DNA of 59,881 nt from Thermoanaerobaculia bacterium (GCA_041750915.1 JBGSYJ010000248.1:1-59881), one strand, 5' to 3'; counted from the stretch's first letter, positions 1-59,881 are shown. The notes: generated by a model from the sequence alone, not told the origin. Made by a program: numbers and translations.

Positions 1-98
1 CTGAGTTGTGAGTGGGACCGGGCCACTCAGAACTCACAACTCACAACTCACAACTCACAACTCACAACTCACAACTCACAACTCACAACTCACAACTC
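1..98. repeat. Heptamer-arm hairpin element, C-type (TGTGAGT/ACTCACA), left arm cut by window edge
   Basis: nt 1-13 ctgagttgtgagt, then an 11-nt GC core gggaccgggcc, then 10 tandem ACTCA(C/G)A heptamers (25-94) plus a partial unit. The two arms are reverse complements. The array ends 8 nt before the mpg ATG. Confidence 0.9.
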
Positions 99-106
99 TT
101 TTCATC

Positions 107-721
107 ATGACTGCCCTTCCCGCTACGTTCTACCAAGAGGACACGGTTCACGTGGCCAGGGCGCTGCTCGGCTGCACGCTGCACCGACGCATTGGCCGCA
201 CGACTCTTGCTGCACGGATTGTGGAGACCGAGGCGTATCTCGGTGCGAATGATCCTGCGAGCCATGCGCGGGGAGGCCTGCGGAGCGCGCGTAATGAATC
301 GATGTATCTCGAGGGCGGTCATGCGTACGTTTACTTCACGTACGGAATGCACTGGTGCGTGAATGTCGTGACCGGCGAAGCGGACATCGCCGAAGCAGTC
401 CTTCTCCGGGCGGCGCAAGCCGTCGGGGGAATCGAGCAGATCAAGGCGAACCGTCCCAAGGCGAAACGGGAGTTCGATCTGATGAACGGCCCGGGAAAGC
501 TCTGCATGGCAATGCAGATCGACCGCGAGCTCGACGGTGAACCGCTCAGAGGGCGGAAGCTCTGGATCACCGGCCGGGAGGCGGACATTGCCGAGGATGA
601 CATCGCCGTCTCCCCAAGGATCGGCATCGACGGCGCCGGGGAGGCTGCATCCTGGCCGCTGCGCTTTTTTCTCGCAGGAAATCGCTACGTCTCGGTGCGA
701 AGAGTAGTCAGTAGTCAGTAG
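107..721 (+). CDS. mpg: DNA-3-methyladenine (alkyladenine) glycosylase, AAG/MPG family
   Basis: ORF 8..721 trimmed to ATG 107, because the upstream HNSQLTT x3 is just translation of the heptamer array. Family-typical blocks: FYQEDTVHVARALLGCTL, ETEAYLG..DPASHA, YVYFTYGMHWCVNVV. The last 6 codons and the TAG lie inside a B-type heptamer array. Confidence 0.85.
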   Translation: MTALPATFYQEDTVHVARALLGCTLHRRIGRTTLAARIVETEAYLGANDPASHARGGLRSARNESMYLEGGHAYVYFTYGMHWCVNVVTGEADIAEAVLLRAAQAVGGIEQIKANRPKAKREFDLMNGPGKLCMAMQIDRELDGEPLRGRKLWITGREADIAEDDIAVSPRIGIDGAGEAASWPLRFFLAGNRYVSVRRVVSSQ

Positions 722-959
722 TAGCAAGATGATCCTTCACTGTCCTGTGGCTGTGAAGAAATCGAAGCCATTGTGTCATCCCGAGCGTCGAGCGAGGGAT
801 CTGGGCGGGGGTCTTCTAGACAGGAGCCGCCACCCAGATCCCTCGCTCGACGCTCGGAATGTCACTTCGCGATTCATTCACAATCTCTCAGGATGACAAA
901 GGGCGCTCAGTCCGGGCGGGCGGGCTACTGACTCCTGACTCCTGACTCCTGACTACTCC
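702..959. repeat. Heptamer-arm hairpin element, B-type (GTAGTCA/GGAGTCA), with nested MITE insertions in its core
   Basis: Left arm gagtagtcagtagtcagtagtag (702-724). Right arm ctactgactcctgactcctgactcctgactactcc (925-959), preceded by gggcgggcggg. The core holds a split F1-like remnant (726-739 and 887-898) that is itself interrupted by an F2 copy (773-865). Confidence 0.85.
773..865. repeat. MITE-like palindrome, family F2 (short copy)
   Basis: gtgtcatcccgagcgtcgagcgagggatctgggcgg ... ccacccagatccctcgctcgacgctcggaatgtcac. Same termini and stem as the copies at 25249 and 59753. Confidence 0.85.
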
Positions 960-971
960 TTCTGATCCCTC

Positions 972-1283
972 TTACTTGAAAAACGACGTCAGCTTCCCGA
1001 CGATCCCGCGGTTCTTCTCTTCCAGAATCTGCTCCATCTCGCCCTCGTCGAACCACGTGCCGTTGCACGACACACAACGATCGAGCTCGATCCCCGAGAA
1101 GTCGATGTGGTGCAGGTCCATCCCGCACTTGGGACACTTCATGTAGTGAAGCTGTTTGAGCTGCTCCCGTTCCGCGGCTTCCATCTTGCCGAGCCGTTCC
1201 TCTTCCCACTTCTTCTTCCGCTCGAGCTCCTGCCGGGCGAAGTACTCGTCCTCGGCTTTACTTGGCTTGTCAACGTCGCTCAT
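972..1283 (-). CDS. Zinc-ribbon (TFIIB-type zf) protein with N-terminal charged coiled-coil
   Basis: ATG 1283 preceded by AAGGAGAAA. CPKCG..(16)..CVSCNGTWFD zinc-ribbon pattern. 103 aa. Confidence 0.75.
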   Translation of the reverse strand: MSDVDKPSKAEDEYFARQELERKKKWEEERLGKMEAAEREQLKQLHYMKCPKCGMDLHHIDFSGIELDRCVSCNGTWFDEGEMEQILEEKNRGIVGKLTSFFK

Positions 1284-1319
1284 GGCTTTCTCCTTTGCGG
1301 GGACATTGTACCGATCAGA

Positions 1320-1473
1320 AGTAGACAGTACACAGTAGACAGAAGACAGTAGGGGGCCACCACCCGCCCTCGCTTTGGTCCCAAGGCCGGAGATTGGCTA
1401 GCGAGACTCCGACGCTCAGGATGAGTTCGGTGCGGGCGGGCTACTGTCTTCTGTCTACTGTGTACTGTCTACT
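1320..1473. repeat. Heptamer-arm hairpin element, A-type (GTAGACA/GTACACA/GAAGACA)
   Basis: The 33-nt arms agtagacagtacacagtagacagaagacagtag (1320-1352) and ctactgtcttctgtctactgtgtactgtctact (1441-1473) are perfect reverse complements. An inner clamp (cacccgccc ... gcgggcggg) surrounds an 88-nt core. The right arm ends 4 nt from the btuB-like stop codon. Confidence 0.95.
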
Positions 1474-1477
1474 TTTC

Positions 1478-3334
1478 TCACTTCAAGGTATATCGCAGTC
1501 CCGCCACCAATCGCCTTCCCTGTGAGGGATAGCCGAAGACTTCCTGATACTCCTCATCCGTCACATTCTCGAGCTTCAGGTAGGGAACGAATGCGGCCAC
1601 CGCGTACTGGACTGTGGCGTCGGCGGTTGTGTAGGCATCGTTGGTGACGCGTCCGAAGGGAGCGAGATCGGTCACGTCCGCGCGAGTGCCGTTATGCACG
1701 GCCACCACAGTCGTCCGCCATGCTCGGTACGCGTATCCGATGGAGAGCGATCCCGAGTGTTCCGGCCGCCGGAGGAGCGCCTCTCCCGTATCCTGCTGCT
1801 CTGTATCGAGCCAGGTGTAACTCGCCGCAGCAGACCAGCCGTTCCGCAGCACGCCGGATCCACTGAGCTCGACTCCCTGCGTTACGGCGGCGCCGATGTT
1901 CTGGAAGACGTTCGTCAGATTGTCGTAGACGATCAGATTATCGAAGTCGTTGTGAAAGAGAGTGGCGGAGAACACACCGTTCGCGCCGATGAAGCGATCG
2001 AATCCAACCTCGGCGCTGCGGCTCCGCTCAGGCTCGAGAGCCGCGTTTCCGAAGAACGGATAGTAAAGCTCGCCGACGGAGGGGGCTCGAAACGCGTGCC
2101 CATAACCGATCCTCACTTTGCTTGAGCCGAAGATCAGCGCCGATGCAATGCGGGGCGAGAGCTCGCCACCGAACGTGTCGTAATGATCGTGGCGCAATCC
2201 AGCGGTCACCTCGAATTGCGCGGCACCGAGTGCCCTCGAGAAGCGGTTCTCGACGAAGAACGACCGGCTCGAACGCTGCTCATCGACGAGATTCGGACCG
2301 TACACGGAGACATCCGTCACCTCCGCCTCTTCCAGCTCGAATCCTCCGATGAGCGTGCCGGCTACAGTCGGCGTCTGCACGGATAGGTTCATCCGGCCGG
2401 TCTTCGATTCTGTAGTCGAGTCGGTGAAGAAGAAAGGATCCTCAGGATCGGAGAAGTCGTCGGTACGACGGCTCTCCGAAAGACTGAGTCGCCACGTCAG
2501 GTTTGCGGTCGTGAATCGCACGGGGACCGCCCACTGCAGCTCATTCCCATCCAGCCTGCGCTGCGGGCTCGGAACGAACGCCGTCCCATCGGCATTCACG
2601 TTGCGCGGAATCCCGAGGTCGTATTGCGTGTATCGCCCCTGAACGCCGATCGAAAAACGGTCCGATGGCGCGAACGCCGTGCCGAGAAGAACAGACTCCT
2701 GCTCGAAGTCGTCGTTCGGTGCGAAGCCGTCGTCGCGGCGGCTCTCGAAGGACGCATTCGTGCTGACGCTTCCGGAAGTGAACGCGCCAGAGACGGAACC
2801 GTTGAGGAGCCCGTTCCCGCCACTTTCGAGCTCGACGTTCAGGAGCCGGCCGCCAGTGGTCAGTACGTTCACAACGCCGGTGACAGCGTCGGAACCGTAG
2901 AGTGCAGAGAATGGTCCGCGAACCACTTCGATCCGCTCGACGCCGGCCGTCGAGAACCGCCCCCAGTCGTAACCGGAAAAGTAGGGGTTGTTGATCTCGA
3001 TCCCGTTCCAGAGAACGAGAGTATGCGTCGAATTGCCTCCCCTCGTGAGCAGCGAAGTGACTTTCCCCTGCGAGCCGGTTCGCGAAACAATGACTCCGGG
3101 AACTTCGCGCAGAGCTTCGGCGATGTCGCGTGATTCACGCCGCTCGATCTGCTCGCGCGTGATCACAGTGACGGAAGCGGGCGTTGTTTCGACGGTTTCA
3201 GGAACGGACGCGGCGGTGACTACCACCTGATCAGAAAAAGAATCCGGTGGCTCCGGCGTCGCGAGGGGAACTGCCGACTGCGGAAAAACGGGGACAGCAA
3301 AGCTCAGGATGAGTACGACTGCAAACGACTTCAT
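1478..3334 (-). CDS. btuB: TonB-dependent outer-membrane receptor, BtuB-like (corrinoid uptake inferred)
   Basis: ORF trimmed to ATG 3334, which gives the signal peptide MKSFAVVLILSFAVPVFPQ. Plug-domain block VVVTAASVPE..ASVTVITREQIERRESRDIAEALREVPGV..SLLTRGGNSTHTLVLWNG. C-terminal beta-barrel ending ..GLRYTLK. A cobalamin riboswitch lies directly upstream. Confidence 0.85.
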   Translation of the reverse strand: MKSFAVVLILSFAVPVFPQSAVPLATPEPPDSFSDQVVVTAASVPETVETTPASVTVITREQIERRESRDIAEALREVPGVIVSRTGSQGKVTSLLTRGGNSTHTLVLWNGIEINNPYFSGYDWGRFSTAGVERIEVVRGPFSALYGSDAVTGVVNVLTTGGRLLNVELESGGNGLLNGSVSGAFTSGSVSTNASFESRRDDGFAPNDDFEQESVLLGTAFAPSDRFSIGVQGRYTQYDLGIPRNVNADGTAFVPSPQRRLDGNELQWAVPVRFTTANLTWRLSLSESRRTDDFSDPEDPFFFTDSTTESKTGRMNLSVQTPTVAGTLIGGFELEEAEVTDVSVYGPNLVDEQRSSRSFFVENRFSRALGAAQFEVTAGLRHDHYDTFGGELSPRIASALIFGSSKVRIGYGHAFRAPSVGELYYPFFGNAALEPERSRSAEVGFDRFIGANGVFSATLFHNDFDNLIVYDNLTNVFQNIGAAVTQGVELSGSGVLRNGWSAAASYTWLDTEQQDTGEALLRRPEHSGSLSIGYAYRAWRTTVVAVHNGTRADVTDLAPFGRVTNDAYTTADATVQYAVAAFVPYLKLENVTDEEYQEVFGYPSQGRRLVAGLRYTLK

Positions 3335-3424
3335 GACGACTCCTCGCTTCCCTCCGAAGCGGATCGATGCGTGAGAAGTCGTCGAGACGCTCCTCACGCC
3401 CCGGAGGAACTGCAATGGCTGTTT

Positions 3425-3615
3425 CGAAATGGTCGGTCTCCTGGCTTCCGAGTCATCCTCGTCACGCACCCTTCCCGCTTGTCGCAGTGGGGGTCGGACA
3501 CGACCTCGCGTGAGTCGTCGTCGGTTACAGTGGCGGGGGCCGCGCCGGTATCACACCGGCTTCCCTGGAGCTACGGCAACTCGCCGCGCTCCGCACCATC
3601 TCGAATCGGTTGTGA
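3425..3615 (-). promoter_or_regulatory. Cobalamin (B12) riboswitch in the btuB-like leader
   Basis: The minus strand reads GGTGC..AGGGAAGCCGGTGTGATACCGGCGCGGCCCCCGCCACTGTAACC. The AGGGAA is at 3561-3566 and the CCGCCACTG at 3528-3536. The B12 box GAAGCCAGGAGACCGACC has GCCAGGAGAC at 3436-3445. Downstream, CCTCCG can pair with the CGGAGG/GAGGAG SD region in front of ATG 3334. Confidence 0.85.
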
Positions 3616-3628
3616 AAGAACTGGCCGA

Positions 3629-3656
3629 ATTGTATTCCTAATGTTTGGGAAGTCAA
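3629..3656 (-). promoter_or_regulatory. Sigma70-type promoter candidate for the riboswitch-btuB transcript
   Basis: Minus strand: TTGACT (3656-3651), a 16-nt spacer, then TACAAT (3634-3629). It is positioned just 5' of the riboswitch. Confidence 0.55.
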
Positions 3657-3672
3657 CGACGAGTGAAGGGCG

Positions 3673-3932
3673 AGTAGACAGTACACAGGAGACAGTACAC
3701 AGGAGACAGTACACAGGAGACAGTACACAGGAGACAGTAGACAGTACACAGTAGACAGTAGACAGTACACAGAAGACAGTAGCCCGCCCTGCCCCTTCGA
3801 TCAGGACCGGGTGTCATCCTCCGCCATGTCCAGGATGAACCGCTTCGAGTTGACGGCGCGACAGCAGAGATCAGGCGGATCAGGGCGGCGGGCTACTGTC
3901 TTCTGTGTACTGTCTACTGTGTACTGTCTACT
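3673..3932. repeat. Heptamer-arm hairpin element, A-type, strongly asymmetric arms
   Basis: The left arm (3673-3782) is about 110 nt, roughly 16 heptamers including 4x GGAGACAGTACACA. Then cccgccc ... ggcggcggg. The right arm (3893-3932) is 40 nt. The core contains gtgtcatcctc, resembling a MITE end. Confidence 0.9.
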
Positions 3933-3986
3933 CACCCTTCTCTCTTCGTTGACTTCGCCACACCCCGGCGTTAACCTCGAAACCAG

Positions 3987-5099
3987 ATGGTTCTGTTCAA
4001 TTACGCGACAAAAGAGATCACGGCAAAGGTCGTCTACTACGGGCCGGGACTCTGCGGCAAGACGACAAACCTCCACTTCATCTACGATTCGCTCCCCTCG
4101 TCGAACCGCAGCAAGATGCTCTCGCTCGCGACGCAAACGGATCGAACGCTTTTCTTCGACTTTCTTCCGATCGATCTCGGGAAGATCCGCGGCATGCGCA
4201 CCCGCCTGCAGCTCTACACGGTTCCCGGACAGGTCTACTACAACTCGACGCGTCAGCTCGTGCTCAAGGGTGCCGACGGGGTCGTCTTCGTTGCGGACAG
4301 TCAGGATGCCGCAGTCGACGCGAATCTCGAGAGCCTTCAGAACCTGGCGGACAACCTCAAGCGCCAGGGCATCCGGATCACAGAGGTGCCACTCGTGATC
4401 CAGTACAACAAGCGCGACCTGCCGAACGCCATGCCGGTCGCCGAACTCGAAGAGAAACTCAACAAACTCGGCGTCCGGTCATTCGAGTCGACCGCGACCA
4501 CCGGCATGGGCGTTGAAGCGACGCTCAACGGCATCGCGCAGATCGTCCTCGCGCACCTCGCGAAAAAGTACGGCCTCGAAGGACCGGAAGATCTCGAGAA
4601 CGAGATCCAGGTACTGCATCCCATCGACGACAGGCCACAGCCGGAGGCCGAGAGTGTCTGGGAAGACGAGCCTTCGTCCGTAGCCGTCGACGAGGAACAA
4701 GGCTCCACCCCCGCTGAGATTCGCAGCGAAACCTCGCCAGCCGAGAGCAAACCGACCGAGCAGCCATGGCCCGAAGCGTCGGAGCTCGTCCCTCCGCCAG
4801 TTGTGACTCCGAATCACGCCGCTTTCGACGAGCTCATCAGCGGATTTGAACATCCGGCCGACACTGACCGCGAATCGCCGACTGTCGTTCCTCTTGGATC
4901 GCTCGAAATCGAGACGACCGGTCAGGAGCGGGAGTTCGAGCTCGACCAGCCGTGGGAGAACCCCGTCACAGTTGCGCCGCCCCCACACGCGGAACTCGTC
5001 AAGGAGATCACTCTCCCCCTCAACCTCTCCCGTGAGGAGCTCGAGGGCCAGCGCAAGTTGAAAGTCCGGATCACGCTCGACGTGAACATCCTCGACTGA
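3987..5099 (+). CDS. mglA: MglA-family Ras-like GTPase with about 175-aa acidic/Pro-rich C-terminal extension
   Basis: Residues 1-195 align along their length with my memory of Myxococcus MglA: VYYGPGLCGKTTNL, TDRTLFFDFLP, LYTVPGQV, GVVFVADSQ, IQYNKRDLP. The extension (EGPEDLENE...PPVVTPNH...RITLDVNILD) has no match I recognise. Confidence 0.85.
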   Translation: MVLFNYATKEITAKVVYYGPGLCGKTTNLHFIYDSLPSSNRSKMLSLATQTDRTLFFDFLPIDLGKIRGMRTRLQLYTVPGQVYYNSTRQLVLKGADGVVFVADSQDAAVDANLESLQNLADNLKRQGIRITEVPLVIQYNKRDLPNAMPVAELEEKLNKLGVRSFESTATTGMGVEATLNGIAQIVLAHLAKKYGLEGPEDLENEIQVLHPIDDRPQPEAESVWEDEPSSVAVDEEQGSTPAEIRSETSPAESKPTEQPWPEASELVPPPVVTPNHAAFDELISGFEHPADTDRESPTVVPLGSLEIETTGQEREFELDQPWENPVTVAPPPHAELVKEITLPLNLSREELEGQRKLKVRITLDVNILD

Positions 5100-5181
5100 A
5101 ATGCGGCGGATCGGAATCCGCCGCTACTTGCGCCGCCCTCAGAAATTTAACGATCGCGCCATACTGTTTCGGTCGACACCC

Positions 5182-5271
5182 GGAGGAGTGGTCGAGTGGT
5201 TTAAGGCAGCGGTCTTGAAAACCGCCGTACCGGTAACGGTACCGTGGGTTCGAATCCCACCTCCTCCGCCA
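5182..5271 (+). tRNA. tRNA-Ser (anticodon UGA), CCA encoded
   Basis: GGAGGAG acceptor pairs with CTCCTCC. Anticodon arm GCGGT-CTTGAAA-ACCGC. Long variable arm CGTACCGGTAACGGTACC. T-arm GGGTTCGAATCCC. Confidence 0.93.
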
Positions 5272-5291
5272 GTGTCGCCTTCGGCGAAATT

Positions 5292-5372
5292 AAGAATTGA
5301 GAATTCAGAATTCAGAAAGCCCGCCCATCCCCTCTTCTGCATTCTGAATTCTGAATTCTGAATTCTCAATTC
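5292..5372. repeat. Heptamer-arm hairpin element, D-type (GAATTCA/GAATTCT) between two tRNA-Ser genes
   Basis: Left arm aagaattgagaattcagaattcagaa, core agcccgcccatcccctcttctgc, right arm attctgaattctgaattctgaattctcaattc. The right arm has one extra heptamer. Five GAATTC sites in total. Confidence 0.9.
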
Positions 5373-5460
5373 CCCTGTAGTATGCTGCCCGAACACCGGC
5401 AAGTGCGGCCGGGGGAATTGTCTTCCCCCTACCACGCTTACCAGTCCTGCACACGCACCC

Positions 5461-5552
5461 GGAGAGATGGGAGAGTGGCTTAATCCAGCGGTTTGCTAAA
5501 CCGCCGTACTGGGAAACTGGTACCGAGGGTTCGAATCCCTCTCTCTCCGCCA
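5461..5552 (+). tRNA. tRNA-Ser (anticodon GCU), CCA encoded
   Basis: GGAGAGA acceptor pairs with TCTCTCC. Anticodon arm GCGGT-TTGCTAA-ACCGC. Long variable arm. T-arm GGGTTCGAATCCC. Confidence 0.93.
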
Positions 5553-5564
5553 CTTTGTACCCCA

Positions 5565-7931
5565 TCAGAACTTCGCCGCCACCGCTACCCGTAGCGACCG
5601 CGGTTCCACCGGATGGGTATGGATGTCCTCGATGCCCCCGACAGGTTCCCCCGGCAGACGCGACGCGTAGAAATAGTCGATGTCACTTGCGTCATCGTCG
5701 AACAGGTTGAATACATCGACCTCCAGACGGTAGCGGGGGGTGAGCGAATAGCCGGCCCGCAGACTGACAAGCCCTGAATCCTCAGAGCGGACAGAGTTGT
5801 CTTCGATCAGCGGACGAGGGCCGAGATAGCGATAGCGGATCGAACCTGAGTACCTGTCTCCCTGCATGAAAGAAAGCCCGACGGTCGCAACGCCTTCGAT
5901 TGCTCCCGGAATCCTCTGGCCGGACGGATCATCGTCGTTGAAACGGGCGCGCGCCCAGGCGGCGTCGACCTCCAGCATCAACCAGCGCCGGATGCTGTAA
6001 TGGCTCGAGAGCTCGATACCCCTGCGCCTGCTCGGGCGGCTCGCTTCCGTCGTGCCGGCGTCTCCTATGAAAAGCAGTTCAGAGTCGATATCCAGGCTCC
6101 ATAGACCGCCGGAGATGTGAAAACGGGGAGTAGGTGTAGAGCGGAATCCGAGCTCGGCGCCTCTCGTGCGCACGAGCGCATCGACGCGCTCGGCCGGTTC
6201 GCCGGTGTTGGGATCGAACGTCTGCGTCGAGCCTCGCCCGTCGTTGCTGTGAAAGCCCAAGCCCCCATTGATGTACAGCTCCGTATTGCGCCACGGTCCG
6301 AGGATGAGACCTGCTTTGGGGCTGACGAGGGAGTCGTCGCTCTTCCCGGAGTTAGCCTCGATGTCGGATGTGACATCGAAACGGTACGCATCTGCACGGA
6401 CTCCGAGAACCGTCCGAACGAGAGGAGACCAGTGCGTCGTGTTCTGAAAGAAAAGTGCCGCGCACGTCTGATCGACTGCATCCTCGCGCACGGTAGTGAG
6501 ACGCTCCCGGCGTTCTGTCCGATAGAGACCAACTCTGCCGATGTCGTCGTGGCGAAGTTGAACTCCACCTACATTCTCGACGGGCCTTCCGTTCCAGCTG
6601 GACAGCCAGCGGTGCGATCCACTCAATCCCGTAACGAGCCGGTCATCGAGTTGCTCGAACTGATCTCCATTCTCGGGATCGTCGAGAAAATAGGTGAAGT
6701 TCGAAAAGAGATTCATGTCGTAATCGATGACGTACGCATTCCACTGGGTCAGCCGGCTCTCATGGTTCCTCTGCCAGTCGGCCGAAAGGGAGTACCGGTG
6801 TGTGTCTCCGCCGTCGGAATCGTCGACCAGACCGAATCGCGAGATCCGTCCATCTGCGACTGCGCGGCGCGGAATCTGATCGGTCGAGCTCCACTTCGCG
6901 TCGTACGCCATGACGGTGACGCTGAATCCTCCCAACTGATCTCCGTCGCTGTAGCGCATCACGGCATTGATCTTTTCATACCCATCGGGCCGGACCCATG
7001 GGCCGTCGTTCTGCGCGAGCTCGACCGCTGCCAGTAGAAAACCGCTTCCCACTTTCGGCGAAGCGGCGGCCAGTACCCTGCCGTAGTCGAACCGTCCGCC
7101 CTGGATCATGACGAAGGGCTGATCCAGAAAGTTCAGATAGTTCACGTTGACGGCGCCCGCAGTGGCGAAGTCGCCTTCGTCGGCGAAATAAGGACCCTTC
7201 TTGTACTGAACCCCGCTGATCAGCTCCGGAATCAGAAAGTTGCTGTCGGCGTAACCCTGTCCATGACCGTGCGTGGGCATGTTCACCGGAAGACCGGCGA
7301 CATTGATTGCGAGATCGGTTCCGTGATCGAGATTGAATCCGCGGAGGTAGTACTGGTTCGCTTTGCCCTCGCCGCTGTGCTGGCTGATGATCAGTCCGGG
7401 AACTGTCTCGAGAACTTCACCGGGACGCTGATACGGTTGTCGTGCGATCTTCGCGGCGGACACGACGCCAACCGTACCGGAATCGGCGAAGCCGAGGAGA
7501 TCATCGACGGGCTCATCGAGCTCGGCGAGATTTCTGAACGTCTGCCGTCCGGTCACGACGACTTCCGCGCTCGACGACAGAAACATCGTCGTGTTCAGCT
7601 CGACCACTCCGTCCCCGATCGTGACTGATTTCATGAGCGAAGTTGCGAAGTTGATAAGACGAAATGCGATGTCGTAACGGCCCGGTCCCAGAGGTAACCA
7701 GTACTTACCAGAGGAGTCCGTGACGGACACCTCTGAGGCCCCACCGCTGACCGGCGTGACCTCCACCGTGACACCAGGAAGCGGGGCGCCTGTCGAGTCG
7801 AGGACCACGCCGCCAATGCTGCCGTGAGCCATGGCGATTCCCGCAGGGGCCGAGATCAATGCGGCGAGCAGTATTGCTCGTACGAGCCGTGGCATCCCAC
7901 GGCGAAACACGAGATGCGTTCTGTGAATCAC
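5565..7931 (-). CDS. TonB-dependent receptor with N-terminal carboxypeptidase-regulatory-like domain
   Basis: GTG 7931 lies 4 nt after GGAGG. Signal peptide ..LLAALISAPAGIAMAHG. CarbopepD_reg-like block GGVVLDSTGAPLPGVTVEV..TDSSGKYWL..GRYDI. Plug and barrel follow, with terminal ..AVAAKF. Confidence 0.85.
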   Translation of the reverse strand: MIHRTHLVFRRGMPRLVRAILLAALISAPAGIAMAHGSIGGVVLDSTGAPLPGVTVEVTPVSGGASEVSVTDSSGKYWLPLGPGRYDIAFRLINFATSLMKSVTIGDGVVELNTTMFLSSSAEVVVTGRQTFRNLAELDEPVDDLLGFADSGTVGVVSAAKIARQPYQRPGEVLETVPGLIISQHSGEGKANQYYLRGFNLDHGTDLAINVAGLPVNMPTHGHGQGYADSNFLIPELISGVQYKKGPYFADEGDFATAGAVNVNYLNFLDQPFVMIQGGRFDYGRVLAAASPKVGSGFLLAAVELAQNDGPWVRPDGYEKINAVMRYSDGDQLGGFSVTVMAYDAKWSSTDQIPRRAVADGRISRFGLVDDSDGGDTHRYSLSADWQRNHESRLTQWNAYVIDYDMNLFSNFTYFLDDPENGDQFEQLDDRLVTGLSGSHRWLSSWNGRPVENVGGVQLRHDDIGRVGLYRTERRERLTTVREDAVDQTCAALFFQNTTHWSPLVRTVLGVRADAYRFDVTSDIEANSGKSDDSLVSPKAGLILGPWRNTELYINGGLGFHSNDGRGSTQTFDPNTGEPAERVDALVRTRGAELGFRSTPTPRFHISGGLWSLDIDSELLFIGDAGTTEASRPSRRRGIELSSHYSIRRWLMLEVDAAWARARFNDDDPSGQRIPGAIEGVATVGLSFMQGDRYSGSIRYRYLGPRPLIEDNSVRSEDSGLVSLRAGYSLTPRYRLEVDVFNLFDDDASDIDYFYASRLPGEPVGGIEDIHTHPVEPRSLRVAVAAKF

Positions 7932-8056
7932 AGAGCCTCCAGAACCACTTCATGAAGTCTCACTGCACACGCAACCGGACCGAAGGCAACTGAAGATCGA
8001 GCGAGCGTCGGTCATGTCAGCGCCGTCAGTGGAGGAGGCTGGAGACTCTTCGGATG

Positions 8057-8479
8057 TCAGGTGAGGCGATTCTGGTCGTGGGGCGGGCTGCGGTCCCTCA
8101 CACGTGAACAGTCGAGAACTTCCGGTCGGGAGTGACGATGCTGCGCGTTCTGCAGAAGAACGCGGTCGGGAATGCTCAGCGGGTCAACATAACCGACGCC
8201 GTCGCTGATGTATGCGTCGAAATGCGCAGTGCTGTTGGCGCCGTGTTCAGGCGTGTGGGAGTTGTCTTCGCCGTTGTGACCGTCTTCCGCTCCATGCCCG
8301 GATGGCTCGTGCGGATGTGCGTGCGGGTGTTCATGTGAGGTCTCTCCATGCGAATGGAGCCTGATCCCGCCCCCGGCGTGGTCATGATCGACGTCGTGGA
8401 AAAACAGATGGAGGGCGGGTGTGAGCACCGTCCCCGTCAGATAGACGGCGAGCAGCAGCGGTCGGGCGGAGCCGGTCAT
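8057..8479 (-). CDS. Histidine-rich small protein with N-terminal hydrophobic helix (metal binding inferred)
   Basis: The segment HLFFHDVDHDHAGGGIRLHSHGETSHEHPHAHPHEPSGHGAEDGHNGEDNSHTPEHG is very His-rich (many His within about 60 aa). The ORF sits between the FAD/Rieske gene and the TonB receptor on the same strand. No clear SD. Confidence 0.55.
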   Translation of the reverse strand: MTGSARPLLLAVYLTGTVLTPALHLFFHDVDHDHAGGGIRLHSHGETSHEHPHAHPHEPSGHGAEDGHNGEDNSHTPEHGANSTAHFDAYISDGVGYVDPLSIPDRVLLQNAQHRHSRPEVLDCSRVRDRSPPHDQNRLT

Positions 8480-8517
8480 AAGTACTCGGAATTACGCAGT
8501 GAATCGAAGAACGGATT

Positions 8518-10050
8518 CTATAACTTATCGAGGTCGATTCGCTCGAGCGGTTTGACTGCCGGGCCGTTCAGAACTTCGCCGCCGGCCGAGAACCGTGAGC
8601 CGTGACAGGGGCAGTCCCAGCTCCGCTCCGCGTTGTTCCAGTGGACATCGCAGCCCATATGCGTACATACCGGGGACAATGCCGTTAGTTCCCCAGAGTC
8701 GCTGCGAGAGACAGCCATCTTCCGGCCGTCGATTTTCAGCAGTTTTCCCTCACCGGGGAGAACGTCGTCCAGCGACTTCCCCTCCACGTCCACCGACGTG
8801 AGACGGTCCCCAACGAGATGCTTCGGGAAGTCAACATTCTCAGTGACGAAGTCGACGGCGGACGCGATCGGCTTGATACGGGTGGGGTCGAAGAGTTCCT
8901 TCCATGGATTGTCGATCGCGCGGATCAAATCCGAAACGAGCATTCCCGAGAACGTGCCGAACGTCATTCCCTGACCTGCAAACCCCGTTGCAACATAGAC
9001 GTTTTTCGAGAATGAGTTCCGTCCGATGTATGGAAGCCCATCGAGAGGCTCGATGATCTGGCCTGACCACCGGTGGCTGATCTCATGAACGATGAAATGC
9101 GAGCGGATGTAGTCTTCCAGCGCCTGATAGCAGCTTTCGGTATCCGTACCATCTCCCGTCTTGTGATCCTTCCCACCGACGATGATGTAGAGACCCTCGT
9201 CCGTGCGCTGCCACCTGGTGTAGTGGTACGGATCGGCGGTGTCCCAGAAGAGCCCTTCCAGATCAGAATCGGCGCTTACCTCCGCAGCCATCGCGTACGA
9301 ACGGTACGCGGGAATCTTTGTCTGAAGAAAGAAGCGATTGTTCACCGGCACGTTCGCGGCGACGAATACGGCCTTCGCCGTGATCACGAAATCTTCTGTC
9401 TCGACACGACACGGTTCACCATCATGCACGGCGAGCACATTCGTGTTCTCGAAGATGAACGACCCGTTTCCTGGAATCGATTCAGCAATCGGGAGCAGAT
9501 AGCGGCGAGGATGAAACTCCGACTGTTTTTCGAATCGAACACCACCAGTTGCGAACGGCAACGGAACATCCGTGATGTACTCGGCGACGACACCGGCACG
9601 CCGCGCGGCCTCTGCTTCTTCACGAAGTTTATCCAGGTCGTCACCGGTCTCGCTGTAGAGAAACCCCGGCAGCTGCCGGAGGCCACAGGAGATTCCGAGC
9701 TCCAGTGCGATCTGTTCGATCTGATGAATCGCAGCGCGGCTTGCCTCGGCGGCCAGTCGCGCACCGTCGCGCCCGAAGTCGCGCTCGAGCGAGTGATACC
9801 GCGCATCGATCGCCTCGGTGAGATGTGCCGTTGTGTGCCCCGTCTCGCCCTCCGCAATTCTGTGCGCATCGACAACGGCGACCGACAGGCCGGAACGCTT
9901 GAGCAGATAAGCGGCAGTCAGACCTGAGATGCCTCCTCCCACGATCGCGACATCGATCGATAAGTCGCGGTCCAGTGCTGGGAAGCTGCTCGTGGGAGTG
10001 GTGGCAATCCAGAGAGACTCGTTCATGGAACGCGGGGGAGCAAGAAGCAT
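8518..10050 (-). CDS. FAD-dependent oxidoreductase fused to a C-terminal Rieske [2Fe-2S] domain
   Basis: Dinucleotide-binding motif DVAIVGGGISGLTAAYLL. Rieske ligand boxes CTHMGC and CPCHGSRF. The start is ambiguous (ATG 10050 or ATG 10026) and neither has an SD. An A-type array begins 9 nt upstream of 10050. Confidence 0.8.
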   Translation of the reverse strand: MLLAPPRSMNESLWIATTPTSSFPALDRDLSIDVAIVGGGISGLTAAYLLKRSGLSVAVVDAHRIAEGETGHTTAHLTEAIDARYHSLERDFGRDGARLAAEASRAAIHQIEQIALELGISCGLRQLPGFLYSETGDDLDKLREEAEAARRAGVVAEYITDVPLPFATGGVRFEKQSEFHPRRYLLPIAESIPGNGSFIFENTNVLAVHDGEPCRVETEDFVITAKAVFVAANVPVNNRFFLQTKIPAYRSYAMAAEVSADSDLEGLFWDTADPYHYTRWQRTDEGLYIIVGGKDHKTGDGTDTESCYQALEDYIRSHFIVHEISHRWSGQIIEPLDGLPYIGRNSFSKNVYVATGFAGQGMTFGTFSGMLVSDLIRAIDNPWKELFDPTRIKPIASAVDFVTENVDFPKHLVGDRLTSVDVEGKSLDDVLPGEGKLLKIDGRKMAVSRSDSGELTALSPVCTHMGCDVHWNNAERSWDCPCHGSRFSAGGEVLNGPAVKPLERIDLDKL

Positions 10051-10059
10051 GCATGGGGG

Positions 10060-10203
<144 letters not shown>

Positions 10204-10342
10204 TCCTTCCGCCTCCCGACTCCTTCCCCAACCGGGCACACATTGTGCTCGGGTTCAATGGGCACGACAGGCGGATCACCGCACCGGAGGCTCATCCGAT
10301 CGGGTGCAGATCGGCCCACGCAATCACACAAGGAGGCACACC

Positions 10343-10669
10343 GTGGGGAATACCAGCAATAGAGGTTTTGCATCGATGGACGCGGATCGCCAGCGCGAGA
10401 TCGCGAGCAAGGGTGGCCGAGCTGCGCACGCCAAAGGAACCGCACATCAGTTTACTTCCGAGGAAGCGCGGGAAGCCGGCCGCAAGGGAGGCCAGGCTGT
10501 GAGCCGCAATCGCGAGCACATGGCGGCCATCGGTCGTGAGGGTGGCCAGAGCCGCGGAAAGTCGCGTGAGCGCAGCAACGGCGACGAGCAGGGTCCGGCC
10601 GTTGGCGACCAGTCGCGAAGCCGATTCGCCAGCACCACGGAAGCCAGCGAGCTTCGCGACCGAGAATAG
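10343..10669 (+). CDS. KGG-repeat general stress protein
   Basis: GTG 10343 lies 6 nt after AAGGAGG. The N-terminus ..NRGFASMDADRQREIASKGG, plus EAGRKGG and IGREGG, match the stress-induced KGG repeat pattern. The ORF-track start at 10190 is read-through of the repeat arm. Confidence 0.75.
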   Translation: MGNTSNRGFASMDADRQREIASKGGRAAHAKGTAHQFTSEEAREAGRKGGQAVSRNREHMAAIGREGGQSRGKSRERSNGDEQGPAVGDQSRSRFASTTEASELRDRE

Positions 10670-10810
10670 TCGCGGGCAGTCAGACCCCTGGCTCGAGGCT
10701 GTGAAGGATCTCCTGTCCACCCCGCGTGGCACAGAGAGATCCTTCGCTGCCCTCAGTCGAAGGGCTCTCAAACAGAGCGCTGCGCGTGGCGCAAGCCCGC
10801 GTCACGGAGC

Positions 10811-11488
10811 TCAATCGAGCGGGTCCGGCCGCGCTTCGACACCCAGGGCCTTCCCCCATTCCCGCGCCGCAAACGCAAGTGGCGGCAGGCCGACTTTGGC
10901 TCTGCGAAGATCGATTGCCTCACCCGGCTCGATTCTGTATGGGCGATGGACTCCGTCGCTGTCGACACCGAATTGCGTACCGTACCGCTGCGGTTTTTTC
11001 TGACTCACCAGCACGCGGTCGGTCAGATACGCCAGTTTCGCGGGGTTCGCCTCCCCATTTGCGACCGCCACCTCCATCAGCTGGAGGGCTCGCTGCTGGA
11101 GCTCCGGCCGCGCGTCTGCATGCTGAGCGATCAGCCACGCTGCGTCGGCCCCATCCTGACCGACCATCGAAATCGTCGGCCAGCCGTGCTCTTCGATCAC
11201 CTTCTCGAGAAAGTCGGCACTCTCGATGTCGATCTCACGGACCCTTCTGACCGCAGGCATCGCCTCCTCCGCGTACGGCTGTCCGTCCGGCGGTGCCGGC
11301 GCTCTGTTGATCGCCGCGATCATGTCCTTGCGGGCGCGCTGATCCCGCCGGAAGAGACCCCGCAACTCGGCCCTCAGCTCGGGATGCGTGATGATCGGGG
11401 CGGCGATCTCCTGATCTGTCGAACCGCTCGCACACCCGACGAATGTAAGGATTCCCGCCAGCAGCAGGCTCTCGAGTTTTCCTGACAC
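10811..11488 (-). CDS. Lipoprotein of unknown function
   Basis: GTG 11488 lies 5 nt after AGGAGG. It gives MSGKLESLLLAGILTFVGC, a signal peptide with an FVGC lipobox. The helical body has no family I can name. Confidence 0.65.
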   Translation of the reverse strand: MSGKLESLLLAGILTFVGCASGSTDQEIAAPIITHPELRAELRGLFRRDQRARKDMIAAINRAPAPPDGQPYAEEAMPAVRRVREIDIESADFLEKVIEEHGWPTISMVGQDGADAAWLIAQHADARPELQQRALQLMEVAVANGEANPAKLAYLTDRVLVSQKKPQRYGTQFGVDSDGVHRPYRIEPGEAIDLRRAKVGLPPLAFAAREWGKALGVEARPDPLD

Positions 11489-11583
11489 CACTACCTCCTG
11501 AACTGCGTGTTCCCAAGCAATCCTCGTGATTCGTGGCGCCGCGGCGAGGGGGCGCCGGCCCCCTCGCATGATACTGGACGAGA

Positions 11584-12387
11584 CTATCGGGGGACGAACT
11601 CGAAGTCCCTGTTCGGTTCTTCGATGCCCTCGGTATCCCGCGCACAGACGAGCACAAGATTCTGGCTCTCGAAGTGGCGGAAGAAATCATCCCAGGAGAC
11701 CTGCTGCACGTCCGTCTCACTGGTGTCCGGATAGTGCACAACCAGAAGGCTGGACTCACCACTGCCCGGAGCGCCTGCAGTGGCGGGACTTCCTCCCCGT
11801 TTCTCGATCCACTCTCGAATCTGATCGTGGTCCGTCATGCGGTGAGTCTTACGGCTCTTCCGCACTGCAGCCGTGATGGCTGCAGCGGAACCGGCGGCCG
11901 CTGCGACGCCGAGAATCGCGCCAGCTACGCGCTTCGCTCTCGCTCGGCGAGTTCGGGTTCGGGCCGCCTTTGCCTGCGGCGAGTCTGGAGAAGACTGCGG
12001 GGTCCTAGTTGACGGTGAGCTTTTCTTCGAGCTCGATTTTCTGGCGGCCGAAGGCGGGGACGATTTCTTCCCGCCACGGCTTGCTGCAGCACGGGACGGC
12101 GGAGGCGAATTCTTGCCACCGCGGCTTGCGGCAGCACGGGACGGCGGGGACGATCTTGCTGCAGTCTTTCTAGCTGGCGCCTTCCTGGAGGAACTCTTCT
12201 TCGCCGTTGAGGCCTTCCTTGCAGAAGACCTGGCTGGAGACTTCTTCGATGCCGACTTCTTGGGTGCTGACTTCTTGGGTGCTGACTTCTTAGGTGCTGA
12301 CTTCTTCGACGACTTCCTGGATCCGGATTTCTTCGATGCCGCCTTCTTCGCGCCACCCTTGCTGCTGCTCTTCGATCTCGCTGCCAT
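11584..12387 (-). CDS. Histone-H1-like Lys/Ser/Ala/Pro-rich repeat protein with Ala/Gly-rich hydrophobic segment and small C-terminal globular domain
   Basis: ATG 12387 preceded by GGAGGG. KKSAP x3-4 and a duplicated 15-aa unit SPPSRAAASRGGK. Hydrophobic AGAILGVAAAAGSAAAITAAV. C-terminal domain MTDHDQIREWIEKRGG...VSWDDFFRHFESQNLVLV. Confidence 0.65.
   Translation of the reverse strand: MAARSKSSSKGGAKKAASKKSGSRKSSKKSAPKKSAPKKSAPKKSASKKSPARSSARKASTAKKSSSRKAPARKTAARSSPPSRAAASRGGKNSPPPSRAAASRGGKKSSPPSAARKSSSKKSSPSTRTPQSSPDSPQAKAARTRTRRARAKRVAGAILGVAAAAGSAAAITAAVRKSRKTHRMTDHDQIREWIEKRGGSPATAGAPGSGESSLLVVHYPDTSETDVQQVSWDDFFRHFESQNLVLVCARDTEGIEEPNRDFEFVPR
12068..12310. repeat. Intragenic tandem repeats (2 x 45 bp and 4 x 15 bp) inside the H1-like gene
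   Basis: The 45-bp unit ..gccac(g)gcggcttgc.gcagcacgggacggcgg.. starts at about 12068 and again at 12113. The 15-bp unit gc(c/t)gacttcttgggt occurs 4 times over 12251-12310 and encodes KKSAP. Confidence 0.85.
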
Positions 12388-12615
12388 CTCAACCCTCCGT
12401 TGCGTCAGGACTGACGGCGACAGGACGTCAGTGCCGGTCGAAAAAACGATGCACGCTCTGTCCGCGATTGCACGGATCACTGTCTGCCGGGCAACGCGAC
12501 CTCAACTCGTACAGCGCGTGCATATATCTCGCCAGCAGCGTCGAGCGATGGATGACCCGCTCGGTGGTTTTCACGCAGTCTCGCGCGTCAGGATGACACC
12601 TACCTCCAATCTCCG

Positions 12616-14139
12616 TCAGTGCAGCAGGTTCGCGAACAAGTTGCTTCCGAGAAATGGATCGAACAGAAAATTGCCGCGTCGCGCGAATGGGATCCACACC
12701 AGCCGCGGGTTCGACACCTCGGACGCCGCGGTCTGACCCTTCGATCGGACCAGACCCGCGTGCAGAAAGCGCGCAATCGCAAGACCGTCGGCCTCGTCAT
12801 AGTGGGCGCCATGCACGGTGCTGAGCGGCTCCCGGATCGACCCGAGCTCGGGCTGCATGTGGGACAGTCGTGATCCCAGCATCTGCAGATGCCTCAGCTG
12901 CCGGTAGCGAAACGCCGGGACGAAGACTCTGCGACGATCTTCACCCAATACGGACTCCACGATCCAGAAGGGAAGATAGAGATCCTCAGGCGCCACATCC
13001 GGCCGATCCTTCACGGACGCAATCTGGTGCGCGATCGCACGCAGCTCCTTCCCGTCGATCTCCCACGCGCGGAAGCAGGAGCCGCAGAAGAAGATCACGT
13101 CGTCGGCATTTACGGGAAGGTCCCAGCCGCAGTTCGGACAGACGAGCGGCCGGAATCCGGCGACCGTGGCGATCTGGGTGGAAGCTGTCGGCGCCGGATT
13201 GTCGAACAGCGAGCCCGTAACGTTCGGTGCGGCGACGCCGCCCGTCACACCATCGATCGCAACGCTCCTGGTGCGACCCTTCTCTTCGATGCGTCCGATC
13301 CAGAACGGGAAGTAGATCAGCGACACGACGACTCCCGCGGTCTGGCTGCTGACCACCAGCTCGTCGCCGCCGAGCAGTCCCCGCTCGAGCGCAGTGCCAG
13401 CATCGAGACCAACCGGGATCAGCGTGCCGCTTTTCGCAAGCTTCCCCGCGTCGAACAGCTCCAGTTTGAGCACCGCGGAACGGACCCCCAGCGAGTAGAC
13501 GCCCAGTCCCTCGCCATCCCCGGCAGCGAAGTTCTTCTCGATGTGGCGATGTCCGAACTCGAGCGGCTCGGGGCCGGCGGGAGTCAGGTCGGGCCGCTGC
13601 TGAATCGGCAGCGGAGCAGAGCGCGCCCGTTCGATCTCCCTGTCACCTCGGCGTTCCTTCACGCGCGTTAGTCGCTCGAAGAGCGCCAGTCCAGCGTCGA
13701 GGAGCAACTCTCCCAGCGTCGTCCCCGGTGAGCGGCCCCACCCGCCCCACTCGAGCTCCCGCGACGTATCGCCCGTCGATTCCGAGAGAGGACGGATCAT
13801 CTTGAGCTTCGGAGCGGGACGGCGCCAGCTGAACTCATGGCCGGTAACCCTGTAGAAGGGCACAAAAAAGAGGGCTGGAGCCGAAATGCTCGCTCCGCGA
13901 TCCGCCGCCAGCCGTTGCACCGCCACCCGCGCTTTCTGTTCCGAGGCTCGCGGTGCTATGGCATAGCTGAGAATCTGCCGGCGGCCGGTGACCAGAAGAT
14001 TGGACCGGCAGTGCATGCATCGAATGGCATTGCTGCCTTCCGAGAAATCGAGCGGCGCGCCACAGGTCGGACAATCCGTCGAGACAGCAAGGCGGCGGCC
14101 CGCTCCGGAGCCGGTCGATCGCGTCGAAGCACGCTTCAT
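12616..14139 (-). CDS. Duplicated zinc-ribbon protein of unknown function (third gene of the SPFH operon)
   Basis: ATG 14139 lies 13 nt after the SPFH stop codon, with GAGGA upstream. It has two modules, each a ribbon (CPTCG..CMHC and CPNCG..CGSC) followed by a region with an aromatic (V/L)PF(Y/W) motif (FFVPFYRV, YLPFWIV). Confidence 0.7.
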   Translation of the reverse strand: MKRASTRSTGSGAGRRLAVSTDCPTCGAPLDFSEGSNAIRCMHCRSNLLVTGRRQILSYAIAPRASEQKARVAVQRLAADRGASISAPALFFVPFYRVTGHEFSWRRPAPKLKMIRPLSESTGDTSRELEWGGWGRSPGTTLGELLLDAGLALFERLTRVKERRGDREIERARSAPLPIQQRPDLTPAGPEPLEFGHRHIEKNFAAGDGEGLGVYSLGVRSAVLKLELFDAGKLAKSGTLIPVGLDAGTALERGLLGGDELVVSSQTAGVVVSLIYFPFWIGRIEEKGRTRSVAIDGVTGGVAAPNVTGSLFDNPAPTASTQIATVAGFRPLVCPNCGWDLPVNADDVIFFCGSCFRAWEIDGKELRAIAHQIASVKDRPDVAPEDLYLPFWIVESVLGEDRRRVFVPAFRYRQLRHLQMLGSRLSHMQPELGSIREPLSTVHGAHYDEADGLAIARFLHAGLVRSKGQTAASEVSNPRLVWIPFARRGNFLFDPFLGSNLFANLLH

Positions 14140-14152
14140 GGCACGAGAGTCC

Positions 14153-15286
14153 TCAGGACTTCAGCAGCGCGGCGATGGGATCTCCACAGCTCACGCAGAA
14201 GCGCGAGCCCTGCGGCACCCGGGCGTTACAACCACGGCAGTGAAGCTCGGTCTGAATGCCCATCCCACAGGCCGAGCAGAACCGCGCGTTCTCAGCGAGA
14301 TTTTCGGAACAACCGGGACACTTCTGGATCACCACCAGCTGATGTCCGCAATGCGCGCAGAACCGGCTGTCAGCCATCACTTCGCCGTGGCAGGCGGGGC
14401 ATGAAGCGACTGCTTCGACCGATGCCTTGCGCCCTTCCAGCGACTTGACGAGCATTCCGGGGAGCAGCATCGCAAGTCCGGCGCCCACACCCGCTCCCAT
14501 CATCGGCGAGGCGCCCCCCTCGATGGAGCCGCCACCGGCCGCGTCGCCCAACGCCTTCGCGGCTTTGAACTGCAAAAACTTGTCGAGATCGCCCACAGCC
14601 GACATTCCGGATCTCTCATCCATCATCTTCTGCACTTCCTCCGGAGGAGTGATGCGATTGATGAAGAAGTCGACCAGCTCGAGTCCATACTTGCGAAAGT
14701 CGTCCGTCAGACGCGTCTTCACCGCAACGGCCATCTCTTCGTAGTAGCGAGGAAGCTCGAGAATCGTCTGGACCGTCTCCCCCATGAAATCGTTCAAGCG
14801 CGAAACGATCACCTCACGGAGGTAATCTTCGATGTCTGCAGTCCCGAACTTTCCCTGCGTTCCGACGACCGTGTTGAGGAAGAGCAGCGGCTGGGTCACC
14901 TGCATGGTGAAGGTTCCGAACGCCCGGAGCCTGATCAATCCGAGCTCGCTGTCCCTGAACGCGACGGGGTCCTTCGTTCCCCATCGCATATTGAGAAACA
15001 CTTTCAGATTTACGAAATAGACCTCGGCGCGGAACGGGCTCTTGAATCCGTACGGAAGCGAGAGCACTTTCGTGATGATCGGCAGATTCTGCGTGGTCAA
15101 CACATGTCTGCCCGGCCCGAGGACATCGAGCCCTTTTCCATCGCGGACAAAAATGGCAGCCTGGTTCTCCCGCACGATGAGCTGCGAGCCGAACTTGATG
15201 TCGGCCGATCCCTGCTCGGGATAACGATGAACGATCGCTTCGCCTGTGTCGTCAAACCACTCGATCACCGATCTGAATTCGGACAA
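14153..15286 (-). CDS. SPFH/Band-7 domain protein (COG4260, YdjI-like) with three C-terminal double-zinc-ribbon motifs
   Basis: TTG 15286 lies 8 nt after AGGAG. N-terminal block IEWFDDTGE.IVHRYPE..ADIKFGSQLIVRENQAAIFVRDGK. Tail CPACHG..RFCAHCG, CPGCS..RFCSACG, CRGCN..RFCVSCG. Confidence 0.8.
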   Translation of the reverse strand: MSEFRSVIEWFDDTGEAIVHRYPEQGSADIKFGSQLIVRENQAAIFVRDGKGLDVLGPGRHVLTTQNLPIITKVLSLPYGFKSPFRAEVYFVNLKVFLNMRWGTKDPVAFRDSELGLIRLRAFGTFTMQVTQPLLFLNTVVGTQGKFGTADIEDYLREVIVSRLNDFMGETVQTILELPRYYEEMAVAVKTRLTDDFRKYGLELVDFFINRITPPEEVQKMMDERSGMSAVGDLDKFLQFKAAKALGDAAGGGSIEGGASPMMGAGVGAGLAMLLPGMLVKSLEGRKASVEAVASCPACHGEVMADSRFCAHCGHQLVVIQKCPGCSENLAENARFCSACGMGIQTELHCRGCNARVPQGSRFCVSCGDPIAALLKS

Positions 15287-15296
15287 GTTTTTTCTC

Positions 15297-15791
15297 CTAT
15301 GACTCAGTCAGAATGTGCTGCCGCTTGCTGAAATGGGAGTCGAGCGCGTCGATTGCCGTGCTCAGATTCTCCATCGCTTCGCGCAGACGCACGGGCGACT
15401 CGAGTGATTCCCTTACCACCGCCGCCCCAGCCGCGATCGTCTCGACGTCATCGAAAAGCTCGAGGTCGAAGGCATAGAGCCGGTCGAGCTTCTCCTGCGT
15501 GATCTTGTGAAGGTCGAGGAATGCCCGATACCCGCGACTCGCGTACGTGATGGTGTTCGCAAGAGCGGAGATCTTCGATCCGAGCCGTTCGAGCTCGGGA
15601 AGGGGGGCGAAATGATGGCGCCCGGCCAGGACGCGCTTGTCCTCGTCGAGGCCACGGGAGACGCGCGTGAGGTCCCCGGCAAGCCGGTCGCGGACGAGCT
15701 TGTCGGTGTCACGCGACGACTCCTGATCCTGATACCCCGCTACGCCGGGAAGAACCCTGGCGAGCCTCTCCAGCTTCTCCGCGATACTCAT
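15297..15791 (-). CDS. All-helical hypothetical protein (first gene of the SPFH operon)
   Basis: 164-aa ORF with charged, helix-prone sequence. Its TAG stop overlaps the SD of the SPFH gene (TAGGAG). No family recognised. Confidence 0.6.
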   Translation of the reverse strand: MSIAEKLERLARVLPGVAGYQDQESSRDTDKLVRDRLAGDLTRVSRGLDEDKRVLAGRHHFAPLPELERLGSKISALANTITYASRGYRAFLDLHKITQEKLDRLYAFDLELFDDVETIAAGAAVVRESLESPVRLREAMENLSTAIDALDSHFSKRQHILTES

Positions 15792-15848
15792 CGGGATGAA
15801 CGCTCCGTGATTTTCGGTGATGGGTTCAGTATAGAGCAGAGGTCGGAG

Positions 15849-15936
15849 GTGTCATCCTGAGCGGAGCGAAGGATCCCCTTCCTCGATGCGCTAATGCCAG
15901 TCTTCAGGGGATCCTTCGCTTCGCTCAGGATGACAC
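15849..15936. repeat. MITE-like palindrome, family F1 (about 88 bp)
   Basis: GTGTCATCCTGAGCGGAGCGAAGGATCCCC, then loop cttcctcgatgcgctaatgccagtcttcag, then GGGATCCTTCGCTTCGCTCAGGATGACAC. Confidence 0.95.
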
Positions 15937-15965
15937 GTCCGTCAGATCTGGGCCGGTCCATATGA

Positions 15966-16121
15966 AGCAAGCGTGGGTTCGAGGAAGGTACGAGGGACCA
16001 CGCGCGATGGTACATAGTGGCCTTGGGAGGTCCGCTCGAGCTTTCCCGTGACGAATTCACTGTGTACTATCGCCGGAGATCCCTCGCCCCTCCCACCCGC
16101 ACGACCAGGCTCGGGATGACA
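15966..16121. repeat. MITE-like palindrome, family F3, left end degenerate
   Basis: The right two-thirds matches the copies at 24155 and 34256: ..gatggtacatagt..ctgtgtactatcgccggagatccctcgcccctcccacccgcacgaccaggctcgggatgaca. Confidence 0.8.
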
Positions 16122-16306
16122 GGATTTACACGTCTCCGTTTAAATCGAATGTGAATAATCTCGACCTGAAAGAAGGTTCAGTGATGCAGAGTCCAGGTTC
16201 CATTACCATCCACAGCCTCGCCAGCCGGGGCGCATAGGGTTTTCTTGCTCAACGCGGCCTCCGCGATGTAAGAAAGGCCGGTCTCAATTCAATCAAGGAG
16301 AAATGC

Positions 16307-17833
16307 ATGAGAAAAGCAGCGGGAGCGCTCCTCACTTTCTGGTTGCTCAGCGCCGGAGCGGTGGGTGCCCAGGACCTCGCTTCCTTCGAGAAGCGGGTTA
16401 CAAGCAAAGTACTGCCCAACGGCCTGACCATTCTGGTCGTGGAGCGGCCGGAAGCACCGGTGTTCTCTTTCTTCACTCACGTCGACGCCGGCTCAACGCA
16501 GGAAGTGCCGGGGATCACGGGTCTTGCTCACATGTTCGAGCACATGGCGTTCAAGGGAACGAAGACGATCGGAACGAAGGATTATGCGGCGGAGGAAGCC
16601 GCGCTCGTCCGCGTAGAGCAGACTTACGAAGCGTACGATCGCGAGCGACGAAAACAAACCGGCCGGGACGAGCAGAAGGTCGAGCAGCTGCGAAGCGAGT
16701 GGGAAAAGGCGAAGACCGCCGCCGACGAGTATGTCGTGCTCAACGAGTTCGGCGAGATCATCGATCGGAACGGCGGTGTCGGCTTGAACGCCTTCACCAG
16801 CAGCGACGAGACCGGATACTTCTACTCTCTGCCCTCCAATCGCCTGGAGCTCTGGGCGTATCTGGAATCGGAGCGCTTCCTCGAGCCGGTCATGCGCGAG
16901 TTCTACAAAGAGCGTGACGTCGTCAAGGAAGAGCGCCGTATGCGGACTGACAGCAATCCGATCGGCAAACTGGTCGAACAGTTCCTCGCGACAGCGTTCA
17001 CGGCTCATCCCTACGGACAGGCCGGTATCGGCTGGCCCTCCGACCTGGACACCATCACGGCGACGGACGCTGTGGCCTTCTTCGAAACCTACTACGTACC
17101 GGCGAATATGGTTGTCGCAATCGTGGGCGATGTGAAGCCCGCACAGGTCCTCCCGCTGGCGGAGAAGTACTTCGGTAGACTGCCGGCGCGACCGGATCCT
17201 CAGCCCCTCCGAACCGTAGAGCCCGAGCAGACGGCAGAGCGGATTGTCATTCTCCGCGAGACGTCGCAGCCGTTCTACATCGAGGGTTACCACAAAGAGA
17301 ACGCCATCCACGCCGATGACGTGGTTTACGAAGTCATCAGTGATCTGATGTCGAACGGTCGCACATCACGACTCTACCGCTCGCTGGTCCGCGACAAGAA
17401 GATTGCGGCGGCGGCTGCAGGATTCAACAATTTTCCCGGTGACAAGTACGCGAACCTCTTCGCCTTCTTCGGCGTTCCGACACCGGGCCATACCACCGAT
17501 GAAGTGAGAGACGCGATCCGTGCCGAGATCGAGCGGATCCGCACGGAGCCTGTGACTGACGAAGAGTTGCTCATGGTCAAACGGCGCGCGAAGGCGACTC
17601 TGCTGCGAAGTCTCGACAGCAATCAGGGCCTGGCTCTCCAGATGGGCACTGCGCAGGCACGCTACGGAGACTGGAGAGAGGTCTTCCGCAATGTCGAGCG
17701 CATTGACAAGGTAACCAAAGAGGACATTCTGCGCGTCGCGAGTAAAGCGTTCGTTCCATCGAACCGCACTGTCGGATTGATCGAAACGAGACCGGCCGAC
17801 GCTGCCGCCGTTGCACCGGCGAAGGGAGAGTAA
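16307..17833 (+). CDS. M16 (pitrilysin/insulinase) family zinc peptidase, catalytic subunit
   Basis: ATG preceded by AAGGAG. Signal peptide present. HxxEH zinc motif in GLAHMFEHMAFKGT. Confidence 0.9.
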   Translation: MRKAAGALLTFWLLSAGAVGAQDLASFEKRVTSKVLPNGLTILVVERPEAPVFSFFTHVDAGSTQEVPGITGLAHMFEHMAFKGTKTIGTKDYAAEEAALVRVEQTYEAYDRERRKQTGRDEQKVEQLRSEWEKAKTAADEYVVLNEFGEIIDRNGGVGLNAFTSSDETGYFYSLPSNRLELWAYLESERFLEPVMREFYKERDVVKEERRMRTDSNPIGKLVEQFLATAFTAHPYGQAGIGWPSDLDTITATDAVAFFETYYVPANMVVAIVGDVKPAQVLPLAEKYFGRLPARPDPQPLRTVEPEQTAERIVILRETSQPFYIEGYHKENAIHADDVVYEVISDLMSNGRTSRLYRSLVRDKKIAAAAAGFNNFPGDKYANLFAFFGVPTPGHTTDEVRDAIRAEIERIRTEPVTDEELLMVKRRAKATLLRSLDSNQGLALQMGTAQARYGDWREVFRNVERIDKVTKEDILRVASKAFVPSNRTVGLIETRPADAAAVAPAKGE

Positions 17834-17836
17834 CCG

Positions 17837-19975
17837 ATGAAACCGATAAACAGATCCGCAGTCGCACTCGGAGCACTGCTTCTTCTGCTGGCCCCTTCGT
17901 CCTTCGCGCAGGTGAGCGATTGGAAGGAGATCAAAGTTCCGGCGCTGAACAAATTTACCATCCAGCAACCGACGAAGATCACTCTGCCGAACGGCATGAT
18001 CGTCATGCTGCAGGAGAATCACGAACTGCCCCTCGTGAGCGGTTACGCGGCCGTCCGCGGCGGATCGAGGGATGTCCCCGCCGCAAAAACCGGCTTGTTG
18101 AACATCTACGGTGAAGTCTGGAGAACGGGTGGAACGACGAAGCAGACCGGCGACCAGCTCGATGATCTGCTCGAGAGCCGCGCAGCCCAGATTGAAACCG
18201 GAGGCGACATCGACTCAACCTCGATCTCCTTCAACGTGCTGAAGGAAGATTTCGATCCGGTATTCGACATCTTCATCGATCTGATGCGGAATCCCGAATT
18301 TCGTGAAGACAAGATCGTGATTGCCAAGAACCAGCTTCGCACAGGCATCGCCCGGCGCAACGACGATCCCTCGCAGATCGCGGGTCGTGAGGCCGTCAGG
18401 ATCGCCTATGGCCTCGACTCACCCTACGCTCGCGTTCCGGAGTACTACACGGTCGATGCCGTCACTCGCGAGGACCTCGTGCAGTGGCACAAGCGGCACG
18501 TCCATCCGAACAACATCATCCTCGGAATCACTGGCGACTTCGATTCAAAGAAGGTGGAACAGCGAATCCGGAAAGCGTTCGGGTCGTGGGCAAAGGGTCC
18601 CGCCGTTACCACTGCGGAGATCAAGTTTCAGGAGCCGAAGGCAGACGTCTACTTCGTTCCGAAGGATGACATCAATCAGAGCTCGATCCGCATGATTGCG
18701 CTCGGCACGACTCGCAACAATCCTGATTACTACGCACTTCAGGTGCTCAACGAAGTTCTCTCCGGAGGCTTCGCGTCGAGGCTCTTCTCGAACATCCGCT
18801 CGAAGAAGGGACTGGCGTATTCGGTAGGAGGCGGCGTCGGCACGCAGTTCGACCATCCCGGCATCTTCATGCTTTCGATGGGCACCAAGAGCGAGACCAC
18901 CGCGGCGGCCATCGACGCGCTGAAGGAAGAGCTGACGAACATCGTCAGCAATCCTCCGAATCAGCTCGAGCTCGACCGGGCAAAGGAGTCGATTCTCAAC
19001 TCGTTCATCTTCCGCTTCGATTCGAAGGAGAAGCTCTTGAACGAGCAGATTGCCCTGGCCTACTATGGCTATCCTTCCGACTTCTACTCCCGCTACCGTG
19101 ACGCTGTCGAGAAGGTCACGCCGGCGGACATCGCCCAGGTGGCAAAGAAGTACGTCAAGGGCGACAAGATGGCCATCCTGGTCGTCGGCAAGGCCGCTGA
19201 TTTCGATCGGCCGCTCTCATCGTTCGGTCAGGTGACCACGCTCGATATCAGCATTCCCGAAGCACCTCCAGGTGAAGCAGGCGCGACTCCCGCAGCTGCA
19301 TCAACCGGTGATGAGAAGGGCCGTCAGCTTGCGCAGAAGGTCGCGGAAGCTTATGGCGGCCAGAACAAAATCGCCTCTGTGAAGAGCGTCATGCAGAAGG
19401 CGAAAGTCACGATGAAGACCCCGCAGGGGGATATCCCCATCACCCTCGAGGCCATCTACGTCTATCCCGACCGCGCATACCAGAAGATGGGGACGCCGAT
19501 GGGTGAAATGGTGATGGTCGCTTCGCCATCGGCCAGCTTCATGTCCGGCGCGATGGGCTCACGGGATCTGCCCGCCTCGCAGAAGGAAGAGCAGATGAAG
19601 GAGATCCACCGCGATCCGTTCTTCGTTCTCCAGCACGCAGGAGATGCCGACGTGACGTTCACTTCGGCGGGCACCGAGAAGGTCGGCGACATCGACGCGC
19701 AGATCGTCGACGTGAACTCGAAAGGCGCCGAGGTCCGCTGGTATGTCGATCCAGCCTCGGGACGCATTCTAAAATCGTCGAGCAGAGCGATGACACCGAC
19801 GGGTCCGGGTATGCAGGTGACGACTTACAGCGACTGGCGAATGGTCGACGGGATGTCGCTGCCGTTTCAAAGGGTCATCTCGGTAAATGGAGAAGAGAGC
19901 GGCCAATCCACGACTGAGGAGATCGTCATCAATCCGCCGGTCGATGCAAAGCTGTTCGAGAAGCCTGCAGCGTAG
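17837..19975 (+). CDS. M16-family peptidase-like protein lacking HxxEH, with about 240-aa extra C-terminal domain
   Basis: Starts 4 nt after the preceding stop and has a signal peptide. M16 fold blocks are present, but the motif position reads GLLNIYGEVW. After about residue 470 there is an added beta-rich domain (KVTMKTPQGDIPITLEAIYVYPDRAY...). Confidence 0.85.
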   Translation: MKPINRSAVALGALLLLLAPSSFAQVSDWKEIKVPALNKFTIQQPTKITLPNGMIVMLQENHELPLVSGYAAVRGGSRDVPAAKTGLLNIYGEVWRTGGTTKQTGDQLDDLLESRAAQIETGGDIDSTSISFNVLKEDFDPVFDIFIDLMRNPEFREDKIVIAKNQLRTGIARRNDDPSQIAGREAVRIAYGLDSPYARVPEYYTVDAVTREDLVQWHKRHVHPNNIILGITGDFDSKKVEQRIRKAFGSWAKGPAVTTAEIKFQEPKADVYFVPKDDINQSSIRMIALGTTRNNPDYYALQVLNEVLSGGFASRLFSNIRSKKGLAYSVGGGVGTQFDHPGIFMLSMGTKSETTAAAIDALKEELTNIVSNPPNQLELDRAKESILNSFIFRFDSKEKLLNEQIALAYYGYPSDFYSRYRDAVEKVTPADIAQVAKKYVKGDKMAILVVGKAADFDRPLSSFGQVTTLDISIPEAPPGEAGATPAAASTGDEKGRQLAQKVAEAYGGQNKIASVKSVMQKAKVTMKTPQGDIPITLEAIYVYPDRAYQKMGTPMGEMVMVASPSASFMSGAMGSRDLPASQKEEQMKEIHRDPFFVLQHAGDADVTFTSAGTEKVGDIDAQIVDVNSKGAEVRWYVDPASGRILKSSSRAMTPTGPGMQVTTYSDWRMVDGMSLPFQRVISVNGEESGQSTTEEIVINPPVDAKLFEKPAA

Positions 19976-19986
19976 AAAACTGTTGT

Positions 19987-20122
19987 GGCAGGGCCCTCCG
20001 AGGCCCTGCCTCTTCGAGCAGTAGCGATGTACGACACCTGGCGCGTGCACCAGAACGGCGATGGCTCCAGATGTCGTACGTCTTCGCGATCCTGAGAAGG
20101 CAGGGCCTGGGAAGGCCCTGCC
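19987..20122. terminator. Imperfect 136-bp palindrome with two identical GC hairpins between convergent genes (bidirectional terminator candidate)
   Basis: GGCAGGGCC-ctccga-GGCCCTGCC at 19987-20010 and GGCAGGGCC-tgggaa-GGCCCTGCC at 20099-20122. An inner inverted pair gtacgaca/tgtcgtac lies between them. No U-tract. Confidence 0.55.
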
Positions 20123-20145
20123 ACATGGACTCAACCCATTGTCGC

Positions 20146-20883
20146 TCAGTCGGTCGCCGCTTCCCGTCTCAGCAGATAGGTTCCCGTCTTCTCACCCCGA
20201 ACGAAATCAAAGACCGAGTATCCACGAGCGAAGAGATCCTGAAACGCGTTCCGGCTCACTTCACGCCACTCCCGCGCAAGAGCGCGATCGACAAGCACGA
20301 GCTGCCGAAAGTCGGACGGAATCTCAATGAATGTCTCCGGGTCGGATAACGTCGAGGTCAAACCACCGATCCGCTCACGCACACGTTGCGAATCGAGATC
20401 CCATGAGACCCACAGCCGATCGGTCGCCGTCGCCTGATGGAGTGGACTGCTCGTCTCGCCGTAGAAATCCTCGATATACCGCGACGACGTCACGCCGAGT
20501 TTTCGGAAGTTCAGATGAGCATTCTCCGACTGAAGGGGATCAAAGGTCCACGTGATGCGGCGGATACCCTGCGACATCGCCCTCTCGCGCTGCGCCAGCT
20601 TCAGCCTGAGGCCGAGTCCCGTCCCGCGATATCGAGTACGAACGGCCAGCATGTCGGAGTGCAGAATCGTTTCGCCCTCGTCGAGTCCGACAAAGCCGTA
20701 AACGAATCCGGCGATCTCGCGGCCGTGGAAAGCCGCGATGAGCGATCCGCCCGCAGCGATGGTCGCCTTGAGCACAAGGGCGGGAACAATGTCGAGATCG
20801 CTGAGCCCCCAGACTTCCCGTTGCACGACTTCGATCTCTCGCAGCTCCTGCATCGATTCAATCGATCGCAGCTCGATGTTCAT
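20146..20883 (-). CDS. GNAT-like acyltransferase-fold protein, translationally coupled to the MenC/NSAR-like gene
   Basis: Block HSDMLAVRTRYRGTGLGLRLKLAQRE...ITWTFDPLQSENAHLNFRKLG resembles the acyl-CoA-binding core of GNATs. Its ATG overlaps the upstream stop codon (ATGA, 20880-20883). Confidence 0.7.
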   Translation of the reverse strand: MNIELRSIESMQELREIEVVQREVWGLSDLDIVPALVLKATIAAGGSLIAAFHGREIAGFVYGFVGLDEGETILHSDMLAVRTRYRGTGLGLRLKLAQRERAMSQGIRRITWTFDPLQSENAHLNFRKLGVTSSRYIEDFYGETSSPLHQATATDRLWVSWDLDSQRVRERIGGLTSTLSDPETFIEIPSDFRQLVLVDRALAREWREVSRNAFQDLFARGYSVFDFVRGEKTGTYLLRREAATD

Positions 20884-21995
20884 CTACAGATGCCACTTTC
20901 AAGACGCGCCGTCAGATGTTCAATGCGATCGCGATCGACGGCGACTCCCAGACCCGATCCCGTGGGCACAGAAATCAGGCCTTCGCCGGAGACGGTCACC
21001 GGAGGATCGATGATGTCCTCTTCCCAGTAACGAGCGGAGGCCGACACGTCGCCGGGGAGCGAAAAGCCCTCGAGCGTGGAGAGCGCGATGTTGTGCGCGC
21101 GACCCACGCCCGATTCGAGCATCCCACCGCACCAGACGGGCACGCCGGCCTCACGGCAGATGCGCTCGATCTGGAGAGCTGAGGTGTAGCCACCGACCCG
21201 ACCCAGCTTCACGTTGATGATCCGGCACGAGGAGAGCGCGATCGCATGCACCGCGTCTGCAGGTTTGACGATCGACTCGTCAAGGCATACCGGCGTCGTG
21301 ATCCCGCGCTGCAACGTCGCGTGGTCGAACAGATCGTCATACGCGAGCGGCTGTTCGATCATCATGAGCCCGAACTGATCCAGTTCCTCGAACAGTGGCA
21401 TGTCGGCGAGGGTGTAGGCGGAGTTCGCGTCAACCATCAGGGAGAGATCGGGAAAGTGTGCTCTCACTCGCTCGATCAGTTCACGGTCGCTTCCCGGCTT
21501 GATCTTGATCTTCACCCGCCGATAGCCCGCTCCGACTTCGTTCTCGATCTTCACGAGAAGCTCATCGACTCCGGGCTGTAACCCGATCGAGACTCCCGCG
21601 GCAATCGTTTCCCGTCTGCCACCGAGCAGTTGCCAGAGAGGAACTCCGCGCCGCTCCGCCTCGAGGTGCCAGCACGCACTCTCCACGGCCGCCTTCGCCA
21701 TCCGATGGCCCCGTACGCCCGCAAAAAGGCCGGCTACCTCGGATGGATGCTCGATCGTCTTTCCGAGCGCCAGCGGAAGGAGGTAGTCCTGCAGAATCAG
21801 CCACGATCCATCTACCCACTCTTCGCTGTAGAACGGATTCTCGTCAGTGGTGCACTCACCCCATCCCTCCACCCCATTCTCGTCCTCGACGCGTACGAGA
21901 ATGATGCGGCGCTCTTCCGTTCGTCCCAGACTCGTGACGAACGGGAATCGCAGACGGAGGCGGATTTCGCGGATGTCGATTGTGCGGAGGAGCAT
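20880..21995 (-). CDS. Enolase-superfamily enzyme, o-succinylbenzoate synthase / N-acylamino-acid racemase (MenC/NSAR) type
   Basis: Trimmed to ATG 21995 (MLLRTIDIREIRLRLRFPFVTSLG..GWGEC). KIKIKPG, MVDANSAY and IEQP blocks are present. The upstream 41 codons of the track ORF are read-through of the repeat arm. Confidence 0.85.
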   Translation of the reverse strand: MLLRTIDIREIRLRLRFPFVTSLGRTEERRIILVRVEDENGVEGWGECTTDENPFYSEEWVDGSWLILQDYLLPLALGKTIEHPSEVAGLFAGVRGHRMAKAAVESACWHLEAERRGVPLWQLLGGRRETIAAGVSIGLQPGVDELLVKIENEVGAGYRRVKIKIKPGSDRELIERVRAHFPDLSLMVDANSAYTLADMPLFEELDQFGLMMIEQPLAYDDLFDHATLQRGITTPVCLDESIVKPADAVHAIALSSCRIINVKLGRVGGYTSALQIERICREAGVPVWCGGMLESGVGRAHNIALSTLEGFSLPGDVSASARYWEEDIIDPPVTVSGEGLISVPTGSGLGVAVDRDRIEHLTARLESGICR

Positions 21996-22003
21996 GGGAG
22001 GAA

Positions 22004-22168
22004 AGTAGACAGTACACAGTAGACAGAAGACAGTAGGGGGCCACCGCCCCACCCACGGAGTCGAGTCACTAGTTGGTAATCGATAGAGAGCAGTCAGTAA
22101 CCAGTAGTCAGTATCCACACCGCGCGGGGCGGGGGCTACTGTCTCCTGTCTACTGTGTACTGTCTACT
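22004..22168. repeat. Heptamer-arm hairpin element, A-type, with B-type fragment in core
   Basis: The 33-nt left arm is identical to 1320-1352. The right arm (22136-22168) differs from 1441-1473 at one base. The core starts ggggccaccgcccc, as at 1353, and contains cagtcagtaaccagtagtcagta. Confidence 0.95.
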
Positions 22169-22172
22169 CACT

Positions 22173-22658
22173 TCAATGCACCGCCCCCGCCTGGTCAATC
22201 CGATGCGTCACTTCGAGTATGACCTTCGTGAGATCGATCTGAATCGGCACCATGGTGACTGTAGGGATCTCCGAGTTGAATCGGAAAGCTCCATCAGACG
22301 AAACGAACAGATCGAGCAGTTGCTCTTCGACCTTACGGCTGAGCGCCTGTCGGATATCGAGCTCACGGACCATATTGAGCTCGGTCAGAATCATCCCGAG
22401 CGAGATCTGCGATTCATCACGCACTCGAAACGCTTCCCGATGCATCTCTTCGGTCAGATGACCCTCGGAAATCAGCAGACGTCCGAGGCTCTGATCGAGG
22501 TTGGTTGACGCACAGAACATGAGCTTTCCGCCGTCGAACGACATCGTATGCTCGCTCTCAGGAAGAGAGATGCGCAGCGTCCCGGTTTTGCCGCTCTGGC
22601 TGATCCACTGGAACAGCTCCGGGACCGGCATCGTCTTCAGGAAACCGCACACCGCCAT
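22173..22658 (-). CDS. DUF4388 (PATAN-like) domain protein
   Basis: The N-terminus L.TMPVPELFQWISQSGKTGTLRI....E..MSFDGGKL is the typical DUF4388 signature. 161 aa. Confidence 0.7.
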   Translation of the reverse strand: MAVCGFLKTMPVPELFQWISQSGKTGTLRISLPESEHTMSFDGGKLMFCASTNLDQSLGRLLISEGHLTEEMHREAFRVRDESQISLGMILTELNMVRELDIRQALSRKVEEQLLDLFVSSDGAFRFNSEIPTVTMVPIQIDLTKVILEVTHRIDQAGAVH

Positions 22659-22704
22659 TGGATCCGGGCCTCGTTGAATAATGAGTACTTAAATAGTAAG
22701 AACA

Positions 22705-22733
22705 AATCTAGTCCTTATTTGGTGCGGAGTCAA
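22705..22733 (-). promoter_or_regulatory. Sigma70-type promoter candidate for the DUF4388 gene
   Basis: Minus strand: TTGACT (22733-22728), a 17-nt spacer, then TAGATT (22710-22705). It lies in a locally AT-rich patch about 45 nt upstream of ATG 22658. Confidence 0.4.
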
Positions 22734-22749
22734 AAAGAGAGTCAAGCAT

Positions 22750-22838
22750 GTGTCATCCTGAGCGAAGCGAAGGATCCCCTGAAGACTCGCGGCATCTCCT
22801 CCGGGGAGGGGATCCTTCGCTGGCGCTCAGGATGACAC
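22750..22838. repeat. MITE-like palindrome, family F1 (loop in inverted orientation)
   Basis: GTGTCATCCTGAGCGAAGCGAAGGATCCCC-tgaagactcgcggcatctcctccggggag-GGGATCCTTCGCTGGCGCTCAGGATGACAC. Confidence 0.95.
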
Positions 22839-22860
22839 CGCTCGTTGCTCTGCCGCGCTC

Positions 22861-24108
22861 TTAGAGCCCTCTCAACTGACTTCCGAACTCTTCTTCCGAC
22901 CGTGCGCGGATTCTCGCTTCTTCTTCGCTGATTGCGCCGACGCGGACGAGCTGGGCGAGCGATTCCTCGAACGTGATCATTCCCTGGCGCTTGCCGAGAG
23001 TGAGCTCCTGCCTGAGATTCTGAAGGCGCTCGTTGCGAATGTGATTGCGGATCGCCGTATTTGCAAACATCACTTCCACGGCGGGCACCCGGCCGCGACC
23101 TTCCGCGCGGGGCACGAGTTGCTGGCAGGCGATCGCATGCAGGCTGAGGGCTAGCTGGTGACGGACCTGGCCCTGCTGCGCTGGCGGAAAGACGTCTACC
23201 ATCCGGTGAATCGCCTGAGATGCATCACTCGTATGAAGCGTCGACAGGATGAGATGTCCGGTTTCAGCCGCTGTCAGTGCAGTTGCCACGGTGTCGAGAT
23301 CGCGCATCTCGCCGACGAGGATGACGTCGGGATCCTGTCGGAGTGCGGCGCGAAGCGCGGCAGAGAATGTTGGCGTATCACGACCGACCTCGACCTGCTC
23401 GATGATTGCGCGGACGTTGCGGTGCTCGTATTCGATCGGATCTTCGATCGTCACGATGTGGATCGGACGGGACTTGTTCAGCTCTCCGACAAGAGCCGCC
23501 AGCGTGGAAGACTTGCCCGAGCCGGTGGGTCCACAAACGAGAACGAGTCCGCGGGTAGGGCGCACGAGCTCGCTGAACACAGGCGGAAGATTCAGATCAG
23601 CAAGCGTCGGAACCTGCATCGGGAGGGCTCTGATAGCTGCGGCGAGTTGACCCCTCTGTCGATGCAGATTGATCCGGAATCGCCAAGCTCCAGCGAGATT
23701 CGCGTCTCCCTCCGTGGTCCCGGGACCAAGACGAAGCGAGAAATCGGTTGAGCCTTCTTTCTCCAGTCTCTCCGTCGTCTTCCGATTCAGAAACGGAGCA
23801 AACATCGTCTGAACATCCTCGGAATCGAGCGGCCCCTGGTCCAGAGAAGTGAGCTGACCAGACAACCGGAGGACAGGCGGAGCCCCGGTGATCAGAAGCA
23901 GATCGCTCGCACCACGCCGGGCCATCTCCCGGAGAACTCTCTCCAGCGGGCTCCCGAGGCCGGGCTCCGTCTGCAGGGGACGCTCGGCGCGACGGCGCTC
24001 GCTATCGCTGCCTTCGTCCGACTCGTCGAGATTCGTTTGGGCGTCGCGGTCCCGATTCAGCTCCTCGACGAGGCGTTCGAGCTCGGGATTCTTGAAGAAG
24101 TCATTCAT
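22861..24108 (-). CDS. pilT: PilT-family type IV pilus retraction ATPase with about 70-aa acidic N-terminal extension
   Basis: Walker A GPTGSGKSST, IVTIEDPIEY, ALRQDPDVILVGEMRD, LSTLHT. Confidence 0.85.
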   Translation of the reverse strand: MNDFFKNPELERLVEELNRDRDAQTNLDESDEGSDSERRRAERPLQTEPGLGSPLERVLREMARRGASDLLLITGAPPVLRLSGQLTSLDQGPLDSEDVQTMFAPFLNRKTTERLEKEGSTDFSLRLGPGTTEGDANLAGAWRFRINLHRQRGQLAAAIRALPMQVPTLADLNLPPVFSELVRPTRGLVLVCGPTGSGKSSTLAALVGELNKSRPIHIVTIEDPIEYEHRNVRAIIEQVEVGRDTPTFSAALRAALRQDPDVILVGEMRDLDTVATALTAAETGHLILSTLHTSDASQAIHRMVDVFPPAQQGQVRHQLALSLHAIACQQLVPRAEGRGRVPAVEVMFANTAIRNHIRNERLQNLRQELTLGKRQGMITFEESLAQLVRVGAISEEEARIRARSEEEFGSQLRGL

Positions 24109-24154
24109 GGTGAGGGTTCTGATGAGCCTATTCCAAACGGAGATCGGGCGGACT

Positions 24155-24324
24155 TGTCATCCCGAGCCTGGTTGTGAGGGCGGGAGGGGCGAGGGAGCTC
24201 CGGCGGTAGTACATAGTCTATTGGTCAGGGGAAAGCCTCAGCCGGACCGCTCCTCGAGGGAACTATGCACCATCGCTGGAGGTCCCTCGCCCCTCCCGCA
24301 CACCCACGCTTGCTCGGGATGACA
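24155..24324. repeat. MITE-like palindrome, family F3 (about 170 bp)
   Basis: TGTCATCCCGAGCctggttgtgagggcgggaggggcgagggagctc..gtagtacatagt...ggaggtccctcgcccctcccgcacacccacgcttGCTCGGGATGACA. Confidence 0.9.
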
Positions 24325-24364
24325 ATCGGTTCATTCCTGGCGACCCTTCGCGAATTCCGCAAAT

Positions 24365-25150
24365 CTACTTCACCGGCTCCGGCGATTCGAAGATCGAGTC
24401 CGCCATCGACGCCGGCGCTTCGAGGCTCGGAAAGACGAGCTTGTTTTCCGAATCGACCGATGCGCGCTCGGGCGAAAGCAGCACTCCCCCGTACTTCTGC
24501 CAGTTGTTCCATCTCAGTTTTGTCGGGGGACCGTCGCCTCCCTTGAGCACGAAGCCCCACTGATCCATCAGGTGCGTTCTGCGGTTGATCCATGCCCAGT
24601 ACTTGTCGTTGGGCGTGAGGCCGACGTTGTCGAACGTCAGCATCACCTTGTCGTAGATCTGGCCGTCGAGCTCTTCCTCGCCCTCATAAGCAAGGATCAC
24701 TCCCGGGTCGTTCATCTTGTACGGCATGAGCAGCCAGTAGGTATCGTTGACCCAGTATGCGTAGGCATTTTCGAGGAAGGTGCGTTCTTCTTCCCCTTCG
24801 AGCTTCACTCCACCCTTCCATGCGTCGCCCTCGCGCGTGTTGATGTTGCTGAGGATGACGAAGGGCTCGCCTTCGCGGGTCTTTCCTTCGACGCGGTGAC
24901 GTCCCGTGTACTTGTCCCACCAGTGCGAACGGATCACGTTCGTCGCGCCGTCACGGACCGACGCAAAATCGAAGCGGAGGAACCGCAGGTCGTTCCAGGC
25001 TTTCTCTCCCCCCATCGCTTTCATCACGGAGCGGGAGAGCTCGACCGCCTTCGGATCGGAACGGCTGGGGTCGAAAGTCTTCGTCTGATCGGCGAACGTG
25101 GCGGACGCCGCAATCAGCAGGGGAACGATGAATCGAAGAGACTGCCGCAT
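24365..25150 (-). CDS. Secreted hypothetical protein
   Basis: Signal peptide MRQSLRFIVPLLIAASATFA. Trp/Tyr-rich beta-type body (YAYWVNDTYWLLMPYK). No family I can name confidently. Confidence 0.65.
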   Translation of the reverse strand: MRQSLRFIVPLLIAASATFADQTKTFDPSRSDPKAVELSRSVMKAMGGEKAWNDLRFLRFDFASVRDGATNVIRSHWWDKYTGRHRVEGKTREGEPFVILSNINTREGDAWKGGVKLEGEEERTFLENAYAYWVNDTYWLLMPYKMNDPGVILAYEGEEELDGQIYDKVMLTFDNVGLTPNDKYWAWINRRTHLMDQWGFVLKGGDGPPTKLRWNNWQKYGGVLLSPERASVDSENKLVFPSLEAPASMADSIFESPEPVK

Positions 25151-25215
25151 GTATACCTCCGTGTAAAGCGTGCGCGCCGGATTGTATCAACGTAGAAAAG
25201 GCGACGACCGAGAGA

Positions 25216-25374
25216 GTGTCATCCTGAGAGATTGTGAATAAATCGCAAGTGTCATCCCGAGCGTCGAGCGAGGGATCTGGGCGGTGGCCTTTTGCTCGAG
25301 AATCATCGCTTTTGCCGTGCCTTCTTGTCCAGGAAGCCCCCGCCCAGATCCCTCGCTCGACGCTCGGGATGACA
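25216..25374. repeat. Solo F1-type end plus full F2 MITE-like palindrome (126 bp)
   Basis: gtgtcatcctgagag at 25216. The F2 copy is at 25249-25374: gtgtcatcccgagcgtcgagcgagggatctgggcgg...ccgcccagatccctcgctcgacgctcgggatgaca. Confidence 0.9.
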
Positions 25375-25524
25375 GGTCTAAAGTCATGACACAACCTCGC
25401 ATTCCTCACTTGGTAACGATCTGATTTCATTGGCCGAAGTGGCCCGTCGCGGCATAGATGATGCATTCCAATAACCTCTGGACTCCCGTCCGAAAACTGA
25501 CGAATTGGAGATAAAACATCGCGC

Positions 25525-26280
25525 ATGCTGAAACCGAATGACATGGTACGAATCGCCGCCGTCGGCGACATCCACTATGGCAAGACTTCTCAGGGCGCGC
25601 TGCTGCCGCTTTTCCACCACGTTTCGGAGAACGCCGACATCTTTCTTCTCTGTGGTGATCTGACCGATTATGGTTTCCCCGAGGAAGCGCGCATCCTGGC
25701 CAGAGATCTGGCGTCGATCCGCGTCCCCATCATCGCCGTGCTCGGAAATCACGACTTCGAGTCCGACAAGCAGGACGAAGTCGTCCATATCCTCACCGAC
25801 GCCGGCGTGACTGTTCTCGACGGAGACTCAACCGAGGTCCATGGCATCGGGTTCGCCGGAGTCAAGGGCTTTGGAGGTGGCTTCGGCCGGAGGGCGCTTG
25901 GCCCGTGGGGAGAGAAGGTCATCAAGGCGTTCGTCCAGGAGGCGCTCGACGAGTCGCTCAAACTGGAAGCCGCTCTCGCCAGACTTCGAACGCCGGAAAA
26001 GATCGCCGTTCTCCACTACGCACCCATAGCCGCGACGTGCGTTGGTGAACCGCCGGAGATCATGCCCTTTCTCGGGTCGAGCCGGCTGGAAGAACCTCTG
26101 ATCCGGTACCGGGCGACAGCGGTTTTCCACGGTCACGCACACCACGGCAGCCCTGAGGGCCGGACAAAAAGCGACATTCCTGTATTCAATGTCTGCTATC
26201 CGCTGCTCAAACGGCTCGATCCGGAGGGTATCGGCGTTAGAATGTTTGAAGTTCCAGCCGCGGCTCCATCGATCGCCTGA
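25525..26280 (+). CDS. Calcineurin-like metallophosphoesterase
   Basis: Motifs VGDIHYG, CGDLTDYG, VLGNHDFE, FHGHAHHG. Confidence 0.85.
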   Translation: MLKPNDMVRIAAVGDIHYGKTSQGALLPLFHHVSENADIFLLCGDLTDYGFPEEARILARDLASIRVPIIAVLGNHDFESDKQDEVVHILTDAGVTVLDGDSTEVHGIGFAGVKGFGGGFGRRALGPWGEKVIKAFVQEALDESLKLEAALARLRTPEKIAVLHYAPIAATCVGEPPEIMPFLGSSRLEEPLIRYRATAVFHGHAHHGSPEGRTKSDIPVFNVCYPLLKRLDPEGIGVRMFEVPAAAPSIA

Positions 26281-26303
26281 CGCAGTAAGAACGAGGAGGC
26301 ACC

Positions 26304-26837
26304 ATGGCAGACAACGACGAGGACCGCCCGAAGACGCAGGCCGAGTCTGATTACGAAGAAGACTACCTGCCAGCGCCAAAGTATTACGGTGACGATTCGG
26401 CCGGACCCACGGATCGAACCGATCCCAAATACGACGACAGTGCACCGGCCGGTCCGGCCACTCCGCCTGAAGCGGATGCCAGTTACGACAGGCGCCGTTA
26501 CTCGGAAGAAGAGCTTTCGAAACTGAGCGGCGGAGTGCACGGCAATGACGAATGGTTCGCAAGCGGCGCCGGCGTCGCGAATGAGCCTTTCGAGAGAAGC
26601 TGGACGGGACTGCGACGTCCGAGTGGCTCAACTACTCAACGTCCTTCGACAGGCATCCTTCGCGTTTCCGCGGCTCAGGACCGGCGAAGCATCACACGGC
26701 GTGATCTGGGACACGATCCTTTCGTGGAACGGGTCGGAGCCGACGAGCGTCGCTCGATGCAGCAGGATCGCAGGAGCGGTTCGGCAACAGAACGTTACGC
26801 ACAATCTCGAAAGCCGGCGCCTCCGCGCAGTCGCTAG
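26304..26837 (+). CDS. Acidic/Arg-rich low-complexity (probably disordered) hypothetical protein
   Basis: ATG lies 5 nt after GAGGAGG. The 177-aa product has no recognisable domain. The alternative overlapping frame (26545..) looks non-coding upstream of 26899. Confidence 0.45.
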   Translation: MADNDEDRPKTQAESDYEEDYLPAPKYYGDDSAGPTDRTDPKYDDSAPAGPATPPEADASYDRRRYSEEELSKLSGGVHGNDEWFASGAGVANEPFERSWTGLRRPSGSTTQRPSTGILRVSAAQDRRSITRRDLGHDPFVERVGADERRSMQQDRRSGSATERYAQSRKPAPPRSR

Positions 26838-26898
26838 CCGCGTCGCCAGCCGTTTCTATCAGGCGTGCCCTGCGCGCCACTTAGGTTTACGTCGCCCC

Positions 26899-28227
26899 AT
26901 GACTCAATCAATTTCCATGACTCTTGACCGCGCACCCCTGCTCGAGTGGTTCGACCGCAATCGAAAGCGCACGCAGGAAATCTTCGCGCTCGTCGACAAG
27001 TCGGCGTATTACGAGCGGCCGATCCAACTGCGAAATCCAGTCGTGTTCTACGAAGGACACATCCCTGCATTCAGCGTCAATACACTGCTCAAGGGTGCTC
27101 TGGGAAAGCCGGGAATCGATCAGGAGCTCGAAGTGCTCTTCGCGAGAGGAATCGACCCCGAGACCGTCCAGGCGGCGGACCAGAGCCAGGCGTCCCTCTG
27201 GCCATCCCGCAGCGAAGTGCTGCGTTACGTCCACGCAGCGGACGAGAGCGTCCGCAACGCGCTCGAATCTTCCGAGATCGACAACCCGGACGATCCGAGG
27301 CGCCAGCGCGCGCTCTCAGCCTTTACCATTCTCGAGCACGAGGCGATGCATCAGGAGACGCTTCTCTACATGCTTCACCAGCTGCCTCATGAGGCCAAAC
27401 ACCCTCCGCCGGATCGCCACCCGGCTCCGGAGGTTTCGAGGCGTGAGCGGGGAACCGTGCGCATTCCCGCCGGCACTGCGACCCTCGGAGCACAACCCGA
27501 CGAGATCACCTTCGGCTGGGACAACGAGTTCCTCAGTCACCAAGTCGAAGTCAATTCGTTCGATTGCGACAAAGTGAACGTGACGAACGGCGAGTACCTC
27601 CGCTTCGTCGAGTCGGGAGGCTACTCGCAGCAGCAGTGGTGGCCGGATGAGGGATGGCAGTGGATCACTGGAAACAGGATCCACTACCCGCGCTTCTGGG
27701 GACGGGATGGCAATCAGTGGGTGTGGCGCGGCATGTTCGAGTGGCTTCCGCTGCAGGAATCGTGGCCCGTCTACGTCAGCCATTTCGAGGCGGCCGCCTA
27801 CGCGAGGTGGAAAGGCAGGCGGCTGATGACGGAGGCTGAATTCCATCGCGCCGCCTACGGTTCGCCATCGGGTGAGAGGCCGTTCCCGTGGGGCGACGAT
27901 CCTCCCGAACCGCGGCATGGAAACTTCGGATTCCGGCACTACGACCCCTGCCCGGTGGGATCGTTTCCGGAGGGAAGGAGCGCGTGGGGAGTGCATGACC
28001 TCGTCGGGAACGGCTGGGAGTGGACCTCGACCGTATTCTCTCCCTTCGCCGGTTTCGAGCCGATGGCTTCCTATCCGCAGTATTCCGCCGACTTCTTCGA
28101 CGGCAAGCATTTCGTCCTGAAGGGCGCGTCGCCTGCAACGGCGCTCCCCTTGATACGCCGCTCGCTCCGCAACTGGTTCCGCCCGAATTATCCATACGTA
28201 TACGCCAAGTTCCGCTGCGTGAACTGA
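26899..28227 (+). CDS. EgtB/OvoA-like sulfoxide synthase (DinB_2 N-domain plus FGE-sulfatase/SUMF1 C-domain)
   Basis: Trimmed to ATG 26899. N-domain VFYEGHIPAF, ILEHEAMHQETL. C-domain VTNGEYLRFV, SHFEAAAYARWKG.RLMTEAEF, GNGWEWTST, RSLRNWF. Confidence 0.7.
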   Translation: MTQSISMTLDRAPLLEWFDRNRKRTQEIFALVDKSAYYERPIQLRNPVVFYEGHIPAFSVNTLLKGALGKPGIDQELEVLFARGIDPETVQAADQSQASLWPSRSEVLRYVHAADESVRNALESSEIDNPDDPRRQRALSAFTILEHEAMHQETLLYMLHQLPHEAKHPPPDRHPAPEVSRRERGTVRIPAGTATLGAQPDEITFGWDNEFLSHQVEVNSFDCDKVNVTNGEYLRFVESGGYSQQQWWPDEGWQWITGNRIHYPRFWGRDGNQWVWRGMFEWLPLQESWPVYVSHFEAAAYARWKGRRLMTEAEFHRAAYGSPSGERPFPWGDDPPEPRHGNFGFRHYDPCPVGSFPEGRSAWGVHDLVGNGWEWTSTVFSPFAGFEPMASYPQYSADFFDGKHFVLKGASPATALPLIRRSLRNWFRPNYPYVYAKFRCVN

Positions 28228-28312
28228 GGGACTTTCCGCGCCACCCTCGCGCGGGCACGAGAGCCGCTAGTCCCCGGAACAGTCCAATTCGACTCACGAA
28301 AGGAAGCGACAC

Positions 28313-28921
28313 ATGGGAAACATCCAGTCTTACAAGCCGCGCCAGTTCGATCTCAGCGGGCTCAACGGAATCTCGGATGAGACGCTCGAGATGCACTTCA
28401 AGCTCTATGAGGGCTACGTCACCAACACAAATACCCTGACCGAGAAGATCGCGAAGATTTTCGAAGACAAGAAGGTCGATCAGGAGGAGATGCCGGCCTA
28501 CTCGGAGCTCACCCGAAGATTGGGCTTCGAATACAACGGAATGGTGCTCCATGAGTACTACTTCGAGAACATGAAAAAGGGCGGCGGAGACGATCCGGAG
28601 AAGAGCTCGAAGTTCTTTCAGGGAACCGAGGCGAGGTTCGGCGACTACGAGACATGGAAGGCCGACTTTTTCAACATCGGAAAAATGCGGGGCGTCGGCT
28701 GGGCAATCTGCTATCAGAATCCCGCGAACGGGGCGTTGTCGAACCACTGGATCTCGATGCATGAGGACGGGAATGTCGCAGGCTTCACCCCGATCCTCGT
28801 CATGGACGTGTGGGAACACGCCTTCCTTCTCGACTACAAACCAGCCGACCGGCCGAAGTACATCGAAGCGTTCTTTTCGAATGTTGATTGGGGAGCCGTG
28901 GAGAAAAGGCTGAAGCAGTAG
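28313..28921 (+). CDS. Fe/Mn superoxide dismutase family protein
   Basis: C-terminal metal-ligand block DVWEHAFLLDY. Further blocks LEMHFKLYEGYV and NGMVLHEYYF. AGGAAG lies upstream of the start. Confidence 0.75.
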   Translation: MGNIQSYKPRQFDLSGLNGISDETLEMHFKLYEGYVTNTNTLTEKIAKIFEDKKVDQEEMPAYSELTRRLGFEYNGMVLHEYYFENMKKGGGDDPEKSSKFFQGTEARFGDYETWKADFFNIGKMRGVGWAICYQNPANGALSNHWISMHEDGNVAGFTPILVMDVWEHAFLLDYKPADRPKYIEAFFSNVDWGAVEKRLKQ

Positions 28922-28980
28922 ATCGTTGACGTCGCACGTCCCACGTCGATCTCGCTACAATCTGATTTCTGGCGCCCCGA

Positions 28981-29625
28981 GTGTTCTCCAGAGTATCGAT
29001 AGGACCCGTTCCGGGTTGCGTGACCCGGCCAACAGCTCCCGGTGCCACATTCCAGCCGCAGGCGGTCATCTGGGGCGATAGAGGCAACATTCAGGGCACG
29101 TTCCTTCAGGTCGAGAAGGGTTTCGTGGACCAGGTGAGCCTTCAGCTGCGGGTTCGCGATCTCAGAGATGAAGAGAGGGGATTCGGCACGGAGCTGCCGG
29201 TCGTTTCGGAGGACGAATTCAGGTCCGACAGGATCGTTCTTCTGGATCTGCCGGTCCGGCCGGGATACCGCACGACGCTGCGGGCATACAGTCTGGATCC
29301 GGTCGTCGCTCCCGCCGTGATCGTGCGCGTGTACGGGCTGTCCAACGACACTCTGTTGCCGCCACCGAACTCGCCTCTCCCCCAGCTCCTGAGTGAACAG
29401 AGGTACGAGCTCCAGGTTCCTCCGTCCAGCATCCGCGAGTGGGTGCCTGATTACCTGCAACTCGACCTCGACCTGAATGCATTCGCGCCATGGCGACAGG
29501 TCATGCTCGAGATCATTCCGGATATCGAGGGAATGAGGATCTGGTCGTTTGCGAGCGCTACGAACAACGTCACGCAGCAGATCACCACGATCAGTCCTCA
29601 TCCGGGTACGGGGCCGGGCGAGTAG
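28981..29625 (+). CDS. Hypothetical protein
   Basis: GTG-initiated ORF with G/C-dominated third codon positions on this strand. The co-phased minus ORF 28834..29673 is Arg-rich and shadow-like. No SD and no recognised family. Confidence 0.45.
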   Translation: MFSRVSIGPVPGCVTRPTAPGATFQPQAVIWGDRGNIQGTFLQVEKGFVDQVSLQLRVRDLRDEERGFGTELPVVSEDEFRSDRIVLLDLPVRPGYRTTLRAYSLDPVVAPAVIVRVYGLSNDTLLPPPNSPLPQLLSEQRYELQVPPSSIREWVPDYLQLDLDLNAFAPWRQVMLEIIPDIEGMRIWSFASATNNVTQQITTISPHPGTGPGE

Positions 29626-29640
29626 CCGTTCAGGACACGT

Positions 29641-29665
29641 AGCGGGAGATTCCGATCTCCCCGCT
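29641..29665 (+). terminator. GC hairpin 16 nt after the stop of the 28981..29625 ORF
   Basis: agcgggagat-tccg-atctccccgct. The stem has one bulged G. No clear U-tract. Confidence 0.4.
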
Positions 29666-29682
29666 CTCGTCATCGTTCATCT

Positions 29683-29842
29683 GACGCGTTGTGGCGCCAG
29701 GGCCATTGCATTACACATCAAGAGTCGGCCAATAGAATGCGCCGCCACGAGCCGGTGTGCCTCCATCTTACGCGTCGTGGCGCCAGCACCCGCGAGCCTT
29801 TCACACCGCGGAGGAACGGCGCATCGGAATGCGCCGCTACGA
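29683..29842. repeat. Two tandem units of about 87-92 bp, each bounded by ACGCGTnGTGGCGCCAG and GAATGCGCCGCnACGA
   Basis: Motif A is at 29683-29700 and 29769-29786. Motif B is at 29735-29750 and 29827-29842. Within a unit, GTGGCGCC and GCCGC(C/T)AC are near-complementary. Confidence 0.7.
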
Positions 29843-29847
29843 TACCC

Positions 29848-30996
29848 CTACCGCGGGACGAGAACAGGCGCGCTCTCAGTCGCAGCGCCCTCGTTACCCT
29901 GACGATCGACGCTGCTCACCCAGTAGGTGTACGTGATTCCCCGCGGAGGGTCGGCATCGCGGAAGTTTGTATCGGTGATCGGCTTCGGTGTCAGCAGAAC
30001 TTTCACCCTCGTCTCGCTCAGTCGGTAGACGAGATACCCCGCGAGGTCAGAGGCTTCGACCGCATCCCACAGAAGCCTCACAGCACCCTCCTCCCCGAGG
30101 GTGATGACCTCGGGCGGCGGGGGAGGTGCGACGCGGTCTCGAAACTCTACCAGGACAGAGCTCGTCGGATCGCTCTGAATCAGCGGAGGTCCTACCGAGC
30201 TCACGGCGGTAACGATGTAGCGATGCAGGCCGTACGCAGGGGCATCGCTGAAGGATGTTTCCACCACGGGTGATGCATTGAGCGGGTTGCCGAGCTCGGC
30301 GATCGGTCCCTGCTCGGGAAAGCGGTAGATGTTGTATCCGACGAGAGAGGGAGGGACTCCTTCGACAATGGACGCCGCGGGCTCATCCCACTCGAGCAGA
30401 ACGTCCGCCTCTCGCGCTTCGGCCGTCACGCCGGTCGGCGATAGCGCGACTGCGACGGGAACGATCGAGACGAGATTGGACAGCTCACTGGGCCCGCCGG
30501 GCCCGCGCACGACGACTCCGTAGGTATGCCGCAGCGGCGCGCCGCCCTCGCCCCGTATCGGAGGAGTATCGGTGAAAATCACCTCGGCGCCGACCGTCAC
30601 CGCGGGAAGCTCAGACGCATCGATGGAATCGATCTCCGTACTGAGTGTGGAGAACGGCCGCGGCGGAAGCAGCGGAACATTTCTGAACAGAGCAACCTCG
30701 GGCGGCTGACCGGGCCGGACCTCTCCAGGAGTTACCTCTTCGGGACTCTTCCCCATCAAAGTCGGAGGGAGCGGCTCGGCGTAGCGACGGATCGAGATGC
30801 TCTCGATCGACGGCAGTCTGCCGCCCGCCGCCGTCATCGAGGGATAGCTGAATCTGAGGACCACGGTTGGCCCTAGCTGTGCTACAGAAAGGTCGGTCGT
30901 GGTTCTCGGTATGATTGGAACCGGGGGAGAAGGGTTGCCCTTCTTCCCACACCCGACCAGAAAGAGAACGAGAAGGATCGCGGTTGTCGTCTTCAT
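29848..30996 (-). CDS. Lipoprotein with fibronectin-type-III-like repeats
   Basis: Trimmed to ATG 30996, giving MKTTTAILLVLFLVGC (lipobox). FN3-like signatures LLEWDEP..LVGYNIYRF and LLWDAVEASDLAGYLVYRL. The longer track ORF would overlap glmS. Confidence 0.7.
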   Translation of the reverse strand: MKTTTAILLVLFLVGCGKKGNPSPPVPIIPRTTTDLSVAQLGPTVVLRFSYPSMTAAGGRLPSIESISIRRYAEPLPPTLMGKSPEEVTPGEVRPGQPPEVALFRNVPLLPPRPFSTLSTEIDSIDASELPAVTVGAEVIFTDTPPIRGEGGAPLRHTYGVVVRGPGGPSELSNLVSIVPVAVALSPTGVTAEAREADVLLEWDEPAASIVEGVPPSLVGYNIYRFPEQGPIAELGNPLNASPVVETSFSDAPAYGLHRYIVTAVSSVGPPLIQSDPTSSVLVEFRDRVAPPPPPEVITLGEEGAVRLLWDAVEASDLAGYLVYRLSETRVKVLLTPKPITDTNFRDADPPRGITYTYWVSSVDRQGNEGAATESAPVLVPR

Positions 30997-31080
30997 TCGA
31001 AGGCGCGAGGCTCGCGCGAGGCGCAATTCTAGGCGATCTTTCGAAGATCGGCCACATTCGCTCGAAAGGGAAACTACTAC

Positions 31081-32913
31081 ATGTGCGGAATCATCGGATA
31101 TGTCGGGACGCGAGATGTCGTCCCGGTGATCATGGACGGACTCAAGAAGCTCGAGTATCGGGGATATGACAGCGCCGGAATCGCGGTGATCAACGGTGAG
31201 GGCGTGCGGATCGTCCGAGCTGAGGGTAAGCTGACGAATCTCGAGACGAAACTCGAAACCGACAAACTCTCGGGACACTTTGGAATGGGGCATACACGTT
31301 GGGCCACCCACGGGAAACCCAACGAGAATAACGCGCATCCTCACCGCGACTGCAGCGGAAACATCGTCGTGATTCACAACGGAATCATCGAGAATTTCCT
31401 CACGCTCAAGCAGCAGCTTCAGAAAGAGGGCCACGAGTTCAAGACGGAGACGGATACCGAAGTCGTCGCCCACATGATCGAGTCGAAGATGAGCGCGGGG
31501 CAGTCGTTCCGGCAGGCTGTTCCCGCGACACTCAAAGAGCTCGACGGACACTACGCCCTGGTGATCGTCTCATCGCAGGAGCCAGGCACGATCATCGCGG
31601 CCCGTGAGGGCCCGCCTCTCGTGGTGGGCGTAGGGGAAGGCGAGAACATCGTCGCATCCGACGTCACGCCGCTGCTCGCGTACACGCGGGACATTCTCTA
31701 CCTCGAAGACGGTGAGTACGCGATCGTCGACGAGAACAAGGTCGAGATCTTCGACAGCGCTGACGCAGTGGTGCACCGTGAGCCGAAGCGGATCCTGTGG
31801 GATGCCGTCATGGCCGAGAAGGAAGGCTACAAGCACTACATGCTCAAGGAGATTCACGAGCAGCCGCGTGCCGTGCGCGAGACATTCAACGGCAGGATGT
31901 TCGAGGAGTCGGGAGAGATCTTCTTCAACGACCTCCAGTTCACGCCGGAAGAGTGGCAGAAGTTCACGAGAATCCACATCGTCGCGTGCGGAACTTCGTG
32001 GCACTCCGGCCTCGTCGGAAAGTTCCTTCTCGAAAGTGCGAGCGGCATTTCTGTCGACGTCGACTACGGCTCGGAGTATCGCTATCGGGACCCGATCGTC
32101 GACGATACGACGCTTGTCATCGGTGTCACACAGTCAGGAGAGACCGCGGATACGATCGCAGGGATGCAGGAAGCGAAGAAGAAGGGCGCCAGAATCATCA
32201 CGATCTGCAACGTGATCGGATCAGCCGCAACGCGAATGTCGGACGGCATCATCTATACGAACGCCGGCCCCGAGATCGGCGTCGCATCGACCAAGGCTTT
32301 CACGACACAGCTCACCGCGTTCTACCTTCTTTCACTCTACGTGCGGCAGCTCCGCGGCGAGAACAAGGATGACCTCCGTTTCGCGATGCATGAGCTGACG
32401 ACGATCCCGCACAAGATCGAGACGATCCTCAAGAAGGAAAAGCAGATCGAGGAGCTCGCGCACCGTTACGCGAAGGCGCAGGACTTCCTCTTTCTGGGGC
32501 GCGGCGTCCATTACCCGATCGCTCTCGAGGGAGCGCTCAAGCTCAAAGAAGTCTCCTACATTCACGCCGAGGGCTATCCCGCCGGCGAGATGAAGCACGG
32601 TCCCATCGCTCTGATCGATGAGAACCTTCCCGTCGTCGGTGTCGTCACCCACAATCGCGTGTACGACAAGGTCGTCTCGAATCTTCAGGAAGTGAAGGCG
32701 CGCGACGGCAAGCTGATCGTCATCTGCGACGAAGGCGATGAACAAATGCGCGACTTTGCAGACGAGGTCATCGAGATTCCGTGGGCGGTCGAAGCGCTGC
32801 AGCCGATCCTGTCGGTGATTCCGATGCAGCTGCTTGCGTACTACATCGCGCTGAGGCGAGGATGCGACGTCGATCAGCCAAGGAATCTCGCCAAAAGCGT
32901 CACAGTCGAGTAG
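31081..32913 (+). CDS. glmS: Glutamine--fructose-6-phosphate aminotransferase
   Basis: MCGIIGYVG N-terminal nucleophile, two SIS domains, terminal ..NLAKSVTVE. Confidence 0.97.
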   Translation: MCGIIGYVGTRDVVPVIMDGLKKLEYRGYDSAGIAVINGEGVRIVRAEGKLTNLETKLETDKLSGHFGMGHTRWATHGKPNENNAHPHRDCSGNIVVIHNGIIENFLTLKQQLQKEGHEFKTETDTEVVAHMIESKMSAGQSFRQAVPATLKELDGHYALVIVSSQEPGTIIAAREGPPLVVGVGEGENIVASDVTPLLAYTRDILYLEDGEYAIVDENKVEIFDSADAVVHREPKRILWDAVMAEKEGYKHYMLKEIHEQPRAVRETFNGRMFEESGEIFFNDLQFTPEEWQKFTRIHIVACGTSWHSGLVGKFLLESASGISVDVDYGSEYRYRDPIVDDTTLVIGVTQSGETADTIAGMQEAKKKGARIITICNVIGSAATRMSDGIIYTNAGPEIGVASTKAFTTQLTAFYLLSLYVRQLRGENKDDLRFAMHELTTIPHKIETILKKEKQIEELAHRYAKAQDFLFLGRGVHYPIALEGALKLKEVSYIHAEGYPAGEMKHGPIALIDENLPVVGVVTHNRVYDKVVSNLQEVKARDGKLIVICDEGDEQMRDFADEVIEIPWAVEALQPILSVIPMQLLAYYIALRRGCDVDQPRNLAKSVTVE

Positions 32914-32928
32914 GGGCAAGCGCGCCGC

Positions 32929-33016
32929 GTGTCATCCTGAGCGCAGCGAAGGATCCCCTTCCTCGAGGCGATACCGCAAGTCTTCAGGGGATCCTTCGCT
33001 TCGCTCAGGATGACAC
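32929..33016. repeat. MITE-like palindrome, family F1
   Basis: Full copy 16 nt after the glmS stop. Loop cttcctcgaggcgataccgcaagtcttcag. Confidence 0.95.
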
Positions 33017-33059
33017 TGGGGCCGGGGTGCCAAGTCTGGGTGATCAGAAACCCGTCTGC

Positions 33060-34190
33060 TCACTCCCGTACGATCCAGCCTCCGCCGAGGCACAGGTCGT
33101 CCTGGTAGAACACCACGGCCTGTCCCGGAGCGACCGCGCGCAATGGTGCGCGGAACACGACCGTCGCGGTATCGTTTCCCGTGGGCGTAACGAGCGCCGC
33201 AACCTCAGTCTGCCGCGAACGAACGCGCGCAGCGACCTCGATCGGTTCCGCGGGCGCTTCGCCGGAGATCCAGTGAACGCGCTGCGCTGAGAGCTCGGTC
33301 TTTTCGAGAAGCTCGCCGGGGCCAACCGTAACTCTGCGCGTCAGCGGATTCACTTCCAGAACGTACGTCCGTTCCGGAAATCCTCCCGCCTGGAGCCCGC
33401 GCCGCTGGCCGACGGTGAAATTGTAATAGCCCGTGTGGTGGCCGACCACTTCGCCCGTGACGTCGACGATCTCTCCGCCCGCTCTCTCCTCCGAGGCTGC
33501 GAGAATCAGCGGATCATCATCCGCCGCTCCGGCGGCGACGAGCTTGCGCGCCTCCGACTCGACGACTTTGGCGTAGCCATCCTTCTTCGGTACGAAGCAG
33601 ATCTCGAACGATTCGCTCTTCTCGGCGACCGAGAGCTCACCGCGAGCGGCTACATCGCGCACCTCACGCTTGGTCATCTCACCGAGGGGAAAGACTGCAT
33701 CCGCTAGCTGCTCCTGCGTGAGCTCGAACAGAAAGTACGACTGATCCTTCTCGCGGTCGACCGCCTTCCGCAACTCAAGCTTCCCGTCGGCTCCGCGCAC
33801 GATTCGCGCGTAGTGTCCGGTCGCTACTTTCTCCGCGCCGACCGAGAAGGCCTTCTCATGAAGGAGTGCGAACTTCACGTGCGTATTGCAGAGCACGCAG
33901 GGGCTCGGTGTGTTTCCGTGAAGGTAGTCTTTGACGAACGGCTTGACCACCATCTCGCGGAACTCGGACTCCAGATTGAGAATGAAATGCGGGATCTCGA
34001 GCTTCCATGCGACGCGGCGGGCATCCGTCAGGTCGTCGATGGTGCAGCATCCGCCATACGTCGTGTCGGCGTTCGTGAGGTTGTCGTACATCTGCATCGA
34101 CAACCCGATCACGTCGTGGCCCTGCGACTTGAGGATCAGCGCGGCAGTCGAAGAATCGACCCCGCCCGACATGGCTACGGCAACTTTCAT
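33060..34190 (-). CDS. mnmA: tRNA 2-thiouridine(34) synthase
   Basis: Trimmed to ATG 34190 (MKVAVAMSGGVDSS PP-loop). CC..D, HYAR and DQSYFL blocks. The upstream track codons run through an F3 repeat. Confidence 0.93.
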   Translation of the reverse strand: MKVAVAMSGGVDSSTAALILKSQGHDVIGLSMQMYDNLTNADTTYGGCCTIDDLTDARRVAWKLEIPHFILNLESEFREMVVKPFVKDYLHGNTPSPCVLCNTHVKFALLHEKAFSVGAEKVATGHYARIVRGADGKLELRKAVDREKDQSYFLFELTQEQLADAVFPLGEMTKREVRDVAARGELSVAEKSESFEICFVPKKDGYAKVVESEARKLVAAGAADDDPLILAASEERAGGEIVDVTGEVVGHHTGYYNFTVGQRRGLQAGGFPERTYVLEVNPLTRRVTVGPGELLEKTELSAQRVHWISGEAPAEPIEVAARVRSRQTEVAALVTPTGNDTATVVFRAPLRAVAPGQAVVFYQDDLCLGGGWIVRE

Positions 34191-34255
34191 CCGCAGAAGC
34201 AAAGAATCTGAGCCGCGTCGAAATTCCGGGACGCGCCGTGCGAAGGATGAACCAG

Positions 34256-34428
34256 GTGTCATCCCGAGCAAGTGTGGGAGTGTGGGAGGGGCGAGGGACC
34301 TCACGCGATGGTACATAGTTGCCTCGAGGAGAGGTTCGTACTCCTCACTGTCCCGTGACGAACTGACTATGTACTATCGCCGGAGGTCCCTCGCCCCTCC
34401 CACCCGCACAACCAGGCTCGGGATGACA
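34256..34428. repeat. MITE-like palindrome, family F3 (full, about 172 bp)
   Basis: gTGTCATCCCGAGCaagtgtgggagtgtgggaggggcgagggacctc..ggtacatagt......ctatgtactatcgccggaggtccctcgcccctcccacccgcacaaccaggCTCGGGATGACA. Confidence 0.95.
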
Positions 34429-34445
34429 AATTTACAGATTTCGGC

Positions 34446-36719
34446 TCAACCCTCCGCCCGGTCCTCGATCTCCTGCGCGTCGATCACCGCGATCGCCGCC
34501 ATATTCACGATGTCCGAGACATCAACGCCTCTCTGCAGCACGTGAACCGGCTTCGACAGTCCCTGAAGGATCGGGCCGATCGCCTCGGCGCCGCCCAGCC
34601 TCCAGAGCAGTTTGTACGCGATATTCGCCGACTGGAGATCAGGGCAGATGAGAACGTTCGCATCGCCCTGAATCGTACTCCATGGGTAATCGCTCTTCGC
34701 GATGTCCGGCATGACGGCAATGTCGGCCTGCATCTCACCTTCGATCGCGAGCTCGGGATGCGTGGTCCTGACAATTTCCACCGCTCGCCGCACCTTGTCC
34801 TGCAACGGATGTTTCGTCGAGCCGAAGTTCGAGAAAGACAGCATCGCAATTCGCGGCTCGAGCTCGAACCTCTTCGCAGTTTCAGCGGTCAGGATTGCAA
34901 TCTCCGCGAGATCTTCGGCCGAAGGGTCGATGTTCACGGTCGTATCGGCCAGGATGACGAGACGGCTCTTGAACACGAGGATGTAGGCCCCGGAAACACG
35001 ACGAACTGTCGGCCGAGTGCTGATGACCTGAAGGGCCGGCCTGATCGTCGCGGGATAGTACGTTCGAAGGCCCGAGATGGCGCCATCAGCATCGCCCGCA
35101 TCCATCATCAGCATCGCGAAGTAATTTCTGCTCGCCAGGCGGGTGGTGGCATCTGAGAGCGTTACGCCGGATCTGCGCCGGATCTCGTGAAAGCGCTGAA
35201 TGTAGCGTTCGAGATCAGGCGACTGCTCCGGATCGATAATCGTGATCGCTCCCTCCGCGACGTCGAGATCCGAGAGCTTCCGTTCCAGCTCGTCACGCTT
35301 GCCGAGCAGGATCGGATGCGCGATGCCCTCGTCGGCGAGAATTCGCGCGGCTCGAATGATCTTCTCGTGATCGCCCTCGGGAAAGACGATCCGCTTCGGT
35401 CTGCGCTTCGCCTTGTCGTACACGGTGTGCATCAGCGCGCGCGAGTATCCGAGCAGCTTCTCGAGCTTCCGCTTGTATGCGTCGTAGTCCTGGATCGGAT
35501 GCAGCGCAACACCTGTCTCCGCCGCGGCGCGTGCAACTGCAACGGGAACCCAGAGCAGCACGCGGTGATCGAATGGCTTGGGAATGAGATAGTCCGGCCC
35601 GAAGGTGATCGCTCCCTCGGAGTACGCGCGCAGCACGGAATCGGGCACTTCTTCCCGGGCAAGCTCGGCCAGGGCCCTTGCTGCAGCGATCTTCATCTCA
35701 TCGTTGATCTGAGTCGCTCCGCAATCGAGCGCACCACGAAAGATGAAAGGAAACCCGAGGACGTTGTTCACCTGGTTCGGATAATCTGAGCGTCCGGTGG
35801 CCATGATGATGTCGTCTCGACAGGCGCGGGCGTCCTCGTAGGAGATCTCTGGATCAGGATTGGCGAGCGCAAACACGATCGGTTTCGCCGCCATGGAACG
35901 CACCATCTCTTTCGTCACGATGCCGGCGACTGAGAGACCGATAAACACGTCCGCCCCATCGAGCGCATCAGCGAGAGTGCGCTTCTCTGTGTCGGCTGCG
36001 AACTCTTCCTTGTACTCCGTCATATCGACGGTTCGCCCGCGGTAGATCACGCCCTTGCTGTCGACCAGAAGCACGTTCTCTTTTCGCAGACCCATCTTCA
36101 GGTAGAGGCGAAGGCAACCCATGGCCGCGGCGCCGGCGCCCGACAGAACGATCTTCACCTCTTCGATGCGCTTGCCCGCGATTTCGATCGCATTCAGCAA
36201 CGCGGCAGAAGAAATGATCGCGGTGCCATGCTGGTCGTCGTGAAAGACCGGTATGTTCATCGACTCCTGGAGTCGTCTTTCGATCTCGAAGCACTCGGGA
36301 GCCGCGATGTCCTCGAGATTGATTCCGCCGAACGTCGGCTCCATGATCTTCACGGCATTGATGAAGGCCTCGGTGTCGCGTGTGTCGAGCTCGAGGTCGA
36401 ACACGTCGAGATCGGCGAAGCGTTTGAACAGAACGGCCTTGCCTTCCATGACCGGCTTGCCGGCAGCAGCGCCGATAGCTCCGAGTCCGAGGACGGCCGT
36501 GCCGTTCGAGATGACGGCGACGAGATTGCCTTTGTTCGTGTAGCGGTAGATGTCCGAAGGGTTGTTCGCGATCTCGAGACAGGGCTTGGCGACGCCCGGC
36601 GTGTAAGCGAGCGCGAGATCGCGCTGGGTCGCGGTCGGTTTTGTTGGAACAACTTCAGTCTTACCGGGACGTGAGCCCTCGTGGTATTCGAGGGCTTCAT
36701 CGCGTGTGATTCTTGTCAT
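34446..36719 (-). CDS. maeB: NADP-dependent malic enzyme (malic enzyme domain plus phosphotransacetylase-like domain)
   Basis: Trimmed to ATG 36719 ([13 protein letters not shown]). [27 protein letters not shown]-terminal PTA-like half. Confidence 0.93.
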
Positions 36720-36827
36720 CGCGAGGACTCCGTGGGGGAGAGTGGAGCGGGTGGACAACCGCCGCCCGCGTACGAGTCGCAAAGCTTATCATGCCATTTG
36801 GGACGGTCATGTCACGGCGGCGAGCGG

Positions 36828-36915
36828 GTGTCATCCTGAGCGCAGCGAAGGATCCCCTTCCTCGAGACGATACCGCAAGTCTTCAGGGGATCCTTCGCTT
36901 CGCTCAGGATGACAC
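36828..36915. repeat. MITE-like palindrome, family F1
   Basis: Full copy, nearly identical to the one at 32929. Confidence 0.95.
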
Positions 36916-37026
36916 CGCGCTACGGGTGGTGGTTTCTTGCAATCACTTCGGCACGTCCCGTCCGAATACAGAAAGGCCGCGCCTTGCGGGCGCGGCCTTG
37001 TGTCCTACAGCTCGAAACGAAACCGG

Positions 37027-38226
37027 CTATCCCTTCGCGCTCCTCGGCGTCTTTGCATCGAGGACGGGCGAAGGCTCGACACGGCGGCCTGCTTCGCCAC
37101 GGGACTTTGCAAACCAGCGGTTCCAGGCAAGAACGACTGCCGGCACGATCCAGAGCGTCGAGAGAGTCCCGATGATCACTCCGGCAAAAAGAAGCAGCGC
37201 GAAGTCATGAATCACTTCGCCGCCAAACAGAATCAGCGAAAGCAGAATCAGAAGTACTGATCCACCGGTCAGCACAGTTCTCGACAGCGTCTGATTGAGC
37301 GAACGATTCACCAGTGATTCGAAACTCTCACGCACTCTCGACTTCTTCACGTTTTCGCGGACGCGGTCGTAAATGACGACCGTGTCATTGATCGAATAAC
37401 CGATGATCATCAGGAACGCGGCAACGGTGATCAGCGAGAACTCGCCGCCCACCATGACGAGGAACGCGAATGCCATGGCTACGTCGTGAATCAGCGCAAT
37501 GATTGCGGCGACACCAAAGCGGAGATCGAAGCGGACGGCGATGTAGATGCCCATCGCGAGAGTCGACAGCGCGATCGCCCAGATCGCCTTATTCTGAAGC
37601 TCGCGTCCGACCTGCGGCCCGACTGTCTCCTGGCTTAGAAGATTGAACTGACCGAGAATCGTTTCGGCGGCGAGCACCTGCGAGGTTGCTGCCGTGACTC
37701 CCGGTGTCGAGGTCACTTCCTGATAAGTCCGAAATAGCCCGAGCTCGGACCGCTTTGAAATGATCGCCTGAGCGACGCCATGGTAATGGTCGTGCGCTGC
37801 GGCCGCCGTTCCCCGCTTGTCCGGATCCTGGGCCTTGAGCATTTCGGCAATCGCCGCTCTGCCCTGAAAATTGAGATCGAGTTTCTGGCTCGCCTCCGGA
37901 TTCAGTGTCGTATTCAGCGACTGTACGACCTGGCCCGCGTAGTCACCTTCCTGCTGCAGCTGCGGAAGCCGGATCAGGACCGAATTGTCCTCGGCAGCAC
38001 CGTACCGCTGGATGCTCGCTGAAGGTACAGCCGCGCGAAGCTGGTCGATCGGCACGGTGTCCTTGAAACGCAGGACCACGTTGGCGCCGCCCGAGAAATC
38101 AATCCCGAGGTTCAGCCCCTTCACCGCAAACAGGCCGAGGCCGACGAGCGTGAAAAGCAGAGTGAAGGCGAGAACGTGGTAACGCCACTTCAGAAAATCA
38201 AAATTTGTATTAGTGAAAATTTCCAT
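37027..38226 (-). CDS. secF: Protein translocase subunit SecF (with basic C-terminal tail)
   Basis: FDFLKWR start, GIDFSGG, and C-terminal 6-TM SecDF domain. Follows secD by 16 nt. Confidence 0.93.
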   Translation of the reverse strand: MEIFTNTNFDFLKWRYHVLAFTLLFTLVGLGLFAVKGLNLGIDFSGGANVVLRFKDTVPIDQLRAAVPSASIQRYGAAEDNSVLIRLPQLQQEGDYAGQVVQSLNTTLNPEASQKLDLNFQGRAAIAEMLKAQDPDKRGTAAAAHDHYHGVAQAIISKRSELGLFRTYQEVTSTPGVTAATSQVLAAETILGQFNLLSQETVGPQVGRELQNKAIWAIALSTLAMGIYIAVRFDLRFGVAAIIALIHDVAMAFAFLVMVGGEFSLITVAAFLMIIGYSINDTVVIYDRVRENVKKSRVRESFESLVNRSLNQTLSRTVLTGGSVLLILLSLILFGGEVIHDFALLLFAGVIIGTLSTLWIVPAVVLAWNRWFAKSRGEAGRRVEPSPVLDAKTPRSAKG

Positions 38227-38242
38227 AGTCTTTTCCTCGCCC

Positions 38243-39811
38243 TCAGATGCTCATTCTCGCCACGGGGCGATTGTTGCGGTTGTAAACCAGCTCGAAGATC
38301 ACCCGCGATACGAAGAACGCGGTGAACATCGACGCGGCAAGTCCGATCAGCAGCGTAACGGCAAAGCCCTTAACGGGGCCGGTACCGAACTGAAACAGAA
38401 ACAACGCTGCGATCATCGTAGTCAAATGTGTATCGATGACCGTTCCGAGGGCCAGAGAGAACCCCGCCTCGATCGAAGCGCGAACGCCCTTCCCGGACCG
38501 AAGCTCTTCGCGGATCCTCTCGAACACCAGGACGTTCGAATCGATCGCCATGCCGAGCGTCAGGATGATGCCCGCGATTCCAGGCAGCGTCAGAGTGGCC
38601 TGAAAGTACGACATCATTCCGAGAAGGATGAGCAGGTTCAGCAGGAGCGCGATGATCGCATTGATGCCCGCTCCTCTGTAATAGAGGAGCACGGCAACGA
38701 CCATCAGCATGAATCCGATGATTGATGCAGTCACGCCGGCGCGAATCGAATCCATCCCGAGGGAAGGTCCGACTGTCCGCTCCTCGAGAGTCGTAAGCGA
38801 TGCTGGAAGCGATCCGCTACGGAGAACCAGCGCGAGATCGGCGGCCTCCTGAGGCGTGAAGTTCCCCTCGATGACACCTTCGCCATCGATGCGGCTGTTG
38901 ATCACCGGAGCCGACTGGATACGGTTATCCAGCACGATCGCCAGCTGCCGTCCGATATTGCCGCCCGTCAGTTCGCCGAACTTCGAGGTGCCTTCGGCCG
39001 TCATTGAAAAGCCGATCGTCGAGCCGCCCATCTCTCCCTTCTGCACGCGGGCGGACTTGAGGTCGCGCCCGGTCATCGGGATGTTCTTGCGGACTGCGTA
39101 GTACTGCACGCCCGTCGTGCGCCCGAAGGTGTCGAGCTGTTTGCCCGGAAGAATGTCGACGTCCGCTGCGGTCACGCCGGCAGGAAGCGTGACGCCTTCC
39201 TGAGTCATCGAGCTGCCGCCCTCGACGAGCCGGAACTGGAGCTGTGCCGTCGTGCGGATGATCTCCTTGACGCGCACCGGGTCATCGACTCCCGGCAGCT
39301 GGATCACGATGCGGTCTCTGCCGCCGCCACGAGTGATGATCGGCTCGGTCACGCCGAGTGCGTCAACGCGGTTCCGGATCGTCTCGATGGCCTGCAGGAC
39401 GGTCTGTTCTTCGATCTGAGTCATCGCTGCGGTCGCGAGCGTGTACGTCAGACCGCCGGGAGTTGAGGAGGTTTCGAACATCGGGAGCCAGTTGGCACCG
39501 ATGCCCTCGTAGACAGTCGTGTTGACACCCGCCGGGGGGGTCAGCACGAAAGAACTGTCCGTAACGCGCCTGACTTCCGGGACCGGCTGCTGCTCGCGGG
39601 CCGCCTGGACCTTGAGCGTTTCCATAGCCTGATCGACTTCGGCCCTGAGAGCATCGACCGTGTTCACCCGCATGACCAGGTGCGTGCCGCCTTTGAGATC
39701 GAGCCCTAGCGGAATCCTCTCGGGATTCGACTCAGTCGGAACGATCGCCACCGTGAAGACGATGATCACCGCCAGAATCAACGCCAGCTTCCACCACATG
39801 TTCTTACGCAA
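38243..39811 (-). CDS. secD: Protein translocase subunit SecD
   Basis: LGLDLKGG, large periplasmic domain, SecDF TM domain (GIAGIILTLGMAIDSNVLVFERIREE). Confidence 0.95.
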   Translation of the reverse strand: MRKNMWWKLALILAVIIVFTVAIVPTESNPERIPLGLDLKGGTHLVMRVNTVDALRAEVDQAMETLKVQAAREQQPVPEVRRVTDSSFVLTPPAGVNTTVYEGIGANWLPMFETSSTPGGLTYTLATAAMTQIEEQTVLQAIETIRNRVDALGVTEPIITRGGGRDRIVIQLPGVDDPVRVKEIIRTTAQLQFRLVEGGSSMTQEGVTLPAGVTAADVDILPGKQLDTFGRTTGVQYYAVRKNIPMTGRDLKSARVQKGEMGGSTIGFSMTAEGTSKFGELTGGNIGRQLAIVLDNRIQSAPVINSRIDGEGVIEGNFTPQEAADLALVLRSGSLPASLTTLEERTVGPSLGMDSIRAGVTASIIGFMLMVVAVLLYYRGAGINAIIALLLNLLILLGMMSYFQATLTLPGIAGIILTLGMAIDSNVLVFERIREELRSGKGVRASIEAGFSLALGTVIDTHLTTMIAALFLFQFGTGPVKGFAVTLLIGLAASMFTAFFVSRVIFELVYNRNNRPVARMSI

Positions 39812-39832
39812 AAGAGTCCTCCGTAGCGGGTG

Positions 39833-40147
39833 TCAGTCCGCCGATGAATCACCACTGATTGTGTTCACGATCGCTGAGCGAAGCACCCTGACCTTCACGT
39901 TCTCGGCGATCTTGAGGTGAACGATATCGCTCTCAACCCCCTGAATGGTCCCGTAGATTCCGCCTGAGGTCACCACCCGGTCCCCCTTCTTGAGCGCCGC
40001 AAGCATCTCCTGGGTCTTGCGTCGCTGCTTGTTTGCAGGCGCGATCACCATGAAATAGAAGATTCCGACGATGGCAATGATCGGCAGGAAGTTGAAGATC
40101 AGCCCCTCGACTCCCCCGGCCTGCAGAAGAGCTATCGTTGTCGTCAT
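39833..40147 (-). CDS. yajC: Preprotein translocase subunit YajC
   Basis: Single TM, then RKTQEMLAALKKGDRVVTSGGIYGTI. Confidence 0.92.
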   Translation of the reverse strand: MTTTIALLQAGGVEGLIFNFLPIIAIVGIFYFMVIAPANKQRRKTQEMLAALKKGDRVVTSGGIYGTIQGVESDIVHLKIAENVKVRVLRSAIVNTISGDSSAD

Positions 40148-40302
40148 AGGTCATTCCTTTCCGGAAACATTCCGGTGTCCGAGTCAGAGAAGTAACCGCG
40201 TTTGTACAGTTCCGTGAATTTTCCGGGCTCGTTTCGAAGTGAATCGAGGATGGCGGTGACCGCCCGCTCCGGGATTCCTCTTCGTGGACGGACTGATCTG
40301 CC

Positions 40303-41592
<1,290 letters not shown>

Positions 41593-41598
41593 GTTAGT

Positions 41599-42279
41599 TC
41601 AGTTGAGCTTCATCTGCTCGACTTTGACGTTCGCGGGAAGCTTCAGCACGAATCGCGACGCCGGCACGGGGGCGTTGACCTTGATGTTCGAGAACTCGTA
41701 TCGCGTCGAGTTGCCGTTGCCTTCCACGTACTCGAATTGCGAAGTGAGATACGAGCTCTTGTCTATCCAGATGCGGATCTGGCGCACCTGGCGAGCGAGC
41801 GTTTTTGTCTTTGGCTGAAGCTCCAGCCTGTAGAAGGGCTCGTTCTTCGGATTGACGAAGCGGAAGTTGAAATACTTGCCCAGCTCGTCGATCGCACCAG
41901 CCGCTCCGAGGTACTTGAAGATCCGGTCTTCGAACCGCTTGACCTCCATCTTCTCCGCTTTCGCCAGGGACGGATAGTAAGTCGTCAGCCAGCCGTCTGC
42001 GATCAGCATCGTCACAGGGCGCGGCTTTTCATACACCCACAGCACCTTGTTCGGTGCGCTGAACAGGAACGTTCCGGAAGAGGTCTCCGATCCCGCCAGA
42101 AGACCGTGAGTCTTCTCCTGTTTGAAATCAGCCGTGAGTGAGCGAGTCGCTTTCTGTTGAGCGGAGACCTTCTTCACCACACTTTCCAGCGTCACGGGAG
42201 CCGCGGGAGCCGCCTCGACGGTCATGGATGTGGAGAGCAGAATCGCGGAAAGGGGAAGCAGGAATCGTCTCGTGAGCAT
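41599..42279 (-). CDS. LolA-like outer-membrane lipoprotein carrier/sorting protein
   Basis: Signal peptide. SLTADFKQEK...SSGTFLFSAPNKVLWVYEKP pattern typical of the LolA family. Confidence 0.75.
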   Translation of the reverse strand: MLTRRFLLPLSAILLSTSMTVEAAPAAPVTLESVVKKVSAQQKATRSLTADFKQEKTHGLLAGSETSSGTFLFSAPNKVLWVYEKPRPVTMLIADGWLTTYYPSLAKAEKMEVKRFEDRIFKYLGAAGAIDELGKYFNFRFVNPKNEPFYRLELQPKTKTLARQVRQIRIWIDKSSYLTSQFEYVEGNGNSTRYEFSNIKVNAPVPASRFVLKLPANVKVEQMKLN

Positions 42280-42374
42280 GGCTCCGGCAACAGCCTCTCG
42301 CTCGGTGAATATTTCGCCCGTGAAGCCGGCAGCGCCCTAAATCACAATAAACATGTATAATTTCCATCAAACTC

Positions 42375-43214
42375 ATGAGGATAAACATGCGCATTCTCGT
42401 CTCGATCGGATTTGCACTTCTTCTCGCCTCTCCTTCCTTCGCCGCGGTCGAGTATCAGTTCCGCCAGACCACCCGATCGGATCAGGCCACCGTTCCATCG
42501 GTGCCCGTGACCGGGCGGGCGGTTCTCGATGGAGAGAACACCCGCGTCGATTACCTGAGCGGATCTTCCTTCGAGGCGGGCACCTACCTGATTGCCCGGA
42601 GAGATCAGGGAAAACTCCTGATCGTCAATCCCAAAGACAAGACGTACTCGGTGACCGACCTGACCGCTGTAGCGACATCCATCGGCAATCGAGGCATCCG
42701 GATTCAGAATCTCAAGACAAAGCTCACGAAGATGGATGGCAGACCGATCGTCGCGGGACTTCCGACCGATCACCACCGGCTCGAAGCGAGCTACGAGATG
42801 ACGGTCCAGTTCGGGGAGCTTGCTCTGACCCAGAACATCCAGACGGTCGTCGAGAAGTGGACAACCGAGGCTTTCGGCGACGCCGGGCAGAGCGCATTGA
42901 CGGAGGGACCTCTCCGCACCGGAAACGAGGAGATCGACCGGCTGATCGAGGCTGAAACCTCGAAGGTCAGCGGATTGCCACTGCGTCAGGTCGTTACGAT
43001 CACGACCACTCCGGCGAACGTCCGGACGACGTCACAGCTGAAGATGAACGGAAGGCGGCGGCACATCTCCGAGATGATCGTGACCTCGATCCAGGCGCGC
43101 GACATCGAGCAGTCCTACTTCGAGGTTCCCTCAGGATTCACCAGAGTTCAGGAGATCAAGTCCGGGGTCCAGGAACACGCTGTCGAGACTCTGTCGATGG
43201 AACCGGGTAACTGA
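42375..43214 (+). CDS. Secreted hypothetical protein
   Basis: Signal peptide ..ILVSIGFALLLASPSFA (the start may be ATG 42387). Beta-rich body. TATAAT at 42356-42361 lies just upstream. Confidence 0.6.
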   Translation: MRINMRILVSIGFALLLASPSFAAVEYQFRQTTRSDQATVPSVPVTGRAVLDGENTRVDYLSGSSFEAGTYLIARRDQGKLLIVNPKDKTYSVTDLTAVATSIGNRGIRIQNLKTKLTKMDGRPIVAGLPTDHHRLEASYEMTVQFGELALTQNIQTVVEKWTTEAFGDAGQSALTEGPLRTGNEEIDRLIEAETSKVSGLPLRQVVTITTTPANVRTTSQLKMNGRRRHISEMIVTSIQARDIEQSYFEVPSGFTRVQEIKSGVQEHAVETLSMEPGN

Positions 43215-43281
43215 GCCGACAACGTGGCATCTCACGGTTGTGGCGAGCGATGAACGAGCTCGTCGGGCCAGAGCGCAACAC

Positions 43282-43369
43282 GTGTCATCCTGAGCGAAGC
43301 GAAGGATCCCCTGAAGACCGGCGTCAGTGCATCGAGGTAGGGGATCCTTCGCTTCGCTCAGGATGACAC
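43282..43369. repeat. MITE-like palindrome, family F1 (inverted loop orientation)
   Basis: Full copy with loop ctgaagaccggcgtcagtgcatcgaggtag. Confidence 0.95.
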
Positions 43370-43457
43370 GCTGCTCAATGTGCGGTTGCGTATGGATCAG
43401 CTGTACTGTTAAGATCCGCCGAGATCCTGATTTCCGAAAGTAGTAGCCATAGAACGA

Positions 43458-44789
43458 ATGAAGAAGCTGCTCGCCTGGGGCGAACGATTGGGTGGGATGG
43501 TGCGGGCTCCGCGGCTGTACTTCGCGGCTGTTCCTCTGGCAGTCCCACTTCTGTTCGCTACCTTGGACACCACCCGACCGGTCGTATCGCCTCCTCGGCG
43601 ATCGCTGACCCCACCCCCCGTAGCAGCGCTTCCTCCTGAGCCCGCTCCTGAAGTGTTGGCTCCTCCTGTTGCAGAAACCGAGGTCAACATTGCCGTTCGC
43701 AGCGGCGATACACTCGATTCGATCTTCCGTCGTGGTGGCCTCAGCGGCTCGGAGGCTTATGCCCTCGTTTCGGAGTTCAGCAAGACGGTCGATCCTCGCC
43801 GGCTCAAACTCGGCGATCTGGTCCGCTTCCATTACGCTGAGCAGAACGCGGTGCAGGCAGTGTCGATGAAAGTCACCGGATGGGGCGAAGTGAACGCTCT
43901 CCGGAACGGCGAGGGATTCGAGGTCGTCGCTACGGAAGCTCCGGTGTCGTCGAACGAAACTGTCGTGAGCGCGAGCATCGAGTCATCCCTCTACGAGTCC
44001 CTCCGACAGGCGGGAGAAGGACCACAACTGGTGCAGAGTCTCGTTGACGTGTTCCAGTGGGACGTCGATTTTTTTGCACTGAAGAAGGGCGACTCATTCA
44101 GTCTTCTCGTGGAGAAGAAGTTTTCGGGGTCTGATCCCGCTGGTTATGGTCCGATCCTCGCCGCAAGGTTCGTTCATGGCGGCAAAATGTACGAAGCGTT
44201 CCGATTCGTTCAGCCCGATGGTCGCGCCGGCTACTACTCGAGCGAAGGAACCCCGGTGAGAAAGCAGTTCCTGAAGGCGCCGCTGAAGTTCTCGCGCGTG
44301 ACTTCCGGATTCACCAGGAAACGCTTTCATCCCGTGCTGAAGGTCCATCGCCCCCACCTTGGCGTCGACTACGGAGCCCCGACTGGAACTCCCGTCATGA
44401 CGACAGCCGACGGAGTGGTCACTTTCGCCGGAAGGGGTCGTGGCGAGGGCAACTTCGTCCGCATCCGTCATAACTCGAAGATCGAGACCGCCTATCTCCA
44501 CCTGTCGGGATTCGCCAGGGGCCTGAAAAAGGGGACGAGAGTCGAACAGGGAGATATCATTGGGTACGTGGGGTCGACAGGACTGTCCACGGCACCACAT
44601 CTCGACTATCGTGTACGAGACAACGGCGAATGGATCAACCCACTTCATCTGAAGTCGATCACTCCGGACCCGCTTCGCGGCGCTTCCATGCAGAAGTTTC
44701 TCGCATCGGTCGAGCGCAATGCCGTGAAGCTCGAGAGCGGCCTGATGCAGGTCGCATCGAATCAGGAGATCCGCCGGGCACTCTTCTAA
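43458..44789 (+). CDS. M23 family metallopeptidase (MepM-like) with N-terminal anchor
   Basis: Intact HxxxD (HLGVDYGAPTGTPV) and HxH-region (STGLSTAPHLDYRV) motifs. Hydrophobic N-terminal anchor and Pro-rich linker. Confidence 0.88.
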   Translation: MKKLLAWGERLGGMVRAPRLYFAAVPLAVPLLFATLDTTRPVVSPPRRSLTPPPVAALPPEPAPEVLAPPVAETEVNIAVRSGDTLDSIFRRGGLSGSEAYALVSEFSKTVDPRRLKLGDLVRFHYAEQNAVQAVSMKVTGWGEVNALRNGEGFEVVATEAPVSSNETVVSASIESSLYESLRQAGEGPQLVQSLVDVFQWDVDFFALKKGDSFSLLVEKKFSGSDPAGYGPILAARFVHGGKMYEAFRFVQPDGRAGYYSSEGTPVRKQFLKAPLKFSRVTSGFTRKRFHPVLKVHRPHLGVDYGAPTGTPVMTTADGVVTFAGRGRGEGNFVRIRHNSKIETAYLHLSGFARGLKKGTRVEQGDIIGYVGSTGLSTAPHLDYRVRDNGEWINPLHLKSITPDPLRGASMQKFLASVERNAVKLESGLMQVASNQEIRRALF

Positions 44790-44802
44790 CCCTCGGGGCG
44801 CC

Positions 44803-46719
44803 ATGAAAACCATCACTGTTCGGGTGCCTGCAAGAGCAGATCTTGCAGGCGGAACCCTCGATCTCTGGCCGCTCTATCTGTTCCATCCCGGCTCGAGGAC
44901 TGTCAACGTCGCAATCTCGTTTCACGCGGAATGCGAGGTGCAGGCGATCGCACACGGCCGCATCGAAGTCGAGCTCGGAGACTCGGGCTACAAGGCGAGC
45001 TTCGAATCGATCGCCGAGATGCTTCGCGACGAGAACGTGGCGCTGATCGCCCGCGCGGTCGAACATTTCAAACTCTCCGGCATCCGGATACTCACACGCA
45101 CGGAAGTGCCGCGCGGATCAGGTCTCGGAGGTTCATCGGCTCTGACGGTTGCTGTCGTCCGCGCTCTTTCCGAGTTCACGGATCTCCCGGTCGAAGGCGA
45201 CAGTCTGATCGCTCTGGTCCGCGACCTCGAGACACGGCTGCTTCATGTGCCCGCCGGAGTTCAGGATTACTACCCGCCGGTCTATGGCGGCCTTTCGTCG
45301 CTGCATCTCAATCCCGGCGCAATCGTTCGACAATCCATCCGGCTTCCGCTGGGTGATCTCGCGCAGCACTTCATTGTTCACTACAGCGAGATCTCCCACT
45401 TCTCGGGCACCAACAACTGGGAGATCTACAAGCGTCACATCGATGAAGATCCCGAAGTCCGTTCGGCTCTGAGCGAGATAGCCGCAATCTCCGCGGAGAT
45501 GGAACGCTCGCTCGAGGCGCACGACCTGGCAGCCGCAGGACGCGCTCTGGGCGAAGAATGGCGCGTTCGGAAGTCGCTGATCGAAGGCATCTCGACTCCC
45601 GAGATCGACCAGGCAATTACTGCAGCGACGAAAGCGGGCGCCTGGGCCGGCAAAGTGTGCGGCGCCGGAGGCGGGGGTTGCATCGTCTTTCTCGCGCCTC
45701 CGGAGAAGCGCGACAAAGTGCTCAGAGCGCTCCGCAAGGTTCCCGGCCGCACCCTTGACGCCATGCCGGTTCCGTATGGCCTCACTGTCGAACAGAAACC
45801 CGACAGCAAGTCGTTCGCCTTCGTCGACCGGCCCTCACGTCCCCCTCTGGAAGCTGTCGATCAACTCTACCTCTCCGCTGGAGGCGACGGCCCGTACCGG
45901 CCGTTCGTGATGATCGAGGGAGCGGTGACGTTCGACGACGCGAGGCGCGGCACACATCTCACGATCTCCAGATCGCTGATGGCTCCTGTGAGCACCGCCG
46001 ATGAACAGATCGACTGGAGCCGCGCCGTCGCGATCGAGCCGGATCACCTTCGTCTGACCGCGGTTCCCGAGCCAGATCGCATCTTCGCCATCCGCCCGAA
46101 TGACGAGAAACTCACGGCGATCACGACCGACGGCGATGAATCCTTCCGCCTCTATCTCGAGGAAACCGAGAAGCTGACCATCTTCCACAATCCGGAGCTT
46201 TCGCTTTACTCCGAACCCTCCGAATCCCGCGACGAGTTTCTTCGCCGCTGCCTGGAAGCCGGAAAGCGCGGTCTCGAGCCCGAGACCGACCGGCTCGAAA
46301 GCACCTTTCGCCGGCGCATCGACCAGATGAAGCAGAAGCAGGAGCGCGAACAGAGGGCCATCGATGATTCGTCCGAGCGTATGCAGCACAGCGCTACGGA
46401 AGTGAACATCGCCTGGGGACAGACTCTCTACAACATCACCAGCGGCAGGCGCGCCCATTCCGACGCCCCGAGCTCGCCTCGTGAAGGCGACTACTTCGAA
46501 GGAATCTCCGCACTCAAGAAATCGTGGGACCGTGAGCTCGAAGCCCTCCGGGACAGCATCAACGAGAAGGCTCGGCGGATCGAAGAGATCACGCTGACCC
46601 CATCGCGCCGGAACATCGAGATCCGGCGGTACGTGATCGTCTGGGCGGCGGGGTTCGAGTCGGGGCAGTCGCGCAGGACAGAGGGCGCGGGGCGAAGGGC
46701 GGCGAAGTCGGGGGAGTAG
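44803..46719 (+). CDS. GHMP-kinase domain protein fused to about 300-aa C-terminal region of unknown function
   Basis: Residues 1-330: RADLAGGTLD, PRGSGLGGSSALTVAVV (GHMP motif II), KVCGAGGGGC (motif III). Residues about 335-638 include a charged coiled segment (RRIDQMKQKQEREQRAID) and match nothing I recognise. The TAG stop lies in a heptamer array. Confidence 0.75.
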   Translation: MKTITVRVPARADLAGGTLDLWPLYLFHPGSRTVNVAISFHAECEVQAIAHGRIEVELGDSGYKASFESIAEMLRDENVALIARAVEHFKLSGIRILTRTEVPRGSGLGGSSALTVAVVRALSEFTDLPVEGDSLIALVRDLETRLLHVPAGVQDYYPPVYGGLSSLHLNPGAIVRQSIRLPLGDLAQHFIVHYSEISHFSGTNNWEIYKRHIDEDPEVRSALSEIAAISAEMERSLEAHDLAAAGRALGEEWRVRKSLIEGISTPEIDQAITAATKAGAWAGKVCGAGGGGCIVFLAPPEKRDKVLRALRKVPGRTLDAMPVPYGLTVEQKPDSKSFAFVDRPSRPPLEAVDQLYLSAGGDGPYRPFVMIEGAVTFDDARRGTHLTISRSLMAPVSTADEQIDWSRAVAIEPDHLRLTAVPEPDRIFAIRPNDEKLTAITTDGDESFRLYLEETEKLTIFHNPELSLYSEPSESRDEFLRRCLEAGKRGLEPETDRLESTFRRRIDQMKQKQEREQRAIDDSSERMQHSATEVNIAWGQTLYNITSGRRAHSDAPSSPREGDYFEGISALKKSWDRELEALRDSINEKARRIEEITLTPSRRNIEIRRYVIVWAAGFESGQSRRTEGAGRRAAKSGE

Positions 46720-46747
46720 TCAGTAGACAGGAGTCAGTAGTCAGTAG
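46714..46747. repeat. Single mixed B/A-type heptamer arm followed by CCCGCCC
   Basis: gagtagtcagtagacaggagtcagtagtcagtag, then cccgcccggcccg. No clear partner arm. An F1 MITE follows at 46776. Confidence 0.85.
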
Positions 46748-46775
46748 CCCGCCCGGCCCGACGCGCAATGGCATC

Positions 46776-46862
46776 GTGTCATCCTGAGCGCAGCGAAGGA
46801 TCCCCTCCAGCCTTGCGGTAAGCCAATAGCAGGGGGATCCTTCGCTACGCTCAGGATGACAC
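46776..46862. repeat. MITE-like palindrome, family F1 (variant loop)
   Basis: gtgtcatcctgagcgcagcgaaggatcccc-tccagccttgcggtaagccaatagcag-ggggatccttcgctacgctcaggatgacac. Confidence 0.95.
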
Positions 46863-47028
46863 TTGCTCCTGACGCAGGCCTCAGGTTGACGCCGTTGTGG
46901 CCCGCCACTCCGATCCTGCGTTTCTGAAGTGTCCAGATTCCGGACATGCGTCCACATTTCGAAGAGTTAATTGACCGAGCTGTGCGGTTAAGTGCTTATT
47001 AATAAATCGGTTAACGTTTTGTATCAAC

Positions 47029-47044
47029 TGGCAGGCATCTTGGA
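47029..47044 (+). promoter_or_regulatory. Sigma54 (-24/-12) promoter candidate upstream of the REC-sigma gene
   Basis: TGGCAGGCATCTTGGA compared with the consensus TGGCACG-N4-TTGCW: GG at 47030-31 and TTG at 47040-42, with the -12 C replaced by G. The SD AAGGAG is at 47064-69 and the ATG at 47077. An upstream AT-rich patch has direct CGGTTAA repeats (46985 and 47008). Confidence 0.3.
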
Positions 47045-47076
47045 CTCATTGAGCTCAGCCAAACAAGGAGAGCACG

Positions 47077-47961
47077 ATGAAACAGGTACTGGTAGTTGAC
47101 GACGAAACCGCGATCACAGAAGGCCTTCTGGCCCTGTTCGAACTCGAACATATCGATGCGACGGGAGCGAGTAATCGGGAGAGTGCGGAAGCGCTCATCG
47201 AGTCGGATTTCTACCCTGTCATCCTCGCCGACCTGAGGCTGCGTACCGAAGAAGACGGCCTCAAGCTCCTCGATTCGATCCGAAGGATCAGCCCCCGCTC
47301 ACGCGTAGCCAGCCTCACGGCCTTCGCGACGCCGGAAGTCGAGGCGGAGTTGAAGAGTCGGGGTTCCCTGATGGTGCTCCGCAAGCCGATGGAATTCGAC
47401 GAGATCATCGCAATCGTCGAGGAGATGCTCTCCGAAATCGAGCGCGAGGCTGAAGCCCAGCAGGCACGAACAGGCCAGCCGCTCGACACCGCAGCACTGT
47501 ACAAGGACGTGGCAAGAGTCCTCTATTCGATACCGCAGAAACGCTTCGGGTTCTCAGCTGAAGAGTCCGCAGAACTGGTGCAGGAAGCATGGTGTCTGTT
47601 CATGCAGAAGCAGGAAACGATTCAGATGGCGAAACCGTGGCTCGCGGGGACGGTGGTGAATCTGTGCAAGCAACAGATTCATACGCTGACGCGACGTCGC
47701 GAGACGACGCGCCAGATGAGCTCGGAGACCGTTGAGATCGCCGGCGTGCATGGCGCCTCCTACGAAAAGACTCTGATGATTCGCCAGGCACTCGAGCAGC
47801 TCGACGAGCGCGGCCGCCAGCTGTGCGTTCTGATCGGGATGGAAGGATGGTCGTACGACGAAGTCAGCGAGAAGCTCGACCTTCCTCTCGGCTCGATCGG
47901 GCCGCTCTACATCCGGGCGAAAGCGAAAATGCGCAAACTCCTCGAGGCTACCAACAACTGA
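47077..47961 (+). CDS. Fusion of an N-terminal response-regulator receiver domain to an ECF-type sigma-70 factor (regions 2 and 4)
   Basis: REC: VVDDE, phospho-acceptor context VILADLRL, SLTAF, LRKP. C-terminal half: region-2-like LVQEAWCLFMQK..PWLAGTVVNLC and region-4.2 HTH WSYDEVSEKLDLPLGSIGPLYIRAKAKMRKLL. Confidence 0.8.
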   Translation: MKQVLVVDDETAITEGLLALFELEHIDATGASNRESAEALIESDFYPVILADLRLRTEEDGLKLLDSIRRISPRSRVASLTAFATPEVEAELKSRGSLMVLRKPMEFDEIIAIVEEMLSEIEREAEAQQARTGQPLDTAALYKDVARVLYSIPQKRFGFSAEESAELVQEAWCLFMQKQETIQMAKPWLAGTVVNLCKQQIHTLTRRRETTRQMSSETVEIAGVHGASYEKTLMIRQALEQLDERGRQLCVLIGMEGWSYDEVSEKLDLPLGSIGPLYIRAKAKMRKLLEATNN

Positions 47962-47997
47962 ACTGCGCGGCACCCGCTAGCGTGCACTTAGCACCAG

Positions 47998-48085
47998 GTG
48001 TCATCCTGAGCGAAGCGAAGGATCCCCCCAAGCCCTGCGATACAGCCAGTAGTAAGGGGATCCTTCGCTGCGCTCAGGATGACAC
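47998..48085. repeat. MITE-like palindrome, family F1 (variant loop)
   Basis: Full copy 37 nt after the REC-sigma stop codon. Confidence 0.95.
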
Positions 48086-48133
48086 CCGCTCCTCCCCAGA
48101 GTTGACCTTGTTGCGTGAGCGCAGTACAGCACT

Positions 48134-49462
48134 TCACTTCTTGAGCTTTGCGTAGATCGTCGAGGGACTCACTTCGAGCCGCCGCGCTGCCTCACGAATG
48201 TTGCCTCCGAACGCATCCACGCAACGCTTCACGTATTCAGTCACGTGCGCATCGAGCGGCTGGATCTCGAATCCGTCAGCATTGACCAGCGCGTCGCCAG
48301 CGGATGCATCGAGCAGCAGATCCTCGACTCTGATCTCCCCTTCACGATTCATGAGCAGCGCCCGCTCGAGCACATTGCGGAGCTCGCGTACGTTTCCGGG
48401 CCAGTCGTAGTTCGTGAGTCTCGATAGGGCTCGCTCGGAAAGGCGGGTGCGCTTGAGGCCTAGTTCGTCGCTCAGTGAGGCGAGCATCGTCTCGGCAAGA
48501 ACCGGCAGATCTTCGAGTCGCTCCCGAAGCGGGGGAATCCTGATCCTTACGACGTTCAGCCGGTAGAAAAGATCCTTGCGGAACCTGCCCGCCGCAACCT
48601 CGGCGGCGATGTCTCGATTCGTTGCGGCGATCAGGCGGATGTCCACGGTGATGTCGCGAACTCCTCCCACGCGTCTGAAGCGCTTCTCTTCGAGCGCCTT
48701 GAGGAGGCGTGCCTGGATCGAGATCTCGAGCTCACCGATCTCATCGAGAAAGACAGTCCCCTTGGCGGCAATCTCGAACAGCCCGGGCTTCGCTGCCGAT
48801 GCGTCGGTGAACGAGCCTTTCTCGTGTCCGAAGAGCTCCGACTCGAGCAGCTGACTCGAGAATCCGGCGCAGTTCAGATCGACAAACGGCGCCTTCGCGC
48901 GGATCGACGTGTCATGAAGCATCCGCGCGACAATCCCCTTCCCGCTTCCGGATTCTCCCTCGAGGAGAACCGGTGACGGAGCGGATGCAACCCGCGTGAT
49001 CACTTCATTCAGCTCGATCGCCGCTGCCGAAACGCCCGGAAATGTCTTCTGTTGCCGCGTCTGACCTCGTCTCAGCGCTTCGAGCTCACGCTTCGTCGCG
49101 ATCTGCGAACCGACACGATCGAGAACGATCTCGAGCGTCTCGAAATCGTAGGGTTTCGACACGAACGTTTCCGCACCCCGCCGCATCGCTTCGACCGCCA
49201 CATCGATCGTCCCCACTCCCGACATCATCACGACTGCCGTAGACTCGGATCGCGACTTGATGTGCTCCAGAACATCGAGACCCGAATGGTCCGGCAGATT
49301 CACATCCAGAAGCACGACATCGGGCTGGGCGGCATCGAACTGCCGGAAACCTTCTGCTCCCGACAAGGCGCTCGTGACATCCCATCCGGCGTGCTCGAGC
49401 AGGGCCTTCAGACCCTCGAGTACATCCCGGTCGTCATCGATGATGAGGATGCGTTTGTCCAT
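48134..49462 (-). CDS. Sigma54-dependent response regulator (NtrC family: REC plus AAA+ plus Fis-type HTH)
   Basis: Trimmed to ATG 49462 (MDKRILIIDDD). Walker A GESGSGKG. GAFTGA-type loop EKGSFTDA. C-terminal HTH AARRLEVSPSTIYAKLKK. Confidence 0.9.
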   Translation of the reverse strand: MDKRILIIDDDRDVLEGLKALLEHAGWDVTSALSGAEGFRQFDAAQPDVVLLDVNLPDHSGLDVLEHIKSRSESTAVVMMSGVGTIDVAVEAMRRGAETFVSKPYDFETLEIVLDRVGSQIATKRELEALRRGQTRQQKTFPGVSAAAIELNEVITRVASAPSPVLLEGESGSGKGIVARMLHDTSIRAKAPFVDLNCAGFSSQLLESELFGHEKGSFTDASAAKPGLFEIAAKGTVFLDEIGELEISIQARLLKALEEKRFRRVGGVRDITVDIRLIAATNRDIAAEVAAGRFRKDLFYRLNVVRIRIPPLRERLEDLPVLAETMLASLSDELGLKRTRLSERALSRLTNYDWPGNVRELRNVLERALLMNREGEIRVEDLLLDASAGDALVNADGFEIQPLDAHVTEYVKRCVDAFGGNIREAARRLEVSPSTIYAKLKK

Positions 49463-49551
49463 GAGAGTTCCGGTTTCAGCGCCGGCACCCGGATCCGTCA
49501 ACGTGTCACGATCAGGATGACACGCTTTTCCGGTGGTGCCGGAGGATTCTG

Positions 49552-52500
49552 TCACGCCTCGAGACTGAAATGGGACGCCGTCAGGGATGCGAACTCCCGG
49601 AGCAGATCCTCGAGATCGTAAGGCTTCTGTATGAACCTGCTGAGTGGATCAGAGAGAAGCGGAAGGACTCGTTCTTTCTCGGCATACCCCGACGAGATGA
49701 GGACTGGCGCCTCAGGAAGCAATCGCCGGATCTCTTCGAAAACGATCTCTCCCGGCATCTCCGGAAGTCCCAGGTCGAGAATGATGAAGTCCGGCCGAAG
49801 TCCCGACCTGAGACGCTCCAGCGCCGCGAGTCCCGTGCCTGCCACAGATGTACGGGCGCCCTCGGTCTCAAGGAGGTTTTCGATCCCTTCTGCGACGATC
49901 GGCTCGTCATCGATGATCAGTACCGTTTTCCCATTCATCCTTTTGCCAGCTTCGGGAAGGAGCTCGTCCGCAGGGGCGGCTCCGAGTTGCGGCAGAACCA
50001 GATAGAAGCTCGAGCCTCTTCCTTCCTCCGATTCAACGAACACCACGCCGCCATGCTCGCGGATGAGCCGGTGCACAACCGACAACCCAAGGCCCGGGCC
50101 GCTCCCCACCTCTTTGGAAGTGAAGAACGGCTCGAAGATCTTCTCGAGCAGTCCCTGTTGAATTCCGACTCCCGTGTCCTTCACGATGATCGCCGCCCAA
50201 CGGCCGCTCCCAAGTCGCAGGCGCTCGACTTCGCGCAGGGAAAGCGCTCGGATGTCGAACTGGAGCGTTCCTCCTGCCATCATCGCGTCGCGGGCATTCA
50301 GAGTCAGATTCATCAGCATCTGACTCAGGTGTGACGGGTCGGCGCTGACACGGATCGACTCATCGATCTGACCCGTCGCGATGACGATCTCCGGCGGAAG
50401 TGCAGGCCGGATGATGCGCATCTGTTCTTCCAGCAGATTCGCAGGAGAGATTTCGATCATCGAAGGCTTGCGCGGCTGCGCGAACTCGAGCAGTTGCCTG
50501 GTCACGTCCTTCGCGCGATGCACGGCCTTTTTGATGTGTTCCGCCGATCGCTGGATCGCCTCGTCGTTCGGATACTTTCTTCGCAGCAGATCAGCCCACG
50601 GCAGTGCGGCCATCAGGGTGTTGTTGAAATCATGCGCGATACCGGAGGCCATCTGCCCCAGCGACTGCATCTTCTGCGCATGCGTGAGTGAGCGCTCGAG
50701 ATCGGCCGCCCGCAATTCGGGCCGCAGATCCCGCAGCGTGAGCATGACCAGTGACCTCTCCCCGAGGATCAGCTCCGAAACACGGGCAGACGAAGGAATA
50801 CTTTCGCCATTCCTGGAGACGAGAAAAAGCTGCGACTCAGCGCCAACCTCGGGCAGCTCCGTAGATGAGCCGTAACCGAGACCCTCTCCACGCTCGTTCA
50901 CGATGAGCGAATCGATCGGCATGACCCGCAGCTCTTCGAGCGTGAATCCCGAGAGCGTTTCAAAAACGGGATTCGCGTCGACCAGCAGACCCAAGTCCCT
51001 CGCGAAGATCGCGATCGGATCGAAACCTTTGAGAAAAATCTGGCGGTGGCGTTCCTCCGCCGCACGTTCAGCTGTCAGATCGCGGATGAACGAGACGAGA
51101 ACCGGACGGCCGCTGAGAAGAAACGGCCCGGAGCGGATTTCGACACTGACACCCCTGCCATCCGGCCGATGGAGACAGGTCTCGAAGTCCAGATGCGCTC
51201 CCGCCGCGAGGCTCCCGAGTTGCTTAAGCGCCCGCTCGAAATCTTCGCGCTCGTGCTCGCCCGCCAGCTCTAGAGTAGTTCGCTGTGTGAGATCCTCACG
51301 CCCGGTGCCGAGGAGACGCTCGAGCGCCGGATTGCAGTCGAGAATCCGCTGTGTCGTCTGATCGGAGATCATCACCGCTTCGATCGCATTCTGGAAGAAA
51401 TCGCGATACCGCACTTCGGCCGCTTCGACCTCGCTCAGGTCCCTGCCCGTCACGAGAACCGCCGAGCGACCAGCCATCGCGATGGCCGTGGCGGTATAGC
51501 CGAAGCTGAAGATCGAACCGTCCGGCCGGAGGCCGTGAGACATGCCGATGGACGGTTCCGAGCCGATTCCTGCACGGGCAATCTTGCCTCGTATCACCGG
51601 CCGGTCAGCTTCCGTGAAGCACTGCTCGAACTGCCGCCCTTCCAGCGCGCCAGGTTCCAGTCCGAAATAGGACGCGCCCACTCCGTTGGCCTCGATCACG
51701 ACGCCCGTCTCGAAATCGATCATTAAGATCCCGGCCGGTGACTGTTCGAACAGCACCCGGGCGCGCAGCTCCGCTTCTCGGCGTGGCGTAATCACCCTCG
51801 CAACCGATGCAACCCCCAGGATCTTCTCGCCATCGCGGATCACGCTGTGATCCCATTCAGCCGCGAAGTCGCCTGAGGGAGCTCTGTGGGGATGAATTCT
51901 CGAACTCCACGCGTCGGGATTTTCGAGGAGCTCCGTCCACGACTGCTGCATGAGCTCCGCGTCATTCGCCCCGAAAAGCGACCAGAGCGGTTTCCCGATG
52001 ATCTCGGAGGATGGGATTCCGAACGCTTCCTCCGCCCCGCGGTTCCACTCGAGCACGAGACCCTCGGGGGAGGTGAACAGGATGGCCAGATCCAGATGAG
52101 CGAGGACGAAGGCTATGCGCGACTGTGCAGTCTGGGCGTCACGCTCGGCGACGCGGAGCCGCGCCCTGAGCTCCTCGATCTCCAGAGCATCGGTGATGAT
52201 GCGCTCGAAGGCCTCGCTCGTCGCCGGACCCTTCACGTGATACGAGGTGATCCGAAACGGCATCAGCTTAGTAGCCGACTGCAGCTCCTTGCTCGCCGTG
52301 ATGATCACCGTCGGAAGGGCTTTCCCTCGTTCCTCCAGAAGTCCCAGCAGCTGGGCACCGTCGAGCCCACCCGGGAGTCCCAGGTCGAGGACCATCAGGT
52401 CGTACCGGTTCGCATCCACGAGCGCCAGCGCTTCGTCGGCAGTGCCCGCATGATCCATCTCGATCCCGATTCTGCCGAGACGAAGCCGGTAGACCTTCGC

Positions 52501-52656
52501 GACCAAATGGTCGTCCTCAACGACGAGAATTCTCGTTCTCATCCGTTGTTCAGGAGGCTGGGGCTGTTCGGGCATGGATGGCACTCCGATACTCAGTCCG
52601 AATGGACCCCGCGTTTGATACAGCAGAAGAAGCGTTCTGGCCGAAACGTTCCCCAT
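49552..52656 (-). CDS. Hybrid sensor histidine kinase (REC, multiple PAS, HisKA, HATPase_c, REC)
   Basis: N-terminal REC (ILVVEDDH..LMVLDLGLPG). Several PAS-like segments. H-box GIAHDFNN. G-boxes DTGVGI and GSGPGLGLS. C-terminal REC (VLIIDDE..FIILDLGLPEM). The start is either 52656 or ATG 52575. Confidence 0.88.
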   Translation of the reverse strand: MGNVSARTLLLLYQTRGPFGLSIGVPSMPEQPQPPEQRMRTRILVVEDDHLVAKVYRLRLGRIGIEMDHAGTADEALALVDANRYDLMVLDLGLPGGLDGAQLLGLLEERGKALPTVIITASKELQSATKLMPFRITSYHVKGPATSEAFERIITDALEIEELRARLRVAERDAQTAQSRIAFVLAHLDLAILFTSPEGLVLEWNRGAEEAFGIPSSEIIGKPLWSLFGANDAELMQQSWTELLENPDAWSSRIHPHRAPSGDFAAEWDHSVIRDGEKILGVASVARVITPRREAELRARVLFEQSPAGILMIDFETGVVIEANGVGASYFGLEPGALEGRQFEQCFTEADRPVIRGKIARAGIGSEPSIGMSHGLRPDGSIFSFGYTATAIAMAGRSAVLVTGRDLSEVEAAEVRYRDFFQNAIEAVMISDQTTQRILDCNPALERLLGTGREDLTQRTTLELAGEHEREDFERALKQLGSLAAGAHLDFETCLHRPDGRGVSVEIRSGPFLLSGRPVLVSFIRDLTAERAAEERHRQIFLKGFDPIAIFARDLGLLVDANPVFETLSGFTLEELRVMPIDSLIVNERGEGLGYGSSTELPEVGAESQLFLVSRNGESIPSSARVSELILGERSLVMLTLRDLRPELRAADLERSLTHAQKMQSLGQMASGIAHDFNNTLMAALPWADLLRRKYPNDEAIQRSAEHIKKAVHRAKDVTRQLLEFAQPRKPSMIEISPANLLEEQMRIIRPALPPEIVIATGQIDESIRVSADPSHLSQMLMNLTLNARDAMMAGGTLQFDIRALSLREVERLRLGSGRWAAIIVKDTGVGIQQGLLEKIFEPFFTSKEVGSGPGLGLSVVHRLIREHGGVVFVESEEGRGSSFYLVLPQLGAAPADELLPEAGKRMNGKTVLIIDDEPIVAEGIENLLETEGARTSVAGTGLAALERLRSGLRPDFIILDLGLPEMPGEIVFEEIRRLLPEAPVLISSGYAEKERVLPLLSDPLSRFIQKPYDLEDLLREFASLTASHFSLEA

Positions 52657-52731
52657 ACGGCGTGCACGAAAGGCTCCAACTCCGGCCGCTGGCCTTTATG
52701 GTAGGATCGTCAGCCCTTGCAGTAACTTCGT

Positions 52732-52808
52732 CGGGCAGTAGCGCAGCCTGGTAGCGTACCTGAATGGGGTTCAGGTGGTCGGGGGTTCAAATCCCCCCTG
52801 CCCGACCA
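52732..52808 (+). tRNA. tRNA-Pro (anticodon GGG), CCA encoded
   Basis: CGGGCAG acceptor pairs with CTGCCCG. Anticodon arm CCTGA-ATGGGGT-TCAGG. T-arm GGGGGTTCAAATCCCCC. Confidence 0.92.
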
Positions 52809-52895
52809 ATTACATCCCCCGATGTTCCGCCAGACGCCATTCTCCCCACCCTGCTTCGCCTGATTACCGGACGGCCATCTCCAAAGGAGCATCCC

Positions 52896-53198
52896 GTGGA
52901 AAACGCACCTCAACAGACCATCAATATCGTTCTTGACGAGAAGACCGCCCAGGGCGAGTTCGTCAATTTCGCAAACATCATTCATTCGCCCAGCGAATTC
53001 GTGATCGATCTGGGACGGATCATGCCGGGAAGAGCGGAAGTCAAAGTCTACAGCCGGGTGATCATGACCCCGCTGCACGTCAAGCAGCTGCTCCATGCCC
53101 TCGCCCAGAACGTCTCGATGTTCGAGCAGAAGTTCGGGGAGATCCGTGGGGACGTCGCGTTGCCATTCTCCTCCCCGGCCTCCGAAGAATCGAACTGA
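52896..53198 (+). CDS. DUF3467 family protein
   Basis: GTG 52896 lies 6 nt after AAGGAG. Family block GEFVNFANIIHSPSEFVIDLG...VYSRVIMTPLHVKQLLHAL. The track start (52764) overlaps the tRNA. Confidence 0.75.
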   Translation: MENAPQQTINIVLDEKTAQGEFVNFANIIHSPSEFVIDLGRIMPGRAEVKVYSRVIMTPLHVKQLLHALAQNVSMFEQKFGEIRGDVALPFSSPASEESN

Positions 53199-53208
53199 TC
53201 GGGGACCG

Positions 53209-54534
53209 ATGGCGCGCGTCAGGATCATTGGAGGTGGGCTCGCCGGCTCGGAGTGCGCGTACGGGCTTGCCAGGCGTGGCCACCGCGTAACGCTCGTCGA
53301 GATGCGGCCCGTCCGGATGACGGCCGCACACCAGACTGGAAACCTCGCGGAACTCGTCTGCTCGAACTCCTTCCGCTCGAGCTCCGTCACAAATGCAGTT
53401 GGGCTCCTGAAGCGGGAGATGCAGCTTCTCGATTCGCTCACGATCCGCTGCGCGACGGAAGCCCGGGTACCTGCGGGTGATGCCTTCGCCGTCGATCGCG
53501 AGCGCTTCGCTGCACTCATGACGAATATCATTGAATCGGAGGAGGCTATCGATGTCGTTCGCGGTGAAGCCGCAACTCTCGACAGAGACGGCTACGATTT
53601 TCTCGTGATCGCGACGGGCCCGTTGACGAGCGGAACCCTTTTCGACGCAATCAGCGCGCGGCTCGGAAGCGACGGACTCTATTTCTACGATGCGATCGCA
53701 CCGATCGTTGCAGCTGACTCGCTCGACATGTCGAAGCTCTACTGGAAGTCCCGTTACGGAAAGGGCGACGCCAGCGACTACCTGAACGCCGCGATGAACC
53801 GCGACGAGTACGAATCGTTCATCGAAGCGCTTCTGGGCGCTGAGCTCTATCCGCTTCACGACTTCGAGAAGGCAGCGCATTTCGAAGGGTGCCTTCCCGT
53901 CGAAGAGATCGCATCGCGGGGAATCGAGACGCTGCGCTTCGGGCCGATGAAGCCGGTCGGGCTCGAGCACCCGATCACGGGTGAGCGTCCCCACGCCGTC
54001 GTGCAGCTTCGCAAGGAAGATCTCTCGGATGAGTTCTTCAACCTGGTCGGATTTCAGACGAAGATGAAGATCCCTGAGCAGAAACGGCTTCTGCGAATGA
54101 TCCCCGGCCTCGAGAACTGCGAAGTGGCGCGTTGGGGCTCTATGCATCGAAATACGTTCATTAATGGGCCGAGACATCTGAATGCGACATTCCAACTCCG
54201 CCAGGACCCTGCCATCTTCTTCGCGGGACAGATCACCGGGGTCGAAGGCTATGTCGAATCCGCAGCGACGGGTCTGCTCGTCGCCCGTTACATCGACGCT
54301 CTCTCCGAGGGCCGCACCCCCGAGGCGCTGCCGTATCACACTGCGATCGGCGCGCTCGGCCGGCACGTCGCCGAGTCATCACCGGATCGTTATCAGCCGT
54401 CGAACGTGACGTGGGCCCTGATCGAAGACAGGCTGGAACCGAAGAAGCGAAAGAAGGAGCAGAAGCGGCTCGACCAGGTGGATCTCGCCATCGCGGCCAT
54501 CAGCGAGCTCGCAGGAAATCCAGCTGCCGTCTGA
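53209..54534 (+). CDS. trmFO: Methylenetetrahydrofolate--tRNA-(uracil54-C5)-methyltransferase TrmFO (Gid)
   Basis: Trimmed to ATG 53209 (MARVRIIGGGLAGSECAY). CSNSFRS, FFAGQITGVEGYVESAA. Confidence 0.93.
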   Translation: MARVRIIGGGLAGSECAYGLARRGHRVTLVEMRPVRMTAAHQTGNLAELVCSNSFRSSSVTNAVGLLKREMQLLDSLTIRCATEARVPAGDAFAVDRERFAALMTNIIESEEAIDVVRGEAATLDRDGYDFLVIATGPLTSGTLFDAISARLGSDGLYFYDAIAPIVAADSLDMSKLYWKSRYGKGDASDYLNAAMNRDEYESFIEALLGAELYPLHDFEKAAHFEGCLPVEEIASRGIETLRFGPMKPVGLEHPITGERPHAVVQLRKEDLSDEFFNLVGFQTKMKIPEQKRLLRMIPGLENCEVARWGSMHRNTFINGPRHLNATFQLRQDPAIFFAGQITGVEGYVESAATGLLVARYIDALSEGRTPEALPYHTAIGALGRHVAESSPDRYQPSNVTWALIEDRLEPKKRKKEQKRLDQVDLAIAAISELAGNPAAV

Positions 54535-54570
54535 CGCGTCAGGCCAATGGCCTTGAAAACTAACGGAGAG

Positions 54571-54712
54571 GTGTCATCCTGAGCCGGCGAATGACGGACG
54601 GTCATTGTCGCGAGGGATGAACGAAGTGTCATCCTGAGCGAAGCGAAGGATCCCCTTCCTCGAGGCGTCACGGCAAGTCTTCAGGGGATCCTTCGCTTCG
54701 CTCAGGATGACA
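54571..54712. repeat. Solo F1-type end plus full F1 MITE-like palindrome
   Basis: gtgtcatcctgagccggcg at 54571. The full copy is at 54626-54712. Confidence 0.9.
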
Positions 54713-54748
54713 ATTCGTGGCTGAGCTCACGCCACCGACGGCCATGCG

Positions 54749-56413
54749 CTACTCTATATCGATGACCATATTCTCGAGCGGAATCTCTCCGCTCACCTGC
54801 CTTGCCGGCCGATCCTCGCGGGCTTCCCAGGCATCTCCACCGAGAACGCCTGCGAGAGAGTCGAGCCGGCCGATGAGGCGAAAACTCGGCATGACGAACG
54901 GCACCCCTTCGCTGGCCAGCACATCCGGCGCGTCGCCTATGTGAAAGTGGAGGTGAGGCGCCAGACTGTGACCCGAGTTGCCGATCCGACCCAGCTCGTC
55001 TGAGACCGCAACCATCTCGCCGGGCTTGACCCTGATCGATCCGGGACGAAGGTGAGCATAGACGGCGTACCTGCCGTCGCCTGCATCGATGATGACGGCA
55101 TTTCCGGGAGCGCTTTCGCGAGTCACCAGCTCTTCCGAAGGCGCCGCGAAGGGAGAATTCTCTTCCACGCCATCGATGACACTCACGACGCGTCCCGGTA
55201 ATGCCGCAAGCGCAGGAACGTCGTAGCCATACCAGTCCGAGTTGTCGCGGCCATCATTTCGAAAAAGCCTTCCGTCAGTTCCAAGCTTTGCCCAGTCGAC
55301 CGCGAATCTCTGCGGCACGCGGACCCGTCCATCGAGCGGAACGAGCGACCGGCGATGCCCTGATGAATTCGACGGTCCTCGGATCGAGACCCAGTTACCC
55401 GGAGGTACCGGCGCAGCCTGGAGCGACAACGCAGACCCGCTGACTTTCACGCTCGGGATTGCCAGCGCATCCGGGCTCGCCCCGTCTTCCCCTGCGGTGA
55501 CGAGACGATGTTCGAGAGTACCCGGTCGCTCCGCTCCGGATGGAAGTGTCAGCCATAGATAGAAGACGATCCTCTCCCCGGGCCCGAGGGCGAGGCCGTC
55601 GCGCCGCGTCGCAACCGGGAGACCAATCGTGACCGCTCGCTTCGCGAGTTCGCCCTCATCCCACATCTCGAGCCGTGCGCCACTTCCATCAGAGACCTCG
55701 AGCGAAAGCAGAAGAGTCTCTTTCTGAGCGAAGTTCGTCACATGAAGCTCGTAGACGAGATGCTCGCGGCCGAGCGCACGAACCGGCACCGGCGCCATCG
55801 GGACGACTGCCTCGAATGGGGTTGCGGAAACCATCTGAGCAGACGCTGATCCGCCCGCCGGAAGAAGCATTGCGAGCACGATCACGACAGGCCAGATCCG
55901 TAGCACATCGGGACGGGCGCCAATCCGTCGCTCCAGGATTTCTTTTCTGCTCACGAGAGCGTGCAACCGGCGATTGGCCCGTACGAACAGAACGACGGCG
56001 ACTGCAAGCATCACGGCGCCCAACCCCGCCGCAGCATATGCAGTGGACCGCACATCAGCAGCTGCGAACCCGAGGATGCAGGCTCCGAGGGTGAAAACGG
56101 CGGTGAAGATCATCGCCAGCCGCGCTGCGACTACTCGATGCCCGGCAAGAAAGAGTTTCGTTCGGGAAAGCGTTCGCGCAAAGAAGATCGCCCATGCGAT
56201 CGCGATCACGAGTAGCACTCCGAATGCGATCTGTGTGCGGAGCGGTAGGCCCCTCTCCGTGATCAGCAGTGATGCGACGACCGCTCCCATCGCGAGATCG
56301 AATAATAGAAGCATGGTGAACGCAGCGCGCGAGCGTGTAGTCAACTCAGTCTCGAGCGACCTGCGAATCTGCCGGGCTGTCGGGCGAGGCTCTACGATCA
56401 TCTCACTGCTCAT
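54749..56413 (-). CDS. Multi-TM protein fused to a periplasmic M23-like domain with altered first zinc motif (putative partner or anti-sigma of the adjacent ECF sigma)
   Basis: ATG 56413 overlaps the sigma stop (ATGA). About 30 cytoplasmic residues, then 4-5 hydrophobic helices. The M23 core has GNSGHSLAPHLHFHI, but the HxxxD position reads WYGYD. Confidence 0.75.
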   Translation of the reverse strand: MSSEMIVEPRPTARQIRRSLETELTTRSRAAFTMLLLFDLAMGAVVASLLITERGLPLRTQIAFGVLLVIAIAWAIFFARTLSRTKLFLAGHRVVAARLAMIFTAVFTLGACILGFAAADVRSTAYAAAGLGAVMLAVAVVLFVRANRRLHALVSRKEILERRIGARPDVLRIWPVVIVLAMLLPAGGSASAQMVSATPFEAVVPMAPVPVRALGREHLVYELHVTNFAQKETLLLSLEVSDGSGARLEMWDEGELAKRAVTIGLPVATRRDGLALGPGERIVFYLWLTLPSGAERPGTLEHRLVTAGEDGASPDALAIPSVKVSGSALSLQAAPVPPGNWVSIRGPSNSSGHRRSLVPLDGRVRVPQRFAVDWAKLGTDGRLFRNDGRDNSDWYGYDVPALAALPGRVVSVIDGVEENSPFAAPSEELVTRESAPGNAVIIDAGDGRYAVYAHLRPGSIRVKPGEMVAVSDELGRIGNSGHSLAPHLHFHIGDAPDVLASEGVPFVMPSFRLIGRLDSLAGVLGGDAWEAREDRPARQVSGEIPLENMVIDIE

Positions 56414-56970
56414 CTCGTCACTCCTTTTGCATTCAGCCGTTCGCGCATAATGCGCCTCGCGCGGTGAAGGCGCGATTTCACTGTTCCTACCGGAACTTCC
56501 AGTACCGCCGCCACTTCGTTGAGGTCCAGCTCCCGCAGATAGAACAGCGTCAGCGCCTCGCGCTCCGCCCACGGAAGATCCTCGAGAGTCTCATGCAGAG
56601 TTTCGTTCTCATCGAATGCGATCTCGTCGTTTTCGCTCGCGGCCAGAGGCTCGTCGTCCAGAGAAACCAGAACGGAATCTCCGTAACGTTGTCTCAGCCT
56701 GTCGACCACGGCGCGACGCGCGATACCGAACAGCCAGGGAGTCAGCCGCGATGGGTCGCGGAGGCGGTCGATACTTCGCAGTATCCGGAGCCAGACATCC
56801 TGATGGACTTCCTCGGCAATCGAGTCATCGCCGAGAAGTCGACGGACGTAGCGCCAGAGGGATGGATGCCAGCGCTCGACGAGTTCATCGATCGCGCCTC
56901 GTTCCCCGAGCTGGCAACGGATCGCCAGCAGCTCGAGCCGGAGGGCCGAGTCGTTTGTCGGTTCACTCAT
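56410..56970 (-). CDS. ECF-type RNA polymerase sigma factor
   Basis: Region 2 (EEVHQDVWLRILRS..PWLFGIARRAVVD) and region 4 (REALTLFYLRELDLNEVAAVLEVPVGTVKSRLHRAR). Confidence 0.9.
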   Translation of the reverse strand: MSEPTNDSALRLELLAIRCQLGERGAIDELVERWHPSLWRYVRRLLGDDSIAEEVHQDVWLRILRSIDRLRDPSRLTPWLFGIARRAVVDRLRQRYGDSVLVSLDDEPLAASENDEIAFDENETLHETLEDLPWAEREALTLFYLRELDLNEVAAVLEVPVGTVKSRLHRARRIMRERLNAKGVTR

Positions 56971-57115
56971 CGATCGTCTTCCGCATCACACAGGTATAGT
57001 CGCGCGTTACGGAAAAAGGTTCACGGGGAGTCGTGAATATTCGTGTCCGTCAGGAGAGTCTGTTCTGAGCCCGAAAATGGCTCACAAGTCATTTGTGGCG
57101 AGAAATGAACGAGCT

Positions 57116-57219
57116 TGTCATCCCGAGCCTGGTCGTGCGGGTGGGAGGGGCGAGGGACCTCGGGCGATGGTACATAGTTGCCTATCGGCCTCCACCACCC
57201 GCGCTCGCTCGGGATGACA
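57116..57219. repeat. MITE-like palindrome, family F3, internally deleted copy (104 bp)
   Basis: tgtcatcccgagcctggtcgtgcgggtgggaggggcgagggacctcgggcgatggtacatagttgcc...gctcgctcgggatgaca. Confidence 0.85.
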
Positions 57220-57254
57220 AGTCCTGAAGATTGCCGCGCGATTGTTGAGCGTCG

Positions 57255-57286
57255 CAAGATGATCCTTCGCTTCGCTCAGGATGACA
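57255..57286. repeat. F1-like half element (caagatgatccttcgcttcgctcaggatgaca)
   Basis: This is the uninterrupted version of the split remnant seen at 726-739 and 887-898. Confidence 0.8.
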
Positions 57287-57299
57287 AGTCCTTCAGATC

Positions 57300-59597
57300 C
57301 TAACCAACCGCAGACGCAGAAAGCTCGGCGGGTGAGTGGCTGTGGACGGGCAGCGAGAAATAAAACGTGGTTCCGGAGCCCTCGCGGCTTTCCACCCAGA
57401 TCGAACCGTTGTGCCGCTCGACGATCTGCTTGGAAATATAGAGGCCGAGTCCCAGACCGCCGTAGTTCGTCGACGATACCTGACGTCCGCGGTGGAACCG
57501 TTCGAACACCTGTCCCAACTCGTCCGCAGGAATGCCGATGCCCTTGTCGCGAATCGCAGTGACTACCTTGTCAGACTCCTCGCGCACATCGACGTATATC
57601 TCGCTGCCGTCCGGTGAGTACTTGACGGCGTTCTCGAGAAGGTTGCCGAGGACCTGCTCGAGCCGATCACGATCGCCGTGGACGGTCTTGCTGGCGGCGG
57701 GAACATTGAGATAGAACCGACGATTTTTCGACGCAGTGTGATGATGCTGGACTACGTCGCGAACGAAGTCGGACCAGCGCATCTCCTCCCGCCGTATCTC
57801 CAGACGCCCCGTCTCGATTCGTGAGACATCCAGCAGTTCTAGGATCAATCGCGACATCCTGTCGATCTGATCCAGCGCCACCTCGAGATACTCCTCGGAA
57901 GTTTTCAGGTCGTTCTCGCGAATCAGTGTCCGCGCGAGCTGCGTGTAGCCCTTGATGGACGTAACCGGAGTTCGGAGCTCGTGTGAAGCGATCGATAGAA
58001 ACTCGTCCTTCAGTCTCGACAGATCCTCCACCTTGCGGCGCGCCTCGACCTGCTCGGTGTAGAGTCGCGCATTCTCGATCGCCAGGGCGGCGCGCTCGGC
58101 CAGCACTTCCGCCAGCGGAAGCTTCTGGTCCGTCATCTGCCGTTCGGGATTGTTCGCGGCGATCACCAGCGCTCCGATGATCTCCCGCCGTGTGCGGAGA
58201 GGCAGAACGAGCAGTGACGCCATCTTCATCTGCACCGCATGGTAGGTAGTCGCCTCTTTCGGTGCGGAGACATCGAGGTTCGACGTCAGGGACGGATAGC
58301 CGCTGCTGATCACCTGACCAATGTTTCCCTCGCCGACCACCAGAGGCTGGCGATAGATGTACGACCACGCGAGTCCGAGGGAAGCCATGTCGGTGTGATA
58401 GATCGAGGCGACTTCGAGCTCTTTCGACTCGGGGGTCCTGAGAATGACGGCCGCCCAGTCTCCGAGCACCTCTGCAACCCTCTCCACAATGGCCTGCGTG
58501 ACCCAGACCGGATCGATGTTGCTCGCGAAGAAAGCGCCTGCGTCGGCGAGAATCTGCGCGCGCTCCGCCTGAGCCTGCATTTCGTCTTCGAGCCGTCGAC
58601 GCTCCGTAACGTCGCGAAACGACACGATGACGCCGGTGACTGCGTCGTCCTCTTTGATCGGCACGGCACTCATCGACAGGTCGACCCGTGTCCCATCACG
58701 ATCGATGGCCACGGAAACATCCTTCACAGGGCGCCCGGTTCCGAGTGCCTGGGCGGCGGGGATCTCATGCGGATCCATCGTGCTGCCGTCGGGGTTGCGA
58801 AATCCGAAGACGCCGGCCTGCTGTTCGATCGCAACGTCGGTGGCAGAAGTGCCGAGCAGGCTCACGCCCGCCGGGTTGATGAACTCGACCTTGGCGTCCG
58901 CATCGACGAGCATCACTCCGTCGGCCATCCCCCCGATCATCGCCTCGGTCCTCCGCACCTGCCGCGCAACGGAAGCCTCGAGGCGCCTCTCGATCCGCAT
59001 GACTGCGAATCCACCGAAGAAGATCGTTCCGAGCCCCACGACGACGAGCAGCACCGTCAGCGCATAGCGCAGACCATCGAGCTGTTCGATCGACTCCTTG
59101 CGCTTGACCATTTCCTGCTCGGCAAATACACCGGCGAAGTCGTAAGCCGATCTCCGACTCTTTGCGGCCTCGAGCACCTTGCCGATCGCGGCGTCCGTCA
59201 GTCCGTCTTCCGTCAGGACGATCTGCTCGTCCGACATTTTCTTCATCTCCTCGAAATGGGAGACCATCCCCTGAACCATCCGCTCGTCACGGGGCTCGCG
59301 AGCGAGTCCGAGCGATGCTGCCGCGGTCTTCTCGAAACTCCGAACTGCCTCGTCATACTGCGCGACGAAATCCGGCCGTCTCGTCAGGGTATATCCGCGA
59401 GACGCAGCGAGCATCGCGGCAATGTCCCGGTCCATCGACATCATCCGCTCGAGCAGGGGTGCGTAGACTTTGTCGATCCGGTCCTGCTGCTTCTTCTCGA
59501 GCTGCAGCACCCAGAGGTTGAGCGCAACTCCCCCTACAACCAGAAGGAACAGCGCGCCGAAGGCGGTCCAGAGGATCTTTCGAATCGACACGTTCAT
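57300..59597 (-). CDS. Sensor histidine kinase (two-TM helical sensor, CHASE3-like, then PAS, GAF, HisKA, HATPase_c)
   Basis: Trimmed to ATG 59597 (MNVSIRKILWTAFGALFLLVV). H-box SIASHELRTP, N-box LLENAVKYS, DKGIGI, GGLGLGLYI. Confidence 0.88.
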   Translation of the reverse strand: MNVSIRKILWTAFGALFLLVVGGVALNLWVLQLEKKQQDRIDKVYAPLLERMMSMDRDIAAMLAASRGYTLTRRPDFVAQYDEAVRSFEKTAAASLGLAREPRDERMVQGMVSHFEEMKKMSDEQIVLTEDGLTDAAIGKVLEAAKSRRSAYDFAGVFAEQEMVKRKESIEQLDGLRYALTVLLVVVGLGTIFFGGFAVMRIERRLEASVARQVRRTEAMIGGMADGVMLVDADAKVEFINPAGVSLLGTSATDVAIEQQAGVFGFRNPDGSTMDPHEIPAAQALGTGRPVKDVSVAIDRDGTRVDLSMSAVPIKEDDAVTGVIVSFRDVTERRRLEDEMQAQAERAQILADAGAFFASNIDPVWVTQAIVERVAEVLGDWAAVILRTPESKELEVASIYHTDMASLGLAWSYIYRQPLVVGEGNIGQVISSGYPSLTSNLDVSAPKEATTYHAVQMKMASLLVLPLRTRREIIGALVIAANNPERQMTDQKLPLAEVLAERAALAIENARLYTEQVEARRKVEDLSRLKDEFLSIASHELRTPVTSIKGYTQLARTLIRENDLKTSEEYLEVALDQIDRMSRLILELLDVSRIETGRLEIRREEMRWSDFVRDVVQHHHTASKNRRFYLNVPAASKTVHGDRDRLEQVLGNLLENAVKYSPDGSEIYVDVREESDKVVTAIRDKGIGIPADELGQVFERFHRGRQVSSTNYGGLGLGLYISKQIVERHNGSIWVESREGSGTTFYFSLPVHSHSPAELSASAVG

Positions 59598-59712
59598 GGG
59601 ATGAATTTCAGAGTCGACTTCACACTGCAAAATGGAGACCGCGAATGAGGATCGCTTGCTTCTTTCCATTTTCGCCCGGAATGATTTTTCCCTCAAGGCC
59701 TCTCAGGCGCAA

Positions 59713-59876
59713 GTGTCATCCTGAGCGCGAAACTGTGTGAAAAACTGCCGAAGTGTCATCCCGAGCGTCGAGCGAGGGATCTGGGTGGGGGCCTTTTGCT
59801 CGGGACACATCGATCTGCGTGCATTTTCGTCCCATGGACCACCGCCAGGATCCCTCGCTCGACGCTCGGGATGACA
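59713..59876. repeat. Solo F1-type end plus full F2 MITE-like palindrome
   Basis: gtgtcatcctgagcgcg at 59713. The F2 copy is at 59753-59876. This is the same solo-end-plus-F2 arrangement as at 25216-25374. Confidence 0.9.
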
Positions 59877-59881
59877 CGTTC

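Follow-up and report, generated by a model that had tools for sequence, protein, structure and literature searches.

The 59,881-nt stretch of DNA analysed here (the window), whose source is probably a member of the Thermoanaerobaculia (Acidobacteriota), contains nine loci built from tandem heptanucleotides, eight of which consist of two inverted arrays paired as a hairpin. With a probability of roughly 0.45, we interpret these elements as dispersed, fast-evolving intergenic palindromes of heptanucleotide microsatellites, which act as gene-end RNA hairpins where they are transcribed.

Heptanucleotide periodicity and hairpin folding

Across the whole window, 16 arrays (644 nt) with a period of 7 were detected, compared to none at any of the periods 4–6 and 8–12. 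Tandem Repeats Finder reported period-7 arrays at all nine loci (scores 40–170), namely at 25–98 (E1), 703–722/928–954 (E2), 1320–1352/1441–1473 (E3), 3673–3782/3893–3932 (E4), 5288–5317/5335–5372 (E5), 10060–10105/10171–10203 (E6), 22004–22036/22136–22168 (E7), 41425–41506/41526–41592 (E8), and from 46715 (E9). The arrays fall within long simple sequence repeats (LSSRs), defined by a tandem unit of 5–11 nt and a length above the genome's chance expectation. Each arm is a direct heptamer array without self-complementarity, and its pairing partner lies 17–200 nt away; the inverted arrays pair over 33–49 nt with 83–97% complementarity. Folded as RNA, the elements formed long stable stems with minimum free energies of −33.8 to −141.6 kcal/mol (z −8 to −15 relative to mononucleotide shuffles). 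Arrays and folding together bore out the original prediction of a non-coding, hairpin-forming repeat family at nine loci, with four unit types (A–D) as it had described them. The prediction of nine hairpins held for eight loci; the ninth, E9, is a single arm without a clear partner.

The 33-nt arm AGTAGACAGTACACAGTAGACAGAAGACAGTAG had 12 matches in the window with at most 3 mismatches vs. 0 in 100 shuffles. Exact copies start at 1320 (+), 1441 (−), 10171 (−), and 22004 (+), and a copy with one mismatch at 22136 (−), so that one arm is common to three loci (E3, E6, and E7), and the predicted near-identity of A-type arms at distant loci was confirmed. Arms match from locus to locus, whereas cores and flanks do not. 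The suggestion that selection acts on structure rather than on sequence was not supported: distant loci have arms of identical sequence, and the complementarity of the arms could equally stem from recent dispersal or from template switching inside the palindrome.

Individual elements and their contexts

E1 (1–98; type C, GAGTTGT/ACTCACA) comprises a left arm truncated by the contig end (1–13), a loop (14–24), and a right arm of 10.6 units (25–98), and lies 8 nt upstream of a methylpurine glycosylase gene (107–721). The stop codon of that gene (719–721) is located inside the left arm of E2 (702–959; type B, GTAGTCA/CTACTGA, CTCCTGA), which occupies a convergent spacer with arms at 702–724 and 925–959. 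The E2 core (725–924) holds a nested GTCATCC-type hairpin (773–865), fragments of others, and GGGCGGGCGGG at 914–924; being ~200 nt long and containing a nested copy of another repeat, it exceeds the 11–110 nt given earlier for the cores. The arms of E3 (1320–1473; type A) are a perfect copy of the canonical 33-mer (1320–1352) and the reverse complement of that sequence (1441–1473), and its core (1353–1440) has CCCGCCC at 1363 and GGGCGGG at 1434. The stop codon of a TonB-dependent receptor gene is 4 nt away from this element, and a Zn-ribbon gene starts at a distance of 36 nt.

E4 (3673–3932; type A) has a left arm of 110 nt (3673–3782) alternating GGAGACA and GTACACA, a core at 3783–3892, and a right arm at 3893–3932. 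It is positioned between divergent promoters, 16 nt past each −35 box and 54–57 nt from the adjacent features. The minus-strand promoter (3656–3629) was obtained by promoter search and the plus-strand TTGACT (3949–3954) by eye; read in this way, E4 is outside both flanking transcription units, and copies of this kind between promoters are probably untranscribed passengers. E5 (5288–5372; type D, GAATTCA/TTCTGAA), with arms at 5288–5318 and 5335–5372 and an unpaired CCCGCCC in its 17-nt loop, is flanked by two tRNA-Ser genes.

E6 (10060–10203; type A) consists of a left arm of 6.6 units (10060–10105), a core (10106–10170) with CCGCCCG/CGGGCGG as clamp, and the canonical 33-mer as right arm (10171–10203); the element occupies a divergent spacer and is separated by 9 nt from a start codon at 10050. 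E7 (22004–22168; type A) has the canonical 33-mer as left arm (22004–22036), the copy with 1 mismatch as right arm (22136–22168), and B-like heptamer remnants in its core (22092–22113); of the two flanking minus-strand genes, the start codon of one is 8 nt and the stop codon of the other 4 nt away. E8 (41430–41592; type C) is composed of two nested hairpins, with outer arms at 41430–41462/41559–41592 and inner arms at 41474–41506/41526–41549, and has CCGTCCC before both right arms; it fills the lolA–tgt spacer to within 5–6 nt of each gene. E9 (46714–46754, plus strand) is a lone type A/B left arm (46714–46747) followed by CCCGCCC (46748–46754), and the first TAG of its array is the stop codon of a GHMP-kinase gene (46717–46719). 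Downstream of it lie a GTCATCC-type hairpin (46776–46870) and, at ~46875–46885, CTCCTGAC, which may be a remnant of a right arm.

The CCCGCCC/GGGCGGG clamp, predicted to be shared by the elements, was strongly enriched by the arms but not universal. Five of the nine window copies of CCCGCCC lie ≤11 nt inside a left arm and 5 of the 11 copies of GGGCGGG ≤4 nt from a right arm, against a background of 0.3% of 25-nt windows; the clamp is missing from E1 and E8 (both type C) and one-sided in E2 (right only) and E5 (left only, unpaired). GC-rich inner stems were present in E3, E4, E6, and E7. Contrary to the claim that the elements have no unique segments, the cores differ at each locus and are mutually unrelated, and some contain the second (GTCATCC-type) repeat family, which also occurs in similar spacers.

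The gaps of 4–10 nt to neighbouring ORFs described previously were found at E7, E8, and on one side each of E3 and E6, but not at E2, which overlaps a stop codon, or at E4. By context, one element is convergent, two are divergent, four are in tandem between protein genes, and one lies between the tRNA-Ser pair, while the left neighbour of E1 is off the contig; no 3′-end bias was seen for the window's own elements in these contexts. No Shine-Dalgarno sequence was found upstream of the next start at E6, E7, and E8, where only 5–9 nt are left, without room for a promoter.

Turnover among close relatives

Turnover was assessed against a relative with 86–88% identity. E2 and E5 are kept there, E2 as an orthologous B-type element and E5 with a right arm two units shorter; both orthologs differ from the window copies in unit number and core. 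Only a B-type arm is present at the E3 site, and E1, E4, and E9 are absent. At the E1 site there is no spacer, because the two flanking genes overlap, and at the E9 site of the 86% relative the heptamer arm is missing while the GTCATCC element is kept. Hairpin repeats of differing families occupy the lolA–tgt spacer in the window and in relatives with 86 and 79% identity: the 86% relative has one C-type hairpin, and more distant relatives have other element types. Neither family occurs in the 77% relative, whose spacer has no more than a weak short stem. Filled and empty orthologous sites differ by replacement rather than by clean insertion. The repeat-number polymorphism that had been proposed as a check was found as a 14-nt (two-unit) indel that distinguishes samples. 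The altered or absent elements and this indel therefore indicated fast turnover.

Position and polarity in other genomes

Over 109 stretches, spanning many phyla and including viral contigs, were found to carry GTAG.CA arrays. The polarity of GTAG.CA pairs was 71:0, with the stop-codon-rich arm always first. In types A and C, on both strands, every frame of the 5′ arm is interrupted by stops and the 3′ arm is free of them; stop polarity is reversed in E5, and heptamer hairpins without a stop codon in the unit also occur (e.g., stretch L243). For lone arrays, the first TAG was the stop codon of a gene in 13 of 29.

Among 66 pairs from other genomes, selected by one heptamer, placed by heuristic ORF calls, and mostly from Pyrinomonadaceae (one family, belonging to a class other than that of the window's probable source), 24 were in convergent, 35 in tandem, and 7 in divergent spacers. 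Convergent and divergent spacers are equal in number in a circular genome, and 24:7 was therefore tested against 1:1 (one-sided binomial p = 0.0017); the convergent excess was present even though divergent spacers are longer. In the tandem spacers of the same set, elements lay closer to the preceding stop codon (median gap −4 nt) than to the start codon that follows (median gap +22.5 nt; Wilcoxon p = 3e-5). As in bidirectional terminators, 5′ flanks were rich in purines and 3′ flanks in pyrimidines, and in some relatives the arms enclosed canonical GC-hairpin cores resembling terminators. Dozens of copies in Pyrinomonadaceae carry a conserved, oriented core of ~57 nt between arms, in either orientation, for which no consensus structure was found.

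Polarity and position bear on a possible but doubtful alternative, that the elements are selfish or neutral intergenic filler produced by slippage, recombination, and gene conversion. Their biases would then reflect purifying selection only, a stop-bearing arm beside a gene end doing no harm. Such filler would be expected to reach functional boundaries on both sides, as E4 (16 nt off both −35 boxes) and E7 and E8 (4–8 nt) do, and to occupy every spacer type, as in the window; rapid gain and loss between close relatives, unrelated cores, and the second repeat family in similar spacers are likewise consistent with it. It does not readily account for the 24:7 convergent bias in the face of longer divergent spacers, the strict 71:0 polarity, the arrays in compact viral genomes, or the lolA–tgt spacer, where hairpin repeats of differing family occupy the window, 86%, and 79% sequences and only a weak short stem the 77% one.

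Proposed origin and function

For the preferred reading, of intergenic palindromes serving as gene-end hairpins, the observations at the DNA level are a master arm common to distant loci, unit numbers that change in steps of 7, and gain, loss, and remodelling between close relatives. The family would evolve by replication slippage, which could alter unit number, and by homogenisation; arm complementarity could reflect recent common descent or be maintained through template switching inside the palindrome. Growth of the arrays would cease at functional boundaries, for instance stop codons, promoters, or regions of ribosome binding or translation start. In transcribed copies, the RNA is predicted to fold into a very long stem, which, whatever the direction of transcription, would define where the upstream gene ends, through partial termination, a block to 3′ exonucleases, or an RNase III site. 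Because the 5′ arm on either strand contains TAG/TGA in three frames, ribosomes would halt at the stem foot. Canonical U-tract terminators are scarce across the window, and no U-tract was found 3′ of the stems, which gave only weak terminator-consensus matches at 1424 and 3887. At E6–E8, efficient termination would be expected to shut off the gene that follows, which counts against this reading, as do the lack of a 3′-end bias in the window, the location of E4, the reversed stop polarity of E5, and the heptamer hairpins without stop codons.

A broader version of this reading appears unlikely. It would make the elements a cross-phylum, polarity-locked gene-boundary palindrome, with a stop-bearing heptamer array as the 5′ arm on either strand, combining an all-frame stop with bidirectional transcript insulation. 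A 7-nt molecular ruler would generate the palindrome and set its size, and its spread between phyla and phages would be as a unit or through convergent selection. If true, it would represent a general, undescribed gene-end solution in phyla without U-tract terminators.

Alternative readings: mobile elements, protein-binding arrays, small RNAs, and artefacts

The identical 33-nt arms kilobases apart could also be terminal inverted repeats of a MITE mobilised by a transposase encoded elsewhere, and the oriented ~57-nt core of the Pyrinomonadaceae copies, presence/absence at orthologous sites, and contig breaks at the repeat are in line with this. We consider it unlikely for the window elements. 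No conserved internal sequence was found between inverted arms in the window, where cores are unrelated; no direct repeat was visible outside the arms that could represent a target-site duplication; and no RAYT or other transposase domain was detected in the ~40 window ORFs. Filled and empty sites, moreover, differ by replacement, arm lengths by whole units, and lone arms occur.

An improbable reading at the DNA level takes each arm as a series of 7-bp binding sites occupied by a nucleoid-associated protein or global regulator, with pairs bridging or bending the DNA. A precedent of the same architecture exists in Geobacter metallireducens, whose consensus MTYCTGA is matched by CTCCTGA and ATTCTGA (PMC2700814), and binding could explain why CCCGCCC adjoins arms even where it lacks a pairing partner itself (E5 and E9), why E4 lies in probably untranscribed DNA between promoters, and why arm sequence is kept between loci. 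Against this, one genome would need sites of at least four unrelated sequences, with more in relatives, neighbouring sites 7 bp apart would not share a face of the helix, unit number is free to vary, and a candidate protein was not found.

A regulatory or processed small RNA, or a CRISPR-like or riboswitch-like system, might be suspected from the very stable hairpins and the location of E6, E7, and E8 in 5′ leaders, yet it is very improbable. Only a cobalamin riboswitch and tRNAs matched Rfam in the window; at the elements there was no family match, even at E = 1, and miRNA-like hairpins scored far below threshold. Cores are unconserved, the 57-nt core of the relatives has no consensus structure, and gene association is inconsistent. 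As had been recognised, the contiguous 7-mers in inverted pairs are not CRISPR: there are no direct repeat–spacer arrays, and no cas domains among the window ORFs. Artefacts of short-read metagenome assembly are extremely improbable, for although both contig ends fall within repeats (E1 and another one) and the unit counts of long arms (e.g., E4) could be mis-assembled, identical orthologous elements were present in eight independently assembled contigs from two sample sets, and the same architecture in chromosome records (including the 9.5-Mb OY969418.1) and in many phyla.

Comparison with known repeat classes

Cyanobacterial STRR (short tandemly repeated repetitive) units were reportedly given by Mazel in 1990 as CCCCAGT, TTGGTCA, and CAACAGT. 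The window units (GTAGACA, GTAGTCA, GAGTTGT, and GAATTCA) are not STRR's own, although by our own reading CAGT is common to many STRR units and to GTAG.CA units. Shared features are tandem, dispersed, intergenic 7-nt units in several families per genome (here four unit types in nine spacers) and hairpins between genes, as reported for STRR heptamers at, e.g., hupS–hupL, where transcript stabilisation or coupling was proposed (PMC2670836). In contrast, the host is not a heterocystous cyanobacterium, its nearest protein homologs being from Thermoanaerobaculia or Acidobacteriota, and we found no description for STRR of a strict palindromic arm–core–arm order, a C-rich/G-rich clamp, or a single polarity.

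REP/BIME elements resemble those of the window as abundant intergenic hairpins, mostly 3′ of genes in convergent or co-directional spacers, in inverted pairs with variable linkers, and with a GTAG motif; effects on mRNA stability or termination are known for them (PMC3733652). Their unit is an imperfect palindrome of 20–40 bp with an unpaired GTAG (or CGTC) tag, whereas GTAG is here iterated and paired with CTAC, and types C and D lack it. The arms are not self-complementary units of 20–40 bp, in agreement with the earlier distinction from classical REPs. TAACTGA repeats of Beggiatoaceae, Cyanobacteria, and Bacteroidetes share the heptamer, three-frame stops in one orientation, overlap with upstream ORF ends, proximity to start codons, and a patchy multi-phylum spread, but are nearly all direct (one inverted case), with 2–6 copies facing start codons (PMC4679880).

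Class 3 of the paired "global regulator binding sites" of Geobacter metallireducens comprises intergenic pairs whose members lie on opposite strands, separated by a variable distance; each member is a run of about five tandem heptanucleotides with the consensus MTYCTGA, and the sites were proposed to be IHF/HU or regulator sites (PMC2700814). This architecture was found at eight window loci. CTCCTGA (E2) and ATTCTGA (E5) fit the consensus, from which units of type A (CTACTGT) and type C depart; further differences are a frequency of 8 pairs per genome vs. nine loci in 60 kb here, and that no clamp or polarity rule was reported for class 3 (PMC2700814).

Heptanucleotide repeats are reported to be the commonest LSSR in many bacteria (Mrazek, 2007, as summarised in PMC4679880 and PMC4692102). 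The reports describe a heptamer excess, an intergenic location, and occupation of one spacer across related strains with extensive variation in length and sequence, as in the window, and propose polymerase slippage as origin; examples are the GGGAATC repeats of Xanthomonas and the GATAGRA satellites of Chloroflexus (PMC4679880, PMC4692102, PMC6749651). The arrays treated there are direct, and inverted hairpin pairing and a shared master arm are not addressed. Heptamer LSSRs, STRR hairpins, and the paired sites of G. metallireducens thus precede what had been taken for an undescribed repeat class (PMC4679880, PMC4692102, PMC2670836, PMC2700814). What is new here is a variant of known, poorly understood bacterial heptanucleotide repeats, and by analogy the window elements would correspond, in Acidobacteriota, to the STRR hairpins of Cyanobacteria and to the heptanucleotide LSSRs of many bacteria.

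Heptanucleotide arrays, inverted pairing and the shared arm

Period-7 arrays were detected by Tandem Repeats Finder at all nine loci of the original prediction: E1 (1-98) and E8 (41430-41592), with type-C units (GAGTTGT/ACTCACA); E2 (702-959), type B (GTAGTCA); E3 (1320-1473), E4 (3673-3932), E6 (10060-10203) and E7 (22004-22168), type A (GTAGACA and variants); E5 (5288-5372), type D (GAATTCA); and E9 (46714-46754), type A/B. A periodicity scan of the window returned 16 arrays of period 7 (644 nt) and none of periods 4, 5, 6, 8, 9, 10, 11 or 12; the periodicity is specific to 7. The predicted inverted pairing held for eight loci, with arms of 33-49 nt that were 83-97% complementary (inverted-repeat finder), but the ninth (46714-46747) was a lone arm. 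Folding as RNA, which had been proposed as a check, gave −33.8 (E5) to −141.6 kcal/mol (E2) for the eight paired elements, 8-15 SD lower than mononucleotide shuffles whichever strand was folded, the truncated E1 excepted. The claim of near-identical 33-nt arms kilobases apart was borne out: AGTAGACAGTACACAGTAGACAGAAGACAGTAG occurred exactly at 1320(+), 1441(−), 10171(−) and 22004(+), and with one mismatch at 22136(−). With up to three mismatches allowed, it had 12 matches in the window vs. none in 100 shuffles.

The clamp (CCCGCCC inside the left arm, GGGCGGG inside the right), described as common to the family, accounts for 5 of the 9 CCCGCCC and 5 of the 11 GGGCGGG copies in the window, which are at arm junctions, vs. 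0.3% of positions by chance. Its placement is strongly non-random but not universal: the type-C elements E1 and E8 have none, E2 has it on one side only, and in E5 and E9 it is unpaired. The cores between the arms proved to be unique, unrelated from locus to locus and without repetitiveness, contrary to the claim that the elements lack unique segments. The E2 core (~200 nt) has a different hairpin repeat nested inside, and E8 consists of two nested hairpins. E1 is truncated by the contig end. Both window ends (1-98 and 59751-59881) lie within repeat elements, so that the contig probably broke there, leaving the left arm of E1 incomplete. Altogether, the heptamer elements amount to ~1.4 kb (2.3% of the contig) and lie in 9 of ~33 spacers of at least 40 nt.

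A second hairpin family

A second, denser family, with the consensus GTGTCATCC[CT]GAGCG...CGCTC[AG]GGATGACAC (GTCATCC[CT]GAGCG...CGCTC[AG]GGATGAC), was represented by ~16 window copies in size classes of ~95, 125 and 170 nt, including those at 771-867, 15846-15949, 15954-16121, 22750-22836, 24153-24325, 25247-25377, 32926-33029, 34255-34428, 36825-36928, 43279-43382, 46776-46870, 47995-48098, 54623-54726, 57114-57298 and 59751-59879. These GTCATCC-type hairpins were found in 13 of the ~33 window spacers of at least 40 nt, in all spacer types; one is nested in the E2 core, the E3 core contains a half copy and another adjoins E9. Together, the two families occupy most intergenic regions of the window. 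GTCATCC-type hairpins were retained at orthologous sites in relatives. The repeat had no Rfam match, and nothing relevant on its sequence was found in the literature.

Genomic surroundings and spacer placement

The window is ordinary chromosome. Pfam hits included a methylpurine glycosylase, a Zn-ribbon protein, a TonB-dependent receptor, glmS, mnmA, two-component regulators and the cluster lolA-tgt-yajC-secD-secF; two tRNA-Ser genes were also present, and genes for transposases, integrases, reverse transcriptases or Cas proteins were not found in the window. The closest homologues of two window proteins are labelled Thermoanaerobaculia or Acidobacteriota, which makes a Thermoanaerobaculia bacterium the probable source; an exact-sequence look-up of one window protein returned no record. 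ORF 11584-12480 (−), which had no Pfam hit, contains tandem repeats of 15, 30 and 45 nt at 12053-12350, and its product looks like a repetitive low-complexity protein. Every kind of spacer is occupied by the window elements, with no 3′-end bias: E2 is in a convergent spacer, E3, E7, E8 and E9 in co-directional ones, E4 and E6 in divergent ones, and E5 between two tRNA genes. The convergent spacer 19976-20145, free of both families, carries a pair of inverted GC hairpins (GGCAGGGCC...GGCCCTGCC); these lack U-tracts and are probably this organism's ordinary terminator style.

E4 lies between two promoter motifs. On one side, a cobalamin riboswitch (3414-3615, minus strand, 93 bits), located 5′ of the TonB-dependent receptor gene (1478-3469), is preceded by a good sigma-70-like promoter, TTGACT-16-TACAAT at 3656-3629, and E4 begins 16 nt past its −35 box. 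On the other side, E4 ends 16 nt before TTGACT-17-TAACCT (3949-3989, located by eye) upstream of a GTPase-like gene, a motif which is kept in a relative (L110). Since this motif ends 9 nt before the ATG (3987), the GTPase-like gene may be leaderless or nearly so. Being placed 16 nt outside both −35 boxes, E4 probably escapes transcription.

Next to E6, E7 and E8, the distance to the following start codon is only 5-9 nt. The genes concerned (at 10050-10060, 21990-22004 and 41424-41430) thus start 5-9 nt past the foot of a hairpin of ~−90 kcal/mol, without a Shine-Dalgarno sequence; for the enolase-superfamily gene, the upstream mRNA is predicted to be UUCCUCCCAUG, which is anti-SD-like. A promoter inside the arms was sought in region 1-11000, which of these three elements covers E6, and the sole in-arm consensus match was a weak one in E5. 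Reading TACTGT as a −10 box is speculation.

Orthologous sites in relatives

A close relative (88% amino-acid identity in the Zn-ribbon protein, 86% in Tgt) was available as ten syntenic contigs from two sample sets, eight covering the Zn-ribbon region and two the tgt region. At the E2 site (702-959 in the window), it has B-type arms, the left one duplicated, around a different core, and at the E5 site (5288-5372) the right arm is shorter by two units. At the E3 site (1320-1473), only a B-type right arm is present, from which 14 nt (two units) are missing in one sample. The E4 site (3673-3932) holds ~190 nt of unrelated sequence instead, at the E1 site (1-98) two genes overlap without a spacer, and at the E9 site (46714-46754) the arm is absent and the adjacent GTCATCC hairpin retained. 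The E8 site (41430-41592) has one C-type hairpin. The lolA-tgt spacer was compared across lineages (window 41425-41598; L241 5277-5393; L243 9882-10000; L244 8871-8958): it contains nested C-type hairpins in the window, a single C-type hairpin in the relative at 86% Tgt identity, a GTCATCC-type hairpin at 79%, and neither family, just a weak short stem, at 77%.

Other Thermoanaerobaculia contigs carry heptamer hairpins built from other units: GCCGTTG/GCGAAAG, which are stop-free (L243 16828-17087), GGATTGA (L239 863-941) and GGTTCTG (L110 8700-8910), the last repeatedly with CCCGCCC/GGGCGGG clamps. These differences among relatives indicate a lasting architecture in which units, arm lengths, cores and occupancy change rapidly.

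Wider distribution of the palindromes

Searching 185,579 species genomes with GTAGACAGTA[C/G]ACAGTAGACAG returned at least 109 stretches, vs. ~0.14 expected by chance in 596 Gb by our own estimate. Among the matches listed, Pyrinomonadaceae dominated, accompanied by Nitrospirota, Gemmatimonadota, several Chloroflexota classes, Planctomycetota, Verrucomicrobiota, Fibrobacter, Bacteroidota, Actinomycetota, Patescibacteria, Cyanobacteria and others. GTAGACA arrays were also present in seven viral contigs from IMG/VR (L245-L251), at least two of which (L247, L250) have the hairpin between genes with the TAG-bearing arm first. Metagenomes scanned with the exact 32-nt arm gave no match; the 16-nt arm-clamp junction, which is too short to be informative, gave 120, and those listed were isolated and mostly apparently coding, without arrays.

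Polarity was uniform: all 71 of the listed arrays with an inverted partner within 300 nt read 5′-(GTAG.CA)n...(TG.CTAC)n-3′, and none the opposite. Arms of the paired loci listed mostly had 3-6 units, and cores clustered at 47-60 nt. Pyrinomonadaceae cores were of two kinds. One is conserved, oriented, unstructured and ~57 nt long (GCTCCGC...GAAGGTTTT), and occurs in either orientation (e.g., L053 6681-6818, L042 1124-1278 and L036 1042-1179); a consensus structure sought in it yielded none, with six weak pairs at −4.4 kcal/mol. The other is a GC hairpin resembling a bidirectional terminator.

Flanks in the matches listed were purine-rich on the 5′ side and pyrimidine-rich on the 3′ side. By heuristic ORF calls, the spacers holding 66 of the listed pairs were convergent in 24 cases, co-directional in 35 and divergent in 7. 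A circular genome has as many convergent as divergent spacers, so that 24:7 represents a genuine preference for the 3′ ends of genes (one-sided binomial test by our own arithmetic, p = 0.0017). Within the listed co-directional spacers, the median distance was −4 nt to the upstream stop and +22.5 nt to the downstream start (Wilcoxon p = 3e-5), and in 13 of the 29 listed lone arrays the first TAG was the stop codon of the upstream gene. In window types A and C, stop codons occur in every reading frame of the 5′ arm, whichever strand is read, and in no frame of the 3′ arm. A universal rule that the stop-bearing arm comes first was rejected, given the counterexamples E5 (5288-5372), L076 and stop-free units such as GCCGTTG.

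Proposed nature of the elements

The elements are dispersed palindromes whose arms are heptanucleotide microsatellites, with a master arm common to several loci, length steps of 7 nt and quick turnover between close relatives. We tentatively propose, with a probability of about 0.45, a heptamer palindrome family whose transcribed copies act as putative end-of-gene hairpins. Slippage would alter unit number, arm complementarity would be maintained by common descent or by template switching within the palindrome, and arrays would keep growing up to the nearest stop codon, start region or promoter. In transcribed copies, the long stem would mark, for transcription from either side, where the upstream gene ends, possibly by partial termination, by protection of the 3′ end from exonucleases or as an RNase III site, and the stop-rich 5′ arm would halt ribosomes in any frame. 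The gene-end role is weakened by the lack of any U-tract seen after the stems, by the lack of a 3′-end bias among the window copies and by the probably silent position of E4. It is further weakened by E6-E8, which are too close to the next gene for a promoter or Shine-Dalgarno sequence to fit, and where strong termination would silence the next gene.

That the arrays are selfish, functionless filler is rather unlikely, yet it would match the pattern of filling all free space. An origin as MITEs is improbable: the conserved-core copies of Pyrinomonadaceae look like a MITE-like subfamily, but the window cores are unrelated, target-site duplications were sought and none seen, and no transposase was found in the window. 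Arrays serving as protein-binding sites, as proposed for Geobacter, are hard to reconcile with the many unrelated units within one genome, which makes this explanation quite improbable. A small-RNA or CRISPR-like role is very improbable, given the lack of core conservation and of any Rfam match to the elements, either at gathering score or at E = 1. An assembly artefact can practically be dismissed, because orthologous sequences are identical in independent assemblies and a complete 9.5-Mb chromosome (record L015) has the same layout.

Apart from the putative end-of-gene role, the heptamer elements end contigs, lengthen spurious ORFs and provide real stop codons. They thereby have consequences for the assembly and gene calling of Acidobacteriota and several further soil phyla, and for typing their strains, in which they are 7-nt VNTRs. 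If the gene-end role is true, the elements would contribute to setting transcript ends in phyla with poorly characterised intrinsic terminators. The single polarity (71:0 among the matches listed) and the restriction to period 7 are simple regularities that can be tested, and they bear on why bacterial microsatellites favour heptanucleotides, a question since 2007.

Comparison with known systems

Heptanucleotides are an over-represented class of long simple sequence repeats (LSSRs) in many bacteria, for which polymerase slippage has been offered as an explanation and 'no detailed literature' existed by 2015 (PMC4679880, PMC4692102). Cyanobacterial STRR heptamers form intergenic hairpins, e.g., between hupS and hupL, with suggested roles in transcript stability (PMC2670836), and TAACTGA repeats carry all-frame stops and overlap with ORF ends (PMC4679880). 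Geobacter metallireducens has eight opposite-strand site pairs, each of five heptamers with the consensus MTYCTGA (PMC2700814), which is matched by the window units CTCCTGA and ATTCTGA. REPs have their genomic niche and the GTAG motif in common with the window elements but differ in unit structure (PMC3733652). An assignment to REP/RAYT, suggested by GTAG, was rejected: single arms do not form palindromes, GTAG is absent from types C and D, and no transposase was found in the window.

The original prediction that this is not a described repeat class was therefore not upheld, since LSSRs, STRRs, TAACTGA repeats and the G. metallireducens pairs are already of this kind; the heptamer elements are not a new class. 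The unit sequences were not found in the literature, nor was any description of such elements in Acidobacteriota. What appears to be new relative to these systems is the acidobacterial family with its arm-clamp-core-clamp-arm layout and shared 33-mer arm, together with the strict polarity and multi-phylum spread of the GTAG.CA palindromes.
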